Part shown: positions 1-61,874 of the stretch, piece by piece
How the letters are laid out: each line of letters begins with the position of its first letter
Numbering within the stretch: position 1 is the stretch's first letter
IMG/VR virus record: IMGVR_UViG_3300021404_000012
Location: 1 to 61,874 of that record
Length of the DNA stretch: 61,874 nucleotides
Direction: 5' to 3' (one strand)
Source: a virus
Lineage: Duplodnaviria > Caudoviricetes
Program-made: the position numbers and the translations under genes
Notes under the pieces: model-generated
Told to the model about the DNA's origin: nothing
What the model saw: the letters and a program-made list of their open reading frames with translations, nothing else
Databases searched by the model: none

Positions 1-126
1 CGCTTGTCTGGGGGATCGTCCCACCACAAGCGGGCGATCTCGTAGTTATCGCGTGCGCCCTCGAAGGGGTTCTCGATCCGGTCGATCACCCCGGCGTGTC
101 CGCGCCAGGGTGAGTGATCTCCGGTA
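1..126. repeat. Terminal direct repeat/assembly overlap, identical to 61744-61869
   Basis: Bases 1-126 match 61744-61869 exactly and are followed by a 2-nt indel; indicates a circular or terminally redundant complete genome. Confidence 0.95.
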
Positions 127-170
127 TAGACCCAACGCTCGCCCTTCTTGACGGGTAACTTAGGCTCCAT
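1..170 (-). CDS. Hypothetical protein (74 aa) spanning the circular junction; continues 61743..61689
   Basis: ATG at 170 with GGAG RBS; MEPKLPVKKGERWVYTG...QWSRE* reads in frame across the overlap and ends in an ATGA overlap with the next gene. Confidence 0.7.
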   Translation of the reverse strand, partial: MEPKLPVKKGERWVYTGDHSPWRGHAGVIDRIENPFEGARDNYEIARLWWDDPPDK

Positions 171-194
171 GTCGTCTCCACTACGGTAGTGGTC

Positions 195-413
195 ACGCTC
201 CACACTTGGGTTCTCGCTCCTGATCGGGCTCGCGCTCACCTAAGGGGTTCTCGCAAGTACGAGGGCTCGCGCATGAGGCTGGGTTCTCGCAGTTTAATGG
301 GCTCGCGCGTGGGGCAGGGTTCTCGCTGATTGTGGGGCTCGCGCATTGACTAGGGTTCTCGCAGTACAAAAGGCTCACGCCGCTCGTTGGGTTCTCGCCA
401 GCACTTTGGGCTT
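195..413 (-). ncRNA. TIGR-like dual-repeat guide array (6 units) downstream of the helicase
   Basis: Alternating GCGCGAGCCC and GCGAGAACCC(C) repeats separated by 8-nt variable spacers, 36-37 nt period. Confidence 0.9.
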
Positions 414-1968
414 AATATTCCAGCACCTGCTGGTGAAACAGCTCCAGCAACATGCCCTGGAAAGTGGCACGTTCACGTAGACGCTTGTACGCTAACCGCT
501 CCACCGGGGTCCCAATCAGGTGGGCAATAATTGTTTTCGACAGTTGTCCGGGTCTTACGATACGAGCGTTGGCTTGCTCGTAGGTTTCATAATTATTGGT
601 TGGGCCGAACCAGACGATGAGGTTGGCGGCGGTTAGGTTTAGCCCATGAGACATACAGCCGGGGTGCGCGACGATCACCCTCGGCTCGGGTTCCTCCTGA
701 AAGGCGCGGAAGGTCTTGTTTCTAAACCCGACCGGCGAGCCGCCGTGGATCACCGCAACGCTGGTCTCCTTTTGGAGGGCCGCAGCGACGCCCTCTAACG
801 CGTGGATGAACGGCACGAAGACGATCACCTTGCGGCTGGTGCTCGCGACCAGCTCGCTCAGCATGTCGATCCGGTTGTCGTTGGATAATTTTATTTTAGT
901 TCCCTTGTCGGAGTAGACATACCCCAAGGAAACTTGAAGTAACTTGCTCTGCAGCACGCCCTCGTTGACGGCGGTCACCACCTCGCCGCGCTGGGTCATC
1001 ATCGATGCCTTATCGAACAGCAGCTTGTACGCCTTGCGCGTCTCGGGTTCGAGCTGCACCTGATGGTCCCGATAGATCGTCGGCGGCAGCTCGATCACGT
1101 CGGTCAGCGCGAACCTGACGCTCGGCTGCATCTGCTCGTACACGATGTCCATCGCCTGCGGGCGGTTCACCCACTTGAAGCCGGTGATCTGGCGCATCGT
1201 CATGTCCTTGAACCGGTTCAGCGACGTGCTGGTCCGGTCGGGGGTGAGCAGCCTGATCTGCCCCCACGCATCGGTCGCGGCCTTGGGCACCGGCGAGCCG
1301 GTCAACCCCCACACAAACTGCGGCGGCTTCGCGCCGCTGCGGATGACGGCGTTCGCCGCCTTCCACAGGTCGGTTGACTTATTGCGGAACGTCGCCTGTT
1401 CGTCGATCACAAAGATGTCGAAACCCTTTTTGATCAGCGCGTCGCGCATCAGCGGCAGGCCGTGGTGGTTGATGATGTAGAAGTCGGCGTCATCCTCCAG
1501 GCGCTCCAGCCGCGTGCGCCGGTCGCCGTGCAGCACTCTTACCCTGGCAAGAGGCAACAGCCGAAACAGCTCGGCCTCCCAAACGGGGGTTAAAGTAGAC
1601 AGGGGGGCGGCGATCAGCACCCGCTTCGCGCCGGCGTGCCGGCGTAGATAGTCCGCCGCCCAGATGACGGCGCGGGTCTTACCGGTGCCAAATTCATTCA
1701 GCACATACGCGCTCGCGCTCTCAGTCAGCAGTGCTGCCGTGATCTTCTGGGTGTGCCAGGGTTTCTGGTTGCACCAGTCGTAGCGCGTGAGGATCGGCGC
1801 GGGGACGGGGATGCCCAGGTTGCGCGCGACCTTCGCCTCGGCGTGTTGATTGGGGACCAGCAACATGCGCTGCCCCTGGTAGTCGAGAGCGCGGGCGTGC
1901 GGCATCACGCTCGCGAGGTCCTGCCTCCAAGGCACGACAATGTGATTAGCGTCGGCGGTAACAAACAT
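412..1968 (-). CDS. SNF2/DEAD-like superfamily 2 helicase
   Basis: NEFGTGKT Walker A, VIDE motif II, LTGSP motif III, HGLNLT and QANARIVRPGQ motifs; probable start ATG 1968. Confidence 0.9.
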   Translation of the reverse strand: MFVTADANHIVVPWRQDLASVMPHARALDYQGQRMLLVPNQHAEAKVARNLGIPVPAPILTRYDWCNQKPWHTQKITAALLTESASAYVLNEFGTGKTRAVIWAADYLRRHAGAKRVLIAAPLSTLTPVWEAELFRLLPLARVRVLHGDRRTRLERLEDDADFYIINHHGLPLMRDALIKKGFDIFVIDEQATFRNKSTDLWKAANAVIRSGAKPPQFVWGLTGSPVPKAATDAWGQIRLLTPDRTSTSLNRFKDMTMRQITGFKWVNRPQAMDIVYEQMQPSVRFALTDVIELPPTIYRDHQVQLEPETRKAYKLLFDKASMMTQRGEVVTAVNEGVLQSKLLQVSLGYVYSDKGTKIKLSNDNRIDMLSELVASTSRKVIVFVPFIHALEGVAAALQKETSVAVIHGGSPVGFRNKTFRAFQEEPEPRVIVAHPGCMSHGLNLTAANLIVWFGPTNNYETYEQANARIVRPGQLSKTIIAHLIGTPVERLAYKRLRERATFQGMLLELFHQQVLEY

Positions 1969-1970
1969 TC

Positions 1971-2279
1971 CTACACACTCCTGTTGCCCACTACCGTAGT
2001 GATCCATTGTTCCAGTTCCACTATCCGGTCGTAGCTGTTGATGACGAAGACGCGTGCGCCGCTCTGTTCAATCTCGCTTATTGTCATTTCCTGCATCGGG
2101 GTTGGCTTGCCACCAATCCGTTTCGCTTCGATCGCAAAGCCAAGTCCACAGCAGAAACCTATATAATCCAATGTCCTGCGTCCGTACCCTCCCGGCACCG
2201 GCATATAGGCGTACACATGCGGGCGGTAACGATCCAGCACCGCCTTGATCCCGCGCTTGATCTTCGTCTCTGGGGTCAT
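1971..2279 (-). CDS. VRR-NUC domain nuclease (putative Holliday junction resolvase)
   Basis: TPETKIK...LDYI...AIEAK..GGKPTPMQ PD-(D/E)XK VRR-NUC pattern. Confidence 0.85.
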   Translation of the reverse strand: MTPETKIKRGIKAVLDRYRPHVYAYMPVPGGYGRRTLDYIGFCCGLGFAIEAKRIGGKPTPMQEMTISEIEQSGARVFVINSYDRIVELEQWITTVVGNRSV

Positions 2280-2599
2280 GCCACCAGACACAAATAGGCA
2301 AGGAACGCCTCCGGTATCAGGACGGCGGCATTTCTGCCGTCAGATAACTGCGTCGGTTGCAGGCGGGTCTCGAACTCCCGCCCGTCCTCGGTAACAAACA
2401 CGGCGATGGCGGCAATGAAGTAGGGGTCCATGCGCAGCCGCACGCTCAGACGTTCGCGTAGTCCCTCGGGGAGCTGCTCGTAGAGCGCCGCGAACACGGG
2501 ATGGCAGCGCACCGCATCCATACCGGCAAGCGGAACCCACCGCTTCGTCATTGGCGGCGGCGTCATAATTCCGCGAAAGGTGTTTCCTGGGAGGACCAT
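2276..2599 (-). CDS. Hypothetical protein
   Basis: Translationally coupled at both ends (TAATG, ATGA) within the replication operon. Confidence 0.6.
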   Translation of the reverse strand: MVLPGNTFRGIMTPPPMTKRWVPLAGMDAVRCHPVFAALYEQLPEGLRERLSVRLRMDPYFIAAIAVFVTEDGREFETRLQPTQLSDGRNAAVLIPEAFLAYLCLVA

Positions 2600-3276
2600 T
2601 ACCCTCTCCCGTGATACGGACAGCTCGTGACGTGGCACCACCGCTTGCACAGCCCGTTGGGTTTAGCCGGAAACTCCTGCGTCTTAACCGCCATGCGCAG
2701 CTTGGCGACCCTTGGTAAAACCTCGGACCAGATTTCCGGCAAGCTCTCCTGGGTATACTCCGCGCGCTCGACGTGGTTGTGATTGACGAACATCAGCACG
2801 GCGCGCACCCGTTCGACCTTTGGCATGTAGTGCATGATCGTCGCCGACATCAGGCTCATCTGCGTGTCGTCGCTCGTCACCTTGCCGGTCTTGTAGTCGA
2901 TGACGGAGGCGCGGTTCTTGTTGATGTTGCAGAAGTCGAGCACCGTCCTGAACCACGTCCGCTTGTCGGTCCACCCGCACGGCTGGTAGTCCTCGGTCAG
3001 CGCCAGCTTCTGCTCGGCGTAAATCTCACCGGGCATCGTCATCAGCTTGGCGAGCAGCGTCTCATGCTGCACCAGGGGCAGGGGCAGGGGCGTACCCTTT
3101 CTCACCCGCAACTCGAACGCCTTATGTGTGTCGCTGCCCTCGAACTGCGCCGCGTTGCCGTCGCCCACGTCCTTGGCGATGTCGTAGTGCCAGTGCCGCT
3201 TCGGACATGTTTCAAAATTTTTGAGCCGGGAGTAGCTCCAAGAGAAGCCACTACGGGTAGTGACAACCATGTTCAT
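2599..3276 (-). CDS. Cas4/RecB-like PD-(D/E)XK exonuclease with Fe-S cysteines
   Basis: WSYSRL...CPKR N-terminus, LD...VIDYKTGK nuclease motif, C-terminal CKRWCHVTSCPY. Confidence 0.85.
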   Translation of the reverse strand: MNMVVTTRSGFSWSYSRLKNFETCPKRHWHYDIAKDVGDGNAAQFEGSDTHKAFELRVRKGTPLPLPLVQHETLLAKLMTMPGEIYAEQKLALTEDYQPCGWTDKRTWFRTVLDFCNINKNRASVIDYKTGKVTSDDTQMSLMSATIMHYMPKVERVRAVLMFVNHNHVERAEYTQESLPEIWSEVLPRVAKLRMAVKTQEFPAKPNGLCKRWCHVTSCPYHGRG

Positions 3277-3362
3277 AGCACTGCCCTCACTGCACAAAAG
3301 ATCAGCACCCACAAGACGAGGTTGACGGCGGTTATCAATAACCCAATGTGCCCGCAGGTCAT
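3273..3362 (-). CDS. Small hydrophobic peptide (29 aa)
   Basis: MTCGHIGLLITAVNLVLWVLIFCAVRAVL; ATGA-coupled to both neighbours. Confidence 0.45.
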   Translation of the reverse strand: MTCGHIGLLITAVNLVLWVLIFCAVRAVL

Positions 3363-3622
3363 CGGCGGGGTCCTCCTTGATGGGCGTTCGAGATCGCCCG
3401 GTTGTTCACGCCGAAATGAACCGCCGCGTCCATGTTGTTGTTGGCTGGATGCGTTCTGAAATACTGGACCACCTCGGCCTGCGTGACCTTGCGCTCGCGA
3501 CGCGGCGGCGCCTTGCGGATCGGCGGGCGCCGGTGCAGCTCAGCCGCTAGTTCCAGCAGCCGGGGGATGCCCAGGTTCTGACCGTGCATCAGCAGCTCGA
3601 CGCGTATCTCGGGTATCCTCAT
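3359..3622 (-). CDS. Hypothetical protein with possible C-terminal HTH
   Basis: ORF in operon; NNMDAAVHFGVNNRAISN is HTH-like. Confidence 0.6.
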   Translation of the reverse strand: MRIPEIRVELLMHGQNLGIPRLLELAAELHRRPPIRKAPPRRERKVTQAEVVQYFRTHPANNNMDAAVHFGVNNRAISNAHQGGPRR

Positions 3623-4353
3623 TTGAGTTCGCCCTCGATTTCGATAATCAAAGTATTAATGTGGTCACACCATAGACCAAGGATATCTAATAGTTCGCGG
3701 CGCACTTCTATTTCTGATCCGTCTTTTGTATCGTCATAAGAAGTTACGTACTGGCGAACGGCGCGACGCATATCGTCTATGCCAAATCTTATAGTGACCG
3801 GCGGCTCCATCCACCACACAGTCATGTCGTCATCATCGTACTTAAAATCAGTGTAGCTAAAACCGTTACGGCTAACACTGCGGTCGCCGTCAACCCAAAC
3901 GCTACAACCCCAGTCGAACTCTAACTTATAGGCGCCGATGATCTCCTGAAAATACTTAGATATTTCTTCACATTGTTCGTAGGTAAACCCTTTGTCTTCG
4001 AGTGTTCCGACATATAGCTCATCCATCGAGCTGATATCGTTCGCCGCCGCCATGCGGGCGGGGACCAACGCGTCGCTCTCCAGCGTGGGGTTATAGTCGA
4101 GCGGCTCAGGCTCCGGTTCCGGTTGCCGCCACGGGTTATCGTCCCGCGATCTCGCCATCCAACCGGGCGGCGGTGCTTCGGCCTTGTAGTTGCGCGCCTC
4201 GATGTCATCGGCCATGCGCCGCAACTGCTGTGCGCCTATCTCGTAATGGTCAGCGGCGGCACGATAGATCGTCGCCTGCCGGCGCAGCACGCTGGCGTGG
4301 TCGTCGAGTTGATCGCCGCTCATCTCATCCATGAGCTGTTGCACCGTCTTCAT
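3619..4353 (-). CDS. Hypothetical protein
   Basis: 244-aa ORF with ATGA coupling; C-terminal half is lower GC. Confidence 0.6.
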   Translation of the reverse strand: MKTVQQLMDEMSGDQLDDHASVLRRQATIYRAAADHYEIGAQQLRRMADDIEARNYKAEAPPPGWMARSRDDNPWRQPEPEPEPLDYNPTLESDALVPARMAAANDISSMDELYVGTLEDKGFTYEQCEEISKYFQEIIGAYKLEFDWGCSVWVDGDRSVSRNGFSYTDFKYDDDDMTVWWMEPPVTIRFGIDDMRRAVRQYVTSYDDTKDGSEIEVRRELLDILGLWCDHINTLIIEIEGELK

Positions 4354-4592
4354 TGGTTCACCCTCCGCTCGGCATCGTCTGCCTCCACGTCAGAAATGTA
4401 GATGGCGACAATTTCGGTAAGTCCGCGTGGTGATATGCCTAACTTCCACGAGTGTAGGTGGTAGCCCTCCTTCGCGAAGGCGTTCAGGTCAGCCTCGAAA
4501 TCAACGGTGCAATTGCCCATAATTTCTTCGGTGTAACGGCGAACAACCAGCATAACTCCCCTCCCTTCACGCATTAACTCGTCGCTCCGCAT
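4350..4592 (-). CDS. Hypothetical protein
   Basis: ORF in operon orientation. Confidence 0.5.
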   Translation of the reverse strand: MRSDELMREGRGVMLVVRRYTEEIMGNCTVDFEADLNAFAKEGYHLHSWKLGISPRGLTEIVAIYISDVEADDAERRVNQ

Positions 4593-6474
4593 CGAGCAAC
4601 GTCACACCCCAGCCGCCTTCGCTGGCGAGCGGCAGGTCGGGCGCCCAGGTAGGCGGGGTGCGGAACTGCCAGTCCAGCTCGGCGTCGATGTCCTCCGCTT
4701 CACTAACAGGGACACAATAGTCCAGGCTGTCGTGGGTACTGAGGAAGGGTCGATGCCCGGTGAGCTGGTACACCCGCACCATGATGTCGGTGACGATGAT
4801 GCGCGACAGCGCCTGTGACACATTCTCCGTCACCTTCGCGCCGTACACCCGCTGCGCCCCGCCGTAGGGGTCGTTGTAACAGGGCTCCAAGTCACCCGCC
4901 GGGTTCTCAAAATAACGCATCTCCGGGTAGGCGATCTTGAGCCCGTTCGGCAGTACGATGCTGTCGAAGTCGGCCTTGATCGGCAACCGGTCGAGCACCG
5001 CGTAAGCGGACGAGCGGGCGCGTACACCACGCAACGAACGCTGCCCGATGATCTCGCCGATCAGGTAGCCCAACGCGTTCCACAGGTCGGGGATTTCGAC
5101 AAAGGTAGTGCGGTAGTGGTTGACGATCCGCTTGGCCTCGTCGTCGCTCGCCCGATAGCTGATACCACCGTTGCCGATAAACAGCATGTGGCGGAACCGA
5201 TACGCGCCGCAGCCGTAACCAAGCCCCAGGATCGCCGTCTTCCCGACAAACCTTTCCTTGATGTGCTGGTGCCGGTCCACCACGTAGCCATAAACAAGCG
5301 AAGCAAACTCCGAATACACGTCGCGCCCTTGATTAAAGGCGATGAGTAAAGGTAAACAATATGCCATCCACGCCGTCATGCGCGCCTCGATCTGGCTCGC
5401 GTCGCGATGCACGATGCGCCATCCCGGCGGAGCCAGAATGGCCTCGCGGATGCGTGAGCCCCGCTTGAAGTTCTGCCAGTTCGTCCCGTCATCCCCCGAC
5501 AGGCGGTGCGTCCTCGCGCCTGAATACTTCAGGGGCACCGGCGCCCAGCCCATGCCCTGCATCGGCCAGGAGGTGTTGGCTAATCTCAGCAACGCCCTGG
5601 TTCGGGTTTCCTCGATCGTCGATTTGACGGCGAGCCGCGCTGCCAGCAAGGCTTGCACATAGATAGGCTGGCTCTCGTCGGCGCAGAGTTCCTTAAAGGC
5701 CCAGTCATTTTTTGCAATTGCTGGAATTTCCTCACCGGTCGCCGGCGATATCTTCATCGGCACATCGACGCCGGCATCTTCCAGCAGCGCAGCGAATTTT
5801 TTATTGGACGAGAATACAGCTTTATCAAGCTGTTCCACCTCGGCCATAACCGCCGCCTTCTCGGTCTGCACCTCGTCGAGATGCTCGGCCAGGAGCTGAT
5901 CGTCGAGCTGGACTTGGGGTAATATCCCCATGCGGAGTACGAGGTCGATGATCTGCAGCTCGTGCGCGGTGAAGCACGGGCGCAGCCGCTGGAAAATGTC
6001 GTGGCAATTCTCGTTATCGCGTTCGCAGTACGAGCGGTACGCGCTCAGCTCGGCGGGGGTGAAATCGGCGAGCCGTTTTCCTATGGCCCGCGTGACTTCA
6101 TCGCCCTTGGGCGGCAGCCCGATGTAGTCGGAAACCGCTCGGAGAGAACTCTTGCCGATCCGCCAGTGCGTCGTCGCCCGCGCCATCGACAATGTGTCGA
6201 GATAGAGTTTCGGCACGTAGCCGAAGCGCCACGCGAGGATCGCGCCGTCGAACCGGGTGTGGTGCGAGACCCATGCGACACGCGCCCAGTCGAGTTGACT
6301 GAGCGCGTGCGCGATGGCGTCGTACCCGACATGGGTCACAGTCGGCTGGTTGCCGACCTTAAGGGCCAGCATTATCGCCTCGAACCTAGGGTCGAGGATA
6401 TACTCAGCCTCGGACATTTTTGAGAGGCTGTAGTCCCGATCGTAGTAAGTTTCCCAATCCCCGGTGATGATCAT
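4567..6474 (-). CDS. polA: Family A DNA polymerase with 3'-5' exonuclease domain
   Basis: GDWET ExoI, HHTRFD ExoII, YCERD ExoIII; motif A DASQIEAR, motif B RFVGKTAILGLGYG, motif C THDS. Confidence 0.92.
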   Translation of the reverse strand: MIITGDWETYYDRDYSLSKMSEAEYILDPRFEAIMLALKVGNQPTVTHVGYDAIAHALSQLDWARVAWVSHHTRFDGAILAWRFGYVPKLYLDTLSMARATTHWRIGKSSLRAVSDYIGLPPKGDEVTRAIGKRLADFTPAELSAYRSYCERDNENCHDIFQRLRPCFTAHELQIIDLVLRMGILPQVQLDDQLLAEHLDEVQTEKAAVMAEVEQLDKAVFSSNKKFAALLEDAGVDVPMKISPATGEEIPAIAKNDWAFKELCADESQPIYVQALLAARLAVKSTIEETRTRALLRLANTSWPMQGMGWAPVPLKYSGARTHRLSGDDGTNWQNFKRGSRIREAILAPPGWRIVHRDASQIEARMTAWMAYCLPLLIAFNQGRDVYSEFASLVYGYVVDRHQHIKERFVGKTAILGLGYGCGAYRFRHMLFIGNGGISYRASDDEAKRIVNHYRTTFVEIPDLWNALGYLIGEIIGQRSLRGVRARSSAYAVLDRLPIKADFDSIVLPNGLKIAYPEMRYFENPAGDLEPCYNDPYGGAQRVYGAKVTENVSQALSRIIVTDIMVRVYQLTGHRPFLSTHDSLDYCVPVSEAEDIDAELDWQFRTPPTWAPDLPLASEGGWGVTLLDAERRVNA

Positions 6475-6479
6475 TAGAC

Positions 6480-6516
6480 GCGCCCTCGATTGGGGTTCTC
6501 GCATTGGAAAGGGCTC
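6480..6516 (-). ncRNA. Single TIGR-like guide unit
   Basis: GAGCCC-tttccaat-GCGAGAACCCC-aatcgagg-GCGC in the intergenic gap before polA. Confidence 0.85.
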
Positions 6517-6522
6517 ATCACA

Positions 6523-7242
6523 TTATGATCCTTCTACTTTCGGGGTCAACTTCCAATCTTCAATCGTGCACTGGACCGGTGCCTTATCGACGACGATGCC
6601 GTGCATCTGCGCCCCGGTGAACAGCGCAGAGATCACTTCCATCTTTTCCTCGTTATCGACAAACCAGTCATACGCGCCGCCGCTGCTCGGCCAGTCGAAC
6701 GCGTTGGTATTCCGGGGCAGGTGGCGCACCCGCTCGGCCCACGGGTTGCCCATCTCCTGCGCGACCACCGTCATCCCCGGCCAGCGCTTGATCAGCGAGG
6801 CGAGGGTGCCGCCATGACAGCGGGATAAAAATTCATCGATGATCCTCTTGGCGACGCGCATCTGGCGCGCATACTCAAGCGCCGGGTCGAGCCACGCGTG
6901 GAACGCCTCCCGCTTATCGGCGGTCAGCGCGGCGAGGTTGAACCGCCGGGTCCCGCCGGCGAAGTAAGGATACTTCAAATCCCTCGACACGATCTTCAGC
7001 GTGACCATCGCCTCGGGGGTGACCACTTGCACGTCCAAGGAGTTGGCCTCGTGATGGTACACCTTTGCCTCCTTGACCATGCGCCACGCCTCCTGCAGCT
7101 CACGCGGCCACACGCAGTCGAACGCCTCCTGCGCCGTCAGCGGAAAGTCGAGCAGCCGCAGCGCGAGCGTGCTGTCGATCAGGTCGTTGGCTTTTCTCTT
7201 GAACTGCCGCAGGGGTTCAGGATTGGTCTTATAGTTTGGCAT
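6523..7242 (-). CDS. Hypothetical protein
   Basis: ORF with GGAGTGTGA RBS. Confidence 0.7.
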   Translation of the reverse strand: MPNYKTNPEPLRQFKRKANDLIDSTLALRLLDFPLTAQEAFDCVWPRELQEAWRMVKEAKVYHHEANSLDVQVVTPEAMVTLKIVSRDLKYPYFAGGTRRFNLAALTADKREAFHAWLDPALEYARQMRVAKRIIDEFLSRCHGGTLASLIKRWPGMTVVAQEMGNPWAERVRHLPRNTNAFDWPSSGGAYDWFVDNEEKMEVISALFTGAQMHGIVVDKAPVQCTIEDWKLTPKVEGS

Positions 7243-7519
7243 CTTCACACTCCGTCTGTTCGCCCCGGTGAACCGTCAGTGGCACCGACATGCGATGATG
7301 TTCAAAGGAAACTTGGTAGTAGCCGGTCATGCCGTCTGTCGTCATCCCGACCACTTCAACACTGGTCTCGCCTCCCCAGTTTATTTTTGATAACTCGATC
7401 GCGAACGCCTCCGCTGCCTCCTTCATCCACTGCTTCACCACTACGGTAGTGGTTTGGTCGTTGGTGAAGCGCCAGTACGGCGCTTCACTTGGGTCGTAGA
7501 TGCCGGGGTCCAGGGTCAT
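7229..7519 (-). CDS. Hypothetical protein
   Basis: ORF in operon, ATGA coupling. Confidence 0.55.
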   Translation of the reverse strand: MTLDPGIYDPSEAPYWRFTNDQTTTVVVKQWMKEAAEAFAIELSKINWGGETSVEVVGMTTDGMTGYYQVSFEHHRMSVPLTVHRGEQTECEDAKL

Positions 7520-7707
7520 GCGTCACCTACTTCGTCGACGCTCACCACATCAGGCGGGCCGTTAGTCATAAGAAACCGCCACCCCGTAAAGTCGATTTGC
7601 GCAGCTTTTTCCAGCGCTATGCGCTCAGCATCATCGCTGTTCTCAGCCTCGACGTAGATCGTGGCTTCCTCGCTGAGGAGCTGCGTCAGCCCTACCTTGA
7701 ACTTCAT
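7516..7707 (-). CDS. Hypothetical protein
   Basis: MKFKVGLT... coupled to the vWA gene stop. Confidence 0.6.
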   Translation of the reverse strand: MKFKVGLTQLLSEEATIYVEAENSDDAERIALEKAAQIDFTGWRFLMTNGPPDVVSVDEVGDA

Positions 7708-9098
7708 ACCGTGATCCTCACGGTGTCGCCCCACGGACCCTTGATCTCCGTGGTCGCGCACCAGATGACTGGGTACTTGGGCTCTTGCGGCCAGCTACTG
7801 GGCATCATGTCCGTGAGGTACACGAGGGTATCAGGAATAATATTTCTTTCAGACAACCACTCGAACGCCGGCTGGAACTCCGTGCCGCCGCCACCGGGCG
7901 AACCCTCCTGGCGGATATGCGACAGCTCGTCGAGGCTGCGCGCCTCGTCCACCCGCTGCACCTTGGCGTCGCACCACATGAGCATGACCCTTTTGGGCTT
8001 ACAATCATTCAGCACGCCGCCCACCTCGGCAAAGCACGCGGCGAGTTCCTTCTCACTAACCGAGCCGGAATTGTCCACGACGCACACCACCAGCTCGGCG
8101 CCGTAGCCGCGCCGCCCCGGCATATAGACCATCGGGTTTAAAACTATCCTCCTTCTGTTCGGGTGGTCCCAGGTTTCCCGCCGGTTGCCGACTTTACCGG
8201 TTAGAACTATTCTAATGTGTTCACGCCAGTTAACTTGCGGCTGGAGGATTTCGTCGATCATCCGCTTGATGTTCGCCGGCAGCTTGCCCGCCCGCTTCGC
8301 CGCCTGCTCGGCACGGGCGATGGCCTCCCGAAACTCGACCTCGTGCGGCACGTCGTCTACCCCCTGCCCATCGCGCTCGGGCGGCAGCACCTCGTCAAAG
8401 CGCCCGTTGTTCGCCTGGGCCTGCTTGTCGCGGTCGCCGCCCTTCTTGCCGGTCGCCTCGCCGTAGGTGTTCGGCCTAGGCAATTGCTGTTGCTGACCAT
8501 GTTGCTGACCACTGGCACTACCGGTAGTCGGCTGGCCTTCCTCATCGCTTTCCTCGTCACCCTGTCCACCTTGCGGCGGGCAATTCGGCTGCGGGATCGT
8601 CGGCACCGGCGGGGGAGGCGGCGGTGGGGGAAGTTTCTTGTAGAGCTTGACGTAGACATCCTCGGCCAGCTCGCTGGCCTTGATGTCGGGGTCGTACAGC
8701 CACGCGGGATTGCACGTCCCGATCTTGCTGGCCACGAGGTCGGCGTTGATCACGTAGTCCGCCGCCGTGTTGAACAGGTCCTGCATGAAAGGCAGCCCCT
8801 TCAGCTCGCCGGCCTGAAGGTAGTAGCGCATCCGTATCGGGTGCTTGTAGATGACGTGATACACCTCGTGCGCCAGGGCAAAGCACCGCTCCGTGGGCTT
8901 GAGCGTGGCGAAGTAGGCCGGGTTCACGAAGATGCGCTTGGCGTCCGTCGCGAGCGTCTTGATGGCGCGTGTCGGCCACATCTCCATCTTGTCGTAAAAG
9001 TAATACGAGAAGAACGGAGCGTAGATCACAAAGGAAGCCATGGCTTCCTCCATGATCCGCTGATCGGTGCTGTTGAGGGTTACTTTCGGCGGTAACAT
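7704..9098 (-). CDS. Metallopeptidase plus vWA domain protein (DUF2201-like)
   Basis: HEVYH zincin motif, Pro/Gln/acidic linker, VVDNSGSV MIDAS motif, GGGTEF, YLTD. Confidence 0.88.
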   Translation of the reverse strand: MLPPKVTLNSTDQRIMEEAMASFVIYAPFFSYYFYDKMEMWPTRAIKTLATDAKRIFVNPAYFATLKPTERCFALAHEVYHVIYKHPIRMRYYLQAGELKGLPFMQDLFNTAADYVINADLVASKIGTCNPAWLYDPDIKASELAEDVYVKLYKKLPPPPPPPPVPTIPQPNCPPQGGQGDEESDEEGQPTTGSASGQQHGQQQQLPRPNTYGEATGKKGGDRDKQAQANNGRFDEVLPPERDGQGVDDVPHEVEFREAIARAEQAAKRAGKLPANIKRMIDEILQPQVNWREHIRIVLTGKVGNRRETWDHPNRRRIVLNPMVYMPGRRGYGAELVVCVVDNSGSVSEKELAACFAEVGGVLNDCKPKRVMLMWCDAKVQRVDEARSLDELSHIRQEGSPGGGGTEFQPAFEWLSERNIIPDTLVYLTDMMPSSWPQEPKYPVIWCATTEIKGPWGDTVRITV

Positions 9099-9109
9099 TT
9101 CACACTCCA

Positions 9110-9487
9110 TTACTCGGGTTGGTTGGGTAGATCATCGATTAAATCGGCGTGCGGCATCTCAGGTTGATCGGGCAACTCGACCTGTTCGAGTTCCTCAAGT
9201 TCAACCTCGGTCCAAGCCTCCATCCAGTTGGTGTAGGCTTGCCCCGCGTCGCCGTCCTGCCACTTCTCGGAACGTTCCTCGTAGTAGTCCTCCATCTTCT
9301 GTGCGATCTCGTCGCGAAACGTCACCGCGTCGCCGAGCACACCGTTGTATTCGTCGATCGCCAAGCCGAGCCGCTCGTGCGCGCCCTCAAAGGCTATCCA
9401 CGCTTCCTCGATTGCGTTACCTCGAAGGTTCAACACCTCCACAAACAACTGACGTTGCGTCATCTGGTCCTTGCTGAGCCTCTGCAT
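9110..9487 (-). CDS. Hypothetical acidic protein
   Basis: 125-aa ORF containing ERSEKWQDGDAGQAY. Confidence 0.7.
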   Translation of the reverse strand: MQRLSKDQMTQRQLFVEVLNLRGNAIEEAWIAFEGAHERLGLAIDEYNGVLGDAVTFRDEIAQKMEDYYEERSEKWQDGDAGQAYTNWMEAWTEVELEELEQVELPDQPEMPHADLIDDLPNQPE

Positions 9488-9490
9488 TTT

Positions 9491-10411
9491 TTACAGCCCC
9501 CACTTCGCCAGCTTGTCGATGATCTTCTGGCTCTCCGAAGCGGTCTCCTTGCGCAGACCGTCGTTCTTGCGCAGCGTCTCCGCGTCGAGCCCGGTCAGCA
9601 GCACGTCGATATCACGAGCGATTTCATCTGCCAGTGTGTTTCCTGTAACGTTCCACCCTGGCAACATCGTGATCAGGTCACGCACCGCCTCGATGGACGC
9701 CGCCTTGAAGATTTTACCCTCGCCCTCCTCGTCGGTGGTCAGCCTATCGAGCAAATGCTCGATAGGCGCCCTGACGCGCCGCCACATCTCCTCCTGCACG
9801 ATCTGCGCCTGGGTGTCCTGGCGCCCCTTGAGGTGCTTGCTGAAGCGCTCCAGCATGTGCTCGTCCATCGCGCCGAACTGCTCGCTGTCGGGCACGGGCC
9901 AGAAGTCGAAGTGGACGTTGAACTTCGCCCGCACCTGTTCAGGTGTCGGGTAGCTCATATCGGTCACCATCGTCCCGAGGTTGCCTTTGGCCTGGATCAC
10001 CAGGTCAGGATAGACCGCGCAGAACTCGTCGAGTTCGTTGTAGGCTTCGCGCCGGCGCTCGCCCAGCTCGGCCTCGTATGTATGCACCAAAAGATGGGGC
10101 AATAAACGTGGACCCTCGACCCGCGACGCCCGCCGGTTGCTGACCCACGGCAGGGTCAGCTCCTTGTGCCGCGCCTGCACCGCCTTGAAGGCGTTGCGGG
10201 TGCGCTTCAACTGGCTGTCGGCTCCGGTCATCAGGTACTTGATGACCTTACCCACGTCGCCCCGCGCGCCGTGGGTGCGCTTCACCTCGTCCATGAGGTC
10301 GGGGTCGTTCTGCGAAGCCTCCCACATGGAGAGGCTCACGTCAGCCAGCATGGCCGCTTCCCTGATCGCTTTTGTTAAGTCTTTACTCGATATGGGGGAG
10401 ATGTCGTTCAC
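9491..10411 (-). CDS. DUF3150-like protein
   Basis: Lies between AAA and vWA genes; TLPW...GPRLLP and YPTPEQVRAKF motifs; probable GTG start 10411 with GGAG RBS. Confidence 0.6.
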   Translation of the reverse strand: MNDISPISSKDLTKAIREAAMLADVSLSMWEASQNDPDLMDEVKRTHGARGDVGKVIKYLMTGADSQLKRTRNAFKAVQARHKELTLPWVSNRRASRVEGPRLLPHLLVHTYEAELGERRREAYNELDEFCAVYPDLVIQAKGNLGTMVTDMSYPTPEQVRAKFNVHFDFWPVPDSEQFGAMDEHMLERFSKHLKGRQDTQAQIVQEEMWRRVRAPIEHLLDRLTTDEEGEGKIFKAASIEAVRDLITMLPGWNVTGNTLADEIARDIDVLLTGLDAETLRKNDGLRKETASESQKIIDKLAKWGL

Positions 10412-10514
10412 TTGAGTTACTCCGGTTTCACTACCAGTAGTGGTGGGGGAAAAGCCGCATCGGCCTTTGCACTGGTTGGGACACTGGCTAAGCGTCCCGA
10501 ACCCGAGCCAGCAC

Positions 10515-11723
10515 TTAACTTCTCGCGGCACGAAGAATGTCCTTGTTGTCGACCAGCCACTGCTGGACCTCACGCAGGGGCATCAGCGCCTTGGCACGAC
10601 GGATGTGCGCCATCGTCTGCTCGGTGTCCTTGTCCTCGTGACCGCCCAGCATCACGTCGAACGCGATACGCTGCATCTCGGTGCTGAAGCGCAGCACATA
10701 GCGGGTGATGGCTTGGGCTGTATCTTCAGTAACTTGGTCTGCCAACATGTACGAGCACACCATCTGCGCGTCCTTACCCGCCGGCACCTTCGCAGAACGG
10801 GGGTTCTGGAAGATGTCTTCCAACGCCGGTATCTCGTTGGCAAAGCGCATGTGGGTGAAGAACTGCCCTTGGGCGTGCTTGCCGATCCAGCCCTGGCAGA
10901 TTTCCGCCGCCATCAGGGTCATCGGCAGCTTGTCGTTGGCGATGTCCTGCTCGGTCATCATCACCCGCAGGTCCGCGTCCATCTTGCACAGCGTGCGTGC
11001 GGTGCAGAACGGCTCGGGCTTGTCGGGGACTTCCCTTGGAAAAACAATATCGGGTTGCCTCGCAATGAACGCCCTGGTCAGGATGTGCGGGCGATCGTCG
11101 TCGGGCAGGTCCTCAAGGTGACGTAACAAACAACCCGGATCACCCTCGATCTCCATCAAGCCGTGACGGTTGATGATGTGCATCAGCTCGCGGTTGGTAC
11201 CCGACCGGTCGCTGGTCCGGTTCTTGGCACCGACCACCCGCCATGCAGGAGGGAGAAAATGCGTGCCGACGTTGCCGTCGAGGATCAGCGGCGCCGCCGC
11301 CTTGCGCACGTCCTCGTCCGCCTGACCCCACTCGTCGAGAAAAACCACCCCCACTTCAGGAACCTCACCGTCCCAAGTGCCGGGAGGGTAAACCTCCCCG
11401 TCGGGGGTGAAGACCCAGATGTTGTCAACGTCCGGCATCCACGGGGGTAAAGAAAAAACAGTTCTTGGAACCCCGCCCTTGTCGTCCTTGATGGGGATCA
11501 TAAAACCCCGGATGTCGGGGGTCGTCAGGTTGGCGATCATCTCGATGACTAAACCGACTGGGCAAGCCAGTCGTTTAGCGAGACGAGCGCACATTTGTTC
11601 TATACTCTTGCTCTTGCCGACACCGGGTCCCGACTGCAGCATGTACCCGTTGGCACGGGTGCCCCTGCGGATCGCGTCGATATGGGTGTCGATGAGATGC
11701 GCTCTTGCTTGTTCGATATTCAT
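10515..11723 (-). CDS. MoxR-like AAA+ ATPase
   Basis: SGPGVGKS Walker A, VVFLDEW Walker B, sensor N (GAKNR), TARTL. Confidence 0.88.
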   Translation of the reverse strand: MNIEQARAHLIDTHIDAIRRGTRANGYMLQSGPGVGKSKSIEQMCARLAKRLACPVGLVIEMIANLTTPDIRGFMIPIKDDKGGVPRTVFSLPPWMPDVDNIWVFTPDGEVYPPGTWDGEVPEVGVVFLDEWGQADEDVRKAAAPLILDGNVGTHFLPPAWRVVGAKNRTSDRSGTNRELMHIINRHGLMEIEGDPGCLLRHLEDLPDDDRPHILTRAFIARQPDIVFPREVPDKPEPFCTARTLCKMDADLRVMMTEQDIANDKLPMTLMAAEICQGWIGKHAQGQFFTHMRFANEIPALEDIFQNPRSAKVPAGKDAQMVCSYMLADQVTEDTAQAITRYVLRFSTEMQRIAFDVMLGGHEDKDTEQTMAHIRRAKALMPLREVQQWLVDNKDILRAARS

Positions 11724-11786
11724 CGTAGTCACACTCTCCACTACCGGTAGTCACCAGGGACAATCCCTGGTAACGCCCTGTGTATA

Positions 11787-11815
11787 ATAGTACAATCCTC
11801 ATAGTTTCAGGTCAA
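11787..11815 (-). promoter_or_regulatory. Sigma70-type promoter for the AAA/vWA/replication operon, overlapped by a 21-bp operator
   Basis: TTGACC-N17-TACTAT. Confidence 0.75.
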
Positions 11816-11882
11816 TAAAAATCTTTGACGGTAAAAACAGGGTAAAATTAATCGCTGTGGAATATCAGATAGTTATCGGAAA

Positions 11883-11919
11883 CTGTCACCGACACTACTG
11901 GTAGTGGTGCCGGTGACAG
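11883..11919 (-). terminator. Hairpin closing the 3' end of the main guide array
   Basis: CTGTCACCG...CGGTGACAG stem enclosing a CACTACTGGTAGTG motif. Confidence 0.6.
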
Positions 11920-12385
11920 CTCGCGCTCGAGCAAGGGGTTCTCGCTATTCATGGGGCTCGCGCAGATCGTTGGGGTTCTCGCCAACTGCTGGGCTCGCGC
12001 CTCATCAAGGGTTTTCCGCTAGGTAAAGGGCTCGCGCCGGGGTAAGGGGTTCTCGCCTAACGTTGGGCTCGCGCTTGATCAAGGGTTCTCGCAAGGCACC
12101 AGGCTCGCGCTCATCGTAGGGGTCATCGCAATAAAGGGGGCTCGCGCAAATCGTGGGGGTTGTCGCTTATGACCGGGCTCGCGCTTAGGGCTGGGTTTCT
12201 CGCTCAAGATTGGGCTCGCGCCCACGTTTGGGTTCTCGCTACTCGTAGGGCTCGCGCAATTTCAAGGGTTTGTCGCTCCAGATTGGGCTCACGCTCCTGC
12301 TAGGGGTTCTCGCTGATGGTTGGGGCTCGCGCCGCTCGAAGGGGTTATCGCAACTATTAAGGCTCGCGCCTACTTTCGGGTTGTC
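11919..12385 (-). ncRNA. Main TIGR-like dual-repeat guide array (12 units plus a partial unit) downstream of the Tas-like gene
   Basis: 36-37-nt period, two alternating repeats, 8-nt unique spacers. Confidence 0.93.
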
Positions 12386-12484
12386 TTGATCGCGCGATGC
12401 GACAGCCAAGCCCATTGGTAAATTTCACACGGACACGCAAATGGATGCCGCCTCCATGATGCTCGCATCCTTATTCTCCTGGGC

Positions 12485-13372
12485 TTATGCAGGGATCGGG
12501 GGTGGGATGTAGTCGACGTGGTGCAAATGACCGATGGGGTACGGCACCGGCGACGCTTGCCCGGTGCGGATCAGCCACACTTCGTTCATGTGAGACAAAA
12601 ATAACTTCACCGCCCAGCGTCGTGCCCTCGCGTCTATCTGCGAGGGTGGCAGCCGGCCCTCGGCGTAATGCTTATAAGTGGGTGTATCCTTGGCAAAACG
12701 AGGCAGCCACTCCTTCGCGGTCTCGACCCGTTTGCCGGTATCGGACATCATCTGTTCAAAGGCTTTTCGCTCGCGGTATTTTCTTCCGTAGAAGCAATCT
12801 TCACGGTTCGAGAGTTTCATAAACGACTGCCCCGCGTGCCAGCATATGGTCTTGAGCTGCACGTTGAAGGGGCGCACCTGGCCCGCCTTCCACGGTTTCT
12901 GGTCGGCTGCGGCCCACCCGACGAATGAATTGATATGACCAGCCGTGGGTCTGGGCACCTCCAGATGCGCGAGAATGCCCGCGCTGATCACCGGCCCGAT
13001 CCCGACGATCTGCCGCATCCAACTACCCATTATATGGGCAGTTGTATAGGTATCCAGGGCGCGCTTGATCTGGCTCTCTAAAATTCTCGACTGATTAAAA
13101 AGCCAGTCGATTAGGACGTGGGGTTCTGGCGTTGTCAGAACTTCACCAGCATCTTCCTCGACCACGACGCCCCTCGCCATCGCGCGGATTTGGTTCGCCG
13201 CGCGCTTGCGGTTTTCCTGCGATGTGTAATACGCATCGACCAAAAATCTGGCTTCTTTTGGACCCATCGTGCGGGCGGCGTTGGCTAAATCTCTGGTTAA
13301 CCTGATGACAGACGGCGCGTGCTCGATGATTTCCTCGTCATCGACATAGGTCGCATAGGCTGGCGATGCCAT
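12485..13372 (-). CDS. Nop-domain/IS110-related RNA-guided DNA-binding protein (TasA-like, no RuvC or HNH)
   Basis: Coiled-coil region then GIGPVISAGILAHL (IS110 Transposase_20-like HhH), PFNVQLKT, YGRKYRERK, IDARARRWAVKLFLSH; no N-terminal DEDD RuvC; flanked on both sides by dual-spacer arrays. Confidence 0.8.
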   Translation of the reverse strand: MASPAYATYVDDEEIIEHAPSVIRLTRDLANAARTMGPKEARFLVDAYYTSQENRKRAANQIRAMARGVVVEEDAGEVLTTPEPHVLIDWLFNQSRILESQIKRALDTYTTAHIMGSWMRQIVGIGPVISAGILAHLEVPRPTAGHINSFVGWAAADQKPWKAGQVRPFNVQLKTICWHAGQSFMKLSNREDCFYGRKYRERKAFEQMMSDTGKRVETAKEWLPRFAKDTPTYKHYAEGRLPPSQIDARARRWAVKLFLSHMNEVWLIRTGQASPVPYPIGHLHHVDYIPPPIPA

Positions 13373-13405
13373 GTTGTTCCCTCCCACTTAACTACGGTAG
13401 TGGGA

Positions 13406-13436
13406 TAAGTAAGAACTCCATAGTATGACACGTCAA
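13406..13436 (-). promoter_or_regulatory. Putative promoter and 21-bp operator for the Tas-like gene
   Basis: TTGACG -35 at 13436-13431; operator copy TAAGTAAGA-act-CCATAGTAT at 13406-13426. Confidence 0.5.
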
Positions 13437-13438
13437 CG

Positions 13439-13467
13439 AAAAAAAGGGCCGGTCTCTCGACCGGCCC
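13439..13467 (-). terminator. Rho-independent terminator ending the upstream guide array
   Basis: GGGCCGGTC-gaga-GACCGGCCC followed by a T tract on the minus strand. Confidence 0.85.
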
Positions 13468-13470
13468 CCC

Positions 13471-13765
13471 GCGCTGTACAAAGGGGTCATCGCGCGTTGT
13501 AGGGCTCGCGCCCGACGGAGGGTTCTCGCGGTGATACGGGCTCGCGCCAGTCATCGGGGTTATCGCGGAGGATTGGGCTCGCGCTCGTAGTCGGGGTCAT
13601 CGCTTCTTGAGGGGCTCGCGCCGCTTGTCGGGGTTATCGCTCATGTGCGGGCTCGCGCTCGTTGCAGGGGTTGTCGCATATAGCTGGGCTCGCGCTCACC
13701 TTAAGGGTTCTCGTCGTCAACTGGGCTCGCGCACCAGAAAGGGGTTATCGCTTGCTTCAAGGCTC
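13471..13765 (-). ncRNA. TIGR-like guide array (8 units) upstream of the Tas-like gene
   Basis: Same alternating repeats and 8-nt spacers. Confidence 0.92.
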
Positions 13766-13794
13766 AAGGTGCTTGCGCTCTCGTTATACAACAC

Positions 13795-14349
13795 TCACGG
13801 CGCCGGCCACAACCCGACCCACCCGACGAAGGTCATGTCTCCCCTCAGAATGTTCAACAACTGCGGGAGTTCGTCGATGTTCATCCCACGCATGAAGCCA
13901 CGCATGATGCGGGGGTTGCGAAAATTAAAGCAGTTAAAAACCCTACCGTTCAATCCAGTGCAGGGTACGCGGTGCAGCACCGGCCCCCCATCCAACAGCT
14001 TGATGACAAGCGGGATTACGCATAACAGCGGCAAGAGCACAAGTGTTAATATTGATGCAGCAAAGACATCGAACGCGCGGCTTGAAATTAACGGTTGCGT
14101 GGCCCAGGTGGTTAAATCCTCGATATACACCTGCTCGTCTACCGTATCCGCGCTCAACTGCACGATGACGCCGTACTCGTACAGCATCTGAAGCGGGCAG
14201 TTCATGTTCAACAGCGCAATCAACGCTGTATTCGCGTCGCAGATCGCAACGTCGGGATTGATGCCCGTGCGGTCCACCCAACCGCGAGCCAGCTCGATCA
14301 GCCCGTCGCTGTATTCGAGGTCGATTTCAAACGAGACACGGTGGCGCAT
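13795..14349 (-). CDS. Fusion of an unknown N-terminal domain with a truncated bacterial sugar transferase (WcaJ/PglC-like phosphoglycosyl transferase) fragment
   Basis: SRAFDV..TM helix..GGPVL...GLNGRVF..F.FR...IDELPQLLNILRGDMTFVG; ends where GPRP normally follows. Confidence 0.65.
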   Translation of the reverse strand: MRHRVSFEIDLEYSDGLIELARGWVDRTGINPDVAICDANTALIALLNMNCPLQMLYEYGVIVQLSADTVDEQVYIEDLTTWATQPLISSRAFDVFAASILTLVLLPLLCVIPLVIKLLDGGPVLHRVPCTGLNGRVFNCFNFRNPRIMRGFMRGMNIDELPQLLNILRGDMTFVGWVGLWPAP

Positions 14350-14466
14350 GGGGGATGCCTCCGAGGTTCGTGCTCGGATAAAAACAACGCCCCTGGCGGG
14401 CGTTGTCAAACAATTTATCGGCTTATAGATGTTATCTTTGTAATGCTGGCGGACGCCAGCATAAAC

Positions 14467-14506
14467 AAAAAAACCCGGCAGCGCAAGGCTGCCGGGTTGG
14501 TTTTTT
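14467..14506. terminator. Bidirectional rho-independent terminator
   Basis: AACCCGGCAGC-gcaag-GCTGCCGGGTT with A tract upstream and T tract downstream. Confidence 0.8.
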
Positions 14507-14529
14507 AACTACTACCGGTAGTGGGACTG

Positions 14530-14823
14530 TCAGTGGCAGTCGACCGTCCACCCTACAGGCAAGGAAATTATCCCGCCGTTGCAGTCACGCACCAGCTTGT
14601 GCGGCAGCACCGCTGGTGCAGGCAGCGGTGCTGCCGTGACGGGGCTGCGCAGCATATCACGCACCCGCTGCTCGTTCTGCAGTTCTTCGAGCTGTATGCT
14701 CAGGTCCTGGGCATGTTCCTCGATCGCATCCTCGATGTCATCGAGACGCGATGTCAGGCTCTCGGCGTGCGCGACCTGGGTTAACCCCAGGATCGCGACC
14801 CCAGCCAGTAGAAATTTCCTCAT
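14530..14823 (-). CDS. Small secreted protein
   Basis: Signal peptide MRKFLLAGVAILGLTQVAHA. Confidence 0.7.
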   Translation of the reverse strand: MRKFLLAGVAILGLTQVAHAESLTSRLDDIEDAIEEHAQDLSIQLEELQNEQRVRDMLRSPVTAAPLPAPAVLPHKLVRDCNGGIISLPVGWTVDCH

Positions 14824-15278
14824 CAGAACCCTCCCGGCGCGCACTGGAGGCAGGTATACCCCAGCTCACGCCACATATCGACCACCTGCTGGCGGTCATC
14901 GACAAACAGAATGGGTTCATACCCATCCTTCAACATGGCCGCGAGCAGGTCCTTCTTACACTTGTAGTCGGGCCGGTGGTCGCCCGCTTTGCGCATGTAG
15001 AGCGCGTCGTACATCAGGCCCGCACGCTCCAGCCACGCCTCGGTCTGCTCGCGACATTCATCTGATCGCCCCGACATGATCACCATCTTGCAGCCGGTGT
15101 AGCTGCGGAACGTCGAACACCTGAGCGTATTATACAGCTCGGCGACGGGCTCGATCACCGCATCCTCGCCGCACGCAGCGAAGAAACCCGACCAATCCTT
15201 ATCGGGCTTCAAGACGTACCACAGCCGGTGGGTAGGATCGGCTAGCGTCCCGTCGAGATCAAACACGTAACATTTCAT
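14823..15278 (-). CDS. HAD-superfamily phosphatase (T4 PNK 3'-phosphatase-like)
   Basis: FDLDGTLA, SGR, MRKAGDHRPD, FVDDRQQVVDMWR. Confidence 0.9.
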   Translation of the reverse strand: MKCYVFDLDGTLADPTHRLWYVLKPDKDWSGFFAACGEDAVIEPVAELYNTLRCSTFRSYTGCKMVIMSGRSDECREQTEAWLERAGLMYDALYMRKAGDHRPDYKCKKDLLAAMLKDGYEPILFVDDRQQVVDMWRELGYTCLQCAPGGF

Positions 15279-15281
15279 TAC

Positions 15282-15491
15282 TCACCATCCTTTCGCACAC
15301 GCGATCAGCACAACCGCGATGAACCCGAAAATGAACACCATCTGCGCCATTTCCCGACGCTCGTACACCCACCAATACGCCGCGACGAGCCGTGCCCATA
15401 GCCATCGGCTGATATGCCACACAAGACAGAACACCACCACATCCACCGCCGCAACGACGTAACCCTCTAGTGACGGAGCCTCGTACACCAT
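15282..15491 (-). CDS. Small membrane protein
   Basis: Two hydrophobic segments; GGAGG RBS. Confidence 0.6.
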   Translation of the reverse strand: MVYEAPSLEGYVVAAVDVVVFCLVWHISRWLWARLVAAYWWVYERREMAQMVFIFGFIAVVLIACAKGW

Positions 15492-15545
15492 TCTAATCCT
15501 CCACTACGGTAGTGGAGCGGCGGTTATCCCGCCGCTCCATTGGGT

Positions 15546-16166
15546 TTAATGCTCTAAGTACGGCTGCGTCCGGCTCGTGTCCGGGAGGTTTGTATAAGGT
15601 TGCGTCACACCTGTATAAGGCTGCGTCGTCCCAGGTGTACCAAGGGTCTCGACGATGCACCTGCCCATGTCGTGCATCGCCGCTTCGGAGCCCGCGAGCG
15701 AGCCTTTCCACGAGCCCTCGTTGCCGTCGAAGAAGATCGTTATTTCCCGACCGGTTCGCAACATGTCGAGAAACTCCTTATACCAGTGCTCGCCGCTGCG
15801 CGGGTTGGTGTGATTGTTGAACGTATACTCAAGCATGCTGCCGCCTTGGGGGTTGCGGAAGCCGGTCATCGGGTACTGCACCACGGGTGCGTTGTCGACC
15901 TGTACCCGCACGTTCACCTGGGTGCCGTCAGGGATGTTCCAGCTTTGCTTCCAGACGTGAAAAAACAGCGATTGAGCTACACCCATCTTCACCGCGAACA
16001 TGCGCTCGGGACCCCTGGTGATAGCCGCGCATTGCGGCTTACCATTGGTGTCCAAAGCCTGCAACGTCTCCCACGAGCCGTAGTAATGTCGGATGTCGTT
16101 CGCGTGCGCCTGACCCGACCCAAATAACACAGTCGAAAGTGCTGTGCTCATCAACAACTTACGCAT
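15546..16166 (-). CDS. Secreted/periplasmic protein
   Basis: Signal peptide ending AHA; YGSW...C...SLAGS..AM...C pattern; C-terminal TQPY repeats. Confidence 0.7.
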   Translation of the reverse strand: MRKLLMSTALSTVLFGSGQAHANDIRHYYGSWETLQALDTNGKPQCAAITRGPERMFAVKMGVAQSLFFHVWKQSWNIPDGTQVNVRVQVDNAPVVQYPMTGFRNPQGGSMLEYTFNNHTNPRSGEHWYKEFLDMLRTGREITIFFDGNEGSWKGSLAGSEAAMHDMGRCIVETLGTPGTTQPYTGVTQPYTNLPDTSRTQPYLEH

Positions 16167-16256
16167 AGTCTGTCACCTTTCACACTCAGTTGATGCAGTC
16201 ACTACCAGTAGTGCTGCTAGCTGCCCACCGTCGTGGCGATGGGCAGTTGAGCAGAA

Positions 16257-16511
16257 CTACACCGAGTACGCCGCGCTGCCGCACTCGGGACAATTCTTGG
16301 GGATGTAGAACTCGTTGAGGCACTCGCCGCAACGGTACTTCACCTCACCCTGAGGCTTCTTTTTTAACACTTTTCGCAAAACTTCCATGCGCTCACGCGG
16401 GATCGCGTAGGCGTTACAGTCCGCCGGCCCCCGAAAACTCGGTGCGCGAGACAGCAGCACGAGCGTGTCGAACTGTTCCTTGGTAAGTTTCAAGGTAACC
16501 ATTTTAGACAC
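16257..16511 (-). CDS. Small zinc-ribbon protein
   Basis: CGEC...CPECG. Confidence 0.65.
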   Translation of the reverse strand: MSKMVTLKLTKEQFDTLVLLSRAPSFRGPADCNAYAIPRERMEVLRKVLKKKPQGEVKYRCGECLNEFYIPKNCPECGSAAYSV

Positions 16512-16779
16512 CTTTCTCGTTGTAACCGTTGATGGTCAGGTTGATCAGTAAGCACACATTGGCCGGGTTGAGGTACAACCCGAACGCACGCACGATCAGC
16601 TCGGGGTGCTTGTTGTTTCTCGACCAGCGAAAGGAACCCTCGTTCACTTTCACCATCATGTCGGGATGCGCGTCGTAACGCAGGCACGCCGCCGCGAGCG
16701 CCTCGCGCTGGGTGGGATACCAGCGGTCGCGCTGTTGACCGTACTCATCGTTGAGACGCCACAGCATTACATGTTCCAT
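16504..16779 (-). CDS. Hypothetical protein
   Basis: GGAGTGTGA RBS. Confidence 0.65.
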   Translation of the reverse strand: MEHVMLWRLNDEYGQQRDRWYPTQREALAAACLRYDAHPDMMVKVNEGSFRWSRNNKHPELIVRAFGLYLNPANVCLLINLTINGYNEKGV

Positions 16780-16835
16780 AAGTCACACTCCTGAAAGTGC
16801 CGCCACTACCGCGTAGTGGCAGTGGCGGCGGTTTA

Positions 16836-16985
16836 TTAGAAACAGGTGGTGTTGCAGTATTGTTGATTACCGATAGTGTAACAACTCGTATGACATGAAT
16901 ACGCCTGCGCCTTGGATGCGGCGAAACCGCAGAGCCCGAGCCCGACGATGGCGAACAGCGCAACACCCGTAATGTACTTAACCAT
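16836..16985 (-). CDS. Small secreted cysteine-rich peptide (49 aa)
   Basis: MVKYITGVALFAIVGLGLCGFAASKAQA-YSCHTSCYTIGNQQYCNTTCF; below the ORF-track cutoff. Confidence 0.65.
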   Translation of the reverse strand: MVKYITGVALFAIVGLGLCGFAASKAQAYSCHTSCYTIGNQQYCNTTCF

Positions 16986-17081
16986 TTCAGTCACTTTCAC
17001 TAACACCAGGGGATTTCCTGGCAGCCGAAAACCCCGACGCCATCACGCGTTCGGGGTTCGGGGTTAGATGTTACACCGCAG

Positions 17082-17276
17082 TCATCTTACAGTCCTTCCC
17101 TCGGCGAGGCGGCGCGCCTCGATCCTGCGGATGGTGTCGCGATGCCCCTCGATGGCAGTACGGACATTGCGTCCGTACTCACCAAAGCGGTTGTCACCTT
17201 GACCCAGAGTGTACTCAAGGCGCCGGATCGCTGCGTGCGCCTCGCGATAAAGTTTTTCCTCCGCGTCGTATTTCAT
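17082..17276 (-). CDS. Hypothetical protein
   Basis: GGAGAGTGTGAC RBS. Confidence 0.6.
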   Translation of the reverse strand: MKYDAEEKLYREAHAAIRRLEYTLGQGDNRFGEYGRNVRTAIEGHRDTIRRIEARRLAEGRTVR

Positions 17277-17278
17277 GG

Positions 17279-17359
17279 TCACACTCTCCACATCCCGAAA
17301 ATGGTCATCAATATCGCCGCAAACGCGATCAGGTGTATGTACGGTGCTAGGTCACTCAT
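17279..17359 (-). CDS. Small membrane peptide (26 aa)
   Basis: MSDLAPYIHLIAFAAILMTIFGMWRV; GGAG RBS. Confidence 0.4.
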   Translation of the reverse strand: MSDLAPYIHLIAFAAILMTIFGMWRV

Positions 17360-17423
17360 CACTCACTCCACTACGGTAGTGGCGGTGAATAGTACCATCG
17401 TACTTTCACCGAACAAATCGTGG

Positions 17424-17603
17424 TTACGCGCGCTTAGTCGCTGCGACCTGGCGTGCTGCCGTGGCGATCACCCGACTGGCGAACAGGGGGTCGTGCTCGT
17501 GGTTGTCCGCGAGCGCCTGAAGCTCCTCACGAGACATGCCGTACATGCCCAATGCACGTATGGCTGCCCAAAGATCATAGTTGTTAATCTCTCTCACACT
17601 CAT
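17424..17603 (-). CDS. Hypothetical protein
   Basis: GGAG RBS; first gene after the promoter at ~17700. Confidence 0.55.
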   Translation of the reverse strand: MSVREINNYDLWAAIRALGMYGMSREELQALADNHEHDPLFASRVIATAARQVAATKRA

Positions 17604-17688
17604 CTCGACCAACTCCAAAAAATAAATCGCCGACCACTACCGTAGTGGCGGTCCGTTCTCGGTACACGCAACCTGCGAGTAACGAGAT

Positions 17689-17720
17689 CATTAGTTTAAA
17701 CTAATGGTTGAGTTTGTCAA
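17689..17720 (-). promoter_or_regulatory. Early promoter with a perfect 18-bp palindrome over the -10 box
   Basis: TTGACA-N16-TAAACT; palindrome CATTAGTTTAAACTAATG at 17689-17706. Confidence 0.65.
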
Positions 17721-17899
17721 TAGAAAATATTAGGGGCATATTTTCAGGTGGTCTCGACGCGGGGGATATTTGTGGGTGGTGTCCTCGTGATGACGCACGT
17801 AAATGCGCCGCCGCGACGTGGTGCCGCAACGCAGAATTTATCTGTATGCTACGACGGCACTACAAAGTTGAGTTGGCTAACTGCCTTATACCAAACGAA

Positions 17900-18480
17900 T
17901 AATTAGTGCCAACAATTCTAGGGTTGAGTTTAAAAATATCCTCGACTACTGGTAGTTGGTTGTAATGGCGTTTTGGCGAATTAGGACATATTTAAAAGTG
18001 GCGTAATTTCCTCATATAATATCAACGTCTCAAGTGCATTATTCCATTATTCCATAAGATTTTTCACCATAAGACCATACACACACCCCCAATCTCGAAA
18101 CGCATCGAATGTAATCGAGCACTCGATTTCACGTATCCTCTTGTGCGGAAAAACGGGGTAGAAAAGTGGAATAATTAGGCTAACCCCCTGCTATATATAT
18201 ATATATTATTCCATTTAAAATAAAATAATAATGGCCTAATTGCCGTCGCGCCGTTTGTTTACGGTTGACCGTGATCGTTCTCGGGATAGCATGCGTGACA
18301 ACTGGCATTAATCCACATCGGGAGCCCGCGCGAAATGGCTCAATGCCCTAATCCAGTCTCAGCGTGCATTAGGTATCGGTAGATTATTTAATGAAATCAA
18401 TGCGTTAAGATGCAATTGGCCGGTTACCCACGATAAAAACCCACATCAATTGATCCATGTCGCACTACGGGTAGTGGATC
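17900..18480. other. AT-rich non-coding region, candidate replication origin
   Basis: No credible ORF; (TA)n tract at ~18192-18206; repeated TTATTCCA and AATTAGG. Confidence 0.4.
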
Positions 18481-18519
18481 ATTGCGCGAACTTTCACGCG
18501 CGCGAAAGATCGTGGGCAC

Positions 18520-18553
18520 AAAAAAACCCCGCACGGCGCAAGCCGTGCGGGGT
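18520..18553 (-). terminator. Rho-independent terminator
   Basis: CCCCGCACGGC-ttgc-GCCGTGCGGGG followed by a T tract. Confidence 0.85.
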
Positions 18554-18572
18554 CGAGTGTGAGCGTCGCTGA

Positions 18573-19532
18573 CTAGTCAGTCAGCTTGCCGACGCCAGCG
18601 TTCGCCTTGGCGTTCGCCGCAGCCCTACGTAGGTCGGGCTTGCCGCGCATCTTCGCAGCGCGCTCTGCCTGCCGCTTCTCAGCGGCGGCAGCGTCTTCGC
18701 GAGCCTGGCGCGCCGCTTCGAGCCGCTTGTAGTCGATACCTTTCAGGTATTCCATGACGACATCCCACTCGTCGCAACCTTCCGGGTATTCGTCGGCAAC
18801 GATCTCCAAGCTCTTGAGAGCTTGCCGCACGAGGTTGGCGCAGCGCTTGGGATCGCGGCGCAACTTCTTGCCCCGAGCCTCACAGAAATCCTCAAGGCTA
18901 TCAAAGATAGCCTCGTCCTCGGGTGTCGTTGCCCCAGCACGGGCGTCGAGCAAACCGCCTTTCTGGAACACGGCATGGTAGGACTTAGCGAAGCTATCAT
19001 GCAGCGGGGTATCGACGTCATCCTTTTTGAAGGATTTGCCAGCCGCTTTCGCCTCGTCTCTTGCCACTTTTGTGGCAGCAGTTTCCTCTGCCCACATCTC
19101 ACGCGCTCTCGTGAGATCGCTCTCGACGTGCTCACGGGCTTTCGGGTGGATGGCACGCTCGATCTCGCTACGCAATTGGGTGAGCGTGTCCTCGGTCGAA
19201 TTGCGCTCGTCACGATATGCGGCGATTGCGAGATCGACGCCTTGCATAACGTACTGAACTTCGTTCCACTCGTTTTCGATCGCCGCCTTGACTATCGTCA
19301 AGATGAGCGACACGCGGGTTCCATCGTGCGCATCGCTAGCCTTGTCAAAATCCGACTTGGCTAAACCTTTGGTTTGATCCGACTTGGCATACTTGCCAAT
19401 GATGTCATCCATGACCGCTTTAGCGGCAGTCGTGATGGGGTCGACGGGCTTGGGTGTCGCCACCGCGTCAGGCGTCGGCTTCGCCTCGTCTGTGACGAGC
19501 TGAACGGGGGACTTCGTGTTTGTGTTTGCCAT
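18573..19532 (-). CDS. Hypothetical helical early protein
   Basis: 319-aa Ala/Lys/Glu-rich ORF with its own terminator. Confidence 0.75.
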   Translation of the reverse strand: MANTNTKSPVQLVTDEAKPTPDAVATPKPVDPITTAAKAVMDDIIGKYAKSDQTKGLAKSDFDKASDAHDGTRVSLILTIVKAAIENEWNEVQYVMQGVDLAIAAYRDERNSTEDTLTQLRSEIERAIHPKAREHVESDLTRAREMWAEETAATKVARDEAKAAGKSFKKDDVDTPLHDSFAKSYHAVFQKGGLLDARAGATTPEDEAIFDSLEDFCEARGKKLRRDPKRCANLVRQALKSLEIVADEYPEGCDEWDVVMEYLKGIDYKRLEAARQAREDAAAAEKRQAERAAKMRGKPDLRRAAANAKANAGVGKLTD

Positions 19533-19873
19533 GATTGCGAACTCACACTTTGGTTGTCGGGACGATGTTGTCCCATCAATGGCGAAGCTGATTTGAACTA
19601 CCGGTAGTGCCACCTTCACCGTCACAAAGTGACGGTGCGGACCTGGCCCTTGTGCATGATGCGTGCGTCATTATGCGTGCATCCCGTGCGCGTCACGAGG
19701 CTTCGGCCAGCCCCCGGCCCCGGTCTGTCCATGGCCCCCGGCCTGGCTCCCGCCGCCACCTGCAGCGCCTAGACGAGAGTGACCCAAAAAGTGAAGTTAA
19801 CTTTTATTAACGCCACTTCACCACTACGGTAGTGCGGTACGTCGCACCGGCAGCCCTAGGAACTGCCGGTGCC

Positions 19874-20201
19874 GCGCGTCACTCTGGGTTTCACGCCTAA
19901 AAAAGGGCTCGCGCCATCTGTTGGGTTCAATCGCACATCCTTGGGCTCGCGCCGCATCAAGGGTTTTCCGCTCACCTAAGGGCTTACGCTACTTGCCGGG
20001 TTTTCCGCTTTCCATTTGGTTCGCGCGTTTCTTCGGGGTTCTCGCACAAGGTCGGGCTCGCGCTGCCTGTCGGGTTCTCGCTCAGGACTGGGCTAAATCG
20101 AACCGCCGGCGCCGCCGGCGGCTCACACGCAGAGTGTCGGGGTTTTCGCCTGTAACTGGGTTCGCGCAATACATAGGGTTCAACGCGTGTCCTGAGGGCT
20201 C
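19874..20201 (-). ncRNA. TIGR-like guide array (6+2 units, split by a GC hairpin at 20103-20121)
   Basis: Alternating repeats (loop variants GCGGAAAACCC, GCGATTGAACCC) with 8-nt spacers; 3' hairpin at 19843-19872. Confidence 0.85.
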
Positions 20202-20341
20202 CGTGGTTGTTCACCACGGTTCACAGAATATCACCGTCGTAAATACAGGTCTACAAGTTTCGTATTTTTGAGATTGAGGATTTTCAATAACTTAACGTTT
20301 CTCTTGCGCGCGAATGACATTCTCGTTACGGTTTTATTCCC

Positions 20342-21034
20342 ATGATCCTCCCCCCAGACGGTCAAGGCCACATCCGGTTCGCCGCGATCTCGCGCACGGC
20401 GCTGGGCACGCGCTGCGCGCGGCTAAACGATCTGCAAAAATTCTACTCTCGATTACCTAAACTACAGTGCGACAAGGTAATTCACCTCGGCGGGGTTACC
20501 GAGACGGCGGCGCCCGAACTCGCGAAAATTTACCCCCGCGTCGAGGGCGTGACCACCGTCGAGCTGGCAAACGGCAGCTTCGCCCCCTGCGGCGGGCGTA
20601 TGCTGCGGGAAGGCCGCGCCGACTGGGTTACCACCCCAAATAAGATACCCCTCGCCCTACGGGCTCTGGAGGGCATTAAAAACGAAACGGTCCTGTGTCT
20701 TTATTATGACCGGTCGGGGGATCGGGGTTTATCTGAAATTGCCGATGAGGTGTATGAGCGCGATAGCGAGCGGGGGCGAATGGAAGGTGGTAACACTTCG
20801 TTTGTGATCTTGGTCGGGGGCCAGCGCCGGCTGGCGCACCGGTACTTTCAGAATACCACGCGCACCACCTGCTTTGTCGGCAGCGTCGGGGTGTTCGACG
20901 CCCGCGCCAGTGTCAAGAACCCGCCGGCGCCCTACGGCGGCAGCATCGTCGAGGTGAAGCTGCACGGTGACGGCAGCTTGGACACCTGCACGCTGACCTT
21001 TCGCGACATGTCTGGGGGGATGCCGGATGTCTGA
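20342..21034 (+). CDS. Degenerate calcineurin-like metallophosphoesterase-fold protein
   Basis: IRFAAISRTALG, VIHLGG, ILVGGQR and GGSIVEV fall at the positions of the DxH, GD and GHxH motifs, but the metal ligands are lost. Confidence 0.5.
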   Translation: MILPPDGQGHIRFAAISRTALGTRCARLNDLQKFYSRLPKLQCDKVIHLGGVTETAAPELAKIYPRVEGVTTVELANGSFAPCGGRMLREGRADWVTTPNKIPLALRALEGIKNETVLCLYYDRSGDRGLSEIADEVYERDSERGRMEGGNTSFVILVGGQRRLAHRYFQNTTRTTCFVGSVGVFDARASVKNPPAPYGGSIVEVKLHGDGSLDTCTLTFRDMSGGMPDV

Positions 21035-21239
21035 AGTGCGTGAGCGAGTGAAAGTAAGTGATAGGGTGATTGTCACCGATCACAGCGAGGTTATCCAAAT
21101 CTCGGTCTACCGCGACGCCGACAAGCTGGTCTGCGTCGAGCAGTCTCCCCTGCAATCGCTGATGATCGCCGAGCGGCTGCTCGACGCCGCGCTGCGCCGG
21201 CTGATCGTGGACAGCGAGACCCGCGCCAAGTTTTTGTAG
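21027..21239 (+). CDS. Hypothetical protein
   Basis: Overlaps the upstream stop. Confidence 0.55.
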   Translation: MSEVRERVKVSDRVIVTDHSEVIQISVYRDADKLVCVEQSPLQSLMIAERLLDAALRRLIVDSETRAKFL

Positions 21240-21608
21240 GGTTTTGTAGGGTTGTGTAGGGTGTTGCGTGGTTCCGCGACGTTCTGTCGCACGCCCCGCA
21301 AACCTTACGGCAGGGGTGCGTTCCTTACACATGGCTGTCATTCAGGGTTGTGGACAATCTGCCGGTCATCCCGATAAGTGGTTTCATATAAAATGTTTTT
21401 CACGCCTCCGTGAGCCCCTGGCCCCACGGGCCAGGGGTAGGAGCTGATGTGAACATACATGGTACATACGCAATGTGATAGTATAACCTCCATAATAAGG
21501 CGGCTAAAATTACAATGGCCTAAGGGACGGTAATAAAATATAAATATGAACCTTATACACCGGCGTTCTGTTGGTTGTGGGCAGAAGCGTGATCTGTGGA
21601 GGTTATAT

Positions 21609-22133
21609 ATGAGAGGAAGTGGAGCGGCGCGTGGGGGCGCCGCTGCAGGGCGTGGGGAACCAGAAACGCTGCCGCCGGTTAATTCGTATGTCATCAGCGG
21701 AATAACCGAGTGGTTGTACGGTCGGGAACGTATGCAACGCCGGCCCGAGGCGACGGCGAAAGTGTTGTGGCTCGTGTGCGTGCTGCACAAGGATAGGATA
21801 CCTTGGCCCACAAGGCCGGCGGTCTCAACGCACCTGGGTGTGTCGATGCCGTTGGTGGACGTGGCGATCTCGCAAAGGCGGGCCGATGGTTTGCTTACTG
21901 TGGTGATCGAGACCAAGCGCGGGCACGTCAAGCAACGGGCGTCGGTGGTAACCGACAAATACATCGAGCCTAGCGAGGAACTCTTTAAGATTTTTCGCGA
22001 TGCCGAGAAAGCCGAGAAGAAATTACTTAAGAAAGCCGCGACGGCGGCGAAGTCCGTGGCGTTTATCACCACGGGCGCGACGGCCCTTTGTTTGGCCCAG
22101 TTATGTTGCGCTTGCTTTCTCCACTATATATAG
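21609..22133 (+). CDS. Putative winged-HTH DNA-binding protein
   Basis: WPTRPAVSTHLGVSMPLVDVAISQRRADGLL is wHTH-like; GGAGG RBS. Confidence 0.55.
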   Translation: MRGSGAARGGAAAGRGEPETLPPVNSYVISGITEWLYGRERMQRRPEATAKVLWLVCVLHKDRIPWPTRPAVSTHLGVSMPLVDVAISQRRADGLLTVVIETKRGHVKQRASVVTDKYIEPSEELFKIFRDAEKAEKKLLKKAATAAKSVAFITTGATALCLAQLCCACFLHYI

Positions 22134-22257
22134 GTAATATAGTTGCACTGCCTGCCGCTTGGTGTTTGCTGGCGGGCTGGGTTAGACGGCGAGTGCCATA
22201 AAAACCCCGTCATCGGGTGGGGGCCTTTTCACACTCGGCCCCGCGACCCGATTTTTT

Positions 22258-22294
22258 GAGCCCGGCCAGGGGCGAGAACCCCACCGCATAGCGC
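22258..22294 (+). ncRNA. Single TIGR-like guide unit
   Basis: GAGCCC-ggccaggg-GCGAGAACCCC-accgcata-GCGC followed by a terminator. Confidence 0.85.
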
Positions 22295-22296
22295 GG

Positions 22297-22323
22297 AACC
22301 GGCCCCCTGCGGGGCCGGTTTTT
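22297..22323 (+). terminator. Terminator after the single guide unit
   Basis: AACCGGCCCC-ctgc-GGGGCCGGTT followed by TTT. Confidence 0.75.
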
Positions 22324-22342
22324 ATGGTTACTACCGGTAGTG

Positions 22343-22630
22343 CTACTGACCTGAGGTGCTGCCCCCGAGGATGTAGCCGGCGATCGCCGAGAGCGCGGCG
22401 AGCGCGGCCTCGCCGCTGATCTTCTCCTGCAAGCACAAAAGCGCGATCGTCGGGACTATCAAGAATAATACGATCGCCCGCGAGATGATCCGCCCCTCGA
22501 TCATCTGCCGGACCGTCGCGTCGCTGCCGGGGGCGAAGAAGATACTGCCAAAAACCAGCAGGCCGGTGACGGTGACTAAAATCCCCACCATGCCGAACGC
22601 CGCCCAGATCAGGCGATCGTGGCTGTCCAT
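22343..22630 (-). CDS. Membrane protein (holin-like candidate)
   Basis: Three hydrophobic helices, ends AIAGYILG. Confidence 0.55.
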   Translation of the reverse strand: MDSHDRLIWAAFGMVGILVTVTGLLVFGSIFFAPGSDATVRQMIEGRIISRAIVLFLIVPTIALLCLQEKISGEAALAALSAIAGYILGGSTSGQ

Positions 22631-22634
22631 CGCG

Positions 22635-22841
22635 TCACTTAATTTCCATGCAGCGGGTGACGATCTGCGTCACCAGCGCGGTTCGCCGGTCGATCTGATC
22701 GGCGAGGAACCACATCACCAGACCCAAAAACACCACATTAAGCAGCACCAGCATGAGGAAAGCCGGCGGCAGCGCGCCGATCAGCTTCGAGCTGATATCG
22801 GTGACCGCGCCGATCGTGCCCTCGTGTTGAGGTTCGCTCAT
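22635..22841 (-). CDS. Small membrane protein
   Basis: Single transmembrane helix. Confidence 0.6.
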   Translation of the reverse strand: MSEPQHEGTIGAVTDISSKLIGALPPAFLMLVLLNVVFLGLVMWFLADQIDRRTALVTQIVTRCMEIK

Positions 22842-23026
22842 TGATCAAGATGATCCCTCAGATAGTCCCCCAGATGCTGGCATATGTCGTGTGCCCGCAC
22901 TAAGGGACTGCTTCCTACGTGAGCTACATTTAGCAACAGCGTCACAAGGTCTTCGAGCATCTCCTGCGAGGGGTCTTCAAGCGCGGCGACGGCGCCCTCG
23001 TGTTTGGGATCGGGAGGTTCACTCAT
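22838..23026 (-). CDS. Hypothetical protein
   Basis: ATGA-coupled; N-terminus resembles that of the neighbour (MSEP..HEG). Confidence 0.55.
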   Translation of the reverse strand: MSEPPDPKHEGAVAALEDPSQEMLEDLVTLLLNVAHVGSSPLVRAHDICQHLGDYLRDHLDQ

Positions 23027-23232
23027 GGTGTCTGCTGCTGTTCAGCCGCCTCCAGGCCCAGCGGGCCGGGGGGCGGCACCGGCGGGGCCGCGCCAAACCG
23101 CGCGACGTACTGCCGCGTCAGCGAGTGGCGGCAGTACATCCATAGGTTTGTATCGTTGCTCAGTTGAGTAGCCCGCGTGGCGGGGGTGGTCGAGAGGTTG
23201 ATCATGCGCTGGTAATAAAGCCGTGATGCCAT
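23023..23232 (-). CDS. Hypothetical protein
   Basis: AGGAGG RBS. Confidence 0.6.
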   Translation of the reverse strand: MASRLYYQRMINLSTTPATRATQLSNDTNLWMYCRHSLTRQYVARFGAAPPVPPPGPLGLEAAEQQQTP

Positions 23233-23243
23233 TGGTTCCTCCT

Positions 23244-23459
23244 TTAAGACCGAGGCGTCCCGTCAGGGTGCCGGGTGATGGCGATGTTGGCCCACATCGC
23301 GACTTCGCGGAGCTTGCGCATCAGGTAGGTTTTGTCAGGCCCTTCGGGGATGATCAGATCAAGGTCTTTCGCCAATTCGCTGAATAGCTCGCGCGCCTGG
23401 CCCATCGTTGTCATCTGATCGTCGGTTGGCTTTAGGTATTCAAATGTAGACTTGTCCAT
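23244..23459 (-). CDS. Acb2/Tad1-like helical hairpin protein (candidate anti-defence nucleotide sponge)
   Basis: FEYLKPT..Q...R...ELA....IPEGPDKT..MRKLREVAMWANIAI pattern. Confidence 0.5.
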   Translation of the reverse strand: MDKSTFEYLKPTDDQMTTMGQARELFSELAKDLDLIIPEGPDKTYLMRKLREVAMWANIAITRHPDGTPRS

Positions 23460-23470
23460 CGTTCCCTCCT

Positions 23471-24883
23471 TCACGTCCACGCCGCTGATGAATACGGCGC
23501 TAACCCTGTGCCTTGCGTAGGGTTAAAGAAGCGGCGTTCTCGCATGAGAACCCTGCCGGTGAGGTTGCTCTGGGTGCCCAGGCAGAAATACTGGAGCGCG
23601 TCGCAGATATCCGACCAGGGGTGTAATTTCTCAGGTATGTCGTCGAGGACGCCGTCGCGGCGCCGCCTGTATCGATACTTATTACCGAGGGCGGAAATCA
23701 GGATCGGGCACCCGATCCTGCTTATTTGCAGGGCCGGCTGGCCCATCACCTGCTGTCTGAGGAATTTCTCGACGGCCAGCAACCGCATATCAATTACATT
23801 CGTACTCGCAGGGTAGGCTAAAAATCCCTCCTCCTTCAACACGTCGAAGGGGGTTTCTTCCCTGGTTTGCGACCGTTGGCGACCCGCAGGATCACCCACC
23901 ACAAAAACTCTTTTCCCCGCAAACGGCGGCGCCAGTAAGACCGGCTTGAGGTGCTCCTGCAGCATCTGCACCAGCCCCATGCCCTCGGTGACGATCTCCT
24001 TCATAATTATGGCTCTGCCGTAATTATCGTGCTGCCCGATCAGCGCGCACGGCGTGCGTCCGAAGTCCAAACCGATCATCAGGGGTTTGTTTGGATTAAC
24101 TGTTACACTCATGTCCTTGACGTGGGTGGGCGCGTGGAAGGTTCGCCTGAACACCGCCTGGCCGGCGTTGCTCTCGCCCCACTGGCTCTCGACGTGAACC
24201 AGGGACCACTCAACATCCTTGTCCCCCATTAATTCATCATAGTAGCCGTCAGGAAGGTTCTCGACGTTCTCGGCGTCGGGGCCGATGCCTGACGGCTGGT
24301 GATACAGCGCCCATGACGGGTGCGGATTTAATACCAGCCGGTCGTGGTAGGGACTTTCTGTATCCCAGGGATTTGTATCGGCGATGATCCCGCGCCAAGT
24401 GGCGCCGCCGAGGGCCTTGGAGGGATATCTTCCACACCGACCCAGTAGTGGGCGGATGATGTCGAACGGCACTTCACGCAGCTCGTTGATCCACGCGCCG
24501 GTGAGCTGCATTGAGAGTAACCTTCGGACATCTTCCTTGTTGTCCAACGGCAGTAGCATCCAGTCGCTGTGAACGCCTGTCCCATCCGGCAGGTGCAGCC
24601 TCACCTGCAGCGTGCTGTCGGTGACATAGTAGTGAACCGTCTCGCCCATGTACTGGATCGCGTCGGCTAGGACGGTCTGGCGGAGTTGCTGCAGCGTGTT
24701 TCTGATGAGCGCGAAGCGGGTGTAGCGGACGCCGTTGCTCGGCTCCTGCTCGATCGCCCGCCGCAGCAGCTCCATAATGCAGCCCATGGTCTTGCCCGAA
24801 CCGAGGGGGCCGACCAGCACGCGGATGACGTGTTGATCATCCAGCATGAAGTCCTGCACGGTTGGCGGGGGCTGGAAGAACAT
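23471..24883 (-). CDS. terL: Terminase large subunit
   Basis: GPLGSGKT Walker A, AWINE Walker B, DTNP, GLDFGRTP RNase H fold, GDPAG, DALQY. Confidence 0.93.
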   Translation of the reverse strand: MFFQPPPTVQDFMLDDQHVIRVLVGPLGSGKTMGCIMELLRRAIEQEPSNGVRYTRFALIRNTLQQLRQTVLADAIQYMGETVHYYVTDSTLQVRLHLPDGTGVHSDWMLLPLDNKEDVRRLLSMQLTGAWINELREVPFDIIRPLLGRCGRYPSKALGGATWRGIIADTNPWDTESPYHDRLVLNPHPSWALYHQPSGIGPDAENVENLPDGYYDELMGDKDVEWSLVHVESQWGESNAGQAVFRRTFHAPTHVKDMSVTVNPNKPLMIGLDFGRTPCALIGQHDNYGRAIIMKEIVTEGMGLVQMLQEHLKPVLLAPPFAGKRVFVVGDPAGRQRSQTREETPFDVLKEEGFLAYPASTNVIDMRLLAVEKFLRQQVMGQPALQISRIGCPILISALGNKYRYRRRRDGVLDDIPEKLHPWSDICDALQYFCLGTQSNLTGRVLMRERRFFNPTQGTGLAPYSSAAWT

Positions 24884-24902
24884 TGTCTACCAGTCCCCGC
24901 CC

Positions 24903-24944
24903 GCGCATGGGACAGGGTTTTCACGCGGGTTCGTGGGCTCGCGC
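24903..24944 (-). ncRNA. Single TIGR-like guide unit between terS and terL
   Basis: GCGCGAGCCC-acgaaccc-GCGTGAAAACCC-tgtcccat-GCGC. Confidence 0.8.
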
Positions 24945-24954
24945 CAATCTAGCA

Positions 24955-25521
24955 TCATACTTCGACATCCTCAAACTCGGCGTCGTCCTCGTCGGGACGC
25001 AGCGAGATCGACTGCCGGGGCGGCGGGATTTCATCGGCTTCCACTACGGTAGTGGCGCGGTAATCCTTGCGGCCCCCGGCGAAGTTGATGGTCAGGTTGA
25101 ACGCGGCGCCGAGGGACTTTTGCTGCGCGTCCTTGGCGCCGGCGGGCGCCCCATCCACGCCGGCTCCCCTCTGGAATTGCTTAAAACCGTCGATCCGCTG
25201 CGCGATCGGTGTCCTCGGGTCGTTGATCAGCGCCGTCATCGGGATGATTAATTGTTCAGTGGCGTGCATGAACTTGTTGCGTATCCGCACCTCGGTTGCT
25301 TCGTCGCTCAAGTAGAGCGCCCGCAGTTTGCGCGCCTCGTAGACAATAACCGGGTGCAGCCGCAGGTATTCCTTGAGCGCATCCTTGCCGTCGAGCCCGT
25401 AGCGGTGGGCGATCGTCTCGGCGTCGTGCATCCCCATCGCGAGGTCGTACTGCAGCCGCAGTATCAGCGCGTCTTCCTGCGCCGGGTTCGGGTCGTAGAT
25501 CGAAGGATAAGGGCTGCTCAT
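24955..25521 (-). CDS. Probable terminase small subunit
   Basis: Immediately upstream of terL; N-terminal HTH-like region, FNLTINF strand, acidic tail. Confidence 0.65.
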   Translation of the reverse strand: MSSPYPSIYDPNPAQEDALILRLQYDLAMGMHDAETIAHRYGLDGKDALKEYLRLHPVIVYEARKLRALYLSDEATEVRIRNKFMHATEQLIIPMTALINDPRTPIAQRIDGFKQFQRGAGVDGAPAGAKDAQQKSLGAAFNLTINFAGGRKDYRATTVVEADEIPPPRQSISLRPDEDDAEFEDVEV

Positions 25522-25597
25522 ATTTTTACACGCCCTTGCGTTGCGAATTTTTCGAGGTATAACGTATGAAGGTCATATTTTCAAATGGGGGTGATAG

Positions 25598-27781
25598 TTG
25601 CCGCCGGCGTTGCCCGTAGGGAACCCGCCAACGATCTCGCTGGCACGCGAGAACGGGCCAGGTTTTCTGCGCGTGGTCAGCCCCGCGACGCTGGATCGCC
25701 AGGAACAGGACCGCCTCGCGGTCGCCTCGCAGGCGAACCGCCCGCAGGCGATCGACAACCTGGCGCACTTCATTCGCGGGCGGTGGGACCACATGCGGAA
25801 CCACCGCAATTCCAACCGCAACCCGCTCAACGAGCGCCTCCTGCGCGCGCAGCGCATGTTCGAGGGCCAGTATGACCCGTCGAAGCTGAACGAAATCAGG
25901 AAGTTTGGCGGTTCCGAAGTCTACTCGCGGCTGGTCGCCGTCAAGTGTCGGGGCGCTACAAGCCTGCTCCGCGACGTGTACCTGGGGCCTGAGCGCCCGT
26001 GGTCGATCGACCCCCAGCCCGATCCGCCGGTCCCGGCGGGGGTTATCCGCAACATCACCGAACTCGTCGCCGCCGAGGCCGCGCAGCTCGCCCACGCCAA
26101 TCAGCACTTGGACGACGATGAGGCGCACGGGCGCTACATCGGCCTGATGCGGCAGGCGCAGAACGCGGCGCGGCGCATGGCCGACAGCCAAGCCGAGGCG
26201 GCGTCCAACAAGGTCGATGACATCCTGACCGCCGGCGGGTTCTACGATGCGCTGGCGGAATTTCTGGTCGACGTTGCCCTGTACCCGTTCGCGGTCATCA
26301 AGGGGCCGGTGGTCCGCATGGTGCAGAAGCTGGTGTGGAACGGGCGCCAGCCCAGCGTCAACATCGTGCCGCAACTGTTCTGGGAACGCGTCGATCCCTT
26401 CAACTTCTACTGGGACCCTGGCGCCACGGACATCGAACGCGCCGAGCTGATCGAGCGCAAGCGGTTCAAGCGCAGCGATCTCAACGAGGTGCTTGGTCTA
26501 CCGGGGTATAACGACGCGGCGATCCGGGGGGCTCTGCAGGATTACGCGAATGGCCTGCGCGACTGGATGGACAGCCCCGACACCGAGGCCGCGCTGAATG
26601 TCGGGCGCGAGGCGCCGCAGCAGAACCTCTCGCAGTTTATCGACGGGATCGAGTATCACGGCAGCGTCCAGGGTAAGACCCTGCTCGACGAGGGGATGAA
26701 CCCCGCCCAGATACCCGATCCCGATCGTGATTACCTGGTTCAGTCTTGGGTTGTTGGGCGGTATACTATCAAGACCCAACTAACGCCAAGTCCGCGCCAG
26801 CGGCATCCTTACTACGTTACTAGTTTCGAGAAAGTACCCGGCACTATTGCTGGGCATGGACTGCCGGATATTCTTGAGGATTTGCAGGAAGTCGCCAACG
26901 CCACGCTGCGCGCGCTGGTCAATAACATGAGTATAGCGAGCGGCCCCCAGGTTGTTATCAATACCGAATTACTCGACCCCACCGTTAACGAAGACCAATT
27001 ATATCCTTGGAAACGCTGGAAAGTTAATAGTGATCCGCTGGGCATGACCCGCGAGCCGGTGACCTTCTTCCAGCCGCAGTCGAACGCCCAGGAGTTGATG
27101 ACGATTTATCAGGCCATGTCGAGCCTGGGCGACGACATCTCGGCAATTCCTCGGTACGTCACGGGTGAGAGTTTGTCGGGTGGCGCGGGGCGCACGGCGT
27201 CTGGCCTGTCCATGCTGATGGGCAACGCTCAGAAAGTATTGCAGACAGTAGCGGCAAATATCGACATCGACGTTATGCGGGGGGTTCTTAACTCCCTGTA
27301 CGACATGATCATGCTGACCGATACAACCGGGCTGTTGTCTGGCGACGAACAAATAAAAGTCAACGGCGTTGTGGTCGCGCTGCAAAAAGAGACCGAGCAC
27401 CAGAAGCAGCTACAATTCTTACAAATAACGGGTAATCCCATTGATATGCAAATTGTTGGTTTGACTGGCAGAGCCAGGGTGCTGCGCGCGCTGGCGACCG
27501 GGCTGGGTCTGCCGGACGACATCGTGCCGGACGACGACACGATGCAGCAGAAGGAAAAAGACGCCAAGGACATGCAGACGGCAGCCGCGATGGGCGCGGC
27601 TCAGGGCGCGGTTCAGGGGGGCGGTCCACCCGGCGGTCCTCCTGGGGCGGCTCCTCCCGGCCTGCCAGGGTCTTCCCCTCCCACACAAGGGCAGGCTGGG
27701 CAGGGGTCGCCCGCAATTCCCCCGGCCTCGCTGTCGCAGATGGCGCCGCCGGTCAACACCGTTCAGCCGCGCGCGGCTTGA
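25598..27781 (+). CDS. Portal protein
   Basis: 727 aa, first gene of the structural operon; VDPFNFYWDP, GAGRTASGLSMLM, Gln/Pro/Gly tail. Confidence 0.88.
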   Translation: MPPALPVGNPPTISLARENGPGFLRVVSPATLDRQEQDRLAVASQANRPQAIDNLAHFIRGRWDHMRNHRNSNRNPLNERLLRAQRMFEGQYDPSKLNEIRKFGGSEVYSRLVAVKCRGATSLLRDVYLGPERPWSIDPQPDPPVPAGVIRNITELVAAEAAQLAHANQHLDDDEAHGRYIGLMRQAQNAARRMADSQAEAASNKVDDILTAGGFYDALAEFLVDVALYPFAVIKGPVVRMVQKLVWNGRQPSVNIVPQLFWERVDPFNFYWDPGATDIERAELIERKRFKRSDLNEVLGLPGYNDAAIRGALQDYANGLRDWMDSPDTEAALNVGREAPQQNLSQFIDGIEYHGSVQGKTLLDEGMNPAQIPDPDRDYLVQSWVVGRYTIKTQLTPSPRQRHPYYVTSFEKVPGTIAGHGLPDILEDLQEVANATLRALVNNMSIASGPQVVINTELLDPTVNEDQLYPWKRWKVNSDPLGMTREPVTFFQPQSNAQELMTIYQAMSSLGDDISAIPRYVTGESLSGGAGRTASGLSMLMGNAQKVLQTVAANIDIDVMRGVLNSLYDMIMLTDTTGLLSGDEQIKVNGVVVALQKETEHQKQLQFLQITGNPIDMQIVGLTGRARVLRALATGLGLPDDIVPDDDTMQQKEKDAKDMQTAAAMGAAQGAVQGGGPPGGPPGAAPPGLPGSSPPTQGQAGQGSPAIPPASLSQMAPPVNTVQPRAA

Positions 27782-27799
27782 AAGTAGGAGGTTGGTAAG

Positions 27800-28003
27800 A
27801 TGGTTGCATCGACACTCGGCAGCAGTAAGCAGCTCTCCAGTAAGCCCCTGGACATGCTGAAAGCCGGCGGTTCCAGCAATCTCAGCGGGCCGACGACCAG
27901 CAAGCGCGACTACCCCAAGGGCAACGCGCCCAGCGATACCCGCGCGGCGCCGTTCAACCCGCAAAACGTCGGGACTACAGGCATTTACGTGGAGGGCGTG
28001 TGA
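27800..28003 (+). CDS. Small protein, paralog of the next ORF
   Basis: Shares YPK...APFNPQ.V....IYV.GV with 28000-28194. Confidence 0.65.
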   Translation: MVASTLGSSKQLSSKPLDMLKAGGSSNLSGPTTSKRDYPKGNAPSDTRAAPFNPQNVGTTGIYVEGV

Positions 28004-28194
28004 TGGCTCGCAGCACTTCCGACAGCGGCTACGACAGCGCCGAGGACAGCTCGAACGAGGGCATGGGGCCGACCGGCAGCTCGCGCTCGTATCCCAAGAG
28101 CGGTCCGCACTCTCCGCCGCCGGGGGACAGCCAGGACGCGCCGTTCAACCCGCAGAAAGTAGACGCCACTGATATCTACGTGGGCGGCGTGTGA
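28000..28194 (+). CDS. Small protein, paralog of the previous ORF
   Basis: Shared C-terminal motif. Confidence 0.65.
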   Translation: MMARSTSDSGYDSAEDSSNEGMGPTGSSRSYPKSGPHSPPPGDSQDAPFNPQKVDATDIYVGGV

Positions 28195-28493
28195 TGGCGG
28201 CGACATCATTCGGTGGACCGCCGGCGATGCGCGCGGCGCGTTCGGTGACCCAGACACCGCCGATGGCATCGTCGGCGATGGGCAGCCTCGGCTATCTCGG
28301 CCCCTACGGGCAGATGGATGACCCGGTAAGCAGCGGCCCCGGCAAGTCCATGCAGACGCAGCACATGGGCTCCGTGGTGGGCCGGCGCGGCGCGGGCCGT
28401 TCGCAGATCACCGGCGGCGATCAGGTCGCCCATTCGGTGGGGCACTACGGCAAGAACAACCCGCTTGCCGGCCTGTCGGGGGGTGGCACCTGA
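28191..28493 (+). CDS. Hypothetical protein
   Basis: Coupled ORF in the head operon. Confidence 0.55.
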   Translation: MMAATSFGGPPAMRAARSVTQTPPMASSAMGSLGYLGPYGQMDDPVSSGPGKSMQTQHMGSVVGRRGAGRSQITGGDQVAHSVGHYGKNNPLAGLSGGGT

Positions 28494-28494
28494 C

Positions 28495-28761
28495 ATGTCG
28501 GTCAACCTGGGCTCAGCCGCTTACGAGGCGGTGACAAACCTCAAGAACAGCTCCGACTGGCGGCAGTTCGTCAACGCGCTCGACGAGCAGGTGCAGAATT
28601 TTATGCACAAGGCGCTGGAAGTGCCTGTCTCCGATCGGCCCGACGCGACGGGGTACGCCCGCGCGTTGCGTGACCTGCTCGCGCACATCGCTCAGATCGA
28701 GAGCCCGCTGCCGGGAGGCCGTGTGCCCAGACCACCCGTTAAGACACCGCCGGCGAGGTAA
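28495..28761 (+). CDS. Hypothetical head-region protein
   Basis: Small helical ORF between portal and scaffold. Confidence 0.65.
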   Translation: MSVNLGSAAYEAVTNLKNSSDWRQFVNALDEQVQNFMHKALEVPVSDRPDATGYARALRDLLAHIAQIESPLPGGRVPRPPVKTPPAR

Positions 28762-28765
28762 TACA

Positions 28766-29785
28766 ATGGCCGACGAAGACACCTCTCACCTCCCTGAACA
28801 GGTTCGTCGTCAGATCGAGCGGGCGAACGAACTATCGCGCGAGTTGGCGACGGAGCCCGGTGAGGGTGACCAGCCGACGGCGGAGGCGCTGCTGCAGGAT
28901 GGCACTACGGTAGTGGAGCCGAGGTCTGAGCCTCGCTCGGAGCCACTACCGGTAGTCGACCCCTCGGCGGCGCCTCCTGTCGCCGGAGAATGGGAGCAGC
29001 GTTACCGCACACTTCAGGGCAAGTATGACAGCGAAATACCGCAGCTACGTGCTCAGGTCCAAGGGCTGGAACGCCTTATCGCAACGCTCCAGGCGGCGCC
29101 GTCACCGGCGTCACCGGCGGGGCCGCTGCAGTACGACGAGAGTGACGTTGACGTTTACGGACAGGACTTCCTCGATGCCGCCGCACGCGCGGCTGCCGCA
29201 CGCTACGAGCCGGTGATCGCCGAGTTGCAGGCGAAGCTTAATCGCCTCGAAGGCGGGCAGACAAACCTCAACGCGCAGTCGCTGGAAAACCAGATGTTCG
29301 GGGCGCTGGACAAGGACCCCGAGCTGATCGGCTGGCGCGAACTCAATCAGGACCAGCGGTTCATTCAGTGGCTGCAGGGTCTCGACGAGTACGCTGGCAT
29401 ACCGCGCAACGATATGCTCCAGCACGCCTACCGCAACGGAGACGCCATGCGTGTCGGTAGGTTTTTCAAGCGTTACATGGCGGAGCATACCGTACCACGC
29501 CCTGCTACGACGGCACCCCAGACTGGCTACCCTGCCCGCCCGAACGGAAACGGACAGATGGTTTCAGCGGGTGGCGCACGCCTAGAGGACATGGTGGTTC
29601 CGGGTCGGGCTGCAGGTCCCGGCGGATCAGGAAACGGCGCTCAAAATTCCCGTATCTGGTCACGAGCCGAAATCACACGCTTCTACCGTGATCGCACTGC
29701 TGGGAAGTTTAGGGGCCGTGAGGATGAAGCCACACGCCTTGAAGCCGACCTTTTTGCTGCGGAGCGGGAAGGGCGTATCCACTAG
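28766..29785 (+). CDS. Probable scaffolding protein
   Basis: Precedes the capsid gene; coiled-coil WEQRYRTLQGKYDSE; ends AEREGRIH. Confidence 0.75.
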   Translation: MADEDTSHLPEQVRRQIERANELSRELATEPGEGDQPTAEALLQDGTTVVEPRSEPRSEPLPVVDPSAAPPVAGEWEQRYRTLQGKYDSEIPQLRAQVQGLERLIATLQAAPSPASPAGPLQYDESDVDVYGQDFLDAAARAAAARYEPVIAELQAKLNRLEGGQTNLNAQSLENQMFGALDKDPELIGWRELNQDQRFIQWLQGLDEYAGIPRNDMLQHAYRNGDAMRVGRFFKRYMAEHTVPRPATTAPQTGYPARPNGNGQMVSAGGARLEDMVVPGRAAGPGGSGNGAQNSRIWSRAEITRFYRDRTAGKFRGREDEATRLEADLFAAEREGRIH

Positions 29786-29798
29786 GAGGGTACGTTAA

Positions 29799-30752
29799 AT
29801 GGCTATTTCACAGGGCACCCCGTATGCGGGTTCTGCCGCCAACCCCGCTTATTCGGGGGCGCCGGCAGGTGGTGTGTTCGTTCCTGAAATCTGGAGCGGC
29901 AAACTGATTGAAAAATTCTACGCCGCGACCGTGCTCGCTGCCATCAGCAACACGGATTACGAGGGCGAGATCAAGAACATGGGCGATAAGGTGAAAATCC
30001 GCACCAAGCCCACGATCCAAATCCGTGACTACCAGCTCGATCAGCAGCTCACCGTGGACCGCCCTTCGGGCTCGACGGTGGAACTGACGATCGATTACGC
30101 CAAATACTTCAATCTGGTGCTGGACGACATCATGGAGCGCCAGAGCGACATGAACCTCATGTCGATGTGGGCCGATGATGCCTCGGAGCAGATGAAGATC
30201 GTCATCGACACAGCGGTGCTGGCAGCTATTCCCGCCGGCATCGACGCCAAGAACAAGGGTGCGACGGCGGGGAACAAGTCGGGCAACATCAACCTTGGTG
30301 TCCTCGGTACGCCAGTTATCCCCACCAAGGACAATATCATCGACCACATCGTCGATATGGGTCAGTGCCTTGATGAATATAATATTCCAGAAACGGGGCG
30401 CTGGCTGGTCATTCCGCCGTGGATCGGCTCGATGATCAAGAAGTCGGACCTGCGTGATGCGTCGATTTCCGGCGATGGTGTTTCCCTCGCCAGGAACGGG
30501 CGCCTCGGCATGATCGATAGGTTTACGCTGTATAGCTCGAACCTCCTGTCAACGGTGACCGACGGCACCCACCAGGCGACGAACGTCCTCGCCGGCCACA
30601 ATGCGGGGTTCACCTTCGCCTCGCAGATCAGCCAGATGGAGACGCTGCGGTCGGAGAGCACCTTCGGCACGCTGCTCCGTGGGCTTCAGGTGTACGGTTA
30701 CAAAGTGATCGATGGCACTACGCTGGTCGACCTCTACGTGGCTCCGACGTAA
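29799..30752 (+). CDS. Major capsid protein
   Basis: FVPEIWSGKL, NTDYEGEIKNMGDKVKI, GRLGMIDRFTLYSSN, RGLQVYGYKV; strong RBS. Confidence 0.9.
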   Translation: MAISQGTPYAGSAANPAYSGAPAGGVFVPEIWSGKLIEKFYAATVLAAISNTDYEGEIKNMGDKVKIRTKPTIQIRDYQLDQQLTVDRPSGSTVELTIDYAKYFNLVLDDIMERQSDMNLMSMWADDASEQMKIVIDTAVLAAIPAGIDAKNKGATAGNKSGNINLGVLGTPVIPTKDNIIDHIVDMGQCLDEYNIPETGRWLVIPPWIGSMIKKSDLRDASISGDGVSLARNGRLGMIDRFTLYSSNLLSTVTDGTHQATNVLAGHNAGFTFASQISQMETLRSESTFGTLLRGLQVYGYKVIDGTTLVDLYVAPT

Positions 30753-30824
30753 GTCGAAAGTACGACCCTGGTACTTTTGTCACTACGGTAGTGGAGGGGG
30801 GCGACCCCCTCCCAGGAGGCCGGC

Positions 30825-30983
30825 ATGATCATAGAAATTCTACTGGTCGTAGACCTGTTTCTTTGGTTCCTGAGCCTGTTGCCGGTGCCGCAGGTGACAC
30901 CGTTTGGCTGGGCGAGTAATTGGCTGGCGTGGATCGCAGTCTTGTTACTTGCGTTGTTCTTGTTCCTTCCGGCGCTACGATGA
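30825..30983 (+). CDS. Small two-TM membrane protein (52 aa)
   Basis: MIIEILLVVDLFLWFLSLLP...WLAWIAVLLLALFLFLPALR; GGAGG RBS; ATGA coupling. Confidence 0.55.
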   Translation: MIIEILLVVDLFLWFLSLLPVPQVTPFGWASNWLAWIAVLLLALFLFLPALR

Positions 30984-31345
30984 GCCGCACGGTCGGGGGA
31001 TTGATCGCGGAGGCGCGGCAGCTCCTCAACGATACGGTGCCGATCTCGGGATTGCCGCGCTTTCCCGATGGCGACCTCGTGAACGCGCTCAACGACGCGA
31101 TGGTGCAGACCCGCAGCAAGCGGCCCGACGCGTTCTTGAAGTTCGGTCTACGCCAGCCGGTGCCGGCTTACGTGCTGCCGGATGACAGCAGCACCGAGTT
31201 TCCGTTTGAGGATCAGTTCTACCCGGCGCTTTTGTTTTACATCGTTGGCCGCAGTGAACTCACCGAGGATACGTTCTCCGACGATGGGCGCGCGGTTACG
31301 CTGATGAGCAAGTTTACCAGCCAGTTGTTGAGGGTTGTGTCGTGA
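30980..31345 (+). CDS. Head-tail adaptor-like protein
   Basis: ARQLLND....RFPDGDLVNALNDA....KRPD pattern. Confidence 0.65.
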   Translation: MSRTVGGLIAEARQLLNDTVPISGLPRFPDGDLVNALNDAMVQTRSKRPDAFLKFGLRQPVPAYVLPDDSSTEFPFEDQFYPALLFYIVGRSELTEDTFSDDGRAVTLMSKFTSQLLRVVS

Positions 31346-31980
31346 GCGGCGGTAGCGATCCCTGTGACGCCGGCGGGCTCTTTCAGGGGGGCAGCGGTCT
31401 CGACCGCTTGCTCGACAACGTGGGCGGCGTGGTGCCGGGGCTGACCACCGACGTGCTGACGATGGTGTGCTGGAACACGATCGAGGACTTCTACATGAAG
31501 TCCACCTACCGGCGCGAGCATGTGTACTGGCACCTGCACCCCGGCGAGACGGTGCTGCGCTTCGACCCCTACAATCAGGACTGGCGGGTCTGCCGGTTTA
31601 TGGCGTTCAGCGGGCTTAGCAAGGTAAAGTTCACACCTCCCGGCACGGTCACGGACCTCACCTATCCGACACCGGATAACGATCGCAGTGGCGAGGCGCT
31701 GCTGGCGCTCAGGCCAAAGAACCTGGGTGTGGCGCTGCCCGACGATGTGTGGACGACCTATTTCGATCCGTTGGTGAGCGGTGTTCTGTACCGGCTCTAT
31801 ATCCAGCCGGGGAAGCCGTACAGCGATCTCAACGCGGCGACGGCCTATGGCCGGCTGTACCGCTCGGGCATTGCCAGCGCGCGAGCGGATGCCCAGGCGC
31901 AGCACCTGCGCGAGGGGCAGAGCTGGGCGTTCCCGTACTTCGCGGTCGGGGGACACGCCGATGGCCGACAAGGACTATAA
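31342..31980 (+). CDS. Adaptor/head-completion protein
   Basis: Position in operon; LYRLYIQPGKPYSD motif. Confidence 0.6.
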   Translation: MSGGSDPCDAGGLFQGGSGLDRLLDNVGGVVPGLTTDVLTMVCWNTIEDFYMKSTYRREHVYWHLHPGETVLRFDPYNQDWRVCRFMAFSGLSKVKFTPPGTVTDLTYPTPDNDRSGEALLALRPKNLGVALPDDVWTTYFDPLVSGVLYRLYIQPGKPYSDLNAATAYGRLYRSGIASARADAQAQHLREGQSWAFPYFAVGGHADGRQGL

Positions 31981-32755
31981 TTTCAAGGTCTTCGCCGATA
32001 CCCTCGACCCGCTGGGGCCGGTCGAGAAGGAGAACCTCGACGTTATTCGGCTGATTTACGACTGGTCGTGCTGGTGTGATACTGGCGAGCATCTCGCCCA
32101 GATCGACTTTCCGACGGTCCAGGCGCTGCCTCCCGGCGCGTCGCCAACAAACTGGCGCCAGGACTATCCACCCGACGCCGCGAGCGATACTCCGCCCACC
32201 GACGATTATCCGCTGCGCATTCTCTCCGAGGCGATTACCACTGCGATTACGGGTTCGCCTGCTACGACCGTCGAGATCAAGGTGATTGCCGGGACGCCTG
32301 GTCTCAGCTACGTGGTGAGTTATGTTGTCACTGGCAATACGAGCCGGCGTCGCAAGCAGATCGATACGATCGTCACTATCCAGCAACCGCTCAACACGCT
32401 GATGGTCGGGCCGGGTGACCTCGATCCCGACACTTTACCGCCGATCGTCATTACCGGCGGCGTGGCTCTGCCGATGGGGTTCGACGGTCTGGTGATCCTG
32501 ACCAATAACGCTAATACCACTGACATCGTGATTACGCTGCCGCCCAACCCCGAGATGGGGCAGAAGGTTAAGTTCATCGACGCGCTTGGTACGGACCAGG
32601 CATTTCCGGTGACGTTCCGCGCCGATGGCGACGCGATCATGGACGGCGACGGTTCGACGAGCTTTGTCAGTACGATTAACTACGAGGTGCTTGAATGGAC
32701 GTGGACCGGCTCTAACTGGCACCTCGACGCACAACGTTTCAATTTCCTGGCGTGA
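31961..32755 (+). CDS. Tail-associated structural protein
   Basis: ITLPPNP..GQKVKFID C-terminal fibre-type repeat. Confidence 0.6.
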   Translation: MADKDYNFKVFADTLDPLGPVEKENLDVIRLIYDWSCWCDTGEHLAQIDFPTVQALPPGASPTNWRQDYPPDAASDTPPTDDYPLRILSEAITTAITGSPATTVEIKVIAGTPGLSYVVSYVVTGNTSRRRKQIDTIVTIQQPLNTLMVGPGDLDPDTLPPIVITGGVALPMGFDGLVILTNNANTTDIVITLPPNPEMGQKVKFIDALGTDQAFPVTFRADGDAIMDGDGSTSFVSTINYEVLEWTWTGSNWHLDAQRFNFLA

Positions 32756-32762
32756 GGCAGTA

Positions 32763-34493
32763 ATGGCTATTGTTCTCACCACACTGATCACGCTCGATCC
32801 GAATAATCAGCTTGCGCATATTGCTGATTTTACGGGTCTTATTAACACCACGCAGTACGTTATTAGTGGGACGTACTTGGCGGTTGATACGCGTTTTACG
32901 TTTCATGGTTTTAACGACATCACCCTGACAAAGCCGCCGGTTGGTGTGCCGGCGCCGTCAACTCAAGTTTCCTGCCAGATCAGCACGGTGCCGGTGCCGG
33001 CTCCGCCACCGCCGCCCGCGAAGTACCCCTACGGAACAAAGGACCGGTTGGCCGGGGTCAACCTCAATCTCGACCTGTCGTCGAACCCCGGCACGGCGCC
33101 GCCATCCTCGGCGCATGGCAGGGCAACACAGGGGAAGCTTTGGCTCGATACCAGCGTCACCCCGGCGCAGCTTCGCGTGTGTGCGGTCGCCACGGCTCAG
33201 GCGGGGTATGTGGCAGGAGATTGGTTTACGTTGGCGAACGTTGCTGGCGGTTCTGACCTTGGTGCATTGTATTTACCACTTACCGGAGGTAGTTTAAGCG
33301 GCTCGTTGGCTGTAGCGGGTACGATCAACGGCTATTCGTTAGCCTCGACCGGCATTGTCTACCCGGCCTACGGTCATGCCATCTCTTTTGAGTGGAACGG
33401 TGCCAACCTTGTCGGCCATGTCGATGGCACCGGGGCACCGGGCGCGCTCGCGATCCTTAATCAGCCAGCTATTTTTGCGTCCCTCACTGTTAGCGGCGGG
33501 ATCACTGCCGGCGGTGGGATCAATGCGACTGGCAATATAGTTTCCGGCAATACTGTTCAGGGCGCGAATATAGTCACTGGCGCAAATTTCGCTGGCCCGA
33601 GCGGCTACACCTTTTACGGTCCTGGTTTTGGCGTCGCCAGCACGATCCAGTTCAACGCCTCGACGACGGTGGCGCTGAGCGATTTGCAGGTTAACGGCAC
33701 TGGTCGCTTTCAGCAGTTAATCACCGTTGGGGGTCTGACACTCCAGAACAATTCCGGCTATCTCTACAGCCCCTCCAATATGCGGACGACCGGACTGGTT
33801 GTTGACGGCAGTATTGTTCTTGCTGGCACAATCAATATCAACGGCATCACGATTGGGAACAACGCCGGCTACTTCTACGCTCCGAACATGCGAACGTCTA
33901 GTATGCTCGTTGACGGTGATGCTAACATCAGCGGTGTTCTCAGCGTCGGCGGTAACCTTGGCGTCGGTGGGGCGTATCTCTACCTCCAAAATGCTAACGC
34001 AGGGAACGACATCGCGGCGAATGGCGTGTTTCGCCGGAGCACCGTTGCTTTTGGCGGGCCTAAGGGCGCGCGGATTGAGTGTTGGGGCGGTGACTGGGAC
34101 TATACGGTGTTTGCGATGAGCGGCGGGTCGTTCAACGTCAGCCCCGATAGTGGGGCGAGCGGATTTTACTTCATCCCCTCCGGCGGCTTCTCCGACGCCC
34201 GGTTAAAGGACACCATCCGTGATACCAAGGTCGACGCTTTGGCGTCGATCCTCGCGACCCCGGTGCGAGCCTTCGAGTGGAACGAAGAGGGCAAGAGGCT
34301 CATGCCCCACGCCGCGCCGGAAGTATCTATCGGTCTTGTCGCTCAGGAACTTGAGGAAACGATGCCCGCCGTGGTGGGCGTGAACGAGTTGGCCGATGGC
34401 ATGCGCTACATCAACGATCAGCATCTCACCCCTTACCTTTTCCGCGCGATCCAGCAGCTTGCGGAGCGCGTTGCAACCCTGGAGGCAAAATGA
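32763..34493 (+). CDS. Tail fibre with C-terminal intramolecular chaperone (peptidase S74)
   Basis: YLPLTGGSLSG, Gly-rich beta repeats, SDARLKD...GLVAQE...AIQQL. Confidence 0.85.
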   Translation: MAIVLTTLITLDPNNQLAHIADFTGLINTTQYVISGTYLAVDTRFTFHGFNDITLTKPPVGVPAPSTQVSCQISTVPVPAPPPPPAKYPYGTKDRLAGVNLNLDLSSNPGTAPPSSAHGRATQGKLWLDTSVTPAQLRVCAVATAQAGYVAGDWFTLANVAGGSDLGALYLPLTGGSLSGSLAVAGTINGYSLASTGIVYPAYGHAISFEWNGANLVGHVDGTGAPGALAILNQPAIFASLTVSGGITAGGGINATGNIVSGNTVQGANIVTGANFAGPSGYTFYGPGFGVASTIQFNASTTVALSDLQVNGTGRFQQLITVGGLTLQNNSGYLYSPSNMRTTGLVVDGSIVLAGTININGITIGNNAGYFYAPNMRTSSMLVDGDANISGVLSVGGNLGVGGAYLYLQNANAGNDIAANGVFRRSTVAFGGPKGARIECWGGDWDYTVFAMSGGSFNVSPDSGASGFYFIPSGGFSDARLKDTIRDTKVDALASILATPVRAFEWNEEGKRLMPHAAPEVSIGLVAQELEETMPAVVGVNELADGMRYINDQHLTPYLFRAIQQLAERVATLEAK

Positions 34494-34696
34494 TCGATGT
34501 CAACGCGACGATCCAACTGACCCTCACCGCCGGCCACTGCGCTACGGTTTTGCAGGGCCTCGATGAGCTGCCGCACAAGCTCTCGCGCGCGGTGTTTGAT
34601 GAGGTGCGCCGGCAGATCGCCGAGGCGCACCCGCAGGCTTTTGAACAGCCGCCGGAAAGCCAGCAGCCGCTTGCCAACGGTCATACGACGGCCTGA
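34490..34696 (+). CDS. Small fibre-associated protein
   Basis: Coupled to the fibre gene. Confidence 0.6.
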   Translation: MIDVNATIQLTLTAGHCATVLQGLDELPHKLSRAVFDEVRRQIAEAHPQAFEQPPESQQPLANGHTTA

Positions 34697-34727
34697 AAGT
34701 ATGACACTCGTAAGTTAGGAGGGTGCG

Positions 34728-34964
34728 ATGCACGGGCAGATTGGCGGGCCTTACTACAAGGGCAAAGGCGGTGGCGGCAGCGTCGCCTCGACGCATGACG
34801 GCAACACCTCGAACAACACGGGCGGCACCGGCGGCGAGAGCCTGCCGCAGAAGCCGATCCCCGGAGCCGAGGGCACGTATTCGCAAAAGAAGGGTACGTC
34901 GCCGCAGGGTTCAGGTCCTGGGCTGCCCAACAAGAGCACTAGCTTTGCCGGTTCGGTTCGATAG
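34728..34964 (+). CDS. Gly-rich hypothetical protein
   Basis: AGGAGG RBS. Confidence 0.55.
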   Translation: MHGQIGGPYYKGKGGGGSVASTHDGNTSNNTGGTGGESLPQKPIPGAEGTYSQKKGTSPQGSGPGLPNKSTSFAGSVR

Positions 34965-34973
34965 GAGGTAAGC

Positions 34974-35615
34974 ATGGCAGCACAATATCAGCACGCATCC
35001 GACGCTGTGGGCGGGATGCCGTATTCGGGGGTGATCCGCGCTGACGGTAAGTGGGTTGCGTGCGCATCCGATAGCACGGATTGGACCGACTATCTGACCT
35101 GGGCCGGGACCGAGGGGAATGTCGTTGACCCCTATCTGCACCCGGCGCAGGGCGGGGTGAAGATTGTCCTCGAAGAAGGCCAGGTGCCGGTCGGGGTGAT
35201 GCTCAACTCGTTGCCGCCGGAAGAAGGCGGCAATACTTTGGCGGGGTTGCCGCCAAAGAACGTCGACGTGCCGATGGTCTCGGGCGACGCCGTAGTTGGC
35301 GGGACCCTTACTTGCACAATGGGGAACTGGGAGGGCGAGCCAAAACTCTATTCCAGTGGGTGGGTCAGCGACGGCGGTGACCAAGCGCTGGCGTATGGCA
35401 GCGAGTACGTTGTGCAGGCGAACGACGCCGGCCACTCTATTTCCTGCATCGTCCTGGCGACCAACGACTACGGCTCGACTACTGCACCGCCGTCCAACGC
35501 AGTGGCGATCCCAGCCGCTGGGGGCGTGACACGCTCGACTGAGCGCGCAGTGCCGCCAGTGCCGCCGCGTCAAGCGGAACATGAGGAGCACCGGCATACC
35601 CGCCGCAAGGAGTAG
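34974..35615 (+). CDS. Ig-like domain virion protein
   Basis: P.VSGDAVVGGTLTCTMGNW...YVVQANDAGHSISC.V.ATN..G. Confidence 0.7.
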   Translation: MAAQYQHASDAVGGMPYSGVIRADGKWVACASDSTDWTDYLTWAGTEGNVVDPYLHPAQGGVKIVLEEGQVPVGVMLNSLPPEEGGNTLAGLPPKNVDVPMVSGDAVVGGTLTCTMGNWEGEPKLYSSGWVSDGGDQALAYGSEYVVQANDAGHSISCIVLATNDYGSTTAPPSNAVAIPAAGGVTRSTERAVPPVPPRQAEHEEHRHTRRKE

Positions 35616-35620
35616 TCTGT

Positions 35621-37363
35621 TTGGTCGCATGGGAGATCAAGGGTATGGGGGGCGTGATCCCCCGGCAGGACGACCGTCTTATTGGCGACAATATGGCGGT
35701 GGAGGCGGCGAACTGCGACCTTACCGGCGGTCAGCTTGTTGGTCTCCCACAGGCCGAGCTGCAGATCGATCTCAGCGGCCAACTACCAGTAGTGGAGAGG
35801 GCTTATCGGTTTCCGCCCGACGACACCGGAGCTACTGTCTGGCTGCCGTTGCCTTCGCGCTACAGCTCCGTTGTCCGCTCGCCGCTGGCGAACGACGACA
35901 CGAACCGGGTCTACTGGACAAATCCCGGCGACCCGGTGCCGTGGTTCAACACGCGCGACCGCATCAAGGCGGGCCAGCCAGCCTATAATCTGGGTATCGT
36001 ACAGCCGACGACAGCGCCGTCGATCACCGACGTAACGGGTGGCGATACGACCGTACCGGCGATCGATCGCGCGTATGTCTATACATTTACCAATAGCTTC
36101 GGCGAGGAAACCTCACCCTCGCCGGCAAGCGCCATCGCGACGGGTCCGCCCGATGCGACGTGGACCGTTACCGGGTTCCCCACGGCGGCACCGGCTAATC
36201 CTGCGGGTGTGAATTACGCACCCATTACTAAGTATCGGATTTACCGGACGATCACCGGGCAGACGACCGGGGCGCAATTTTACTTCGTCGCGGAAGCGGC
36301 GCTGCCGAATGGCAATCCGACCTATGTTGACACTCAGCCGGACAGCACTGCGGTCTATAACGAGGTGCTGGAAACCGTGGGGTGGGGCAACCCGCCTTCC
36401 GGGCTCGACGGCCTGGTCGCGATGCCGGGTGGTTTTCTCTGCGGCTTCACCGGCAACACGGTGCATTTTACGGAGCCCAACCGCCCGCACACCTGGCCTT
36501 TCGTTTATGACCAGAGCGCGCACTACAAGATCGTCAACCTCGCGGTGTGGCAACAGTACCTCATGGTGCTGACGCAGGGTTACCCCTCGGCGGGCTCGGG
36601 CAATATGCCCAGCAACATCATCCTTGTGCAGTCTCAGGTCGCGGAGCCGTGCATCGCGCGGGGCTCGGTCATGGTCGATTTGTCGGGGGTTTATTACGCC
36701 TCGCAAAACGGCTTGGTTCTGTTCACCGGCTACGGGATGCAGAACATGACGGCGGGGGTCGTCGAGAAGAACGAGTGGCTCAACTACTATCATGCCGAGG
36801 ACTTGGTGGCGTGCCGGCACCGCGCGCAGTTTATGGCGGTCAACGGCACCGATCAGGGTTTCCTCATCGACTACGCGGAGGTGCGGCTGGGGTTCGAGGA
36901 CCTCACCACGCTAAAGGACGTGGTGTGCATCTGGAACGACGAGTACACCGGCGACACGCTGATGTGCGCGGACGGGCGCATCTATGAGTGGGATTGTCCC
37001 GATACGCCCCCGCAGGTTTACCGGTGGAAGTCAAAGCAATGGTTCACGCCGATGCCGCTAAGCCTTGGCGCGGCGCAGGTTGAGCTGGACCCGCAGATAT
37101 ACGACACAGCACCGACTGACCCGATCCCGCTCGACAATGGCGACCCGGCGATGCAGCTCCCGGCGGGGATCAACGCGCAGTTCCGCTACTACGCGGGGCC
37201 AAAGCTGACGTTGATTATGACCCGCAACCTGACAAAGCAGATGGAGATTTTCCGCCTCCCGAAAGGCTTTAAGGCGTTCGACCATCAGGCCGAAGTCCTA
37301 TCGCGTGTACCCATCTCGTCGATCCAACTGGCTTCAACGCTCACCGAATTAAAGGTGACGTGA
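35621..37363 (+). CDS. Tail nozzle/stabilisation protein
   Basis: 580-aa beta-rich protein; [34 protein letters not shown]. Confidence 0.7.
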
Positions 37364-39612
37364 TGCCACCGCCAAACGAGATCGTCCTCCGTGGTTCGCC
37401 GACGATTGGCTCGCAGACGCCAAGGCTGGTTTCGACGCGCCCGGTTACCAACCCGTTTACGCCGCCCATCCCGCAGCCGCTGACGGGTGACGCGCAAAAC
37501 ACGGCAGCGTGTATTAGTGCTCTGAAAGCCTCCGTCGAAAGTTTGATCGGGCAGCGCGGCGACGCATCCAACCGCGCGGTGTTGTTTCGCGATCTCGTGT
37601 CTTATGGGCTCCTCGATCCTAATGCGGTCAAGAGCGCGCACGGATCAGCGGCTCCGATTGGTCCGCCGGGGCCAGAGGGGCCGAAGGGGGATCAGGGTCC
37701 GCAGGGGGCAACGGGGCCGTCAGGCCCGCAGGGACCGACCGGTGGGACAGGCCCGCAGGGACCGGCAGGCCCAACCGGGGCGACGGGTACAAAGGGCGAT
37801 AAAGGTGACACCGGAGCGACTGGCGCGACGGGTGGGACAGGCCCGCAGGGACCGAAAGGCGACACCGGGGCAACCGGTGCGACCGGAGCGGCGAGCACGG
37901 TGCCGGGACCGACGGGTGCGACCGGTGCGACTGGTGCGACCGGAGCGGCGAGTACTGTGCCGGGACCGACGGGGGCGACGGGCGCTACAGGCCCAGCGGG
38001 ACCGACCGGGGCGGTTGGGCCAACCGGGCCGACGGGGGCAACCGGCGCGACCGGCTCGGGGAGCTATCAAGCGGGCAGCGGGATTGCCATTAATACCGGC
38101 ACGACGCCGCCGACGATCTCGACCGCGACACCCTATCTACCGCTTACGGGCGGTACCCTCTCGGGGCCGGGAAACCTGACGGTTAATGGCTATCTGGGTG
38201 TCGGCACCACGCCGCCCTCGGACGCCATCGCTGGCACCATAATGGCGAGTGTTCTGACCACATCGTCAGGCACCGCACTTTATAACAACGTCTACAGTGG
38301 GAGTGGTGGCGCTAAGTTACTGACCGCCGCCGCCGCGAGCGCGTTCAACATGGGAAGCGGCAGCTTTGTTTTCTACACCGCCCCTTCCGGCGCTGCGGGA
38401 TCGACCCCGGCGTGGACGCAGCTTGCGGGGCTCAGTAGCGCCGGCAACCTCCAGCTCGCCGGCAACTACCTCTACTTCGCCAACGCCACCGGCGCGGCTA
38501 ACAGCACAGGCGGACCGCTGATCTATGGTGACGCTGGTACGATGGTGTTTAAAAGTACCGGAAGCAACGGCTTTTGGTTCCAGAACAGCACTGGCACCAA
38601 TATCGCGCAGATCACTAGCGCGGGGCATATCATTCTCGGCAACACCAGTATTTATTGGGGGAATGTTGCGGCCGGTTCCGCAGGGCCACGGATGACCGCC
38701 GACACCACGAACTTTGGGTGGATACTTGGCACTGGAAATGGTGCCTTTAATTGGTACAACAACAGCCAAGCTGTAGTGCTGACGGTTACTGCTGCTGGTA
38801 TTCTCAATACCTTAGGCACAATTAACGCGGGAGCCAACGTCAACGCCGTTCAGTTACAGGCCACGACTGCCAGCGCGATGGTGGCAACCTTTCAACGTGA
38901 TAATTCGAGCATAAACTGGGGTTTTTATGGCAGTGGGGGTACAGGAAGGCTATGGAACAGTTCTAGTGGTGATGTTTTACAATTCAGTAGTGCTGGTCTT
39001 AATCTCAACTCTACTAGTTTCGCTACTGCCAATGCCACGAATGCCGGTTACAACATAGTCAAAGATAATAATGGCGCTGGTTCGCTTTATTGTGGTAATG
39101 CCAGTGATCAGACCAATTACTATCGGCAGAACAGACATCTTTTCCAGGGCACCGATAGCGGTGGGTCAGTAAGCTTTGCCCGCATCGACCCCAATGGGGT
39201 CACGAGTTTCAATCATGTCTACCCGGCCACCGACAACTCGTCGTGGTGCGGCGTGCAGCCGTGGGCGCAAAACTGGTACGCCGTTTCTGCCTATAACTTC
39301 ATCAATGCTTCGGATGTTCGCGAGAAGACCGACATCGAGGGACTGCCGGATTGTCTCGATCTGGTCCGCGCGCTGAACCCGAAACGGTACCGGCTGCGCA
39401 ATTGCCCCGAATACGACCGGCACCGGCTGCACTGGGGCTTTGTGGCGCAGGAGGTTGGCGAGGTCATGGACGCCGCCGGTCACGATTTCAGCGGCGGGCA
39501 CCTGATCTACAACGACCATCACGGACTGAGCAACCAAGCGCTGACGGCGGTCCTGTGGAAGGCCGTCGCCGAACTGGCGGCCGAGGTCGCGGCGCTGAGG
39601 GGGGCGGCATGA
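37360..39612 (+). CDS. Collagen-repeat tail fibre with peptidase S74 chaperone
   Basis: Gly-X-Y run at ~37660-38060; SDVREKTDI...HWGFVAQE. Confidence 0.85.
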
Positions 39613-39983
39613 GCACTTACGACGATATCCCGAAGATCAATGCGCTCCATGCCGAGCAGCAGCTCGTTCAGCAGGCGCTGACCAACCTCGCGGTCGGCGG
39701 CACGATGAGCTTGTTCACGATCGGTGCGCTGGTAACCGCGCCTGGCCCGACGCCAACGCCAGCCCCGACACCCATGATCGGCCCGCCGCCAGACCCTGAA
39801 CCGGCAAGGCCGATGACGCCGGTCAATATCACCGTCACCCAGGAGATGCCGCCCAACATCATGAACCAGATCCAGCGTTGGCTGGAGGATCAGATGCAGC
39901 GGATCAATGATGATCTCGCCGAGCTGGGGGTGACCGATACGCCGGCGCCGCCGACCATGACGACACCCCTACCAGCAAAGTGA
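39609..39983 (+). CDS. Hypothetical protein, paralog of the next ORF
   Basis: [10 protein letters not shown]...GGTM...LAELGVT. Confidence 0.65.
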
Positions 39984-39990
39984 GGACGCG

Positions 39991-40293
39991 ATGGCCGAGT
40001 ACAGCGACGTTCCCGAAATTAACTCGCTCTATGAGGAGCGGGAGAACCTCACCAACGGTATCGCCTATGTCGATGGCGGCGGCAGCATGACGTATTTCAC
40101 CATCGAAGCGGAACCGCCAGCGGAGGGCGTGGTCCTGACGATGCCGCAGGTGCCGGTCCGCGTCGTGATGCAGCCGCCGACGCCGCAAGCAACGCTCGAC
40201 AATATCCGGGCGTGGATGGTGCAGCGGCAGGCCGATATCGACAGTCAGTTGTCATTGCTTGGGGTTACCAATACCCCGGCAGCACTACGGTAG
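39991..40293 (+). CDS. Hypothetical protein, paralog of the previous ORF
   Basis: YSDVPEINSL...GGSM...LSLLGVT. Confidence 0.65.
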   Translation: MAEYSDVPEINSLYEERENLTNGIAYVDGGGSMTYFTIEAEPPAEGVVLTMPQVPVRVVMQPPTPQATLDNIRAWMVQRQADIDSQLSLLGVTNTPAALR

Positions 40294-40302
40294 TGGCGAC
40301 CG

Positions 40303-40758
40303 ATGGCTCGTGATATCCGCATCAACGAGCCTGGGGCCGGCGAGTGGATCGCGCGCCAGCTTGGTACGCATTTCACGCCGGGGTGGGATAATTCGTTCAG
40401 CTCGCATGACGGCGACCGCATCCTCGGCGGGTTTATCGCTACGCATTTTCTCGGCGGCAGCATGACCTGCCACATGGCCTCGCAGGATAAACGCTGGTGT
40501 TCCAAGGACCTGCTGTGGCTGTTGTTTCATTATGGGTTCGAGCAGCTCGGCGTCCACAAGATGCTGACGACGCTGCCCTCGAACCAGTACGACGTGATCG
40601 CGATGGACATGCGCGCCGGTTGGGGACTGGAAGCGGTGGTTCGCGATGCCTACGCGCCGGGTGTCCACATGATGATCCTCGGGATGACCAGGGATACCTG
40701 TCCGTGGCTCAAGTACGAGCCACGGATATGGGTCCCCCGGAACGCGAAGGCTGCATGA
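40303..40758 (+). CDS. GNAT-fold protein preceding the ejection proteins
   Basis: LFHYGFEQLGVHK...GWGLEAVVRDAY RimJ-like pattern. Confidence 0.75.
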   Translation: MARDIRINEPGAGEWIARQLGTHFTPGWDNSFSSHDGDRILGGFIATHFLGGSMTCHMASQDKRWCSKDLLWLLFHYGFEQLGVHKMLTTLPSNQYDVIAMDMRAGWGLEAVVRDAYAPGVHMMILGMTRDTCPWLKYEPRIWVPRNAKAA

Positions 40759-40759
40759 C

Positions 40760-41857
40760 ATGGGTGGGAAAAGTTCTCCTCCGCCAGCGCCTGACTACAC
40801 GCCCTTCATTCAGGCGTCGCAGAACGCAGCGGCGTCCGATGCGCAGGCTGCCCAAATCCAGGCAGACGTTGCCCGCGATCAGATGGCGCAGCAGAACATC
40901 TACGCCGGTCGCGCTGCCGACCTGGGCGATCGTTATGCCCAGATGGCGCAGGATCAGGCGGCTTACGGGAAGCAGCAGTACGAGGACATAAAACCGTACT
41001 TGCAAGACTACATGCAGTCGCAGTTGGGCTGGTCGAACGCCGCCGAAGATAATGAGCGGGCGCAGGCCCAGGCGGCGGCTATCTCGTCGCAGCAGGCGCA
41101 GGATACTTACAATCGCTACTCGTCTATCTATGCGCCAAAGGAAGACCAGTTCACCAACGAGGCGTTTAACTACGCCAGCGCGGCCCGACAGGATCAGAAC
41201 GCTGCGGCTGCGCGCGGCGACGTGGCGGGGGCGTTCCAGGCGCAGGGGGACGCGGCTAAACGCCAGCTTGCCAGTTACGGCATAGACCCGACACAGGGCG
41301 CCTACGCAGGGCGAACGCAGGCGCTCGACATATCTAAGGCGGCGTCGATGGCAGCCGCCGGCACGATGGCGCGTCAGCAGACGGAGGCGCAGGGCAAGCA
41401 GTACGAGCTGGCGGCGCTGGAGATCGGGCAGAAGCTGCCGGCCCAGGCGATCGGGCAAGCCGGCCTCGCGCTCAATCAGGTGCAGTCGGGTATGCAGGGT
41501 TCGCAGGTCGGCGGCGCGGGGCTCGCCGCCGGGTCCAACTTGCTCACTTCGGGCACCAACGCGATGGGCTCGCCCACTGCTTACGCCCAGCTTAACCCGT
41601 ACACGCAGCTCACCGGCGTCTACGGTACGCAGGCGACGGGGATGTACGGCAATCAGAACCAGGCGCTGGGCAACATCAGCAGCGCGATCGGCGCTGGCTC
41701 CGGGGCGATGAACAACATGTATTCCAATCAGATGGAGAACTACAAGGCGACGGCGGCGCAGTCGCCGTGGGGCGCGATCGGGCAGATCGCCGGCATGGGG
41801 ATGGGCTTCCTCGGGATGCCGACGAGTTCGATCGGAGGCAAACTGTTTGGGTTCTAA
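40760..41857 (+). CDS. Internal virion/DNA ejection protein
   Basis: MGGKSSPPPAPDY start; Ala/Gln-rich. Confidence 0.7.
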   Translation: MGGKSSPPPAPDYTPFIQASQNAAASDAQAAQIQADVARDQMAQQNIYAGRAADLGDRYAQMAQDQAAYGKQQYEDIKPYLQDYMQSQLGWSNAAEDNERAQAQAAAISSQQAQDTYNRYSSIYAPKEDQFTNEAFNYASAARQDQNAAAARGDVAGAFQAQGDAAKRQLASYGIDPTQGAYAGRTQALDISKAASMAAAGTMARQQTEAQGKQYELAALEIGQKLPAQAIGQAGLALNQVQSGMQGSQVGGAGLAAGSNLLTSGTNAMGSPTAYAQLNPYTQLTGVYGTQATGMYGNQNQALGNISSAIGAGSGAMNNMYSNQMENYKATAAQSPWGAIGQIAGMGMGFLGMPTSSIGGKLFGF

Positions 41858-41906
41858 AAGTATGATGTTATTACTTTGATCCCACTACGGGTAGTGGAGA
41901 CGGTTA

Positions 41907-43337
41907 ATGGCTAATTACGATACCGTTGACAGCGGTTACCCCACCTCACCCCTCTCAAAATTCGTGGGCGGGCTCGAAACCGGCTGGCACAACATGCAGG
42001 ATCGCTACAAGCAAGCGATGGAGTTACGCCAGCTCCAACAACAGTATGATTGGGGTGAGGAGGCTAAGAAGAATATCAAGGGACAGCAGGATGATAAGCC
42101 CGCGAAGACGGCGACCCTGCCGGCGGGTGATACCAATAATCCCAGCGGCGGCGGTAGCGCGACCGGTGGCACCGGCAGCGGTAGCAGTGGTGGCGGCGGT
42201 GGCGGTGGAGGTGACTGGGGGCCAGCCGCTACTGCCGTGACGAATTATTTTAAGTCGATCGGCTGGAGCGACGCGGCCATTGCTGGCGCAATGGGGAACG
42301 GGCTTGGCGAGGGCGGCTTTGGGGCGCCGTGGAAGCAGAGCAGCGTCGTCGATAAGAATGGCAACCGCGAGCAGAGTTGGGGTCACTGGCAGTTCCACCG
42401 GGGCGGTGAGCTGGACGGCTACGAGGATTGGCTAACGAAAAACAACCTCGACCCTAAGGACCCGACGGTTTTACAGGATAGTGTCAACCAGGCGAAGTAT
42501 TTTGCCAAGCGCATGAACGAGATCAACCCGAATTTCGGGAAGCTGACAGACGCAAACGCGGCTGGTGATCAGGTTCTGCAAGGTTTTGAAAAGCCAAGGA
42601 ACGCCGCGTCTGGTTCACGCAACAATCTCGTGGCGACAGCGCAGAAGTACCTCGCTAACCCGCCTCAGACAGCGGCAGCCCCTGAGCAGCCGGGGGATAC
42701 GACAGGTTCGATACCGGATGTGCCGCATTACGGAGCGGACCTTCAGCCGGCGGCTGCTCCCACATCGGCGATCGGGGCGTCGGTGCAGGCAGCACCGGCG
42801 CCAGCACCAACACAGACGGCTTCAGCAGCGCCGATCCCGTCGGGTCAGGAACAGTATCGGGGCGGACTAGGGCCGAACGTGAAGTTCAATTCGCAGGGCG
42901 TGCCATACAACCCTGCGATGGTTGCTGGTGGCTCGCAGGGGGCTACACCGTCCGGCGTCAGGATACCGGCAAGACCGAGTGCCGCCGCAGCGGCGCCGGC
43001 GCCTGCTGACGATGGTACGGGTAATCAGTCCTACAATGCGCCGCCACCCGGTTACACGCGCGTCGCGTCTATGGAGCCGCACCCGACGAACCCGTGGGGT
43101 CCATCCCAGGTGGCGATCGGCGGGGTGGCGCAGCAGCGGTTCCCGGTCGACCAGCAGTCGGTAGTTGGCGGTCAGCAGTATGCTCAGGCGCCGACATCGG
43201 CGCCGCCGCAGCCGCAGCAACCGCCGCCGCAACAACCGTCAGCGTGGCAGGGACAGGGGCTTCCGACGGTTCAAGCAGGTAATCAACAGTTTGCGCTTGT
43301 GCCGATTAACAGCGGGCTCTTTGGCTCGACGGGGTAG
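41907..43337 (+). CDS. Ejection protein with phage tail lysozyme-like domain
   Basis: GWSDAAIAGAMGNGLGE...WGHWQF...QAKYF...FEKP. Confidence 0.7.
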   Translation: MANYDTVDSGYPTSPLSKFVGGLETGWHNMQDRYKQAMELRQLQQQYDWGEEAKKNIKGQQDDKPAKTATLPAGDTNNPSGGGSATGGTGSGSSGGGGGGGGDWGPAATAVTNYFKSIGWSDAAIAGAMGNGLGEGGFGAPWKQSSVVDKNGNREQSWGHWQFHRGGELDGYEDWLTKNNLDPKDPTVLQDSVNQAKYFAKRMNEINPNFGKLTDANAAGDQVLQGFEKPRNAASGSRNNLVATAQKYLANPPQTAAAPEQPGDTTGSIPDVPHYGADLQPAAAPTSAIGASVQAAPAPAPTQTASAAPIPSGQEQYRGGLGPNVKFNSQGVPYNPAMVAGGSQGATPSGVRIPARPSAAAAAPAPADDGTGNQSYNAPPPGYTRVASMEPHPTNPWGPSQVAIGGVAQQRFPVDQQSVVGGQQYAQAPTSAPPQPQQPPPQQPSAWQGQGLPTVQAGNQQFALVPINSGLFGSTG

Positions 43338-43340
43338 CCG

Positions 43341-46300
43341 ATGCTAGCCACCGACGAATACAGTCGCAGCGACGACGATAGCGGCGATACGTCAGCGCCG
43401 GTGCAGTTGGCGATCGGTGGAGCCTTATCGTCGCCGACACCTCCACCCGCACCGCCGGAACCGCCATCGCCTGCGCCGGAACCGCCGTCGCCTGCGCCGG
43501 AACCGCCGTCGCCTGCACTGCCGCCTGCGCCGGAAGCGCCGCCGCCGCAAACGGCTATCGGCGGCGCGGGGCGCATAACCGGCATACCGCCATCTGAAAC
43601 GCCAGACACATCGACGATGCCGCCGCCGGTCACTACCGGTAGTAGCCAAGCCGCCGAGAGTGGCGTCGAGCGTTCACTCAGCGCCGAGCCGCAGTCGCTT
43701 CAGGAGGTCATGGGTTCGTCCGGCCACCCACCGCCGGCGATCGGCGAGAAGCCGCCGCTAGTGCCGCACACGCCCCGGCTCGAACCGCCGGTGCAGCGGT
43801 ACAAGGACCTTGAGAAATCGGACCCCCAGCTATTCGACCAGATCAACCGCATCGCCGACATAAGCGGCGTGCCCCGGCGCGACCTCGCAGCAGTCGTCTA
43901 CGCATCGAGCAACAACGACCCGAACGCGCGCAACGGGAACCGGGTCGGGTACGGCGGGCTCACCCCCGACGACGCGCGGTGGGTTGACCCCGACGGGGCG
44001 ATGAACCCGGCGGACCCGATCGATAACCTGTTTATGACCGCCGAGAAACTGAAGCGGTTGGGTGATCAGTTTGGCCGGGGCACCCCCGAGCAGTACGCCG
44101 CCTACTGGGCCGGCGGCGATCGGGTCAAGTCGATGCTGACCCGGCACCCGGACGACCACGCCGATATCGCGCCGCCGGGGACGTTCAACTTTGTCAACCG
44201 GGTCGTGGGACGACCGGAGCCGCACGACGACGGTCAGAAGTCGTCGGATATGCCGGCGTGGATGGCGCGCACCCAGGAGGCAACTGCCGGCGCGGAACAG
44301 ACCGGTCAGTTGGCTACCGGTGCGCAGATGCAGGATGTGCCACCGGGCAGTCTTGACCCGTGGTGGAAGCGCGGCAGCGATGCGGTGAGAGGCGCCGTGG
44401 GGAGCGCGGTGCAGACGGCAGAGCAGTTGCCACAGGCTGTCGGCGCAGCCGTGCAGCCGACGTTGGATCGTGTCGCCCAGGCAAATAAGGACCTCGTGCA
44501 GTCTGCGGTGCAAGGCCAGCAAGCCGCCGGCCAGATGGTGCGGGACGCTGCGGGGAACGTGGTCGGGGCCGCGCAGCAGGTGCCGTCGATCATCGAGCAG
44601 GCGCCGCAGGCGATTGGCAACGCGATAGCAAAGGCTGCGGAAGTTATCCGCGACCCGGCACAGCTTGGTGCGTTTGCGGCGGATACCGTGCGGCAGGCCG
44701 GAACGGCGCTCGCATCGGCGGCGACTGGTGCCGCTGGCGTTGCCCAGCGGGATATCCAGGGCGCGGGCGAAGCGGTGGCTCCGGTAGCGCAGGCGGTTGG
44801 CGACTACGCCAGTAAGTTTGTCCAGGGTGCGTCGGGTAATTATGGCGGCGGCGCTGATAACCCGCCACCGGCGGCACCGGCGGCACCGGGTGCGACGGGG
44901 ACGATGACCGCTGGTGGCGCGCTGCCGTTTCAGCCGTCACCGGCGGCGCCTGCACCGCCGCCGAAGCCAACTGGGCTCATCACGCCAGCGCAAGCAGCGG
45001 GACCACCTCCGCCGCCTGCGGCAGCGCCTCAACCTGTGCCCCCTATCGCGCAGGTTGCGCCAATCGTACCAGAAAAGCCGAGCGCGGCGATCGGCGCTCC
45101 GCCTACTACCGGTAGTGGTTCCGGTGCCGCTCCTACGAGCCCGCCTGTTGGGGGTGCGGGTTCGCAACCGACGGGGGCGACCACTGGAGGCGCGGCACCA
45201 TCACCTCCCGCCGCGCCACAAGCCGGCGCCGCACCCGCGTCAGGTGCGGCGCCGGCGGTGGGGGCCAATGCCCCGACCCAACCGCCGATCACCTCGCTCC
45301 CCGGCGGGCCGAGCCACATCACGCCAGGGGGTGCGGTGACCGCTGCCGCGAATGGCGGGGCGGACGGGGTGCTGACCTACATCGTCGATCACGGTGCGCC
45401 GGGGGCATCCACCGGGCAGAACTGGCGCAACCTTGAGGGTTCGCTTGCGGCGATGATGATCGCCAAGGGTGACATCACGGGTGCGCAGCACGCGCACGAA
45501 TACGTATACCAGCTCCAGCACGCCGGGATGTTTGAGCATTTGAAGAATGCCTACAACGCGATGCGCGTTGGTGGTGACGTTGGTCTGCGACAGGCGGCGC
45601 AAGAGCTTGCGGTCAGCCATAGTTTCGCGACAGACGGCGCGATGGCTGGGTTCCAGATCATCAACGGTAAGCTCTACGTTCAGCGGTTTAGTGAAGACAC
45701 CCATCAGCCGTTAGGTAAGGCGACAGAGGTTGGCTTAGAGAATATCCGGGGGATGCTGAACATCACGGCTGACCCGAAGACGTTTAACGATGTTCTGAAC
45801 TCAGAACGGCAGACCAACAATACGCTCGAACACAACCGCGCGACGGAAGGTGAGGCGGTTGAAGAACGACTTTCTAAGGAACGCATCGCCGACATGCGGA
45901 CGAAAGAGGCCAACACGCGAGCCGAGTTGCAGAGGCAGGCGGCGGATGAACGCGCCAGACTGCAGCGTGAACAAACTATGGGCATCCATCAGGATGAGCA
46001 GCGGGCTCAAACCATTGCCGAGTTGAAGGCACAGCGCGCCGCCGCGATAAAGGAAGCTGACGGGGTTTATGGCGATCTCGCGCCGGCGCCTGCAGTTGAT
46101 GTCACCGGTAGGCAAATGACGCCCGAGCAGCGCCAACAGGCGCAGACGGCTTATGTCGGTGTTCGGACCCACGCGCCCGATATTCCGACACTGATGGCGC
46201 AAGAGGTCGCCAAGAGCATGATCGCGCCGCCGGGTACGAAGGGCATCAGGTTCACCGCGACCCCGGCCAAGGATCAGAGCGGCACGCCGCAGATGGTCAT

Positions 46301-46424
46301 TCGGGACTTGCAGGGGAACAACGTCGCTTACATCCCAACTGCCGATTTGCGGTCGTTGTATCCGACTACAGCTCTCACGCCATCACAGCAGCGGGCGACA
46401 GGTCAGCCCGCGTCAGGCAGGTAA
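43341..46424 (+). CDS. Ejection protein with degenerate lytic transglycosylase (SLT)-like domain
   Basis: GVPRRDLAAVVYASS..DPNA....GYGGL...DPIDNL...AAYWAG. Confidence 0.65.
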   Translation: MLATDEYSRSDDDSGDTSAPVQLAIGGALSSPTPPPAPPEPPSPAPEPPSPAPEPPSPALPPAPEAPPPQTAIGGAGRITGIPPSETPDTSTMPPPVTTGSSQAAESGVERSLSAEPQSLQEVMGSSGHPPPAIGEKPPLVPHTPRLEPPVQRYKDLEKSDPQLFDQINRIADISGVPRRDLAAVVYASSNNDPNARNGNRVGYGGLTPDDARWVDPDGAMNPADPIDNLFMTAEKLKRLGDQFGRGTPEQYAAYWAGGDRVKSMLTRHPDDHADIAPPGTFNFVNRVVGRPEPHDDGQKSSDMPAWMARTQEATAGAEQTGQLATGAQMQDVPPGSLDPWWKRGSDAVRGAVGSAVQTAEQLPQAVGAAVQPTLDRVAQANKDLVQSAVQGQQAAGQMVRDAAGNVVGAAQQVPSIIEQAPQAIGNAIAKAAEVIRDPAQLGAFAADTVRQAGTALASAATGAAGVAQRDIQGAGEAVAPVAQAVGDYASKFVQGASGNYGGGADNPPPAAPAAPGATGTMTAGGALPFQPSPAAPAPPPKPTGLITPAQAAGPPPPPAAAPQPVPPIAQVAPIVPEKPSAAIGAPPTTGSGSGAAPTSPPVGGAGSQPTGATTGGAAPSPPAAPQAGAAPASGAAPAVGANAPTQPPITSLPGGPSHITPGGAVTAAANGGADGVLTYIVDHGAPGASTGQNWRNLEGSLAAMMIAKGDITGAQHAHEYVYQLQHAGMFEHLKNAYNAMRVGGDVGLRQAAQELAVSHSFATDGAMAGFQIINGKLYVQRFSEDTHQPLGKATEVGLENIRGMLNITADPKTFNDVLNSERQTNNTLEHNRATEGEAVEERLSKERIADMRTKEANTRAELQRQAADERARLQREQTMGIHQDEQRAQTIAELKAQRAAAIKEADGVYGDLAPAPAVDVTGRQMTPEQRQQAQTAYVGVRTHAPDIPTLMAQEVAKSMIAPPGTKGIRFTATPAKDQSGTPQMVIRDLQGNNVAYIPTADLRSLYPTTALTPSQQRATGQPASGR

Positions 46425-46426
46425 CG

Positions 46427-49400
46427 ATGGCTGCCGCTTACGACGACGACGAAGACGATGAAGACGATTTTGAGGAGACTACGGCGCAGAGCAGCGACGA
46501 GACTGATCCCGGTTCGCTTAGGTCCGCGCTGCAACCGGCACAGCCCCAGTACAGCCCCCAAACCGAGCCCACGGCTGAACCCGAGCCGACGCCTGAACCG
46601 ATAGCGCCGACGCCGGGTGCGGCTCCTGCATCGGAACCGGCGCCGGCGGCGGCTCAACCGGCAGCGCAACCGCCGCTGCAACTGCCCAAAGGGTGGACCG
46701 CCGATCCCGACGCCCAGCCGGTTTACATCAATCAGCAGCCGGCGGAGGAACCGGCACCCGAGGCCGGTTACCTATCTTCGGCGTGGGGTGGCTTACTCAA
46801 GGGCGGCGCGCAGGAGGTCGAGAAACTCGCCAACCTCACCGCGACGGGGATGCGCAAAGTCGGTAGCTGGACCGATCAGGACTGGGCCAAGAGCGGGGCC
46901 GACTGGCTCGACCAATCGACAAAGGGCTTGTCCGAAGCCGCTGCTAAAAATGCTCCAGTCGGTGACCTGTCAGTCAAGGATGCTTGGGACAAGGGTGTCA
47001 TCGGGCCTTGGATCACCGAGAAGGCTGCCGAGGGCGTCCTGCCATTGGCGGAACTCCTGGCGCTTGGGCGGTTCACAGGCCCGTGGGGGCCGATCGCCTA
47101 CGGCGCGGCGGTGGGCGCGGATCGGGAAGGGCGCCGCCCCGGCTCGACCCCTGAGAGTATAGGCGCGGCAGCGGCTGAAGGCGGGGTTATGTTCGCCGCG
47201 CCGCTTGGCCTGCAGAAGACCACTGAAAATCTCGGTCTCTTTAAGCGCGTCATCGCTAATGTTCTGGGGATGGGCGGGCTTGGCGCGGCTGGCGAGTACA
47301 CCGCGCCCGTACCCGAGGCGGTCGCCACCGGCACCTACAAGGCACCGACAGGCGAGCAGGTCGCGACGGGTGCGGCTACGGGCGCAGTTCAAGGCGCACC
47401 GCTCGCGGCGATGGGCGGACGCCGCGCACCGGAGACCCCGGCGGCGAATGAAGACCCGGCGGTCAAAGCCGCGACCGATGCAGCAGTAAATCCCCAGACC
47501 GTGCCAAATGACCAGGCCGTGCCACCCAATACGCGACCGGTGCCGCCTGGTGCTCCGCCAGGTGTCGATCAGCCGATGACCCCTACGGGGATGCCAAGAG
47601 TTACAGTTCCGACAGATACTGCGCCGCCGGTCGACACCAACCCGCTGCGCGCACGGCAGCAGGGGCTTGGGCAGGGCTACCAGACAACCCCGTCGGACTT
47701 CGCTGCCGGGGGTGCGACGACGACCCCGGCGCCGGATGCAACGGGTCGGGTACGCGGGCTGGGTCCGGCGACGCCGGGTATCGATCCGGCGGCAGAGGCG
47801 GCGCTCGCCGCGACGATGCCGCAAGGCCAGGAACCGCCGGCTAATACCCGCCCAGCACCGCCGGGTCCGCCGGCTGGTGTCGATCAGCCGATGACGCCGC
47901 CGGGGATGCCGCGTGTCGCGCCAACCGAACCCGCCGCGCCGCCCGCAAACCCGCTGCGCGCACGCCAGGAGGGGCTGGCGCAGGGGCCGACGACGCCAGC
48001 GAATTTTGCCGCCGAGGGGACGATCCCGCCGACGCCGCCCGACGTGAACGCGCCGGTGCCGCGTGTGCGCGGGCTTGGCCCGACACCGCCACCGGTGGAA
48101 GCGGCAGATCAGGCGCCGCCTAACGAGCGCCCGGTGCCGCCGGGTGCGCCCCCCGGTGTCAATGAGCCGATGGCACCGGGTGGGATGCCGCGCGTGACGC
48201 CACCCGAACCGGCTGCGCCAACGGAGCCCGTCAATCCCCTGCGCGAGCGGCAGCGGTTCCCCGAGCAGCCGACGACGCCGGCAGACTTCGAGACCGAGCG
48301 GCGCATCCCGACCGCGCCCAGCCCCGAGGAGTTGGAGCCGCCGGGAGGTCGCACGATCCGTCGCTACACAACGGAGCCCGACCACGAAAACCCAGACCAG
48401 CATGTGGCGAAGGACGAGGCTGGCAACGTCGTCGCGCTGGGTAGTACGCCCGAGATAGCGGTCGAGATGGCGCGAGCGCGGGAAGCAGCGGAGGCGCGCG
48501 AGGCTGCTACTGCTCCCACTACCGTAGTGGAGCCGGCGGCTGCACCGGCTGAACCAGCCCCGGTGGCACCGGCTGAACCAAAGGCATCGGCCAAAGCCAG
48601 GGCTAAGGGCGCAAAGATCACCCCCGCCGCTGCCGAGGTGCTCGACAAGGCGGAGGCTAAGCAGGCCGCGCCGGCGCCAGCACCAAAGGCCGCGACCGGC
48701 GAGGCGAAGGCAAAGCCTGCCCTCGTGGAGCTTGTCAGGAAAAGCCTGGGCGTCGGGAAGTCCAAGCCGGTCGAGACCACGGCGCAGACCACGCAGCGTG
48801 GCGAGACGCCCGCCGAACGTAGCGCGCGGATTGCTCGCGAGGTGAGAGCCGATGAGCGCGAGGCCAAACGTATGCCCGCAACGGCGACACCGGCGACGCG
48901 CGGTCTGGAGGATGTCGGCGGGCGTACCGCAGAGGAACAGGTCGAGCGCGTGCCGACAAGGACGCGTGAAGTGCAGACAGTTGCCGAGGCCGAGGGCCGC
49001 GAGACCAGCGAGCTGAAGTCCGATCAGCGCGCTGCCTCGACAACGAGCCTCGCGCTCAAGGCAAGCGATCTGCTGCACGACCATCTGGAAGGCCGGCTCA
49101 AAGACCCGATGGATATTTACGACCGTTACGGTGAGCCGAACGAAGGACGCGGGGCGCCGCGCAAATACGACACCTTCCTCGACTGGCTGAAGGACCGCAT
49201 CAAGACCGCCAAAAACCCCAAGGCGATGGAGGCGATCAACCGCGAAGCGGAGGAACTGAGGACCGACAAGACACTGACACCGGGTCAGCGCAACACGTTG
49301 ATCAAGCGACTGGCTGACCGGCTGCTTACGGAACGCGGCGCGCTCGACAAGATGAAGGCGATGCAGAAGGCGATCGAGATCGGGCTGAAAGAGCGGGCGA

Positions 49401-52400
49401 AACCGGGCGCGAGCGTCTCAAAATCCACGTCGGCGCTGGACAAGATGAAAGCCGCCATCGCGGCGCGCAAGCGGGGTGACAAACCTGCGCTGATGCCCGA
49501 CATGCCGACCGATGCTGCGGAAGTTGTTGCAAACGCGCAACGGCATGGGGTGAACGCGCCGATCGCGAAGCGGCTGGTCGAGAGCTATAAGCGGAATGTC
49601 GGTTTCGACATTCACGATTTTCTCGATGATGTCCTCACCAACCCGCACGCGATGGCGGACACGCCGCACTTCTATGAGCTGGCGCGGATGCTGAAGAACC
49701 TGCCGCGCGGCGCGGTGCGGGTGGCGGAGTGGGGTGTCGCCGGTCAGGACCCGTCGATAAAGGCTGGCGGGTTTTACCTTCACGACCTCATCGGGCTGAA
49801 ACTTGGTCAGTCAGGCGACGCGTCGCATATCGAGGCGCTGCTGCACGAGGGTACGCACGCCGCGACCTTTCACTTTTTAAGTGATATCGGTGACCGCATC
49901 GCGGCGGAGAAAGCCGGCGACACACCTTGGCCGAGGCCGGTGACGCCAGAGGAACGCCGTGTTTACGGCGCGATGCAGGCGTTGCAGCGCGAGCTTAACC
50001 GGATGCTCAAGAGCAGCGCGTCGCGCTCAGACATCGAGAATTTCTACACGCACTACGCGGCTCACGGTGGGCCAAGTCCCTTAACCGAGATGCCTACGAT
50101 GCTGATGACGAACCCGCACGCGCAGGCGTGGGCGCGGCGCACCGCACCGAGCAGGACGCTCAAAGCCGAGCTGACACGCCTCGGCATGGCACCCGAAGAA
50201 ACGACGACCGTGTGGAGCAGCTTTAAGAACGCGGTCCGCCGGATGTTTGGCGGACGGCCTGGGAGTGACAACGTACTCGAATGGGCGCTGCGCCCTCTTA
50301 CCGAGAGTGTCGATACTGGGATCAAGTACCGGGCAGAATACCCCGGTGTCTACGGCGAGGAATTTCCTTCACGGGTTGGCAGCGTCGCGGCGGCGTTGCG
50401 CGATGCCGAGACGAGGGATACCACAAGCCAGCGTGAGCTGACCCGTCAGACCCGCGAGCGGCTGACCGACGCATTGCCCGATCCCGAGGCGCGGCAGCGG
50501 CTGCAGAACTTTGGCGACCGGGTGGCGTACCTGAAGTTCAACAGCACCGACGACCTCAAGACGGCGCTGCGCAGGGCGAAAGGTGACAACCTTAAAACTC
50601 TGCGTTCCCTTGGGCTGCCCAGCATGTCCACGTCGTCGATCGCGCAGTATTACCAGCGTGAGGCGCCGTTCGCGGATGGCATTCGTGACCTGCGTGGTAA
50701 GATGCAGCGGGCGCAGCAGGAGGTGATCGCGAGGCACGGGGATCAGGTGCGCGACTGGTACAAGCAGTTGAAGAAAGCCGGCAATGATTTTGGTGACTTC
50801 CTCAACAATGTGACACTGGCGAAGGCATCGATCGGGCACGCCGATTTCGATGCGCGCAACGCCCACCTCAACGCCGACGAGCTGAAGGTGGCGCAGGGGC
50901 TGCAGCAGCAGTACGAGGCGATGCCGCGTCATCAGCAGCAGCTCTATCAGGAGCTGCGGGACTTCTACCTCGAACGCGGCTGGGCCGAGCGGCACGCGGC
51001 GGCTGACTACGCGATCGACATGGGCCTGTCGGGTGGCGAACACCCGATCACCGACGAACAGCGCGCCCAGCTCAGGCGCATCCTGCGGTCAAAGACCGAG
51101 CTGGATAACCTCCTGCGCAATCCCGACAGCAGCGACTACGCCAGGTCGATGGGCGAAGCCTGGGCTCAGAACGGGGCGATGACCAAGGAAATCCTGCGGA
51201 TGCACCGCCAGGGGTGGATCGATGGCGACTACTTCCCGCTGCGCCGCTATGGCGACTGGATCGTCACCACGGGCGATCCGCTGAACCCGCAGGAGACCGG
51301 GCACGCCGTTCACTTCTTTGAGCGGTCGAGCGAGGCCGAGGCGTTCCGCGACGGGCTTGAGGCTGAAAAGACCGAGCCCGGTCAGCCCCGTATGAAAATC
51401 TCGCCGGTCATCCAGAAGGCGACGCACGCCGCCGGCTACGAGGCGCTGCGGGGCGTGCTTCCCGAGCGGATGCTGGCGCAGTTCGAGAGCGCCGCGACCG
51501 CGCGGGGGATGAACGAGGAACAGCGGTCAACCGCGCGCGACGCGCTCGCCGGGACGCTGATGCACTACCTGACGCAGAGCCAGGGGGCGCGGCTGAACCT
51601 CAAGCGGCGGGGTGTGGCCGGTGCGTCCAGCGACGCCGGCAAGGTGCTGGCGAACGAGCTGACGACCCATGCCGCGCGGATGGGGTTCCTGTCGCACGGC
51701 GCCGAGGAGAACATGGCGTTTGGCAACGCCGAGCGGTACGTGAAGAACTTGCAGCAGGCGCGCGCACCGGCGACCGCCGACGAGATCGCCGCCTCGCGCC
51801 AGCGGCTCAACGAGGCCGAGGCGAAATTCAAGGCTGGCGATCCGGCATACAGCCGCGCGGAGATCGAGGACCTGCGCCAGCAGCACGCGTGGCTGGAGAA
51901 GCCGCCCTCGACCGCTGACCAGAACGCGGCACGGTCGGTGCTCGACGAGCTGAAGGCGCGGCGCGGGCCGATCGACGGCGACGAGAGCACGAAGTGGCTG
52001 GGCGCGGGCGCCAGGGGCTTCACTACCGGTAGTTTCATCTACCACCTTATCCGTCCGGCGCAGATGCTCTACCAGACACTCGACGCGCACGCCAACGCGC
52101 AGGCGTTCCTGGGCGGGCGGTTCGGGCAGGCGCGCGCGGGTGCCGCGCTGGTGCGGGCACTCAAGGATATCGGGCCGATGGGGGTTGGCGGAACCGTCCG
52201 CAACTCGTTCCGCGCCGCACACGGCGCGATGAAGGAGAGCGACTGGCACTTCTCTGACATGTTCGAGAAGAAGCTGGCGACGCTGTTTCAGGGTCCAAAT
52301 GTGACTAAGGAAGCAGCCGCTGCAAAAGCGAAGGCGCTGATGGACGCGGCGAACGATCGCGGCCTGATCAACATGAGCCAGATGCGCGAGCTGCAGCGCA

Positions 52401-53620
52401 TGTCCAGGCCGGGGGCGTTCCAGTTCGAGAACGAGAAGTTCGCCGTCGGGCGCAATATGATGAACCTGTTCACCGCTGCCAACCACGGCACCGATGCGAC
52501 CAACCGCATGGCGATCCTCAAGGCGGGGTATGACCTGGGGATGCGCGAGCACGGCAACGAGGCGCGGGCGATCAAGGAAGCGGTCGATCTCGCCGAGCGG
52601 TCGATGCCTAACTTCAGCTACTGGAATAAACCCCGGATCGCCACCGAGCGCAGCCCGCTGATGCGCGGCAACCCGTTTATCGCCTTGCCGATGCAGTACA
52701 AAATCTACGGGCTCAACATGTACGGCACGATGGCGTCGCTGGTGAAGCAGGCAGTGACCCGCCCCGAGGAGCGGGCGCAGGCGGTCAAGACGCTCGCCGG
52801 CCTGTTCGCGACGCACTCGCTGCTGGTCGGGGCGACAGCCAATGCTTTTGGTGTCCCGATCAACCTGATGACCGGTATCTGGGACTACATCACCGGCAAG
52901 CCGGGGCCGCACGATTACGAGACGGACCTGCGCCGCTGGATGACCTCGACGATGGGCGAGCCGGCGAGCACGTTCCTCTCGCGCGGCGCGCTGGGCTCGC
53001 TGGGGCTCGACGCCCACCGCTCGCTCAAGCTGAGCAACATGATCGACGTGCCCGAGATTGCGAGCTTTGACCGCCAGGGGGTGACGGCGGCGCTGGCCCA
53101 AGCGGCGGTGGGTTCGTCCGGCGAGCTGTCGGAGCAGATCGTGCAGGGGTTCCACCACTTGTTCCAGGGCAACATCCAGCGGGGCGCAATCGAGTTAGCG
53201 CCGCGCATGGTGGCCGACGTGGTGAAAGCGGTTGACCTCAGTCACAAGGGGCTGACCGACACCCACGGCAATCCGATCCTGCGGCCCGATCAGATCGCCG
53301 CGTCGACGCCGATCCTCAAGGCACTGGGCGTCAGCCCGATGCAGACCGCGCACGCCTACGACCAGCGGGCGGCGATCAACGAGTTTGAGAAGGAAGTCGA
53401 TACGGCGCGCCAGGTCGCGCTCGACAAGTTTGTCCAGGGCGACGGCAGCGCCGTCCGTGCCTACAACATGAACCGGGGCGTCGGGTATCCGCCGATCAGC
53501 CTCGACGACCTGAAGAATGCCCGCGCGCGCTGGCTTAACCGGGCGAAGACGCCGCAGACCCTTGGGCTCGCCGTGTCGAAGCGGATGCTGCCGGGGGCTG
53601 TCTCGGCGGGGCAGTTCTGA
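46427..53620 (+). CDS. Giant (2397 aa) polyvalent ejection protein with zincin HExxH and PLxRxG motif
   Basis: LLHEGTHAAT; YFPLRRYGDW; last gene of the virion operon. Confidence 0.75.
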   Translation: MAAAYDDDEDDEDDFEETTAQSSDETDPGSLRSALQPAQPQYSPQTEPTAEPEPTPEPIAPTPGAAPASEPAPAAAQPAAQPPLQLPKGWTADPDAQPVYINQQPAEEPAPEAGYLSSAWGGLLKGGAQEVEKLANLTATGMRKVGSWTDQDWAKSGADWLDQSTKGLSEAAAKNAPVGDLSVKDAWDKGVIGPWITEKAAEGVLPLAELLALGRFTGPWGPIAYGAAVGADREGRRPGSTPESIGAAAAEGGVMFAAPLGLQKTTENLGLFKRVIANVLGMGGLGAAGEYTAPVPEAVATGTYKAPTGEQVATGAATGAVQGAPLAAMGGRRAPETPAANEDPAVKAATDAAVNPQTVPNDQAVPPNTRPVPPGAPPGVDQPMTPTGMPRVTVPTDTAPPVDTNPLRARQQGLGQGYQTTPSDFAAGGATTTPAPDATGRVRGLGPATPGIDPAAEAALAATMPQGQEPPANTRPAPPGPPAGVDQPMTPPGMPRVAPTEPAAPPANPLRARQEGLAQGPTTPANFAAEGTIPPTPPDVNAPVPRVRGLGPTPPPVEAADQAPPNERPVPPGAPPGVNEPMAPGGMPRVTPPEPAAPTEPVNPLRERQRFPEQPTTPADFETERRIPTAPSPEELEPPGGRTIRRYTTEPDHENPDQHVAKDEAGNVVALGSTPEIAVEMARAREAAEAREAATAPTTVVEPAAAPAEPAPVAPAEPKASAKARAKGAKITPAAAEVLDKAEAKQAAPAPAPKAATGEAKAKPALVELVRKSLGVGKSKPVETTAQTTQRGETPAERSARIAREVRADEREAKRMPATATPATRGLEDVGGRTAEEQVERVPTRTREVQTVAEAEGRETSELKSDQRAASTTSLALKASDLLHDHLEGRLKDPMDIYDRYGEPNEGRGAPRKYDTFLDWLKDRIKTAKNPKAMEAINREAEELRTDKTLTPGQRNTLIKRLADRLLTERGALDKMKAMQKAIEIGLKERAKPGASVSKSTSALDKMKAAIAARKRGDKPALMPDMPTDAAEVVANAQRHGVNAPIAKRLVESYKRNVGFDIHDFLDDVLTNPHAMADTPHFYELARMLKNLPRGAVRVAEWGVAGQDPSIKAGGFYLHDLIGLKLGQSGDASHIEALLHEGTHAATFHFLSDIGDRIAAEKAGDTPWPRPVTPEERRVYGAMQALQRELNRMLKSSASRSDIENFYTHYAAHGGPSPLTEMPTMLMTNPHAQAWARRTAPSRTLKAELTRLGMAPEETTTVWSSFKNAVRRMFGGRPGSDNVLEWALRPLTESVDTGIKYRAEYPGVYGEEFPSRVGSVAAALRDAETRDTTSQRELTRQTRERLTDALPDPEARQRLQNFGDRVAYLKFNSTDDLKTALRRAKGDNLKTLRSLGLPSMSTSSIAQYYQREAPFADGIRDLRGKMQRAQQEVIARHGDQVRDWYKQLKKAGNDFGDFLNNVTLAKASIGHADFDARNAHLNADELKVAQGLQQQYEAMPRHQQQLYQELRDFYLERGWAERHAAADYAIDMGLSGGEHPITDEQRAQLRRILRSKTELDNLLRNPDSSDYARSMGEAWAQNGAMTKEILRMHRQGWIDGDYFPLRRYGDWIVTTGDPLNPQETGHAVHFFERSSEAEAFRDGLEAEKTEPGQPRMKISPVIQKATHAAGYEALRGVLPERMLAQFESAATARGMNEEQRSTARDALAGTLMHYLTQSQGARLNLKRRGVAGASSDAGKVLANELTTHAARMGFLSHGAEENMAFGNAERYVKNLQQARAPATADEIAASRQRLNEAEAKFKAGDPAYSRAEIEDLRQQHAWLEKPPSTADQNAARSVLDELKARRGPIDGDESTKWLGAGARGFTTGSFIYHLIRPAQMLYQTLDAHANAQAFLGGRFGQARAGAALVRALKDIGPMGVGGTVRNSFRAAHGAMKESDWHFSDMFEKKLATLFQGPNVTKEAAAAKAKALMDAANDRGLINMSQMRELQRMSRPGAFQFENEKFAVGRNMMNLFTAANHGTDATNRMAILKAGYDLGMREHGNEARAIKEAVDLAERSMPNFSYWNKPRIATERSPLMRGNPFIALPMQYKIYGLNMYGTMASLVKQAVTRPEERAQAVKTLAGLFATHSLLVGATANAFGVPINLMTGIWDYITGKPGPHDYETDLRRWMTSTMGEPASTFLSRGALGSLGLDAHRSLKLSNMIDVPEIASFDRQGVTAALAQAAVGSSGELSEQIVQGFHHLFQGNIQRGAIELAPRMVADVVKAVDLSHKGLTDTHGNPILRPDQIAASTPILKALGVSPMQTAHAYDQRAAINEFEKEVDTARQVALDKFVQGDGSAVRAYNMNRGVGYPPISLDDLKNARARWLNRAKTPQTLGLAVSKRMLPGAVSAGQF
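47522..48290 (+). repeat. Three ~100-codon internal repeats in the giant protein
   Basis: N.RP.PPG.P.GV..PM.P.GMPRV...NPLR.RQ at ~47522, ~47837 and ~48116. Confidence 0.8.
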
Positions 53621-53716
53621 GTTGCCGTGGATGGGCGTAACGACGCTGGACCCAGCGTCCGACCTGAAACGCGGACAGTCGCTATCCGCGACGGCACCTA
53701 GTGGAGGAGGTTGACT

Positions 53717-53863
53717 ATGCCATTGAAGAAGGGTTCGTCCCGCGAAACCATCTCCTCGAATATCAAGACCGAAATTGCCGCCGGCAGGCCGCAGAAGCAG
53801 GCCGTTGCCATCGCATTAAACACGGCTGGCAAGAGCCGCCCCTCGGGTGGTAGAAAGAAGTAG
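53717..53863 (+). CDS. Small basic phage protein (48 aa)
   Basis: [34 protein letters not shown]...; GGAGG RBS. Confidence 0.75.
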
Positions 53864-53965
53864 CCCTACCTCGGGCGAGAACCCCTAAAGAAGCGCGAGC
53901 CCTGTTGGCAGCGCGAACCCAGCTACAGGCGCGAGCCCCGGAGGAGGTGCCAACCCCCGTAACAA
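53861..53965 (+). ncRNA. TIGR-like guide array (about 3 units) at the end of the virion operon
   Basis: AGCCC-N8-GCGAGAACCC-N8-GCGCGAGCCC-N8-GCGCGAACCC-N8-GCGCGAGCCC. Confidence 0.8.
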
Positions 53966-54118
53966 AGGTTGACACCCCCCCGACTATGGACGCACGATCT
54001 TGACGACGATGCGTAAGATCAATACGATCCTCAGCCGGAACCGCCGATGCTTTGCCATCGTCAGTTCCTCCGAAGGTGCCGGATGGTCCACCCATCCGGC
54101 ATTTCCTTTTTAGCACAT

Positions 54119-54295
54119 ATGCCTGACGATCGCCCCGATCAAAAGTTGACCCTCGACGAGCAGATCGAGCGCGCTTACTGCGCCCAATATATGCGTCGGG
54201 TGGTCGAGGCTGAGCTGGACCCGACAAACTTTACCAAGGCGATGCGTGAGGGCAAGCGGCGGCAGCCATCGCCGAGGGCGCTGCCCACGGGTTGA
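54119..54295 (+). CDS. Hypothetical protein
   Basis: 58-aa ORF. Confidence 0.4.
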   Translation: MPDDRPDQKLTLDEQIERAYCAQYMRRVVEAELDPTNFTKAMREGKRRQPSPRALPTG

Positions 54296-54320
54296 CTTTA
54301 CCCGCCGCAGGTTGCATATG
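54292..54320 (+). promoter_or_regulatory. Promoter of the structured RNA
   Basis: TTGACT-N17-CATATG. Confidence 0.55.
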
Positions 54321-54325
54321 GGAAA

Positions 54326-54536
54326 GCGGAGCCTACAAACTCCCACGACGGACCCGGCTTGGGTTCGCGTCGCAATTCGGTGAAGCGTGCCCACGGCTGG
54401 CTACTTAGGTGACACTAACGCACCTTTGCCGTGGGCGCGACCGGCCAGCTATGCCGGGAGTGTCACGGCTATACAAGAACCTTCGGGTGAAGGTCGCGGC
54501 GCACGTTTTCACCGACGTGTTTGTAGGCTCCCGGTA
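54326..54536 (+). ncRNA. C4-like antisense/structured RNA
   Basis: 13-bp inverted repeat 54328-54340/54519-54531, nested stems, TATGCCGGG...CCTTCGGG hallmark. Confidence 0.6.
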
Positions 54537-54641
54537 CCAGGGTCTTCCCGGTAACTAAGGGTCTATTACCGGTACAAATTCCGTTGACATCCGTGAACCT
54601 ACGATAGTTATAATAACGCTAAGAAACAACGGGAGGCGGCA

Positions 54642-54791
54642 GTGGTGTTATCGCCGTTGGCGATCCACCTCGCCAACGTATCGCCGGGACGGCTCAGTAA
54701 CGGAACACGTCTCCGTGTTTTGACGCTGGCGCGCTGGGCGCTCGAAATCCTCATCATCGCTGTGCTGGTTTTAGCGGCCCACTACGGGTAG
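54642..54791 (+). CDS. Small membrane peptide (49 aa)
   Basis: GGGAGG RBS, GTG start, C-terminal TM helix. Confidence 0.35.
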   Translation: MVLSPLAIHLANVSPGRLSNGTRLRVLTLARWALEILIIAVLVLAAHYG

Positions 54792-54823
54792 TGGCTGGCC
54801 CATAACAAACATCTGAACAGGAG

Positions 54824-55192
54824 GTGAAAGTGCCCCATACTATCGATGTGTATGTTGGGCAACGTATTCGGATAAAGCGGTCACTCTTACAGCTCTCGCA
54901 AGAAGAACTAGCCCGCCAGTTAGGGATAACGTTTCAACAGGTTCAGAAATATGAGAGAGGAACTAACCGGGTCAGCGCCTCGCGCCTGTTCGAGATTGCG
55001 GCAGTGCTTAACGAACCTGTGAATTTCTTTTTTCCGGAGGCCCACCGCGATGATGATGTCTACGATCTCGTTGACGACCAGCAAATGGTAAGTTTGCTGC
55101 GCAGCTTTGCTACGATCGGCAGCCCCCTGATCCGCAAGAAAGTGGTCAACCTCATTATCGCGATGGCCGGTGTGCTTCCCGGTAGTGTTTAA
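54824..55192 (+). CDS. XRE-family HTH transcriptional repressor
   Basis: VGQRIR...SQEELARQLGITFQQVQKYERGTNRVSASRL (alphaproteobacterial type). Confidence 0.9.
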   Translation: MKVPHTIDVYVGQRIRIKRSLLQLSQEELARQLGITFQQVQKYERGTNRVSASRLFEIAAVLNEPVNFFFPEAHRDDDVYDLVDDQQMVSLLRSFATIGSPLIRKKVVNLIIAMAGVLPGSV

Positions 55193-55466
55193 ACACGTCG
55201 TCAACCCTGACGCCGCATGCGCGGCAGAACCCGACTTTGGCATGGTAGGTCGAGTGCTCAGCGTAAGCCGGTGCCGCCGAGGTTAGGTGGTGGTGACCGT
55301 TAGCGAACGGTGCCCCCGGCGGGCCGGTGAAGCCAATCCGCTCCGTGACCATTTTGCTCAGCACGTCGTTGACCGTGCGGCCAAGGATGTGGGCGGTGTC
55401 GCGCAGGCTAACCCCGCTCACGGCGTAGCGGTGCAGTGCCGCTACGTCTTCCTGGCTCCAGCGCAT
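55155..55466 (-). CDS. Small HTH protein with possible Zn-binding tail
   Basis: WSQED...GVSLRDTAHILGRT; CRAC. Confidence 0.55.
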   Translation of the reverse strand: MRWSQEDVAALHRYAVSGVSLRDTAHILGRTVNDVLSKMVTERIGFTGPPGAPFANGHHHLTSAAPAYAEHSTYHAKVGFCRACGVRVDDVFKHYREAHRPSR

Positions 55467-55467
55467 G

Positions 55468-55644
55468 TCACGCCGCCAGCGACTGGATGTACTCGATGGG
55501 CGACGTGGTGATCAGTCGCTTCTTGCCGGCTTTGACCGAGGCGATCGTACCGGCATTGATGAGGATGTAGACGTAGGTCTTCGACAGGCTGGTTTGTTCA
55601 GCCCAATCGCGAACGGTCCAGGCGACAATCGGGGGGGTTGTCAT
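55468..55644 (-). CDS. Excisionase (MerR/AlpA-like HTH)
   Basis: TVRDWAEQTSLSKTYVYILINAGTIASVKAGKKRLI; adjacent to the integrase. Confidence 0.8.
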   Translation of the reverse strand: MTTPPIVAWTVRDWAEQTSLSKTYVYILINAGTIASVKAGKKRLITTSPIEYIQSLAA

Positions 55645-55704
55645 AGTAGGACCCTCATAAGATCGGGTGCTCATATAAGAGCACCCGTGGTCTATGGTCA
55701 ACGA

Positions 55705-56916
55705 TCATGCACAGCAGTACGCATCCCAGGCTTTCATCAAGGGGATACGCCGCTCCAGCAGGTCGCTGCGCATGTAGGCCCGCGACGCCTTGTTGCCCAC
55801 CTTGTGGCCGATGGCTAGCTCGCAGGTTTCCCAATCAGCGAGCCCGACTTGCTCCCCGGCCCAGTCGCGGAAAGTCGAGCGGAAACCGTGGATGGTGATC
55901 TTATAGTCCACCAATGGGTAGCACACGGCGGGTAACACACCGTCGTTGATTGGCCTATCGCCTGCGTAGAAGCCTGGAAGTATGTAGCTGTTGCGTCGCT
56001 CTGTAGCGAGGATATCGAGAACTCCCCGCATCCGCTCGGTGATCGGGACGCGAAAATGTTTGAGAGGCGTACCCTCAAGCAGCTTCTTTAAGCCTCGCGT
56101 ATCCTTGGGGATGTTCCATAATTCGCCGGTTAGATCAAAGTCGTCCCACTTCGCATTGCGCACGACGCTCACCCGCATCCCCGAGAGCATCACCAGCTCA
56201 GCGCCTCGCGCAGCCATGTGGTCAACCTCGCGCAAGCGCGTCATGAACGCCGGGGCGTCGGCGGGCTCTAGGCGGGCATAGTTCTCCGTGCTGGGTTTGA
56301 CCAGTTTCGTGTCGATGCGATCTACCGGATTGATGAGGACGTAATCGTTATTCGCTGCGTAGCGGAACATTCGGTTCAACAGGTCACGCACCCGCCGTGG
56401 TACGTCCTTGTGTTTCGCTTTCAGTGACAGAAGGTGGTCACGAAGTTGTAGAGGGGTGATCGACCGAATGGGGAGTAACCCGAACTTTGGTAAGATGTGG
56501 AGTTCCGCTACTCGACAGCAGGTGCTCCTGTGGAGATAGCTGGTCTCGCCCAACAGTAGTTCTTTTGACCATTCTCGCCAGACTTCCTCGACTGTCCGCG
56601 CTTCGACTACTGCGACAGAATTTGCTCGCCGGCTGGCTTCCTTCTCAGCTTTGCGCTGAGCAATCGGGTCGCTGCCCCGGCGCAGGAGCTTCCTCGCGTC
56701 GTTACGGGCTTCGCGTGCGTCCGCTAGCGTTACGTCGCGCAGCGAACCCAGCCCCATCTCGCGGGTCTTGCCGCCCGACGGGTAACGGTACATCCACGAC
56801 TTAGCATTCTGATTAGTGATCTGCAGATAGAGCCCACCGCCATCGGCGTAGAGACCTGGGTTCCTCAGGTTCCTGACTTCTCTATCGGTCAAACGGTTGT
56901 GCTTAATCACTGGCAT
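55705..56916 (-). CDS. int: P4-like tyrosine integrase
   Basis: Arm-binding N-domain (YADGGGLYL), GMRVS, HGFRSTFRDW, IGH, RAY catalytic residues. Confidence 0.93.
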   Translation of the reverse strand: MPVIKHNRLTDREVRNLRNPGLYADGGGLYLQITNQNAKSWMYRYPSGGKTREMGLGSLRDVTLADAREARNDARKLLRRGSDPIAQRKAEKEASRRANSVAVVEARTVEEVWREWSKELLLGETSYLHRSTCCRVAELHILPKFGLLPIRSITPLQLRDHLLSLKAKHKDVPRRVRDLLNRMFRYAANNDYVLINPVDRIDTKLVKPSTENYARLEPADAPAFMTRLREVDHMAARGAELVMLSGMRVSVVRNAKWDDFDLTGELWNIPKDTRGLKKLLEGTPLKHFRVPITERMRGVLDILATERRNSYILPGFYAGDRPINDGVLPAVCYPLVDYKITIHGFRSTFRDWAGEQVGLADWETCELAIGHKVGNKASRAYMRSDLLERRIPLMKAWDAYCCA

Positions 56917-56929
56917 GTTGAGCCTCTTT

Positions 56930-57230
56930 CGATACCCACGAACCTACCCACGCCAGATAGCCGCTACCCACAAAAGCAAGCATTTTTTTATGCTCGCTTA
57001 GTGGGTCCCGCTAAAAACCCATAACCTACCCCACGATAAGTTGCTGGTTTTGGGTGAACGTCCGTGGTCTATGGTGAACTATGGTTGTCGCCTAAGCGAC
57101 TGGACTATAACAGCTTTGTGGTCTGCGGTGTTATACTATCGTCATCCTTCGGTTGCCTATCGAATACTCGCCGATTGATGTAATATCAATGGCTTACCCA
57201 TAAATCCTAATACAACCCAAGGTAAAATCC
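56930..57230. other. Probable attP region
   Basis: Non-coding gap upstream of int with clustered TACCCA/AACCCA arm-type repeats on both sides. Confidence 0.55.
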
Positions 57231-57241
57231 AAGAATAATTT

Positions 57242-60136
57242 TTAAGGGCTATTTGGCGGCTGCTTCGTAGGCCGGGGGCGGATCGGAATGACGTTGGTTC
57301 CAGCCGGCACTACCGTAGTGGGAACCCCATTGAGGATGTGGATAAGGTCGGGGTGGTTCAGGTCCAGCTCGACGTAGTTCACCCTGCCGTTGGTGCGCCA
57401 ACGATCACCCGCGCCGATCATGCCGCGCAGCGTCGGCCCGACTGCGCCATCCGCTTGCCAGCTCTCGTGCATCAGGCGGAAGACCACCATAGGCGATTTA
57501 CCTTGCTTATAGAGCCATACCTTGAACACGTCCTTGTCAAAGCGCAGCTTGCCGTCGTGGGTAGCAATCTGCGTGCAAGGTGCGTCGCGCGCGACGCCGT
57601 GCGGATACCGCCCACGGGGATCGTTGCCATGCGGACTAGCCCCCGGCTTCGTCTTGATTTCCTCGGTGACGATCAATCCGTTCTGGTGCGCAACGAGGTA
57701 TTCGTCGAGCACGTCGGTCAGCCGGATGCCGTCCTTACCGGGCTCGATCTCGGTGCGCTCCTGGCGTGATGTGGTGATCGCCCGCGCGAGGACGCGCACG
57801 ATGCCGGGAACATCGAACGTCGGGACTAGGCCAAGCTGCCGCGCGATGGCGGCACCGGCGACGATGCTTTTTGCCATGCTTAGATGAAAGCGTTCCTCCG
57901 GTCCGTAGGACCCGATCGCGTTGACGATGATGATGCCGGCCTTATCAAGCAGCGCCTTTACCTGCGGCTGGTGGGTCGCGATATACTGCGCGTACACCCG
58001 ACCTGCGTGTCCGTAGTTGTGCCTGAGCGGGGCTATGCGCGTCTCGGCCTGCGGGTCGCCGGCGTACTTGTGGGTCAGCTCGATCTCCAGCACACGCAGC
58101 AGCGTCGCGGACCTGTAAGTATGTTGGGCGGCGATCAGCTCGGTGATGCTGGCGTTCGCCGCCAGGGCGTAGATCGTCTCCCAGGTCCCTTGCTCGCGCA
58201 TACGGATGTCGCTCGTCAGCCGCCCCTTCTCGCGGCCTTGGGTGAGGGTATGCAACAACTCGAACGCTTTTTCATAGCTGTCCTTATTGACCATCGCCTC
58301 ATCCCAATACTGCGGAAGCGAGCGCGTCTGGCCGAGGCTTGCCATCTTGAAGTTCTCGGTGTCGGACAGCGACATGAGGTTTGTGAACTCGCTCCACACC
58401 GTCGTGCTGACGCGGAAGACGGAGGTTTTGCCGACGCCCGAGCGCCCGTTGAACGCGATGCAGCCGCCGGTCCCGCCGGCAAGTTCCATCAGCGGCGCAC
58501 CGAACGACAGCGCCAGGGCGACGTGCAGCTCCGGTACGCTGTCGATGACAAAGGCCGCGATGTCGCGCCACACGTCGAGCTTACCGACAGGCGTGTAGCG
58601 CGCCATCAGAACCTGATCGGCGCCGGCGGTATTATGCTCGACGCCATCGTGATTGTAGAAGCATCCACCGACAGCGAACCCGTCGTACTGGGCGTTGTGC
58701 AGCCAGCCGAATGTCGGGAGCGCCGCACGCGCCGCGCACGCGCCCATCAGCTTTTCGATCCATCCCATCAGCATCCTCGTAACGTTGAGCCAGTTGTCCC
58801 CCGAAACCAGTAAGCCTCGCTTGGCAATCTCGGCGCACCGCCGGTCAGTCAGCTCGGACCATAAGACATGCAGGTTGTCGATGACCCTGCCACCCGGCTC
58901 GGCGTAATCAAACGCGATGCGCTTGTCGCCTCCGACATACTCGACGCGCGGCCCCCTGATGTCGCCGGCTAGGAGCCGGTGCCATTGTTTATCCCGGTAG
59001 ACCTCGAACCCGTCAGTGCTGCGCCGGTATCCGTCCGGCGGTTCGTCGGGGCTGACGATCGCCTGCGCGGTCGCGAGCCCCAGCGTGAATGGGCTCTTGC
59101 CCTGCTGGTGCAGCGGGCAGCCGGTGCAGACGCCGGAGCGCTCGGTGTCGAAGTAAGCGCAGGTCGTCGCGCCGAAATTTTTGCGCTGGTGTTCCTGATC
59201 GATCCGGTCGAACTCGGCATCGGTGTCGTCAGGTTTGTAGTCAGTATGCTGCTCGCCGAGCTTGTGAGCCCAGTCGCGCCCGTCTTCACAAAAGAAGGCG
59301 AGGGTGAGCATCCCGCGCCAAAGCTGCCGCCCGTCATGCTCGCCACCCTCGGCCAGCGAGCGCGCCACCTGGGCGCAGCGCTGCGAGATCACGGCGAAGT
59401 CGCGCGGCGCTGCCGTGAGCCCCGCCTTGGCGTTCGCCGCCATCGAGGTTGCGGCCCGCTGGAACGCCGTCGCCGGTCGGCCACTACCGGTAGTTGGAGC
59501 CCAACCCAAGCTTCTCAATAAATCGTTGCGATCATAATCCGGCGCCGGTTTGGAGATCATTAAACAGGGCGCCGGGTTAGCGGGGATTTTGTAGTTGAAG
59601 GTCTCGATCGGGCGCAGGATGCGCGCCGCGTCGGCAACCACGCTGGCATCGCCCTTGACCCCGTGCGCGATGAGCGCGGCCTTGAGCGTCTCGGCGTGCG
59701 GCTGCCACTCGTCGCGCGTCATCGGCGGGTCGAACGTCCAATAGAGATGCACGCCATATCCCGATCTGACCCACACGTTAGGCAGCAGGATGCCGGTCGC
59801 CTTGCACATGGCGGCGACGCTGGCCTTCAGCTCGTTGAGGTCCTTAGATGCCTTGGCCGGGTCCGTCTTGCCGCCGCCAATTAAATCGGCGTCGAACCAG
59901 AACGCCCGCAACGCTTCGGCGTTTATCTGGAGACGGCGCTTCTTGGTGAAGGACGCGACGGCGAACCAAACATCGAACCCCTCGCTTGATTTCTGTTCAC
60001 AGAAATCGGCGGCAAGCTGGATGTCGGTGCGGGAAAACGAGGTTTCAAAAAAACGCGCGGGCTTACGTTGATACGCAACGACAATGTAACGGCCCGGCGG
60101 TATTATTCGATCAAGAAAACTGCTCAGAGGTGTCAT
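57242..60136 (-). CDS. Primase-helicase with DUF927 domain
   Basis: FDAD, SGYGVHLYW and RILRP primase motifs; Cys cluster; GRSGVGKT; WDE; QGREKGRL. Confidence 0.88.
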   Translation of the reverse strand: MTPLSSFLDRIIPPGRYIVVAYQRKPARFFETSFSRTDIQLAADFCEQKSSEGFDVWFAVASFTKKRRLQINAEALRAFWFDADLIGGGKTDPAKASKDLNELKASVAAMCKATGILLPNVWVRSGYGVHLYWTFDPPMTRDEWQPHAETLKAALIAHGVKGDASVVADAARILRPIETFNYKIPANPAPCLMISKPAPDYDRNDLLRSLGWAPTTGSGRPATAFQRAATSMAANAKAGLTAAPRDFAVISQRCAQVARSLAEGGEHDGRQLWRGMLTLAFFCEDGRDWAHKLGEQHTDYKPDDTDAEFDRIDQEHQRKNFGATTCAYFDTERSGVCTGCPLHQQGKSPFTLGLATAQAIVSPDEPPDGYRRSTDGFEVYRDKQWHRLLAGDIRGPRVEYVGGDKRIAFDYAEPGGRVIDNLHVLWSELTDRRCAEIAKRGLLVSGDNWLNVTRMLMGWIEKLMGACAARAALPTFGWLHNAQYDGFAVGGCFYNHDGVEHNTAGADQVLMARYTPVGKLDVWRDIAAFVIDSVPELHVALALSFGAPLMELAGGTGGCIAFNGRSGVGKTSVFRVSTTVWSEFTNLMSLSDTENFKMASLGQTRSLPQYWDEAMVNKDSYEKAFELLHTLTQGREKGRLTSDIRMREQGTWETIYALAANASITELIAAQHTYRSATLLRVLEIELTHKYAGDPQAETRIAPLRHNYGHAGRVYAQYIATHQPQVKALLDKAGIIIVNAIGSYGPEERFHLSMAKSIVAGAAIARQLGLVPTFDVPGIVRVLARAITTSRQERTEIEPGKDGIRLTDVLDEYLVAHQNGLIVTEEIKTKPGASPHGNDPRGRYPHGVARDAPCTQIATHDGKLRFDKDVFKVWLYKQGKSPMVVFRLMHESWQADGAVGPTLRGMIGAGDRWRTNGRVNYVELDLNHPDLIHILNGVPTTVVPAGTNVIPIRPRPTKQPPNSP

Positions 60137-60154
60137 ACCAACCTCGTGCAGACA

Positions 60155-60190
60155 AAGAGGGCGCGGCGGGCACCGCGCCCTCTTATTTTG
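60155..60190. terminator. Hairpin/terminator between the SSB-like gene and the primase
   Basis: AAGAGGGCGCGG...CCGCGCCCTCTT. Confidence 0.6.
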
Positions 60191-60192
60191 GG

Positions 60193-61269
60193 TTAAGCCG
60201 GGATGTCGGTCAGGAGATCATCGATCGCGCTCTCCAGATCGGGCGGTGCAGCGGCGGGCGGCTGCGCTGCTGACCCGCGCGGGCGTCCGCGCCCGTTGGC
60301 TTTTGGTGCAGCCGCCGGCTGCACCGGGCGTGTCGCCGCCGCGAACGGGTTGACCCTGCCCCGCGCCGCCGGCTCGGGCTCGGGCTCAGGTTCGGGCTCC
60401 GGTGGAGGCGGAGGCGGATCGGGTTCCTGCACAGGCGGGGGCTCGGGCTCTCCACCACCGCCACTGGCGACGCGGCGCGGCATCCGCAGGACCGTCGCCG
60501 GTTTACCGGGGATGTCAGCGTCCGCCGCCGGTGCGGCTGCCGATGCGGTAGGGCCGGCATCGTTCAGCAGGCGATCGATCAGCGGGCTCTCCATCGCCGC
60601 GAGTACGTCCGCCGCCTGAGCCTCATCGAGATACCCTAGCGCGGTGAAGTCTATCTTAGGGTATGCCACCTCGGGATCGAAGGTTAGGCGGGTGCCCACC
60701 CATGGCACGTCGGCGCCCTTGCGCGACAGGAAGTCGGCGTAGTTGGCGAGATTGGGCAGTGACGTTGGCGGGATGCGCAGCAGCATCGGCCCGCCCAGGC
60801 TCTCGTTGAGGATGTCACCCAACGGAACGATCGCGATCCGCCGGCTGTCCTGGCACGACTTGGCGCGCTTGCCGGCGTCGGTGATGCGCGAACCCCACTG
60901 GTTATGAGCACAGTTGCCGCAAGTGGGGTTCTGCTTCTTGGGTGCGCCGGCGTCGGGGGTGACACCATCGAGCGAGAAACAATCCGGCGCACTATCGTCA
61001 CCTTCGACGTAGGCGCGGGCATAATAAATCTTGCTGATCGACGGAGCGACACCGACGATCACCACGTCCAGCTCGGGCATCGGACGGTTCTGCGCGTCGC
61101 GCAGCAGCGTCTCCTCGCCCCGGTGTTTGAGCCGCCACGACCGGCCCTTGTAGCCAACGACAGCGAACGAGGCTTGCACCCCGGCGCGGGCGTTGTCGAG
61201 CATACCTGAGCTTTGGCGACCCTTGAACGCGGCAGGTGCGTGACCGTCCAGAGGAATAAGCGAACTCAT
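60193..61269 (-). CDS. Putative ssDNA-binding/annealing protein
   Basis: PDCFSLDG, CGNC, CQDSRR, LRIPPTSL core; Pro-rich linker; acidic tail IDDLL; located in replication module. Confidence 0.6.
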   Translation of the reverse strand: MSSLIPLDGHAPAAFKGRQSSGMLDNARAGVQASFAVVGYKGRSWRLKHRGEETLLRDAQNRPMPELDVVIVGVAPSISKIYYARAYVEGDDSAPDCFSLDGVTPDAGAPKKQNPTCGNCAHNQWGSRITDAGKRAKSCQDSRRIAIVPLGDILNESLGGPMLLRIPPTSLPNLANYADFLSRKGADVPWVGTRLTFDPEVAYPKIDFTALGYLDEAQAADVLAAMESPLIDRLLNDAGPTASAAAPAADADIPGKPATVLRMPRRVASGGGGEPEPPPVQEPDPPPPPPEPEPEPEPEPAARGRVNPFAAATRPVQPAAAPKANGRGRPRGSAAQPPAAAPPDLESAIDDLLTDIPA

Positions 61270-61311
61270 GGGGGAGCCTCATGTTTGAAAGTATGAGACT
61301 GTTACTTTCAC

Positions 61312-61692
61312 CTATGCGGAGCGGACGCGCAAGACCGTTGCCTGGGAAATCTTCACACCGGGGATCGGTTTTTTGGTTTCTTCGAGCACTTCTAAACTGG
61401 CGTTCTTCGCGACGCGAGCTTCGAGCAAATCCCACAACTCATGCTCGCGGATAAAGTCCAGCGTCCGTTCCCAGTTCTCGACCGTGACGCTGGTGCTGGT
61501 TTGCTTAAAGGCCGTGCCGGCGGGGCCGTTCACGCTGTCGAGCTTGGTCGCGTGCAGGTGCCGCATCAGCTCGGTTTCCAGTTGCTGCATCATGTTGATG
61601 TAGGGCTCCAGCTCCTTGACGTGCTTGCCCTTAATCTCCGCCGATTTATTGCGCAGCTTGATGTACTTCTCGATCATGTCCGCTGGCGTCAT
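61312..61692 (-). CDS. Conserved hypothetical replication-module protein
   Basis: MTPADMIEKYIKLR...W...LLEARV...IPGV. Confidence 0.7.
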   Translation of the reverse strand: MTPADMIEKYIKLRNKSAEIKGKHVKELEPYINMMQQLETELMRHLHATKLDSVNGPAGTAFKQTSTSVTVENWERTLDFIREHELWDLLEARVAKNASLEVLEETKKPIPGVKISQATVLRVRSA

Positions 61693-61743
61693 TCGCGGCT
61701 CCATTGCTTGATATTGTAGGGGGTGAGGTAGGCGAAGTTGATC

Positions 61744-61869
61744 CGCTTGTCTGGGGGATCGTCCCACCACAAGCGGGCGATCTCGTAGTTATCGCGTGCG
61801 CCCTCGAAGGGGTTCTCGATCCGGTCGATCACCCCGGCGTGTCCGCGCCAGGGTGAGTGATCTCCGGTA
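61744..61869. repeat. Terminal direct repeat/assembly overlap, copy of 1-126
   Basis: Exact copy of the window start. Confidence 0.95.
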
Positions 61870-61874
61870 GACCC

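What the first reader, a model, noticed from the sequence alone, without database searches (positions are those of the whole stretch)
6480..24944. Hypothesis: RNA-guided allele exclusion (gene-drive-like) among co-infecting phages
A guide cassette placed next to a silently recoded, resistant copy of its own target mirrors free-standing homing endonucleases that cause marker exclusion in T-even phages. In mixed infection, blocking or cutting the rival allele would favour inheritance of the cassette together with the resistant allele. The Tas-like protein has no evident nuclease, so the effect could be a replication or transcription roadblock, or could use the phage Cas4-like or VRR-NUC nucleases. 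Prophage-mediated superinfection defence is the alternative.
Basis: inference. Interest (0 to 1): 0.8.

Follow-up and report, generated by a model that had tools for sequence, protein, structure and literature searches.

The report
Phage guide RNAs targeting rival alleles
A soil phage carries short guide-RNA cassettes beside its own genes, and each guide matches the neighbouring gene except at silent codon positions, which suggests the guides are aimed at related rival phages while the phage's own copies are spared.

Summary
The window is a near-complete temperate phage genome (integrase present). It holds a dual-repeat TIGR system: a nuclease-less TasA (12485-13387, minus strand) and 39 guide units. 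These sit in five arrays and three single-unit cassettes: S1 6479-16, S2 22258-95, S3 24902-40.

I read the target as spacer A followed by the reverse complement of spacer B. Under that rule all three solo cassettes, and the last unit of array A1, match a site 47-566 nt away in the neighbouring coding gene. They differ from it by 2-4 mismatches, and every mismatch is synonymous. There are six such self hits in all, against 0 in five control geometries and a mean of 0.42 in 200 shuffles.

No guide-perfect target was found in any other phage I could reach. Relatives lack the cassette, and their sites are 2 or more mismatches from the guide.

Best reading (about 0.55): RNA-guided exclusion of close relatives without a nuclease, with the self allele immune and kept linked to its guide. 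[quoted passage not shown] Published work calls the natural targets of TIGR guides unknown, so this lead is valuable.

The parts
194..412 (-). TIGR array A0, 6 units, downstream of the helicase gene 412-2007
4567..6476 (-). Family A DNA polymerase gene. Its likely ATG is at 6476, directly downstream of S1.
6479..6516 (-). Solo cassette S1: one complete guide unit with truncated edge repeats. It is the best-scoring unit of the window (26.4 bits).
6522..6549 (-). Sigma-70-like promoter, 10 of 12 consensus matches with a 16-nt spacer. The predicted start falls at the 5' end of S1, and the -10 box overlaps the stop codon of gene 6523-7248.
   Evidence: and reading. This is a consensus match only.
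6550..6565 (.). Self near-cognate site of S1: 4 mismatches, all synonymous (peptide TIEDWK). It abuts the -35 box.
6569..6584 (.). Near-cognate site (2 synonymous mismatches, KAPVQC) of a guide carried by another phage contig (locus L063)
6523..7248 (-). Gene of unknown function that holds the S1 site in its 3' end
10515..11724 (-). ATPase gene (phrog_1297). Its start codon lies inside the near-cognate site of A1 unit 12.
11709..11724 (.). Self near-cognate site of A1 unit 12: 2 mismatches, synonymous (TMNIEQ), 237 nt from the unit
11922..12365 (-). TIGR array A1, 12 units, downstream of tasA, with a degenerate partial unit reaching 12385
12485..13387 (-). tasA: a TIGR-associated Nop-domain protein without a nuclease domain. 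The likely ATG is at 13372.
13470..13765 (-). TIGR array A2, 8 units, with 5'- and 3'-truncated edge repeats
13443..13470 (-). Intrinsic terminator at the 3' end of A2. It fixes the minus strand as the RNA strand.
17398..17413 (.). Near-cognate site of A0 unit 5: 1 mismatch, probably intergenic, beside a palindrome and a ribosome-binding site. Its status is uncertain.
19776..19791 (.). Near-cognate site of A3 unit 8: 2 mismatches, non-coding, about 100 nt beyond the array end. Its status is uncertain.
19873..20200 (-). TIGR array A3, 8 units in two blocks split by a GC hairpin. Its repeats are more degenerate.
21546..22133 (+). Conserved phage gene of unknown function that holds the S2 site. 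Homologues lie near the terminase gene of relatives.
21793..21808 (.). Self near-cognate site of S2: 4 mismatches, all synonymous (DRIPWP), including a two-base Arg codon change
22258..22295 (+). Solo cassette S2 (26.2 bits), followed by a 9-bp GC hairpin and a T run at 22298-22324
23471..24883 (-). Large terminase gene that holds the S3 site
24361..24376 (.). Self near-cognate site of S3: 4 mismatches, all synonymous (TNPWDT), at codons 170-174
24902..24940 (-). Solo cassette S3 in the 71-nt gap before the terminase start. It has a variant loop repeat and scores 13.5 bits.
53861..53933 (+). TIGR array A4, 2 units, between the tail genes and the lysogeny region
55705..56916 (-). Tyrosine integrase, which marks a temperate lifestyle

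Best explanation
This is a phage-borne TIGR-TasA system used against close relatives of the phage itself.

TasA is a Nop-domain protein without RuvC or HNH. Inferred from published TasA, TasR and TasH work: it binds guide RNAs of about 36-37 nt cut from five arrays and three single-unit cassettes. Each guide reads a 16-bp DNA site, with spacer A pairing one strand and spacer B pairing the abutting stretch of the other strand.

Shown here: four guides are cognate to a version of the neighbouring phage gene that encodes the same peptide as the phage's own copy. They differ from that copy at 2-4 silent positions.

Inferred: in a cell that holds this phage, as prophage or co-infecting genome, together with a relative carrying the matching allele, TasA sits on the relative's genes. 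The sites are the region next to the polymerase-operon promoter, the ATPase start codon, a conserved gene beside the terminase, and the terminase itself. Binding blocks transcription or replication. The phage's own mismatched alleles are not bound.

Inferred: keeping each guide within 50-600 nt of its immune allele stops recombination from creating a self-targeting genome. As a side effect, guide and allele travel together.
For: Membership in the Tas family:
- NCBIfam NF052498 scores 167.6 bits against a cut-off of 100.
- A profile of the family hits solved TasR (6e-20), TasH (1e-12) and IS621 (5e-4).
- The model (pLDDT 82.4) is helical with one small hairpin. Its best Foldseek matches are TasH and TasR complexes.

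Guide units: 39 were parsed. A terminator fixes the RNA strand.

Self sites: 6 fully synonymous hits occur in the correct geometry, against 0 in each of five controls and a mean of 0.42 in 200 shuffles. Four of the 6 lie within 600 nt of their guide, against a null mean of 0.055.

All 14 mismatches of the four adjacent pairs are silent, so the guide tracks a real coding allele.

S1 and S2 are the two best-scoring units of the window, so they are not decayed. S1 sits at the predicted start of a promoter.

Relatives:
- None of the 24 related terminase loci with at least 100 nt of upstream sequence shows a cassette there.
- 0 of 5 related full genomes has tas or any unit.
- In the nearest relative, the S2 site agrees with the guide at all four positions where the window's own copy differs.

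Cross-phage hits: synonymous 2-mismatch hits number 9 in the correct geometry, against 0-3 in controls and 1.0 after re-pairing spacers. One of them is another phage's guide landing 3 nt from the S1 site.

Published work:
- TasA represses transcription when guided to DNA (section read).
- Mismatches abolish TasR activity (section read).
- Virus-borne mini-CRISPR arrays show the same pattern of proximity and a mutated self locus (passages read).
Against: No perfect or 1-mismatch target was found in another phage:
- The 39 guides were tested against five full relatives.
- Of 21 terminase loci at 72-85% identity, 15 sites are at 2 mismatches, 3 at 3 and 3 at 5.
- 139 guides were tested against 562,652 bases.

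A further 115 guides from other Tas-bearing contigs give no synonymous hit on the window.

Of the 39 guides, 33 have no recognisable cognate anywhere.

The terminase self site is no more diverged than the gene at large (rank 54 of 94). The window's own codon is the rarer one in only 10 of 13 cases. So deliberate recoding is not shown.

Expression and processing of the cassettes, and DNA binding by this TasA, are untested. Promoter calls are consensus matches only.

The closest relative, a 61,898-nt contig whose Tas is 88% identical, could not be fetched.
Confidence: 0.55

Rival explanations
1. Gene-drive-like homing. Binding of the rival allele stalls replication or recruits a phage nuclease. 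The damage is repaired from the cassette-bearing genome, so cassette and immune allele are copied into the rival, as with free-standing homing endonucleases of T-even phages.
For: The cassette lies 47-566 nt from its site and the self allele is mismatched. Relatives lack the S3 cassette. A PD-(D/E)XK nuclease (2599-3312) and a weak Mu Gam-like protein are encoded. Faure 2025 reports that TasR drives plasmid loss rather than blocking entry (section read).
Against: TasA has no nuclease fold. No partner is known. No VRR-NUC was found among the ORFs I scanned, and not all ORFs were scanned. No cassette-less genome with a perfect site was found, so no empty homing site is documented. Nothing here measures conversion.
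Confidence: 0.15
2. Self-regulation. The guides act on the phage's own mismatched sites to time expression of the polymerase operon, the ATPase and the terminase, or to help keep lytic genes silent in the lysogen.
For: Several sites are in regulatory places. The S1 site abuts a -35 box. The A1 unit 12 site covers a start codon. The A0 unit 5 site (1 mismatch) and the A3 unit 8 site (2 near-terminal mismatches) are intergenic, beside a conserved palindrome. TasA is a repressor in reporter assays.
Against: The three solo guides have 4 of 16 mismatches, including central positions. In ParTasR most single internal mismatches, and double edge mismatches, abolish activity. In SpTasH a central mismatch blocks one strand. 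A regulator has no reason to differ from its operator only at silent codon positions.
Confidence: 0.08
3. By-product of how guide units are born. Units are copied from nearby DNA by some templated process. The solo cassettes are newborn or orphaned units with no present target, and the gene has since drifted at silent sites.
For: No adaptation machinery is known for TIGR. A spacer pair equals one half-site in direct orientation and the other in inverted orientation, which needs a templated process and is not a simple duplication. Proximity would follow naturally from local copying. Array units are gained and lost among soil strains (joints at 12137>12248, 12323>12361 and 19952>20036).
Against: S1 and S2 are the most canonical units in the genome. 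S1 has a promoter and S2 a terminator. If the guides drifted freely, about two thirds of changes would be non-silent in the gene's frame, yet 14 of 14 are silent. A guide matching the self genome at birth would be harmful.
Confidence: 0.12

Closest known systems
Dual-repeat TIGR-TasA systems (Faure et al. 2025, PMC12045711; Xu et al. 2026, bioRxiv 10.64898/2026.09.09.750476)
   Same: A Nop-domain Tas protein. Alternating edge and loop repeats with short paired spacers and a period of about 36 nt. Truncated edge repeats at array ends and a terminator. Arrays on both sides of tas. A phage host.
   Different: Here guide units are also scattered 6-40 kb from tas, as three single-unit cassettes and three further arrays. 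For four guides a natural cognate locus can be named. Both papers say natural targets are undetermined (sections read).
Virus-borne mini-CRISPR arrays in interviral conflicts (Medvedeva et al. 2019, PMC6858448)
   Same: One or two guides in intergenic regions of a virus. Targets lie close to the array. The carrier's own orthologous locus is mutated so that it is spared. The proposed role is heterotypic superinfection exclusion (passages read).
   Different: Those use CRISPR repeats and the host's Cas proteins, cleave the target, and have 100% matches to a co-occurring sister virus. Here the phage brings its own nuclease-less effector, the guides are split 8+8 nt, and no perfect match has been found.
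Free-standing homing endonucleases of T-even phages (Seg and Mob families; marker exclusion). This comparison is recalled and comes from no call.
   Same: A small selfish insert between conserved genes. Its target lies a few hundred bases away in the neighbour gene. The self allele is resistant through silent polymorphism.
   Different: Those are protein endonucleases that make a break. Here recognition is by RNA and no nuclease is evident.
Nuclease-free CRISPR interference between mobile elements (type IV and type V-M), as cited in the discussion of Faure 2025
   Same: RNA-guided binding without cutting, used by one mobile element against another.
   Different: A different protein family and guide architecture. 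Those systems have no reported guide-beside-immune-allele layout.

Membership tests
TIGR-Tas system | Tas protein with a Nop-type RNA-binding domain | tested here: met
   NF052498 scores 167.6 bits against a cut-off of 100. The profile hits TasR 9mty at 6e-20 and TasH at 1e-12. Foldseek's top hits are TasH and TasR.
TIGR-Tas system | Array of two alternating short repeats with paired short spacers and a period of about 36 nt | tested here: met
   39 units of 36-38 nt with 10-nt edge repeats, 10-12-nt loop repeats and 8-nt spacers.
TIGR-Tas system | Arrays begin and end with truncated edge repeats and end in a terminator | tested here: met
   Array A2 runs 13765 to 13470 and is followed by a 12-bp hairpin and a T run. 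The solos S1 and S2 also carry truncated edges.
TIGR-Tas system | Processing into guide RNAs of about 36 nt bound by Tas | not testable with these tools
   No RNA data were available, and the public runs found were DNA contigs. The C-terminal HVDYI-PP stretch aligns with that of TasR.
TasA subtype (no nuclease) | Absence of an N-terminal RuvC or HNH domain | tested here: met
   Only about 55-70 residues precede the shared region. The model is helical with one two-strand hairpin. No Pfam nuclease domain was found.
Tandem-spacer targeting (spacer A on one strand, spacer B on the abutting part of the other) | Natural sites fit spacer A plus the reverse complement of spacer B with no gap | tested here: met
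   Only this geometry gives synonymous self hits: 6, against 0 in five other arrangements. The direction agrees with the 3' overhangs reported for TasR. My arithmetic gives 10 nt for that overhang where the paper gives 8, and this is unresolved.
Virus-borne mini-array interviral exclusion | Guide matches a closely related virus perfectly | tested here: not met
   The best match in any other phage has 2 mismatches. The closest relatives could not be fetched.
Virus-borne mini-array interviral exclusion | The carrier's own orthologous site is mutated, and the target lies near the array | tested here: met
   There are 2-4 silent mismatches at 47-566 nt from the guide, for 4 guides.
Homing endonuclease-like drive | A site-specific DNA break made by the element | tested here: not met
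   No nuclease domain is present in TasA.
Homing endonuclease-like drive | Element-less alleles carry the cleavable site, and flanks are co-converted | tested here: inconclusive
   Relatives lack the S3 cassette, but their sites are 2-5 mismatches from the guide. Conversion cannot be tested with these tools.

The most novel reading that the evidence does not exclude
Single-unit tigRNA cassettes are autonomous 'guide plus immune allele' modules. Each would be born by templated copying of the neighbouring gene, then silence the unrecoded allele in any related genome sharing the cell. They would spread by recombination without a nuclease: an RNA-programmed poison-antidote drive that pushes phage lineages apart.
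Probability: 0.15. Interest if true: 0.9.

Novelty: new variant of a known kind. Interest (0 to 1): 0.75.

Why it matters
Two papers from the group that discovered TIGR-Tas state that the natural targets of TIGR guides, and the role of nuclease-less TasA, are unknown. This genome names cognate loci for four guides, and they are the phage's own neighbour genes in a silently different version.

That points to competition between related phages as the native role. It confirms the tandem-spacer target geometry from natural sequence alone. It implies that spacers are copied from DNA by some templated route.

It also shows that guide units can be dispersed far from tas, so surveys limited to tas neighbourhoods will miss them.

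In the searchable library no paper holds both 'TIGR-Tas' and 'superinfection' (0 papers). Among the 15 of 1,070 papers listed, none links tigRNAs with homing or superinfection.

Tried and rejected
Searches for a perfect target, none found:
- The window's 39 guides against five related full genomes.
- All 25 terminase loci.
- 139 guides against 562,652 bases.
- 115 further guides against the window.

Searches for close relatives:
- Megablast of 25 kb against INPHARED phages gave no match.
- Relatives of gene 6523-7248 and orf 21546-22133 in IMG/VR gave none.
- Terminase relatives in GTDB genomes gave none.
- The closest Tas (88% identity, on a 61,898-nt contig) did not appear in the metagenome scan.

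Sequencing runs:
- Four soil runs hold 6-23% of the sampled words.
- Laid on 6000-25500, they gave only short contigs.
- The table of differences was cut (857 rows not shown), so the alleles at the four sites could not be read.
- I draw nothing from uncovered parts.

Test for localised recoding. The terminase site ranks 54 of 94 conserved 5-codon windows. I therefore rejected it as evidence for deliberate recoding.

Two of the six synonymous hits are doubtful:
- A0 unit 5 lies in an ORF (17142-17645) with a poor-looking peptide and no homologues, so it is probably intergenic.
- A1 unit 11 lies 26 kb from its guide, and its guide allele uses four rare codons.
About 0.4 chance hits are expected.

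Other negative results:
- Gapped targets of 1-2 nt and five other spacer arrangements showed no enrichment.
- Rfam gave no family.
- Pfam gave nothing for Tas.
- PHROGs calls Tas a 'transposase', which reflects its kinship with IS110.

Supplementary files of the papers were not opened. Table S1 and fig. S4 of Faure 2025, and TIGRSafari, may already list this locus.


Full report
WHAT THE WINDOW IS

The window is one whole IMG/VR virus record of 61,874 bases, rated 98% complete. Its first 131 bases repeat at its end at 98% identity, so the genome is closed or circularly permuted.

It encodes the following:
- a helicase, a PD-(D/E)XK exonuclease, a family A DNA polymerase and an ATPase
- a polynucleotide kinase and a large terminase
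- a portal-like protein, tail fibre genes and a primase-helicase
- a tyrosine integrase at 55705-56916

The integrase marks the phage as temperate. The sequencing runs that hold parts of the genome are soil metagenomes.

THE REPEATS

Repeat finders show units of 36-37 nt. Read on the minus strand, an edge repeat (GCGCGAGCCC) alternates with a loop repeat (GCGAGAACCC, sometimes with one more C). The repeats are separated by 8-nt spacers.

[quoted passage not shown] A 12-bp hairpin and a T run follow it on the minus strand. This is the layout published for TIGR arrays (section read), and it fixes the transcribed strand.

I parsed 39 units:
- A0: 194-412, 6 units
- S1: 6479-6516, solo
- A1: 11922-12365, 12 units
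- A2: 13470-13765, 8 units
- A3: 19873-20200, 8 units
- S2: 22258-22295, solo, plus strand, followed by its own hairpin and T run
- S3: 24902-24940, solo
- A4: 53861-53933, 2 units, plus strand

A sequence model built from the 39 units finds all of them and no other full unit. S1 and S2 are its two best matches, at 26.4 and 26.2 bits. One half-unit remnant lies at 55-75. Rfam has no family for these units.

THE PROTEIN

The gene between A1 and A2 (12485-13387, minus strand) has no Pfam hit. It passes the NCBIfam model for TIGR-Tas proteins at 167.6 bits, against a cut-off of 100.

A profile of 36 homologues hits the solved TasR structure (6e-20), TasH (1e-12) and the IS621 recombinase (5e-4). 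The predicted structure (pLDDT 82.4) is helical with one small hairpin. Its best Foldseek matches are the TasH and TasR complexes.

Only about 55-70 residues precede the region shared with TasR and TasH. That is too few for a RuvC domain, and no HNH pattern is present.

The family is large. There are 1,318 proteins at E <= 0.001, and the closest is 88% identical on a 61,898-nt contig. I could not fetch that contig.

TARGET RULE

Published work shows that spacer A pairs one DNA strand and spacer B pairs the adjacent stretch of the other strand. Swapped spacers still work, and cleavage leaves 3' overhangs (sections read).

The 3' overhang implies that one strand of the site reads as spacer A followed by the reverse complement of spacer B. 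My arithmetic gives a 10-nt overhang for that layout, where the paper states 8. I could not resolve this. I therefore tested this arrangement against five others on the window itself.

THE KEY RESULT

I called 73 genes with a simple GC3-based caller. I then asked which near-matches to a guide's predicted site (up to 6 mismatches of 16) leave the encoded peptide unchanged in the called frame, partial codons included.

The predicted arrangement gives six such hits at 4 mismatches or fewer. Each of the five other arrangements gives none at 5 or fewer.

In 200 shuffles I either re-paired spacers or scrambled letters within them. The mean was 0.42 hits and the maximum 2. For hits within 600 nt of the guide, the mean was 0.055 and the maximum 1, against 4 observed.

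The four adjacent pairs are:
- S1 with 6550-6565, in the 3' end of gene 6523-7248: 4 mismatches, 47 nt away
- S2 with 21793-21808, in orf 21546-22133: 4 mismatches, 471 nt away
- S3 with 24361-24376, in the terminase gene: 4 mismatches, 566 nt away
- the last unit of A1 with 11709-11724, which covers the ATPase start codon: 2 mismatches, 237 nt away

All 14 mismatches are silent, including a two-base change between Arg codons in the S2 site. So all three solo cassettes sit beside a silently different copy of their cognate site.

The other two hits are doubtful (A0 unit 5 at 17398 and A1 unit 11 at 38112). They are about what chance allows.

Two further close matches are non-coding and lie next to a conserved palindrome. 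They are A0 unit 5 with 1 mismatch and A3 unit 8 with 2 mismatches at 19776, about 100 nt past the array end.

WHAT THE SILENT PATTERN MEANS

If the guides drifted freely, most of their changes would alter the peptide in the gene's frame. None does. The guide-perfect sequence is therefore a working allele of the same gene, either a relative's or an ancestral one.

A spacer pair is one half-site in direct orientation and the other half in inverted orientation. A simple duplication cannot make it. Some templated copying is implied.

RELATIVES

Twenty-five terminase relatives were found in IMG/VR. None of the 24 with at least 100 nt of upstream sequence shows a cassette there.

Five full related genomes have no tas (0 of 5) and no guide unit.

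At the site homologous to the S3 target, the 21 loci with 72-85% terminase identity split as follows: 15 at 2 mismatches from the guide, 3 at 3, and 3 at 5. The window's own copy is at 4.

At the S2 site, the nearest relative agrees with the guide at all four positions where the window's own copy differs. It differs from the guide at two other positions, where guide and own copy agree. So the guide's allele lies between the two.

No site anywhere is perfect or one mismatch away.

Other phages carry the same repeat family:
- The repeat-pattern scan matched 21 stretches.
- Of the ten records behind them that I searched, four have Tas at 63-76% identity.

These keep one large array beside tas. 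The dispersed solos are thus special to this genome.

Across 139 guides and ten genomes, silent 2-mismatch hits number 9 in the predicted arrangement. Controls give 0-3, and re-paired spacers give 1.0. Four of the nine are S3 on four related terminases, so about six hits are independent.

Two cross-phage hits stand out:
- A guide of another contig lands at 6569-6584 in the window, 3 nt from the S1 site.
- A guide of the 76% relative matches the tas genes of several phages at 2-3 mismatches.

A further 115 guides gave nothing on the window.

EVIDENCE AGAINST 'RECODING'

The terminase site is no more diverged from relatives than the rest of the gene. Its value is 0.57 against a mean of 0.58, which ranks it 54 of 94 windows.

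The window's own codon is the rarer one in 10 of 13 changed codons of the four adjacent pairs. That is only a weak hint. Ordinary silent divergence between lineages explains the mismatches as well as selection for escape does.

HOW IT MOST LIKELY WORKS

Shown here: the parts, the geometry, the adjacency, the silent mismatches, and the lack of a nuclease.

From the literature:
- TasA with a guide binds DNA and represses transcription reversibly in E. coli.
- Most single internal mismatches, and double edge mismatches, abolish TasR activity in yeast.
- A central mismatch blocks one strand in TasH.

Inferred: the phage's own sites, with 2-4 mismatches, are not bound. A relative carrying the matching allele would be bound at four places:
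- the region abutting the -35 box of the promoter in front of S1 and the polymerase gene (a consensus match only)
- the ATPase start codon
- the conserved gene beside the terminase
- the terminase gene itself

Binding there would shut the relative down. Tight linkage of guide and immune allele prevents recombinants that would target themselves.

Context remains open. S1 and S3 sit inside lytic operons, which fits action during lytic growth. On the other side, tasA with A1 and A2 lies next to a sugar-transferase gene between terminators, and the phage has an integrase. That fits expression from the prophage. I cannot tell the two contexts apart.

COMPARISON WITH WHAT IS KNOWN

The system is a member of the TIGR-TasA family.

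Its logic is closest to virus-borne mini-CRISPR arrays. For those, the passages I read report three things:
- The carrier's orthologous locus is mutated.
- The reason for the proximity is unclear.

The differences here are the effector (the phage's own, without a nuclease), the split 8+8 guide, and the lack of a documented perfect target.

The likeness to free-standing homing endonucleases is one of layout only. The defining break-making enzyme is absent.

VERDICT

The exclusion idea is the best-supported reading, at about 0.55. The drive idea is possible but untested, at about 0.15. Self-regulation (0.08) and a birth by-product (0.12) are less likely.

The find is a new variant of a known kind. 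It makes a stated open question, what TIGR guides aim at in nature, directly testable.

Noticed in passing
window 179-191, 1989-2001, 7439-7451, 13390-13402, 15502-15514, 17369-17381, 17635-17647, 19822-19834, 25042-25054 and five more: A 13-nt palindrome (CACTACSGTAGTG) occurs 14 times against 0.06 expected. It usually lies just before a ribosome-binding site and start codon, including that of tasA, and after arrays A0, A1 and A3. Variants appear in the same position in related phages. It is probably a family-specific regulatory hairpin or operator.
   Followed up: partly
window 1-131 and 61744-61874: The ends overlap by 131 nt at 98% identity, so the record is a closed genome of about 61.7 kb although it is labelled linear.
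   Followed up: yes
locus L066 / G006 9277-9302, and tas genes of G000, G007, G009, L052: A guide of a related phage (Tas 76% identical) is near-cognate to the conserved MNEVWL codons of tas itself. It is 2-3 mismatches from every allele seen, and 3 from its own allele, which includes one amino-acid change. It may be a guide aimed at rival TIGR systems.
   Followed up: partly
window 12137>12248, 12323>12361, 19952>20036: Soil metagenome contigs join across 1-3 guide units. This suggests gain or loss of units among close strains. It rests on single low-depth contigs only.
   Followed up: no
window 236-243, 13696-13703, 19972-19979; also 11996-12033 against 19948-19985: The same or nearly the same 8-nt spacer recurs in three arrays (A0 unit 5, A2 unit 2, A3 unit 6). 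A1 unit 10 and A3 unit 6 share an unusual loop repeat and a similar spacer B. Units therefore seem to be copied between arrays.
   Followed up: no
window 55-75 (repeated at 61798-61818): A half-unit remnant (loop repeat, spacer, partial edge) lies inside a coding region, at 11.9 bits.
   Followed up: no
window 13795-14498: A bacterial sugar transferase gene (PF02397) sits between a two-way terminator (14472-14498) and array A2. It looks like a lysogenic-conversion gene beside the TIGR locus.
   Followed up: no
window 17270-17400, minus strand: An 11-codon mini-ORF runs through the palindrome and ends in an overlapping stop-start with a 27-codon hydrophobic ORF. The 1-mismatch site of A0 unit 5 covers the ribosome-binding site and start codon of the mini-ORF.
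   Followed up: no
loci L094-L113: Tas homologues at 39-53% identity lie in bacterial genomes of Acidobacteriota, Nitrosomonas, Propionivibrio, Halomonas and others. One lies in a 6.69-Mb scaffold of the isolate Acidobacteriaceae bacterium KBS 96. These are likely prophages and possible native test systems.
   Followed up: no
window 17700-18560: An AT-richer stretch holds most of the promoter-like sites of the left arm and a strong terminator at 18525-18554. It may be a regulatory or origin region.
   Followed up: no

Follow-up and report, generated by a model that had tools for sequence, protein, structure and literature searches.

A terminal TIGR guide that resembles the start of the adjacent ATPase gene in a TasA-encoding phage: a possible self-target

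In a phage genome of 61,874 nucleotides (the window, i.e., the whole stretch of DNA that was analysed), the terminal guides of two TIGR arrays match, imperfectly, the DNA just downstream of their own array, one of them at the start codon of an ATPase gene. By genome-wide count alone, the match at the ATPase start is at chance level. That two terminal guides match just downstream we do not think to be chance, despite the post hoc nature of the tests. It is possible, if somewhat short of an even bet, that a TasA protein guided in cis by the terminal tigRNA acts as a weak transcription roadblock on the early genes. The pair of guide and target is neither conserved nor co-varying in the relatives that were compared. 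As such, the locus adds one more ordinary member to the TIGR-TasA family.

The phage and its TIGR-TasA locus

The window is the IMG/VR virus record IMGVR_UViG_3300021404_000012, with an estimated completeness of 98%. Of its opening bases, 128/131 are repeated at the record's end, which implies a unique genome of about 61.7 kb. A leftward early/replication block encodes a P-loop ATPase (phrog_1297), a DUF2201 metallopeptidase/VWA protein, a DNA polymerase and a helicase; primase/helicase and integrase genes span the record's ends. The gene content of the early block, including the integrase, is the reason why we call the phage temperate. Positions 9000-14000 found no match by blastn in the phage GenBank collection, a TasA profile found no relative in genome contigs, and an Rfam scan of 11000-21000 yielded no family. 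In one soil sequencing run, 0.09 of the words sampled from the window were present; assembly produced two 151-nt contigs, both outside the candidate site and the terminal unit discussed below.

Tandem-repeat and pattern scans revealed five TIGR dual-repeat arrays in the window, interleaved with the early genes. The components of the locus are:

196..410, minus strand: TIGR array 1; its unit 4 runs from 272 to 236
11883..11919, minus strand: strong hairpin directly 3' of array 2, with a short T run (TTTCC); not called an intrinsic terminator
11924..12381, minus strand: TIGR array 2, the main array, with 12 complete units and a leading half unit
12485..13372, minus strand: tasA, encoding a Nop-domain protein of 295 aa between arrays 3 and 2, with the C-terminal motif H-x-D-Y-I-P-P-P
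13472..13762, minus strand: TIGR array 3, upstream of tasA
about 19875..20200, minus strand: TIGR array 5, which has degenerate repeats and heads the leftward region; terminal unit from 19907 to 19875
53864..53949, plus strand: TIGR array 4, a mini array of one complete unit

All five arrays have a period of 36-38 nt, repeats of 10-11 nt and variable spacers of 8 nt; where a spacer appears to have 9 nt, the surplus base comes first and is a C in nearly all cases. On the minus strand the edge repeat reads GCG-CGAG-CCC, i.e., (G)CG-CGAG-CCC, and the loop repeat GCG-A[GTC][AG]A-CCC, with the variants (G)CG-AGAA/ATAA/ACAA/ATGA-CCC. According to the TIGRFinder rules and the parts of PMC12045711 that deal with repeats, box D opens and box C closes both repeats of a dual-repeat array, the gap of the edge repeat has complementary ends and that of the loop repeat is A-rich. 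The repeats of the window follow this box rule in both kinds of gap. Period, repeats, spacers and box rule all fit; the main array is a genuine TIGR dual-repeat array adjoining tasA.

The arrays end in different ways. Array 3 runs into a strong rho-independent terminator (13470 to 13443, minus strand). In arrays 2 and 5 the last repeat is a truncated edge, and the hairpin that follows lacks a good T run. A promoter scan upstream of array 5 found none. In 48 related loci, 88 of the 92 parsed arrays share the strand of tasA; from this orientation and from the terminator after array 3 we infer minus-strand transcription.

The protein encoded between arrays 3 and 2 is, to judge from the comparisons that follow, a TasA, the nuclease-less subtype. 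As a single sequence it finds chain 9MTY (9mty_A) by phmmer with E=9.3e-7; the structure is TaTasR, according to its paper. A profile of five TasA sequences reaches 8.4e-14 against 9MTY and 7.6e-5 against TasH chains. Pfam yielded no family for TasA at E<=0.01. About 87 residues precede the stretch that aligns with TaTasR, and no cysteine is among them; to judge from its sequence, the protein has neither room nor motif for a nuclease domain (no RuvC or HNH N-terminal to Nop). Self-processing dual-repeat Tas proteins have a conserved Tyr/His pair in a C-terminal loop; SpTasH has catalytic residues there. The C-terminal loop motif of the phage protein aligns with the C-terminus of TaTasR, and H285 and Y288 are invariant in 5/5 TasA sequences. 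An AlphaFold model built from the five-sequence alignment had a mean pLDDT of 45, which is too poor for use.

The terminal guide and the start of the ATPase gene

The features that matter for the match are the following:

10515..11723, minus strand: P-loop ATPase gene (402 aa, phrog_1297), the first gene past the promoter
11709..11724, minus strand: candidate target, 14/16 identical to spacer A joined to the reverse-complemented spacer B
11787..11815, minus strand: TTGACC-17-TACTAT, a putative sigma-70-like promoter upstream of the ATPase gene, called by consensus match only
11927..11953, minus strand: terminal complete unit of array 2, with spacer A at 11953 to 11946, the loop at 11945 to 11935 and spacer B at 11934 to 11927

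The unit at 11927-11953 is flanked by a full edge repeat (11963 to 11954) and a 3'-truncated edge (11926 to 11919). It is indeed the terminal complete unit of its array, as the preliminary description had it, and the match of 14/16 with one silent and one upstream mismatch, also given there, was reproduced exactly from the sequence. The upstream mismatch is position -1 of the ATG. The silent one is the third base of codon 4, where the gene has GAA and the guide-derived sequence the synonymous GAG. With the additional C behind box C included, base 11708 extends the match to 15/17.

The candidate site spans positions -1 to +15 of the ATPase gene and lies 200 nt from the end of array 2. The gene does start at the ATG at 11723; the same methionine opens 20 of the 23 aligned homologues, mostly in the form MN[IL]EQA, and GGAGAG stands 8 nt upstream. 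The proposed target is what it had been taken for, the translation start of the gene that heads the leftward replication block, about 200 nt from the array; this gene is the first one behind the putative sigma-70-like promoter. The name "AAA ATPase" is justified only in its second half: the product belongs to a PHROG ATPase family and has a P-loop, whereas for the AAA label Pfam gave no hit.

A TIGR guide pairs with both strands of its target, through spacer A on one and through spacer B on the other, in adjacent segments with a gap of 0-2. The order of the target, spacer A and then the reverse complement of spacer B, follows from the published 8-nt 3' overhang, since together with the C-5 rule no other layout produces it. 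At the ATPase start the gap is 0 and the spacer order is correct. The way in which the two spacers had been joined in the preliminary description is thus the geometry that the published cleavage rules imply, given minus-strand transcription.

The pairing itself is less perfect. In spacer B a C stands opposite an A at position 4 from box C (5 with the extra C), and at the central (seed) positions, where each spacer should pair completely, pairing is accordingly broken. In TaTasR positions 4-5 are the "seed", and a mutation there stops cleavage of both strands. SpTasH also uses spacers of 8 nt; a mismatch at its position 5, a position of the MM5 type, prevents a stable heteroduplex, and the portions of the SpTasH work that deal with single mismatches report that most of them strongly reduce cleavage. 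The mismatch falls into the class of positions that blocks TasR and SpTasH, which makes binding at the phage's own site doubtful. Folding of the RNA leader that read-through would produce gave a strong hairpin after the array, whereas the terminal spacer did not pair convincingly with the ATPase start.

Frequency of self matches in the window and in relatives

The literature, where it touches on target searches, warns that short TIGR spacers swamp them with false positives. The null used here consisted of pseudo-guides whose spacers A and B were taken from different units, and the genome was searched with the arrays masked. From the window 25 guides were parsed, later 31 with array 5 and edge cases. 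The 25 guides gave 1 self match with 2 mismatches versus 0.83 expected from 600 mispaired pseudo-guides, the 31 guides 2 versus 0.78. Three control geometries produced 0, 0 and 1 matches at <=2 mismatches, compared with 2 for the correct geometry. Targets with a gap between the spacer halves were all unremarkable: 2 were seen versus 0.62 expected at 1 nt, and 0 versus 0.72 at 2 nt.

The position of the matches tells more than their number. When the terminal unit of each array was compared with the 400 nt downstream, the minimum numbers of mismatches for the window's five arrays were 7, 2, 6, 2 and 6; of the controls, 0/261 came to <=2 mismatches and one to 3. In the mispaired null, 3/6820 matched at <=2 mismatches within 400 nt on either side of the own array, and the null rate for a match just downstream of the own array on the same strand is about 2e-4 per guide. 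Of the 16 self matches with <=3 mismatches, 6 lie for the most part in non-coding DNA, where the null predicts 1.37. The matches were already known when the positional tests were framed, and the nominal probabilities therefore overstate the case.

Two further sites belong to this picture:

17398..17413, plus strand: intergenic 15/16 match to the guide of array 1 unit 4
19776..19791, minus strand: non-coding 14/16 match to the terminal unit of array 5, 84 nt downstream of that array on the same strand

At the array 5 site, the spacer B half matches 8/8. The level of 15/16 was reached by 0/930 pseudo-guides and by one real guide, that of array 1 unit 4; its site, in a putative promoter region, lies just upstream of a TACTAT hexamer and of a palindrome (17368-17382) that precedes the start of a minus-strand gene. 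The guide of array 1 unit 3 matches 11795-11810, in the spacer region of the ATPase promoter, at 13/16. An array 1 guide also has 3 exact 16-mer matches in IMG/VR, all in unrelated phages of 37-40% GC.

Relatives were approached through the ATPase and through TasA. A single-query ATPase search of IMG/VR found nothing; with an ATPase profile, 45 loci were obtained from metagenomes and 41 from IMG/VR. The nearest relative has an ATPase (P0003) that is 94% identical, on a contig of 61,898 nt; the comparisons of guides and sites with relatives were made with the DNA of this contig left out. None of the 41 IMG/VR relatives has an array within 5 kb of the ATPase gene. Among the loci of the ATPase profile, only one, L015 (10.9 kb, 53% ATPase identity), is syntenic, with tasA and an array of the same repeats upstream of the ATPase gene; none of its 21 guides comes within 3 mismatches of its own ATPase start or promoter.

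The relatives G001-G003 have TasA proteins of 64-73% identity and the same repeats on a different phage backbone. They show 0 self matches at <=2 mismatches, and the terminal units of their 7 arrays have minimum mismatches of 5-7 in the 400 nt downstream. In IMG/VR the TasA profile found 80 loci, 47 of them with parsable arrays. Left out were 11 loci (duplicates or G001-G003), one unparsed array and the remainder with <4 units; the final family set, L015 included, comprises 34 loci with 663 guides. In their own neighbourhoods these loci gave 2 matches versus 7.1 expected at <=2 mismatches, and 80 versus 73.6 at 3 mismatches. Within 400 nt of the own array, 2 were seen versus 4.07 expected, none of them from a terminal unit. 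There is thus no family-wide habit of self-matching.

Possible roles of the terminal guides

A roadblock of the kind mentioned at the outset would work as follows. tasA and array 2 would form one leftward transcription unit, and transcription would read through past array 2, where the hairpin lacks a proper T run. The pre-tigRNA would be cut into units of about 36 nt, each loading a TasA dimer. The last tigRNA would then place its spacer A on one DNA strand and its spacer B on the other, at the ATPase start codon 200 nt downstream. A DNA-bending TasA complex would sit at this start codon, about 60 nt downstream of the putative promoter, and could obstruct RNA polymerase both on read-through from the array and on transcripts from the ATPase promoter. 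It might thereby gate the early replication operon or feed back on it; the two mismatches would leave the block weak or tunable. At the head of the leftward region, the terminal guide of array 5 could play the same role in gating entry, and the array 1 guide might occlude another early promoter. A precedent is the repression of transcription by TasA and dead Tas nucleases directed to a promoter or into an ORF; the portions of the reports that describe this concern engineered, fully matched targets only (10.64898/2026.09.09.750476; 10.64898/2026.08.11.744272).

A broader formulation would regard the terminal TIGR unit as a cis-acting element, which either gates transcription from the array into the early genes, so that TasA with its arrays would be an RNA-programmed repressor of the lytic programme, or records the capture of a spacer from downstream DNA. 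This we consider rather doubtful.

One alternative is coincidence: the real targets would lie elsewhere, in other mobile elements or in the host, and the self near-matches would be devoid of function. The genome-wide count at chance level speaks for it, as do the absence of any neighbourhood excess in the 34 related loci and of any self-match excess in G001-G003, the lack of conservation in L015, the internal mismatches in all three best self matches, and the post hoc framing of the positional tests. It leaves unexplained, however, that 2/5 terminal guides find a same-strand match <=400 nt downstream, for which the null rate is some 2e-4 each, that the self matches are enriched in non-coding DNA (6 versus 1.37 expected), and that the control geometries are emptier than the correct one. 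We consider coincidence unlikely. The guide might also be aimed at close relatives with a perfectly matching ATPase start, as a means of superinfection exclusion, with an escape change in the phage's own copy. The internal mismatch would suit such a role, being synonymous and at a mismatch-sensitive position; the conserved N-terminus MN[IL]EQA of the homologues makes the ATPase start a stable target; and one G001 guide matches G003 at 15/16. Yet the perfectly matching relatives for which the preliminary description had suggested a search did not turn up. Of the homologue starts, 0/39 are closer than 3 mismatches to the guide (the P0003 contig is not among them), and 0/32 exact 16-mers in IMG/VR, about the number expected by chance, fall on the start of an ATPase homologue; one of these loci has a distant ATPase homologue 1.9 kb away. 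In 709 kb of ATPase-lineage loci, the window's 31 guides found 6 matches with 2 mismatches versus 7.6 expected, and none with <=1. Nor would a guide against relatives account for the terminal position of the matching guides and their adjacency to the target. We regard it as quite improbable.

Least probable of all, in our judgement, is that the matches are mere footprints of spacer origin, i.e., that new 3' units are taken from the DNA just downstream and that the terminal unit resembles its source without any regulation. Both cases are terminal units, with would-be sources 84-200 nt downstream on the same strand, and the discussion sections of the TIGR literature leave open how these arrays grow. 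However, spacer B is inverted relative to the site, unlike the product of a simple duplication or slippage; neither the terminal units of the 7 arrays of G001-G003 nor the 34 related loci show anything similar; and no acquisition genes are known.

Whether as gates or as records of spacer capture, the sites would be the first natural TIGR targets; if the roadblock operated, they would also reveal a rule that a terminal guide acts on the DNA adjoining its own array. Three concrete candidate targets lie in the phage's own early control regions, two of which fit such a rule. The nuclease-less TasA would then be a phage-encoded, RNA-programmed regulator of phage development. Should the version with spacer capture be true, it would show how TIGR arrays grow; should the rule fail, the locus would still illustrate in detail how readily guides of 16 nt produce self matches that look meaningful. 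The TIGR literature consulted here, PMC12045711 included, treats it as an open question what TIGR-Tas systems target in nature and what their biological role is. A literature search yielded no report of a natural TIGR self-target; its scope did not extend to the TIGRSafari catalogue and the supplementary files of the TIGR papers, which may list this locus or family, or searches of spacers for targets.

The nearest functional analogy is found in self-regulating CRISPR guides. The long-form tracrRNA of Cas9 and the crRNA-like RNAs of mini-arrays match the promoter or 5' region of their own locus imperfectly, which leads to binding without destruction and to feedback (cf. 10.1101/2024.10.29.618823). 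An imperfect guide to a promoter or 5' region of the own locus is common to both. The protein family and the guide architecture differ, and the CRISPR circuits are conserved and tested, whereas the phage locus has no nuclease to restrain, lacks conservation and is known from sequence alone. CRISPR systems of types IV and V-M share with it that a mobile element encodes RNA-guided binding that blocks transcription or replication without cutting; according to the portions of PMC12045711 on these systems, they target other elements and not their own carrier.

The closest relatives are the known dual-repeat TIGR-TasA systems, FpTasA and MbTasA (Faure et al. 2025; Xu et al. 2026, preprint). Common to all is a nuclease-less, phage-borne Nop-domain protein and an array of alternating edge and loop repeats, each opened by box D and closed by box C, with two-spacer units of about 36 nt and an end made of a truncated edge and a terminator. 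For the known TasA proteins repression of engineered targets has been demonstrated. The present locus differs from them by its 8-nt spacers, as reported for the SpTasH array, by the boxes (G)CG and CCC, and by the presence of five arrays among the early genes, with a candidate target in the phage's own DNA adjoining the array.

A 15-nt palindrome and the guide matches beside it

A short palindrome recurs throughout the window:

178-192, 7438-7452, 15501-15515, 17368-17382, 17634-17648, 25041-25055, 48516-48530 and others: 15-nt palindrome CCACTACSGTAGTGG

It is present in 14 copies at up to 3 mismatches, against a mean of 1.7 in shuffled sequences, and a looser form occurs 33 times. In the early-gene copies inspected, a -10-like hexamer is followed by the palindrome and then by a ribosome-binding site. 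The palindrome may be an operator or a hairpin of the 5' leader. Certain mycobacteriophages have start-associated sequences that it resembles. L015, the relative that shares the window's order of tasA, array and ATPase gene, is also rich in it (11 copies in 10.9 kb), and it is frequent in some loci with homologues of the ATPase; it is absent from G001-G003, the TasA-bearing relatives with other backbones.

One guide of array 1 (236-272) has several matches of 16-mer type, largely outside genes. The best, 15/16, lies in an intergenic promoter region at 17398-17413; two more, each 13/16, lie in mostly non-coding sequence at 30750-30765 and 61300-61315. The best site adjoins a copy of the palindrome; at least one of the two weaker sites does so too and also has the motif GAAAGTACGA...GGTACT in common with the best site.

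Array 5 and the recurrence of spacers

The fifth array, which was missed by the tandem-repeat scan, lies where the leftward region begins, flanking the divergent intergenic region:

19875-20200: TIGR array 5, with degenerate repeats
19776-19791: site matched by its terminal guide

Several spacers of arrays 1, 3 and 5 are repeated or have near-copies, both within and between arrays; one 8-mer, for example, is used in array 1 as spacer B and in array 5 as spacer A. Such recurrence points to duplication as a mode of array growth.

Related loci and unrelated backbones

In 34 related TasA loci (L062-L138 and L015), guides matched their own 20-kb neighbourhood at up to 2 mismatches only twice, while mispaired controls led us to expect 7.1 matches. 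The deficit hints at selection against self matches in these loci.

G001-G003 have the same TasA and identical repeats as the window and L015, yet on unrelated phage backbones, which suggests that the TIGR-TasA module passes between phage lineages; compared with the window and L015, they are without the ATPase homologue. Between two of these TasA-bearing phages, a guide of G001 (L005-L008) matches G003 at 23992-24007 (L013 3992-4007) in 15 of 16 positions, the sole mismatch being at a spacer end and the site within a coding region. The chance expectation is about 0-0.07 for that pair, 16 pairs having been tested; the site is possibly a cross-phage target, possibly a chance match.

What the first reader, a model, noticed from the sequence alone, without database searches (positions are those of the whole stretch)
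21793..22323. Stand-alone guide with its own terminator matches DRIPWP in the neighbouring wHTH gene
The unit at 22258-22294 gives target (reverse complement) AC-CGC-ATA-CCC-TGG-CC; the own gene at 21793-21808 has AT-AGG-ATA-CCT-TGG-CC. Both encode D-R-I-P-W-P, with 12/16 nt identity and silent differences. All three single-unit cassettes therefore point at the adjacent gene.
Basis: partly seen in the sequence, partly recalled or inferred. Interest (0 to 1): 0.85.

Follow-up and report, generated by a model that had tools for sequence, protein, structure and literature searches.

The report
Lone phage guide RNA beside recoded gene
A soil phage that carries its own RNA-guided DNA-binding system (TIGR-TasA) keeps three single guide genes, each next to a gene whose sequence it would match exactly but for a few silent changes, which suggests that the guides are aimed at rival phages' copies of those genes while the phage's own copies are immune.

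Summary
The window is a circular ~61.7 kb phage with a TasA-type TIGR effector (12485-13387, minus strand) and 40 dual-repeat tigRNA units. Thirty-seven units lie in five arrays and three are solitary. The unit at 22259-22295 (+) is a complete solitary unit: truncated edge, 8-nt spacer A, loop repeat, 8-nt spacer B, truncated edge. A 12-bp hairpin with a U-run follows it directly.

Joining its spacers as B + rc(A) gives a 16-mer that matches 21793-21808 in the neighbouring MarR-like winged-helix gene at 12/16. All four differences are synonymous (peptide RIPWP plus partial flanking codons).

The other two solitary units show the same pattern in an adjacent gene. The expected chance count is about 1e-3 per unit and about 1e-9 jointly. 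Three other spacer-joining rules gave 0, 0 and 1 such hits.

The closest Tas-less relative carries the guide's codons at the homologous site (14/16). No perfect target allele was found.

Best reading (about 0.55): allele-specific guides against related phages, genetically linked to a recoded, immune own allele. [quoted passage not shown] Natural TIGR targets have not been reported in the papers I read.

The parts
22259..22295 (+). Solitary tigRNA unit S2. 5' half-edge AGCCC 22259-22263; spacer A 22264-22271; loop repeat 22272-22282; spacer B 22283-22290; 3' half-edge GCGCG 22291-22295.
   Evidence: Regex parse in register with the 39 other units. Inverted-repeat match to arrays II and IV (I5/I6). 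nhmmer profile hit.
22295..22327 (+). Rho-independent terminator directly after the unit: 12-bp G+C-rich stem, 4-nt loop, U-run.
   Evidence: Fold at -23.6 kcal/mol, z = -2.4. It has the same layout as the ends of arrays II, III and IVb. The consensus scan did not flag it.
22212..22257 (+). Hairpin plus U6 (T1) between the gene's stop and the unit. It is either a terminator of the gene or a structured leader of the guide transcript.
   Evidence: MFE structure of 22134-22335. Its function was not tested.
21609..22133 (+). Neighbouring gene, 174 aa from the ATG at 21609 with a GGAGG Shine-Dalgarno sequence (the ORF is open from 21546). Winged-helix, MarR-like fold, with a long C-terminal helix and a hydrophobic tail.
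   Evidence: ORF. No Pfam or PHROG hit. Model pLDDT 79; top PDB folds are MarR-family regulators at E ~1e-3. 15 homologues found.
21793..21808 (+). Near-cognate site of S2 in the resident gene (codons D62-P67, DRIPWP). 12/16 to B+rc(A). Mismatches at positions 2, 3, 5 (spacer B half) and 11 (spacer A half), all synonymous. The resident codons are rare ones: AGG 0.10, CCT 0.11.
12485..13387 (-). Tas effector, 300 aa. Coiled coil plus Nop-like domain, no nuclease domain detected (TasA type). C-terminal H..Y motif.
   Evidence: phmmer hit to 9mty_A at E 1e-6. Model pLDDT 82; top folds are TasR 9mty and TasH 9w04 at probability 1.00. 1318 homologues, mostly 265-300 aa. No Pfam nuclease.
6479..6515 (-). 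Solitary unit S1, between gene 6523-7248 and the DNA polymerase A gene. Its target matches 6550-6565 (TIEDWK, last 14 codons of the upstream gene) at 12/16, synonymous only.
24902..24939 (-). Solitary unit S3, filling the 71-nt gap between the small and large terminase genes. Its target matches 24361-24376 (TNPWDT in TerL) at 12/16, synonymous only.
   Evidence: The gap is -1 to 11 nt in 16 of 19 relatives. A soil contig joins 24889 to 24951.
11922..12364 (-). TIGR array II (12 units), downstream of tas. Its last unit matches 11709-11724, at the start codon region of the next gene, at 14/16.
13470..13764 (-). TIGR array III (8 units), upstream of tas, ending in a terminator.
19873..20200 (-). 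TIGR array IV (2 + 6 units, split by a hairpin). Its last unit matches 19776-19791, 82 nt downstream, at 14/16.
194..412 (-). TIGR array I (6 units). Unit 5 matches 17398-17413 in gene 17142-17645 at 15/16; the one mismatch is synonymous.
53862..53970 (+). TIGR array V (3 units; the last has a degenerate 3' edge).

Best explanation
The unit at 22259-22295 is a functional one-guide gene of the phage's own TIGR-TasA system.

Inferred: it is transcribed on the + strand and stops at its own terminator. TasA trims it to a ~37-nt tigRNA with two 8-nt spacers.

Known for the family: spacer A pairs with one DNA strand and spacer B with the other strand of the adjoining 8 bp. The site recognised therefore reads B + rc(A).

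Shown here: that site is a synonymous variant of codons 62-67 of the winged-helix gene 450 nt upstream.

Inferred: the guide does not act on the resident gene. That gene carries four silent changes, three of them inside the spacer B half. The guide acts instead on the un-recoded allele carried by closely related phages. During co-infection, nuclease-less TasA would bind that allele and block its transcription and perhaps its replication.

Guide and immune allele sit side by side, so recombination with the rival rarely separates them. The arrangement works like a linked 'poison and antidote'. The two other solitary units do the same for the large terminase gene and for the gene upstream of the DNA polymerase.
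For: System identity:
- The Tas protein has sequence and fold matches to TasR/TasH structures.
- There are 40 units of alternating 10-12-nt repeats with 8-nt spacers, period 36-37 nt.
- Arrays and S2 end in a truncated edge plus hairpin, as Faure 2025 describes.

Non-random relation to the neighbouring gene:
- Under B+rc(A), 6 of 40 guides have a 'silent' match in the phage's genes. These include 3 of 3 solitary units, each in a flanking gene.
- The other three joining rules give 0, 0 and 1.
- The null is 0.017 hits per target (102 in 6000), and 0 of 450 shuffled solitary targets hit a neighbour.
- The exact expectation is ~1e-3 per unit and ~1e-9 jointly.

All 12 differences at the three sites are synonymous. 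That is expected if the guide tracks a real coding allele and the changes lie on the gene side. Random drift of the guide would not produce it (inference).

Outgroup:
- The closest relative (G001; TerL 85%, wHTH 55% identity, no Tas) has GAC CGC ACG CCC TGG CCC at the homologous site. That is 14/16 to the guide and differs only in the Ile/Thr codon. The resident site is 12/16.
- At the TerL site, 15 of 21 close relatives are 14/16 to S3. The resident site is 12/16.

The resident sites use rarer codons than the guide versions. The ratio of relative codon frequencies is 17.6 for S2 and 6.5 for S3 (1.1 for S1).

Cassette polymorphism:
- S3 fills a gap that is -1 to 11 nt in 16 of 19 relatives.
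- One soil contig joins across it.
- Another soil contig shows the S2 slot with the same loop repeat but two different spacers.

TasA proteins repress transcription when guided into a gene (Xu 2026 preprint, sections read).

The same pattern is documented for virus-borne mini-CRISPR arrays: spacers against close relatives, own orthologous locus mutated, and targets close to the mini-array (Medvedeva 2019, passages read).
Against: No perfectly matching allele was found.
- The S2 16-mer has 4 exact hits in IMG/VR, none in a homologue.
- Of 14 wHTH homologue loci in IMG/VR, the best is 14/16.
- The metagenome scan gave 2 loci, neither matching.
- 0 of 25 TerL loci are perfect for S3.
- The one homologous-site exact hit for S3 lies in a very distant TerL (22% identity, GC 0.45) and may be chance.
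- The S1 site is not conserved in G001.

The mismatch tolerance of this TasA is unknown, so neither 'immune at 12/16' nor 'hit at 14/16' is shown.

There is no expression data. No RNA run was listed.

A hairpin plus U6 lies directly upstream of the unit, and I identified no promoter by a tool.

I derived the joining rule from the reported 3' overhang and from the data here. I did not read it as an explicit statement. My geometry gives 10, not the reported 8, overhang bases for 9-nt spacers.

Three other phages with related Tas and the same repeats show 0 of 51 units with such matches and no dispersed single units except possibly one. The pattern is therefore not general.

My gene calls were an ad hoc GC3-based set.
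Confidence: 0.55

Rival explanations
1. Homing-like drive. TasA-S2 binding, or cleavage by a recruited nuclease, at the sensitive allele of a co-infecting relative provokes recombinational repair from the guide-bearing genome. This copies the guide cassette and the linked recoded allele into the rival. It would be an RNA-guided analogue of the 'intronless homing' of free-standing phage endonucleases.
For: The guides lie 35-530 nt from their near-cognate sites. S3 is a discrete ~61-nt presence/absence polymorphism between abutting terminase genes. The resident sites differ by silent changes, as at the resistant sites of homing-endonuclease carriers (recalled knowledge, not from a call).
Against: The Tas protein shows no nuclease domain. 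The model is all-helical with a small hairpin, there is no Pfam hit, and the family is mostly 265-300 aa. No co-conversion tract was examined. In E. coli, even nuclease TasR drove plasmid loss rather than repair.
Confidence: 0.12
2. Footprint of guide birth. Solitary and array-terminal units are generated from nearby DNA by an unknown local copying process. The neighbouring site then escapes self-targeting by silent mutation. The guide has no present target and is on its way to decay.
For: Five of the six guides with near-matches lie within ~530 nt of the matching site, including the last units of arrays II and IV. How TIGR arrays gain spacers is unknown.
Against: The repeats of all three solitary units are intact and in consensus. 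A useless or harmful guide would be lost by deletion more easily than neutralised by four silent changes. None of the 12 differences falls on a non-synonymous position, which argues that the guide side is not drifting (inference). The guide's codons equal those of the nearest relative.
Confidence: 0.15
3. Autoregulation. TasA-S2 binds the resident site despite the mismatches and tunes expression of the winged-helix gene in cis.
For: TasA proteins act as repressors. Other guides of this phage have much closer self-matches that could be regulatory: 15/16 in gene 17142-17645 and 14/16 over the start codon of gene 10515-11741.
Against: There are 4 of 16 mismatches, three of them C·A, C·T and C·C in the 8-nt spacer B half (my pairing). 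Published TasR and TasH data show that most single or double mismatches already impair activity. Selection for regulation would favour matching, not mismatching, at every available silent position.
Confidence: 0.1
4. Coincidence: a short degenerate match that any 16-mer would find somewhere.
For: 12/16 at the nucleotide level is common (about 5 expected per 16-mer in the window, my arithmetic). The statistic was defined after the claim was read.
Against: The expected number of silent hits in the flanking genes is ~1e-3 per unit and ~1e-9 for three of three. Of 450 shuffled targets, 0 hit a neighbour. Control joining rules give 0, 0 and 1. There is an independent 14/16 match at the homologous site of a relative.
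Confidence: 0.01

Closest known systems
Virus-borne mini-CRISPR arrays in interviral conflicts (Medvedeva et al. 2019, PMC6858448; abstract and passages read)
   Same: There are one- or two-guide loci in intergenic regions of a virus genome. The guides are directed at closely related viruses. The carrier's own orthologous locus is mutated so that it is not targeted. The targets lie close to the mini-array. The same genomic slot carries different spacers in different strains; here that is the soil contig at the S2 slot.
   Different: This is a different guide system: TIGR dual-repeat with split 8+8-nt spacers reading both strands, not CRISPR. The effector is encoded by the phage itself rather than borrowed from the host, and it appears to be a binder, not a nuclease. 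All own-site differences here are synonymous changes inside genes. Unlike SPV1/SPV2, no 100% matching rival has been found.
TIGR-Tas dual-repeat systems (Faure et al. 2025, PMC12045711, sections 4-7, 10 and legends read; Xu et al. 2026 preprint, sections 5, 12, 13 read)
   Same: There is a Tas Nop-domain protein and alternating edge and loop repeats with short split spacers. Units are 36-37 nt. Arrays end in a truncated edge plus terminator. The system is phage-borne. It is TasA type.
   Different: The published loci have arrays beside or inside tas. Here five arrays and three solitary units are scattered over 54 kb of a 62-kb genome. Both papers state that natural targets of the spacers could not be determined. 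Here a target relationship is inferred.
Free-standing homing endonucleases of T-even phages ('intronless homing'; recalled, no call)
   Same: A selfish cassette is inserted next to a conserved gene. The recognition site is in that gene in relatives. The carrier's site is protected by silent polymorphisms.
   Different: Recognition is by RNA guide rather than by protein. No nuclease was detected here.
VIPR systems (bioRxiv 10.64898/2026.04.26.720920; abstract listing and passages read)
   Same: These are phage-encoded RNA-guided transcriptional silencing systems used against other phages. The paper explicitly discusses synonymous-codon escape.
   Different: The protein and guide architecture are unrelated (GGY/NN repeats that skip wobble positions). 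The authors found no self-matching guides. Here the silent differences at wobble positions are what separate self from target.

Membership tests
TIGR-Tas (dual-repeat) | A Tas protein with a Nop-type RNA-binding domain | tested here: met
   phmmer hit to 9mty_A (TasR structure entry) at E 1e-6. AlphaFold model pLDDT 82. The top 10 Foldseek hits are all TasR or TasH chains at probability 1.00.
TIGR-Tas (dual-repeat) | Units of two alternating 8-12-nt repeats separated by ~8-9-nt spacers, unit ~36 nt | tested here: met
   40 units of 36-38 nt. Edge GCGCGAGCCC, loop GCGAGAACCC(C), two 8-nt spacers. S2 fits in register.
TIGR-Tas (dual-repeat) | The array starts with a 5'-truncated edge and ends with a 3'-truncated edge followed by a rho-independent terminator | tested here: met
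   S2 runs (G)AGCCC ... GCGCG and is followed by a 12-bp hairpin and a U-run. The consensus terminator scan missed it.
TIGR-Tas (dual-repeat) | Processing into ~36-nt tigRNA bound by Tas | not testable with these tools
   No RNA run was listed for this phage. The Tas C-terminus has an H/Y-containing loop, with H290 invariant in 34 homologues. The paper calls this the processing loop.
TIGR-Tas (dual-repeat) | Tandem-spacer targeting: A and B pair with opposite strands of adjoining half-sites | tested here: inconclusive
   Only B+rc(A) gives signal: 6 silent hits against 0, 0 and 1, and 3 self-matches with 2 or fewer mismatches against a null of 0.76. This fits the rule but is indirect. No binding was measured.
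TasA subtype (nuclease-less) | No HNH or RuvC domain fused to the Nop domain | tested here: met
   No Pfam nuclease hit. The model is helices plus one short hairpin inserted in the coiled coil. Most homologues are 265-300 aa. This is absence of evidence and not an activity test.
Virus-borne mini-arrays for interviral conflict | The guide matches a closely related, co-occurring virus perfectly or nearly so | tested here: not met
   The best match is 14/16, in G001. There were 0 perfect homologous hits in IMG/VR or in the one metagenome scan. The closest siblings were not retrievable as DNA. These are the contigs behind P0122 and P0123, 92% and 90% identical; P0122 encodes DRIPWP and P0123 encodes ERIPWP.
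Virus-borne mini-arrays for interviral conflict | The carrier's orthologous site is mutated so that self is not targeted, and the target lies near the mini-array | tested here: met
   4 synonymous mismatches at each of three sites, 35, 450 and 526 nt from the respective units.
Homing endonuclease-type selfish cassette | A site-specific nuclease that cuts the cassette-less allele | tested here: not met
   No nuclease domain in Tas. Other phage nucleases were not examined.

The most novel reading that the evidence does not exclude
The three solitary units are natural 'guide-plus-rescue' modules. Each is a one-guide TIGR gene welded to a recoded, resistant copy of the gene it attacks, so the pair behaves as a selfish toxin-antidote or drive-like element in phage populations. 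On this reading, guide slots turn over between strains in reciprocal warfare, and the linked silent recoding records that arms race. This would give the first natural targets and the first biological role for TIGR-Tas. It would also be a natural counterpart of engineered cleave-and-rescue drives.
Probability: 0.3. Interest if true: 0.9.

Novelty: new variant of a known kind. Interest (0 to 1): 0.8.

Why it matters
Both TIGR-Tas papers I read say that the natural targets and the biological role of TIGR guides are unknown, because the spacers are short and the loci are metagenomic.

In this phage, genomic position supplies the missing information. Each solitary guide sits beside the gene family it recognises. 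The synonymous-only differences show which allele is self. That turns an open question into a directly testable one: two 16-bp sites that differ by four silent bases, one small protein and one 37-nt RNA.

It also extends the 'virus against virus' use of guide RNAs, known from mini-CRISPR arrays, to a second and unrelated guide system whose effector is encoded by the virus itself.

Finally, it suggests a search recipe for TIGR targets elsewhere. Join the spacers as B+rc(A), then look for protein-preserving matches in neighbouring genes and in relatives.

Tried and rejected
Searches and scans that gave nothing:
- Rfam at gathering threshold gave 0 hits and ARAGORN gave 0 tRNAs in the window.
- The sigma-70 and terminator consensus scan of 19500-23500 found 0 promoters and 3 terminator-like sites, none at S2. 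I noticed promoter-like hexamers upstream of S1 and S3, and an AT-rich stretch at ~22110-22150, by eye only. No tool confirmed them.
- Cultured phages: TerL reaches at most 41% identity (25 records), so there are no close cultured relatives.
- The wHTH protein as a single query in IMG/VR gave 37 pattern matches and 0 relatives.
- The alignment query gave 14 loci. The metagenome scan gave 2 loci.
- Exact 16-mer searches: S2 gave 4 loci, none homologous. S3 gave 2 loci, one at the homologous motif of a very distant TerL. The S1 16-mer was not searched.
- The 40 guides against three complete Tas-less relatives gave no match with 0-1 mismatch. There were 6 with 2 mismatches, 4 of them S2 or S3, against a null mean of 2.57.
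- The silent test against those relatives' genes gave 10 hits under B+rc(A), 3 of them S3, against 2, 0 and 4 under the control rules. This is suggestive only. The II.11 hit in G002 falls where the window's homologue differs in amino acids.
- Three other Tas-bearing phages gave 0 of 51 units with silent self-matches.

Sequencing runs:
- No RNA holder was listed.
- The parts of 20300-25600 without contig cover in the four soil runs say nothing.
- The joint 24889>24951 comes from one contig at a likeness threshold of 80, which the tool itself flags as weak.

Explanations rejected:
- RNA-RNA pairing of the guide with the gene's mRNA is rejected. Only spacer A is antisense; spacer B is sense.
- An RNA anti-Tas decoy, by analogy with solitary CRISPR repeats (listing only), is rejected. 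It would not explain the protein-preserving matches.

I found no paper that reports natural TIGR targets or guide-linked recoding. The searches were made, and they cover only the held library. Supplementary tables of Faure 2025 and Xu 2026 were not seen and may list loci like this one.
Full report
**What is there.** The window is one circular phage-like genome of about 61.7 kb. Bases 1-126 repeat at 61744-61869. It is an IMG/VR virus record rated 98% complete. It has a large terminase (23471-24883, -) and a portal gene, a family A DNA polymerase and an SNF2 helicase. Repeat finding showed families of 36-37-nt units made of two alternating 10-nt repeats. It also showed that 22258-22295 is the reverse complement of such a unit (I5/I6). 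Rfam and tRNA scans were empty.

**The system.**
- The 300-aa ORF 12485-13387 (-) lies between two arrays. It has no Pfam hit. It matches the PDB chain 9mty_A at E 1e-6.
- Its AlphaFold model was built with 34 homologues and has pLDDT 82. Its ten best Foldseek hits are the TIGR-TasR and TasH cryo-EM structures, all at probability 1.00.
- The model is a coiled coil plus a helical Nop-like domain with one short hairpin. No nuclease domain is visible. The family has 1318 members with E <= 0.001, mostly 265-300 aa. I therefore call it TasA-type. This rests on absence of a domain and not on an assay.
- Because tas is on the minus strand, the sense form of the repeats is edge GCGCGAGCCC and loop GCGAGAACCC(C).
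- A regular-expression parse gave 44 candidate lines. I dropped 4 that were the same units in a shifted register, leaving 40 units.
- Their layout is: array I (6 units), II (12), III (8), IV (2+6) and V (3), plus three solitary units: S1 6479-6515 (-), S2 22259-22295 (+) and S3 24902-24939 (-).
- A profile of the 40 units found no further unit.
- Spacers are 8+8 nt. The published Salicola-phage system also has 16 variable nt in total (Faure 2025, section read).

**The finding's unit.**
- S2 reads AGCCC | GGCCAGGG | GCGAGAACCCC | ACCGCATA | GCGCG. A 12-bp hairpin and a U-run follow it directly (-23.6 kcal/mol).
- This is the architecture that Faure et al. describe for array ends. Arrays II, III and IVb show it here too.
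- The consensus scan did not list this terminator.
- A second hairpin with U6 lies directly upstream, so how the unit is transcribed remains open.
- S1 and S3 have no terminator. They sit inside operons, 4 nt and 18 nt upstream of the polymerase and terminase start codons.

**The match.** The gene 21609-22133 has 12 of the 16 bases at 21793-21808. Substituting the guide version leaves the protein unchanged. The gene product folds as a winged helix. MarR-family regulators are the top structural hits, at E about 1e-3.

**Is it chance?** At the nucleotide level, 12/16 means nothing. I therefore defined a 'silent match': the 16-mer, placed in a gene in either orientation, does not change the protein. 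I applied it to all 40 guides, to 70 called genes (54,897 positions) and to four ways of joining the spacers.
- B+rc(A) gave 6 hits. rc(A)+B gave 0, A+B gave 0 and B+A gave 1.
- The 6 include all three solitary units. Each hit is in a gene flanking the unit, and each has exactly 4 synonymous mismatches. S1 hits 6550-6565 (TIEDWK), S2 hits 21793-21808 (DRIPWP) and S3 hits 24361-24376 (TNPWDT in TerL).
- Letter-shuffled guides gave 102 silent hits in 6000 targets. None of 450 shuffled solitary-unit targets hit a neighbour.
- The exact expectation of a silent hit in the two flanking genes is 0.7-1.6e-3 for S1, 0.5-1.5e-3 for S2 and 0.9-1.1e-3 for S3. The product is about 1e-9.
- Some array guides have closer self-matches. 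One is 15/16 in gene 17142-17645. The last units of arrays II and IV have 14/16 matches 200 nt and 82 nt downstream of their arrays. That is 3 matches with 2 or fewer mismatches against a null mean of 0.76.

**The joining rule.** The papers I read say that A and B pair with opposite strands of adjacent half-sites and that TasR leaves 3' overhangs. By my geometry only B+rc(A) gives 3' overhangs. It gives 10 rather than the stated 8 bases for 9-nt spacers, so I treat the rule as inferred. The data here select the same rule independently.

**Relatives.**
- IMG/VR holds 21 loci with TerL 72-85% identical.
- Five of their records lack any Tas homologue. Three of those five are at least 99% complete.
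- At the TerL site, 15 of the 21 are 14/16 to the S3 guide, 3 are 13/16 and 3 are 11/16. The resident site is 12/16. None of the 25 loci examined is perfect.
- The small and large terminase genes abut (gap -1 to 11 nt) in 16 of 19 relatives where both were found. In the window the 71-nt gap is filled by S3.
- The closest relative, G001, has a wHTH homologue (55% identity). Its homologous site is 14/16 to the S2 guide. It is identical at all four positions where the resident gene differs and deviates only in the Ile/Thr codon.
- The other 13 homologue loci are 4-14 mismatches away.
- At the protein level, PWPTRP is invariant in 17 aligned homologues while the preceding residues vary. DRIPWP recurs in a 92%-identical protein and ERIPWP in a 90%-identical one. 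Alleles that the guide could match therefore plausibly exist, but their DNA was not retrievable.
- The resident sites use rarer codons than the guide versions for S2 (ratio 17.6) and S3 (6.5), but not for S1 (1.1).

**Population hints.** Contigs from four soil metagenome runs (X1, X2, X3, X8) of two studies were laid on 20300-25600; X1-X3 were the listed holders.
- One X3 contig joins 24889 to 24951, which would remove the S3 cassette.
- Another X3 contig enters at 22291 preceded by the same loop repeat but by two different spacers.
- Both observations rest on single contigs at a likeness threshold of 80, so they are weak. They resemble the presence/absence and spacer turnover seen for mini-CRISPR arrays.

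**Negative control.** Three other phages carry a Tas 64-73% identical with the same repeats. They have no related terminase. Their units lie beside tas. They give 0 silent self-matches in 51 units under B+rc(A).

**Interpretation.**
- The twelve differences at the three sites are all synonymous. If the guides were drifting, most changes would fall on non-synonymous positions. The guides therefore track real coding alleles, and the differences lie on the gene side.
- Together with the outgroup codons, this points to guides aimed at the un-recoded alleles of related phages, with the resident alleles immune.
- Because the effector looks nuclease-less, and TasA proteins repress transcription when guided into a gene (Xu 2026), the likely effect is silencing or blocking of a rival's gene during co-infection.
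- Tight linkage of guide and immune allele prevents recombinants that would target themselves.
- Medvedeva et al. [quoted passage not shown]
- Shown: the unit, the Tas protein, the non-random protein-preserving match, and the outgroup codons.
- Inferred: expression, processing, immunity at 12/16, the existence of a perfectly matched rival, and the effect on it.

**Novelty.** TIGR-Tas is known, and so is interviral use of mini-arrays. Three things are not in the papers I could search and read: a natural target relationship for TIGR guides, solitary tigRNA genes dispersed through a phage genome, and their pairing with silently recoded neighbouring genes. I could not see the supplements of the two TIGR surveys.

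Noticed in passing
window, 14 sites: 179, 1989, 7439, 13390, 15502, 17369, 17635, 19822, 25042, 28903, 30781, 40283, 48517, 57308: A 13-nt palindrome, CACTACSGTAGTG, occurs 14 times against 0.09 expected. It is often found just after arrays or at gene-cassette borders, and once directly upstream of the tas start. It is probably a phage regulatory site, operator or terminator motif. The MarR-like protein is a candidate binder.
   Followed up: partly
window 17398-17413 (gene 17142-17645, +): Array I unit 5 matches this site at 15/16 with one synonymous mismatch. This is the closest self-match of any guide and could be a genuine self-regulatory target. The gene is the only plus-strand gene in a long minus-strand block.
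   Followed up: partly
window 11709-11724 and 19776-19791: The last units of arrays II and IV match sites 200 nt and 82 nt downstream of their own arrays at 14/16. One site lies over the start codon of the ATPase-like gene 10515-11741. The other is in the intergenic region upstream of gene 18573-19625.
   Followed up: partly
window 22229-22236 (loop of the hairpin upstream of S2): The 8-nt spacer B of the alternative guide seen at the S2 slot in one soil contig (run X3) equals this 8-mer. This was compared by eye only. With one reading of its spacer A, the whole site would again be 12/16.
   Followed up: no
window 21411-21443: A perfect 10-bp hairpin in the long AT-rich region upstream of the wHTH gene contains both the S2 spacer A 8-mer and its complement. 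The spacer B half does not match (2/8), so this is probably chance.
   Followed up: partly
window 37700-38070 (ORF 37360-39612, +): Collagen-like 9-nt periodic repeats (Gly-X-Y coding) in a 750-aa ORF of the tail region.
   Followed up: no
L006 1131-1500 (relative G001): Where the window has the S3 guide between the terminase genes, the closest relative has two small ORFs instead, one a 53-aa hydrophobic protein. The same junction is thus a hot spot for insertions.
   Followed up: partly
window 21609-22133: In the window and its two closest homologues (P0122, P0123), the wHTH protein ends in a hydrophobic, Cys-rich tail. More distant homologues lack it.
   Followed up: no

What the first reader, a model, noticed from the sequence alone, without database searches (positions are those of the whole stretch)
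24361..24944. Guide between terS and terL matches the TNPWDT motif of terminase with synonymous-only mismatches
Guide target ACG-AAC-CCA-TGG-GAC-A versus own terL 24376-24361 ACA-AAT-CCC-TGG-GAT-A. The peptide is identical (T-N-P-W-D-T), 12/16 nt match, and all differences are silent. The cassette sits directly upstream of the gene it matches, at a conserved ATPase motif where a competitor could only escape by silent change.
Basis: partly seen in the sequence, partly recalled or inferred. Interest (0 to 1): 0.88.

Follow-up and report, generated by a model that had tools for sequence, protein, structure and literature searches.

The report
Phage TIGR guide matching terminase gene
A phage carries a one-unit guide RNA of the recently described TIGR-Tas system just upstream of its terminase gene, and that guide spells a conserved terminase motif exactly as one related environmental phage encodes it but not as the phage itself does, which gives a testable candidate for a natural TIGR target.

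Summary
The window is a near-complete 61.9-kb phage with a TIGR-Tas system: a 300-aa Tas protein (12485-13387, minus strand; NCBIfam TIGR_Tas_endo 167.6 bits against a cut-off of 100), five dual-repeat arrays and three solo units. The "cassette" at 24902-24944 is a one-unit array in the terS-terL gap. Its two 8-nt spacers, joined by the published tandem-spacer rule, give ACGAACCCATGGGACA.

Own terL (24376-24361) matches 12/16, and all four differences are silent. Of 30 related terL loci, none has the window's allele. 23 match 14/16, 5 match 13/16, 1 matches 11/16, and one metagenome contig (L085) matches 16/16. Five relatives' records lack Tas.

A random spacer-like 16-mer gives a silent-only match of 12/16 or better in terL with probability 1.8e-4. 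Selection after the fact weakens this figure.

Limits:
- The "recoding" cannot be told from ordinary synonymous drift.
- The other 30 units show no comparable hits in relatives.
- Tas appears to lack a nuclease, so binding or repression is more likely than cleavage.

My estimate is about 45% real targeting of related phages and about 30% coincidence.

The parts
24935..24944 (-). Full 5' edge repeat GCGCGAGCCC of the solo TIGR unit
   Evidence: 10/10 identical to the array edge repeat
24927..24934 (-). Spacer A, ACGAACCC
   Evidence: 8 nt between edge and loop repeat, as in the arrays
24915..24926 (-). Loop repeat variant GCGTGAAAACCC (12 nt, A-rich)
   Evidence: Begins GCG and ends CCC like the 10-nt consensus GCGAGAACCC. 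Similar long variants GCGTGAAACCC and GCGGAAAACCC occur in arrays 2 and 4
24907..24914 (-). Spacer B, TGTCCCAT
   Evidence: 8 nt between the loop repeat and the next GCGCG
24897..24906 (-). 3' truncated edge repeat GCGCGGGCGG
   Evidence: First 5 nt match the edge repeat. Array 3 ends in the same way, GCGCGGGGGG. [quoted passage not shown]
24864..24901 (-). Stable hairpin directly after the unit, with the terL AUG in its loop
   Evidence: -26.4 kcal/mol, z -3.37, 0 of 200 shuffles fold as well. Arms were found as inverted repeat I1. Its role is not tested
24361..24376 (-). Own-genome counterpart of the predicted target, in terL codons T-N-P-W-D-T
   Evidence: 12/16 to spacer A + rc(spacer B), with all 4 differences silent
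23471..24883 (-). terL, large terminase subunit, 470 aa
   Evidence: phrog_2, E 9.2e-19. 25 viral-contig relatives
24955..25521 (-). Gene upstream of the unit, terS by position, 188 aa
   Evidence: ORF. The only family hit is phrog_36773 of unknown function, so the name terS rests on position alone
12485..13387 (-). tas gene, TasA-like effector, 300 aa
   Evidence: NF052498 at 167.6 bits, cut-off 100. Foldseek top hits are TasH 9w04 and TasR 9mty. The model is all-helical with no nuclease fold
11927..12369 (-). TIGR array 2, downstream of tas
   Evidence: Alternating edge and loop repeats, period 36-37
13475..13751 (-). TIGR array 3, upstream of tas
199..398 (-). TIGR array 1
19878..20167 (-). 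TIGR array 4
53875..53938 (+). TIGR array 5, short, on the opposite strand

Best explanation
The element between terS and terL is a one-unit TIGR array belonging to the phage's own TIGR-Tas system. Inferred steps: it is transcribed with the packaging operon, and Tas cuts it out as a tigRNA of about 38 nt. Spacer A then pairs with one DNA strand and spacer B with the other strand of the adjacent 8 bp, so the complex recognises the 16-bp site ACGAACCCATGGGACA. That site is the coding sequence of the invariant TNPWD ATPase motif of the large terminase, as written in at least one related phage lineage. The phage's own terL differs at all four silent positions. Published mismatch data for other Tas proteins suggest this would protect it. 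Because this Tas has no recognisable nuclease domain, the likely effect on a co-infecting relative with the matching allele is binding and a block to transcription or replication of terL, not cleavage. Shown here: the anatomy, the family membership, the match, and the existence of a guide-perfect allele in nature. Inferred: expression, processing, binding and any competitive effect.
For: System identity:
- Tas protein: NF052498 at 167.6 bits against a cut-off of 100; the structure model's best PDB matches are TasH and TasR complexes.
- Arrays of alternating 10-nt repeats with 8-nt spacers, period 36-37, flank tas on the same strand.
- The same gene-plus-array module sits in 5 otherwise unrelated viral records, with Tas 61-74% identical and always beside an array. 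0 of those 5 has a TerL like this one.

Unit anatomy: perfect 5' edge repeat, two 8-nt spacers, a loop-repeat variant, and a truncated 3' edge like the natural array ends, all on the sense strand of the operon.

Geometry: spacer A pairs one strand and spacer B the other (PMC12045711 sections 6-8). The 8-nt 3' overhang fits only A + rc(B); this is my derivation.

Match:
- 12/16 to own terL, with silent differences only.
- Chance of such a hit in terL is 1.8e-4 per random target.
- 3 of 31 units have a silent-only hit in the window, against 0.43 expected.

Relatives:
- 16/16 in L085, whose TerL is 84% identical.
- 0 of 30 loci share the window's allele.
- None of the 24 loci that include upstream sequence shows the cassette.
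- 0 of 5 relatives' records have Tas, three of them at least 99% complete.
- In 2.9 million viral contigs the exact 16-mer occurs in 2 loci. One is in frame at TTNPWD of another phrog_2 terminase.

Other points:
- The solo spacers together are 9/16 G+C, whereas array spacers average 42%. That fits an origin in G+C-rich coding DNA.
- For ParTasR, most single and all tested double mismatches abolished editing (preprint 10.64898/2026.07.30.739390, section 11). This would make the own allele immune.
Against: - Post-hoc selection. With 31 units against 62 kb, 0.43 silent-only hits are expected by chance, so only the adjacency to the unit makes this one improbable.
- Given a peptide-level match, a perfect relative is not rare: 10 distinct alleles were seen out of 64 synonymous combinations.
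- 28 of 30 relatives differ from the guide by 2-3 bases (one by 5). By the published mismatch sensitivity they would not be targeted, so the guide would act only on a narrow lineage known from one 3.9-kb contig.
- The other 30 units give no consistent hits in 5 relatives' genomes. Hits at 2 mismatches or fewer are near the null rate.
- Other TIGR phages (G001-G005) show no self hits or silent-only hits.
- Own-versus-L085 divergence in the 16-mer is 25%, equal to the gene-wide 24.6%. There is no sign of directed recoding.
- Two closer soil relatives have an insert in the same gap but a 13/16 allele (single low-depth contigs).
- Expression, processing and binding are untested.
- The mismatch data come from a nuclease TasR with 9-nt spacers, not from this TasA-like protein.
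Confidence: 0.45

Rival explanations
1. Coincidence. The solo unit is a real TIGR unit, but its spacers have another, unknown target. The resemblance to the terL motif is one of the many near-matches that 16-nt guides produce.
For: The window holds 7 places at 12/16, and 0.43 silent-only hits are expected per 31 units. Hits at 2 mismatches or fewer in the relatives' genomes run at about the null rate of 0.2-0.7 per genome. Xu et al. (bioRxiv 10.64898/2026.09.09.750476, Discussion) state that short spacers give many false-positive target matches. No other unit hits the relatives, and there is no replication in other TIGR phages.
Against: The hit lies in the gene directly downstream of the unit, in frame and silent-only, with a chance of 1.8e-4 per target, or about 0.006 across 31 units. 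A guide-perfect allele exists in a relative. The solo spacers are G+C-rich, unlike the array spacers.
Confidence: 0.3
2. A drive resembling homing or marker exclusion. Units target sites a few hundred bases from their own insertion point in relatives that lack the insert. Stalling or breakage there during co-infection is repaired from the TIGR-bearing genome, which copies the unit or array across. The carrier is protected by silent mismatches, as with phage homing endonucleases.
For: Two array-terminal units have 14/16 matches just downstream of themselves. Unit 11963 matches 11724-11709, the start codon region of the next gene, at -218 nt; one mismatch is the silent GAA/GAG and the other lies 5' of the ATG. 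Unit 19914 matches 19791-19776 at -102 nt. About 0.011 such hits are expected within 300 nt, scaling the null of 1.13 per genome. The solo unit's match lies 546 nt downstream. The correct geometry gives 11 hits within 1.5 kb, against 4-5 for three wrong geometries. Faure et al. suggest a role in MGE inheritance or mobility.
Against: No nuclease domain is found in Tas. No cis enrichment appears in 6 other TIGR-bearing records. Exact forms of these targets were found only in unrelated low-G+C phages. The available relatives are too diverged at those sites to test the idea.
Confidence: 0.12
3. Self-regulation. The Tas-tigRNA complex binds the phage's own terL (12/16, including two G:T wobbles, with seed positions 4-5 of both spacers paired) to damp or time terminase expression.
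For: TasA and dead TasR act as RNA-guided transcriptional repressors (preprint section 12). The unit sits in the same operon as its match. Another unit matches an intergenic site beside a recurrent palindrome at 15/16 (17398-17413).
Against: Four non-Watson-Crick positions in 16. Published single and double mismatches largely abolish activity. Relatives run the same operon without the unit.
Confidence: 0.08

Closest known systems
Dual-repeat TIGR-Tas systems (Faure, Saito et al., Science 2025; PMC12045711), especially the nuclease-less TasA class and the 16-nt-spacer system of Salicola phage CGphi29
   Same: A Nop-domain Tas protein. Arrays of two alternating short repeats (10 nt here) with two short spacers per unit (8 + 8 nt). 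Period 36-37. Arrays on both sides of tas. 3' truncated edge repeats at array ends. Phage-borne.
   Different: Five arrays and three solo units are scattered over the genome, up to about 40 kb from tas, and one single unit lies inside the packaging operon. Repeat termini are GCG...CCC rather than the UG...CCA described for TasR. A candidate natural target is identified, which the papers I read say is generally lacking.
Virus-borne mini-CRISPR arrays and solitary repeat units aimed at related viruses
   Same: A virus carries a minimal guide unit whose spacer matches a conserved gene of close relatives, while its own copy is mismatched.
   Different: The guide chemistry and the protein family are different (Nop-domain Tas, split 8+8-nt guide, no PAM). 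No cleavage activity is predicted here.
IS110/IS621 bridge-RNA recombinases
   Same: A homologous RNA-binding domain: weak NF033542 hit, Foldseek ranks 10-16, phrog_4285 'transposase'. The guides are split and read both DNA strands.
   Different: No DEDD or serine recombinase domain, no donor loop, and tandem arrays instead of a single bridge RNA. NF033542 scores 15 bits against a cut-off of 140, so it is not a member.
Phage homing endonucleases with intronless homing or marker exclusion (for example the T4 seg and mob genes; recalled)
   Same: The target lies near the element's own insertion site in relatives that lack it, and the carrier allele is protected by silent differences.
   Different: Protein-guided nucleases versus an RNA-guided binder that seems to lack a nuclease. 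No evidence of gene conversion here.

Membership tests
TIGR-Tas system (whole locus) | Tas protein with a Nop-type RNA-binding domain | tested here: met
   NF052498 TIGR_Tas_endo at 167.6 bits, cut-off 100, residues 46-271 on model positions 1-214 of 215. Foldseek top 9 hits are TasH and TasR complexes with probability 1.00 and TM about 0.5.
TIGR-Tas system (whole locus) | Array of two distinct alternating 8-12-nt repeats separated by spacers of about 9 nt, next to tas | tested here: met
   GCGCGAGCCC and GCGAGAACCC alternate with 8-nt (sometimes 9-nt) spacers at period 36-37, on both sides of tas and on the same strand. 31 units were parsed.
TIGR-Tas system (whole locus) | Edge and loop repeats share box D (5') and box C (3') termini that covary | tested here: met
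   Both repeat types begin GCG and end CCC. The letters differ from the UG...CCA of TasR, which the paper allows as long as the two repeats covary.
TIGR-Tas system (whole locus) | Processing into tigRNAs of about 36 nt bound by Tas | not testable with these tools
   No RNA holder was listed among the public runs.
Dual-repeat Tas | C-terminal Y/H processing loop | tested here: inconclusive
   H290 and P282 are invariant in 37 of 37 homologues. Candidate Tyr283 is Y in 24 and F in 13; Tyr293 is Y in 16 and F in 11. The published catalytic residues were not mapped onto this protein.
TasA (nuclease-less class) | No HNH or RuvC domain fused to the Nop domain | tested here: met
   No Pfam family at E up to 1. 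The AlphaFold model (mean pLDDT 82.5) is helical with a single beta hairpin at 74-86, and residues 1-23 are disordered. Absence of catalytic activity is not proven.
Solo unit as a functional TIGR unit | [quoted passage not shown] | tested here: inconclusive
   The 5' edge is 10/10, the spacers are 8 + 8 nt, and the unit lies on the sense strand of the operon. The loop is 2 nt longer than consensus and the 3' edge is truncated (7/10). [quoted passage not shown]
IS110 family transposase | Scores above the family cut-off and carries a DEDD catalytic domain | tested here: not met
   NF033542 at 15 bits against a cut-off of 140. No such domain appears in the model.

The most novel reading that the evidence does not exclude
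TIGR units in this phage behave as RNA-guided selfish markers. Each terminal or solo unit is aimed at a site 100-550 bp from its own insertion point, as that site is written in relatives lacking the insert. The carrier is immune through silent or non-coding mismatches. During co-infection the Tas complex would stall or damage the rival's copy, and repair would spread the unit. This would be an RNA-guided analogue of intronless homing and would give TIGR-Tas a natural function.
Probability: 0.12. Interest if true: 0.9.

Novelty: new member of a known kind. Interest (0 to 1): 0.62.

Why it matters
TIGR-Tas was described in 2025. Both the founding paper and a September 2026 preprint say that the natural targets of its spacers are essentially unknown, because 16-18-nt guides give too many false matches. 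My two full-text searches (tigRNA + terminase; TIGR-Tas + superinfection) found no paper. This locus offers a concrete, cheaply testable candidate. It is a single guide unit embedded in the packaging operon. Its 16-bp target is the invariant ATPase motif of the terminase as encoded by a related phage, and the carrier's own copy is silently mismatched. If confirmed, it would show a TIGR system used in phage-against-phage competition, and it would show how a system without a PAM avoids self-targeting. If it is a coincidence, the locus still documents dispersed and single-unit TIGR arrays far from tas. A search confined to the surroundings of tas, which is how TIGRFinder is described, would probably not pick these up; that is my inference.

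Tried and rejected
- Rfam gathering scan of the whole window: 0 families.
- Folding the 90-nt gap on either strand gave nothing above shuffles: z -0.98 and +0.53.
- Pfam on TerL, the terS-like protein and Tas: no families.
- blastn of the array region against 50,697 phage records: no match.
- The repeat pattern in 185,579 species' genomes gave 13 single hits and no arrays, so the arrays are not a host feature.
- I first thought the composite target was an illegitimate splice of opposite strands. I rejected that after reading the TIGR mechanism.
- The idea that array spacers in general target this phage's relatives is not supported: hits are near null.
- The idea that they target other TIGR-bearing phages is not supported: only one 15/16 hit, G001 to G003.
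- Shared spacers between phages: none at up to 3 mismatches.
- Exact-match scans for three other near-self targets found only unrelated low-G+C phages.
- The other two solo units gave nothing notable.
- Silent-only hits in G006-G008 other than terL: one different 12/16 hit per genome against 0.2-0.33 expected. I did not pursue these.
- A Tas homologue 88% identical on a 61.9-kb contig (P0003) could not be fetched.
- Public runs: no RNA holder listed.
- Parts of the stretch without contig cover carry no meaning.
- Supplementary files of the papers were not opened. Table S1 and figures S4-S9 of PMC12045711, and the TIGRSafari catalogue, may already list this locus or its spacers.
Full report
What the window is. 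The 61,874-base window is a virus record rated 98% complete, with a 126-nt direct repeat at its ends. Genes from about 0.4 to 25.5 kb run on the minus strand: helicase, DNA polymerase, an HNH-type protein, an ATPase, and the terminase subunits. The portal gene and later genes run on the plus strand. TerL (23471-24883, minus strand, 470 aa) belongs to phrog_2. Its nearest named relatives are Rhizobium phages at 41% identity. Twenty environmental viral contigs encode TerL at 72-85% identity.

Checking the observation. The 16-mer it called the guide target is not contiguous anywhere in the window. It is ACGAACCC (24934-24927, minus strand) followed by the reverse complement of TGTCCCAT (24914-24907). 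Own terL reads ACAAATCCCTGGGATA at 24376-24361. That is 12 of 16 identical, and the four differences fall in third codon positions of Thr, Asn, Pro and Asp.

What the cassette is. A repeat scan showed that the conserved flanks of the two 8-mers are not unique. The window holds long arrays of two alternating 10-nt boxes separated by 8-9 variable bases, with period 36-37. The arrays lie at 199-398, 11927-12369, 13475-13751 and 19878-20167, and on the other strand at 53875-53938. Isolated units lie near 6493, 22281 and 24915. The same box pair occurs in arrays of up to 62 boxes in seven other viral contigs. It occurs only as single, chance-level hits in 185,579 prokaryote species' genomes.

An all-against-all protein comparison showed that the only well-conserved protein shared with five of these contigs is the 300-aa product of 12485-13387. 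It is 61-74% identical and always lies directly beside the array. Those contigs have no TerL like this one. The protein matches NCBIfam NF052498, 'TIGR-Tas system RNA-guided endonuclease', at 167.6 bits against a cut-off of 100. An AlphaFold model (mean pLDDT 82.5) has TasH-tigRNA-DNA and TasR-tigRNA-DNA complexes as its nine best PDB matches, followed by IS621/ISCro4 recombinases.

The locus is therefore a TIGR-Tas system as described by Faure, Saito et al. (PMC12045711; I read sections 4-8 and 10 and the figure legends). On the minus strand the units read: edge repeat GCGCGAGCCC, spacer A (8 nt), A-rich loop repeat GCGAGAACCC, spacer B (8 nt, sometimes 9). I parsed 31 units. The model is helical apart from one hairpin and Pfam finds no HNH or RuvC domain, so the protein looks like the nuclease-less TasA class. 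The C-terminal loop has an invariant His290, but its tyrosines are often replaced by Phe, so the published Y/H processing dyad is not confirmed here.

The solo unit. On the sense strand of the packaging operon the gap holds, in order:
- a perfect edge repeat;
- spacer A;
- a 12-nt loop-repeat variant (similar variants occur in arrays 2 and 4);
- spacer B;
- a truncated edge repeat, GCGCGGGCGG, like the natural end of array 3.

It is followed by a strong hairpin (-26.4 kcal/mol; 0 of 200 shuffles fold as well) whose loop holds the terL start codon. In the 24 related loci that include upstream sequence, terS ends at or within a few bases of the terL start and nothing like the unit is present. 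The unit is therefore an insertion peculiar to this lineage.

The paper states three things: spacer A pairs with one strand and spacer B with the other strand of the adjacent segment; each strand is cut at the fifth position from box C; and the product has 8-nt 3' overhangs. Working these through, only the arrangement in which one DNA strand reads spacer A followed by the reverse complement of spacer B gives 3' overhangs of 8 nt. This is my derivation from the text, since the figures are not held.

How improbable is the match? A 12/16 match is not improbable: the window has 7 such places for this target. The silent-only, in-frame character is rarer.
- Among 930 control targets made by pairing spacer A of one unit with spacer B of another, 13 had any silent-only hit with up to 4 mismatches in an ORF of at least 100 aa. 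That gives 0.43 expected for 31 units.
- For terL alone, 400,000 random 16-mers with the spacers' base composition gave 1.8e-4 such hits per target. That is about 0.006 if every unit is allowed one adjacent gene.

The finding was selected after the fact, so I treat the effective chance as roughly 0.01-0.05.

I collected 30 terL loci with the motif, from viral contigs and one metagenome scan; several are the same contig held in both collections. DTNPWD is invariant in all 30. None has the window's allele.

| Match to guide | Loci (of 30) |
|---|---|
| 16/16 (L085) | 1 |
| 14/16 | 23 |
| 13/16 | 5 |
| 11/16 | 1 |

L085 is a 3.9-kb soil-type metagenome contig whose TerL is 84% identical, among the closest relatives, and it carries ACGAACCCATGGGACA exactly. 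The CCA proline codon needed for this was seen only there. Three complete relatives and two partial ones have no Tas. In the viral collection the exact 16-mer occurs in only two loci. One is in frame at TTNPWD in the phrog_2 terminase of an unrelated 85-kb phage; the other is antisense in a tail-like gene. However, once the peptide match is granted, the chance that one of 10 observed alleles among 64 synonymous combinations equals the guide is about 0.15, so this adds only a factor of two or three.

What weakens the interpretation.
- Own terL and L085 terL are 75.4% identical in DNA. Four changes in 16 bases is the gene-wide average, and silent sites are near saturation. 'Recoding to escape' cannot be separated from drift.
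- AAT and GAT are minority codons, at 31% and 33% in twelve genes, but not rare ones.
- For ParTasR most single mismatches and all tested double mismatches abolished editing (preprint 10.64898/2026.07.30.739390, section 11). For TasR and TasH, mismatches near the cut site are deleterious. If that holds here, the own allele is safe, but so are the 28 relatives with 2-3 mismatches. The guide would act only on an L085-like allele.
- The other 30 units give no consistent hits in five relatives' genomes. Their spacers are A+T-rich, 42% G+C in a 61% G+C genome, so they presumably aim elsewhere.
- Contigs from soil runs show closer relatives. One, about 90% identical, keeps the gap element with small indels in spacer B and the loop. 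Another has 229 other letters in place of 24890-24950. Both have the terL allele ACCAACCCGTGGGATA, which is 13/16 (single contigs at depth 2-5, whose letters I could not read).
- Expression and processing are untested, and the 3' edge repeat is incomplete. The paper found full edge repeats necessary in minimised arrays.

An unexpected pattern. Three other units have near-perfect matches in the phage's own genome, against 1.13 hits at 2 mismatches or fewer and 0 at 1 mismatch or fewer expected from 930 controls.
- Unit 272 matches 17398-17413 at 15/16. This is an intergenic site 15 nt from a copy of the palindrome CCACTACGGTAGTGG.
- The last unit of array 2 matches 11724-11709 at 14/16. This is the start codon region of the ATPase gene 218 nt downstream. 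One mismatch is the silent GAA/GAG and the other lies before the ATG.
- The last unit of array 4 matches a site 102 nt downstream at 14/16.

Scaling the null to 300 nt on either side gives about 0.011 expected such cis hits, against two observed. The correct geometry gives 15 hits at 3 mismatches or fewer, against 6-9 for three wrong geometries. It gives 11 hits within 1.5 kb, against 4-5. Together with the solo unit (546 nt downstream), this suggests that units tend to resemble nearby downstream sequence with a few mismatches. The pattern did not recur in six other TIGR-bearing records. Exact forms of these targets were found only in unrelated phages. The relatives at hand are too diverged at these sites, with the ATPase only 41-52% identical. 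I read this as modest support that the terL match is not chance. It also motivates the homing-like reading given as the novel case.

Mechanism and verdict. Most likely, at about 45%: the solo unit yields a tigRNA that directs the nuclease-less Tas dimer to the terminase motif-III coding sequence of a related phage lineage and blocks its expression or replication during co-infection. The carrier is protected by four silent differences. This fits the demonstrated repressor activity of TasA (preprint 10.64898/2026.09.09.750476, section 12) and the 'suppression of competing mobile elements' role that its authors list as open. Coincidence remains a serious rival at about 30%. A homing-like drive (about 12%) and self-regulation (about 8%) follow.

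The system itself is a new member of a known kind. What is new is the dispersed and single-unit arrays and a concrete candidate natural target. I found no paper linking tigRNAs to terminase or to superinfection. I could not open the papers' supplementary tables, which may list this locus.

Noticed in passing
window 17369-17383, 25042-25054, 19822-19834, 11738-11752, 175-187 and at least 6 more places: The palindrome CCACTACGGTAGTGG (core ACTAC-N2-3-GTAGT) recurs more than 10 times. It usually lies 10-30 nt upstream of a GGAG and a start codon, or just after a TIGR array. Variants sit at the same places in relatives, for example inside the 3' end of terS and before the ATPase gene. It is probably a family-wide regulatory site or RNA hairpin.
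   Followed up: partly
window 17398-17413; 11709-11724; 19776-19791: Three tigRNA units match the phage's own genome at 15/16, 14/16 and 14/16. All three sites are intergenic or at a gene start, and two lie 102-218 nt downstream of the unit that matches them. This is above the cross-paired null.
   Followed up: partly
G005 (loci L064-L066), arrays at 23868-25245 and 27341-27405: A 44-kb viral record with only 47.6% G+C carries the same G+C-rich edge and loop repeats, and a Tas 61% identical. The module has therefore moved between phages of very different composition.
   Followed up: no
G001 unit at 8586 versus G003 position 24007: One tigRNA target of one TIGR-bearing phage matches another TIGR-bearing phage at 15/16, where the cross-paired null gave 0.
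   Followed up: no
window 1-126 and 61744-61869: An identical 126-nt direct repeat lies at the two ends of the record. It is either a terminal repeat or an assembly overlap of a circular or permuted genome, although the record is classed 'linear'.
   Followed up: no
window 37700-38070: Runs of 9-nt-period repeats are rich in GGN codons (collagen-like Gly-X-Y) inside the large ORF 37360-39612, probably a tail fibre.
   Followed up: no
window 22230-22330 (+) and 6460-6560 (-): Two further isolated TIGR-like units. The one at 22272-22281 has degenerate edge repeats and is followed by a terminator-like hairpin with a T run. Neither has a notable match in the window or in five relatives.
   Followed up: partly
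window 24864-24901: A strong hairpin (-26.4 kcal/mol) pairs the inserted sequence with the first codons of terL and leaves the AUG in the loop. It may couple tigRNA processing to terL translation.
   Followed up: partly
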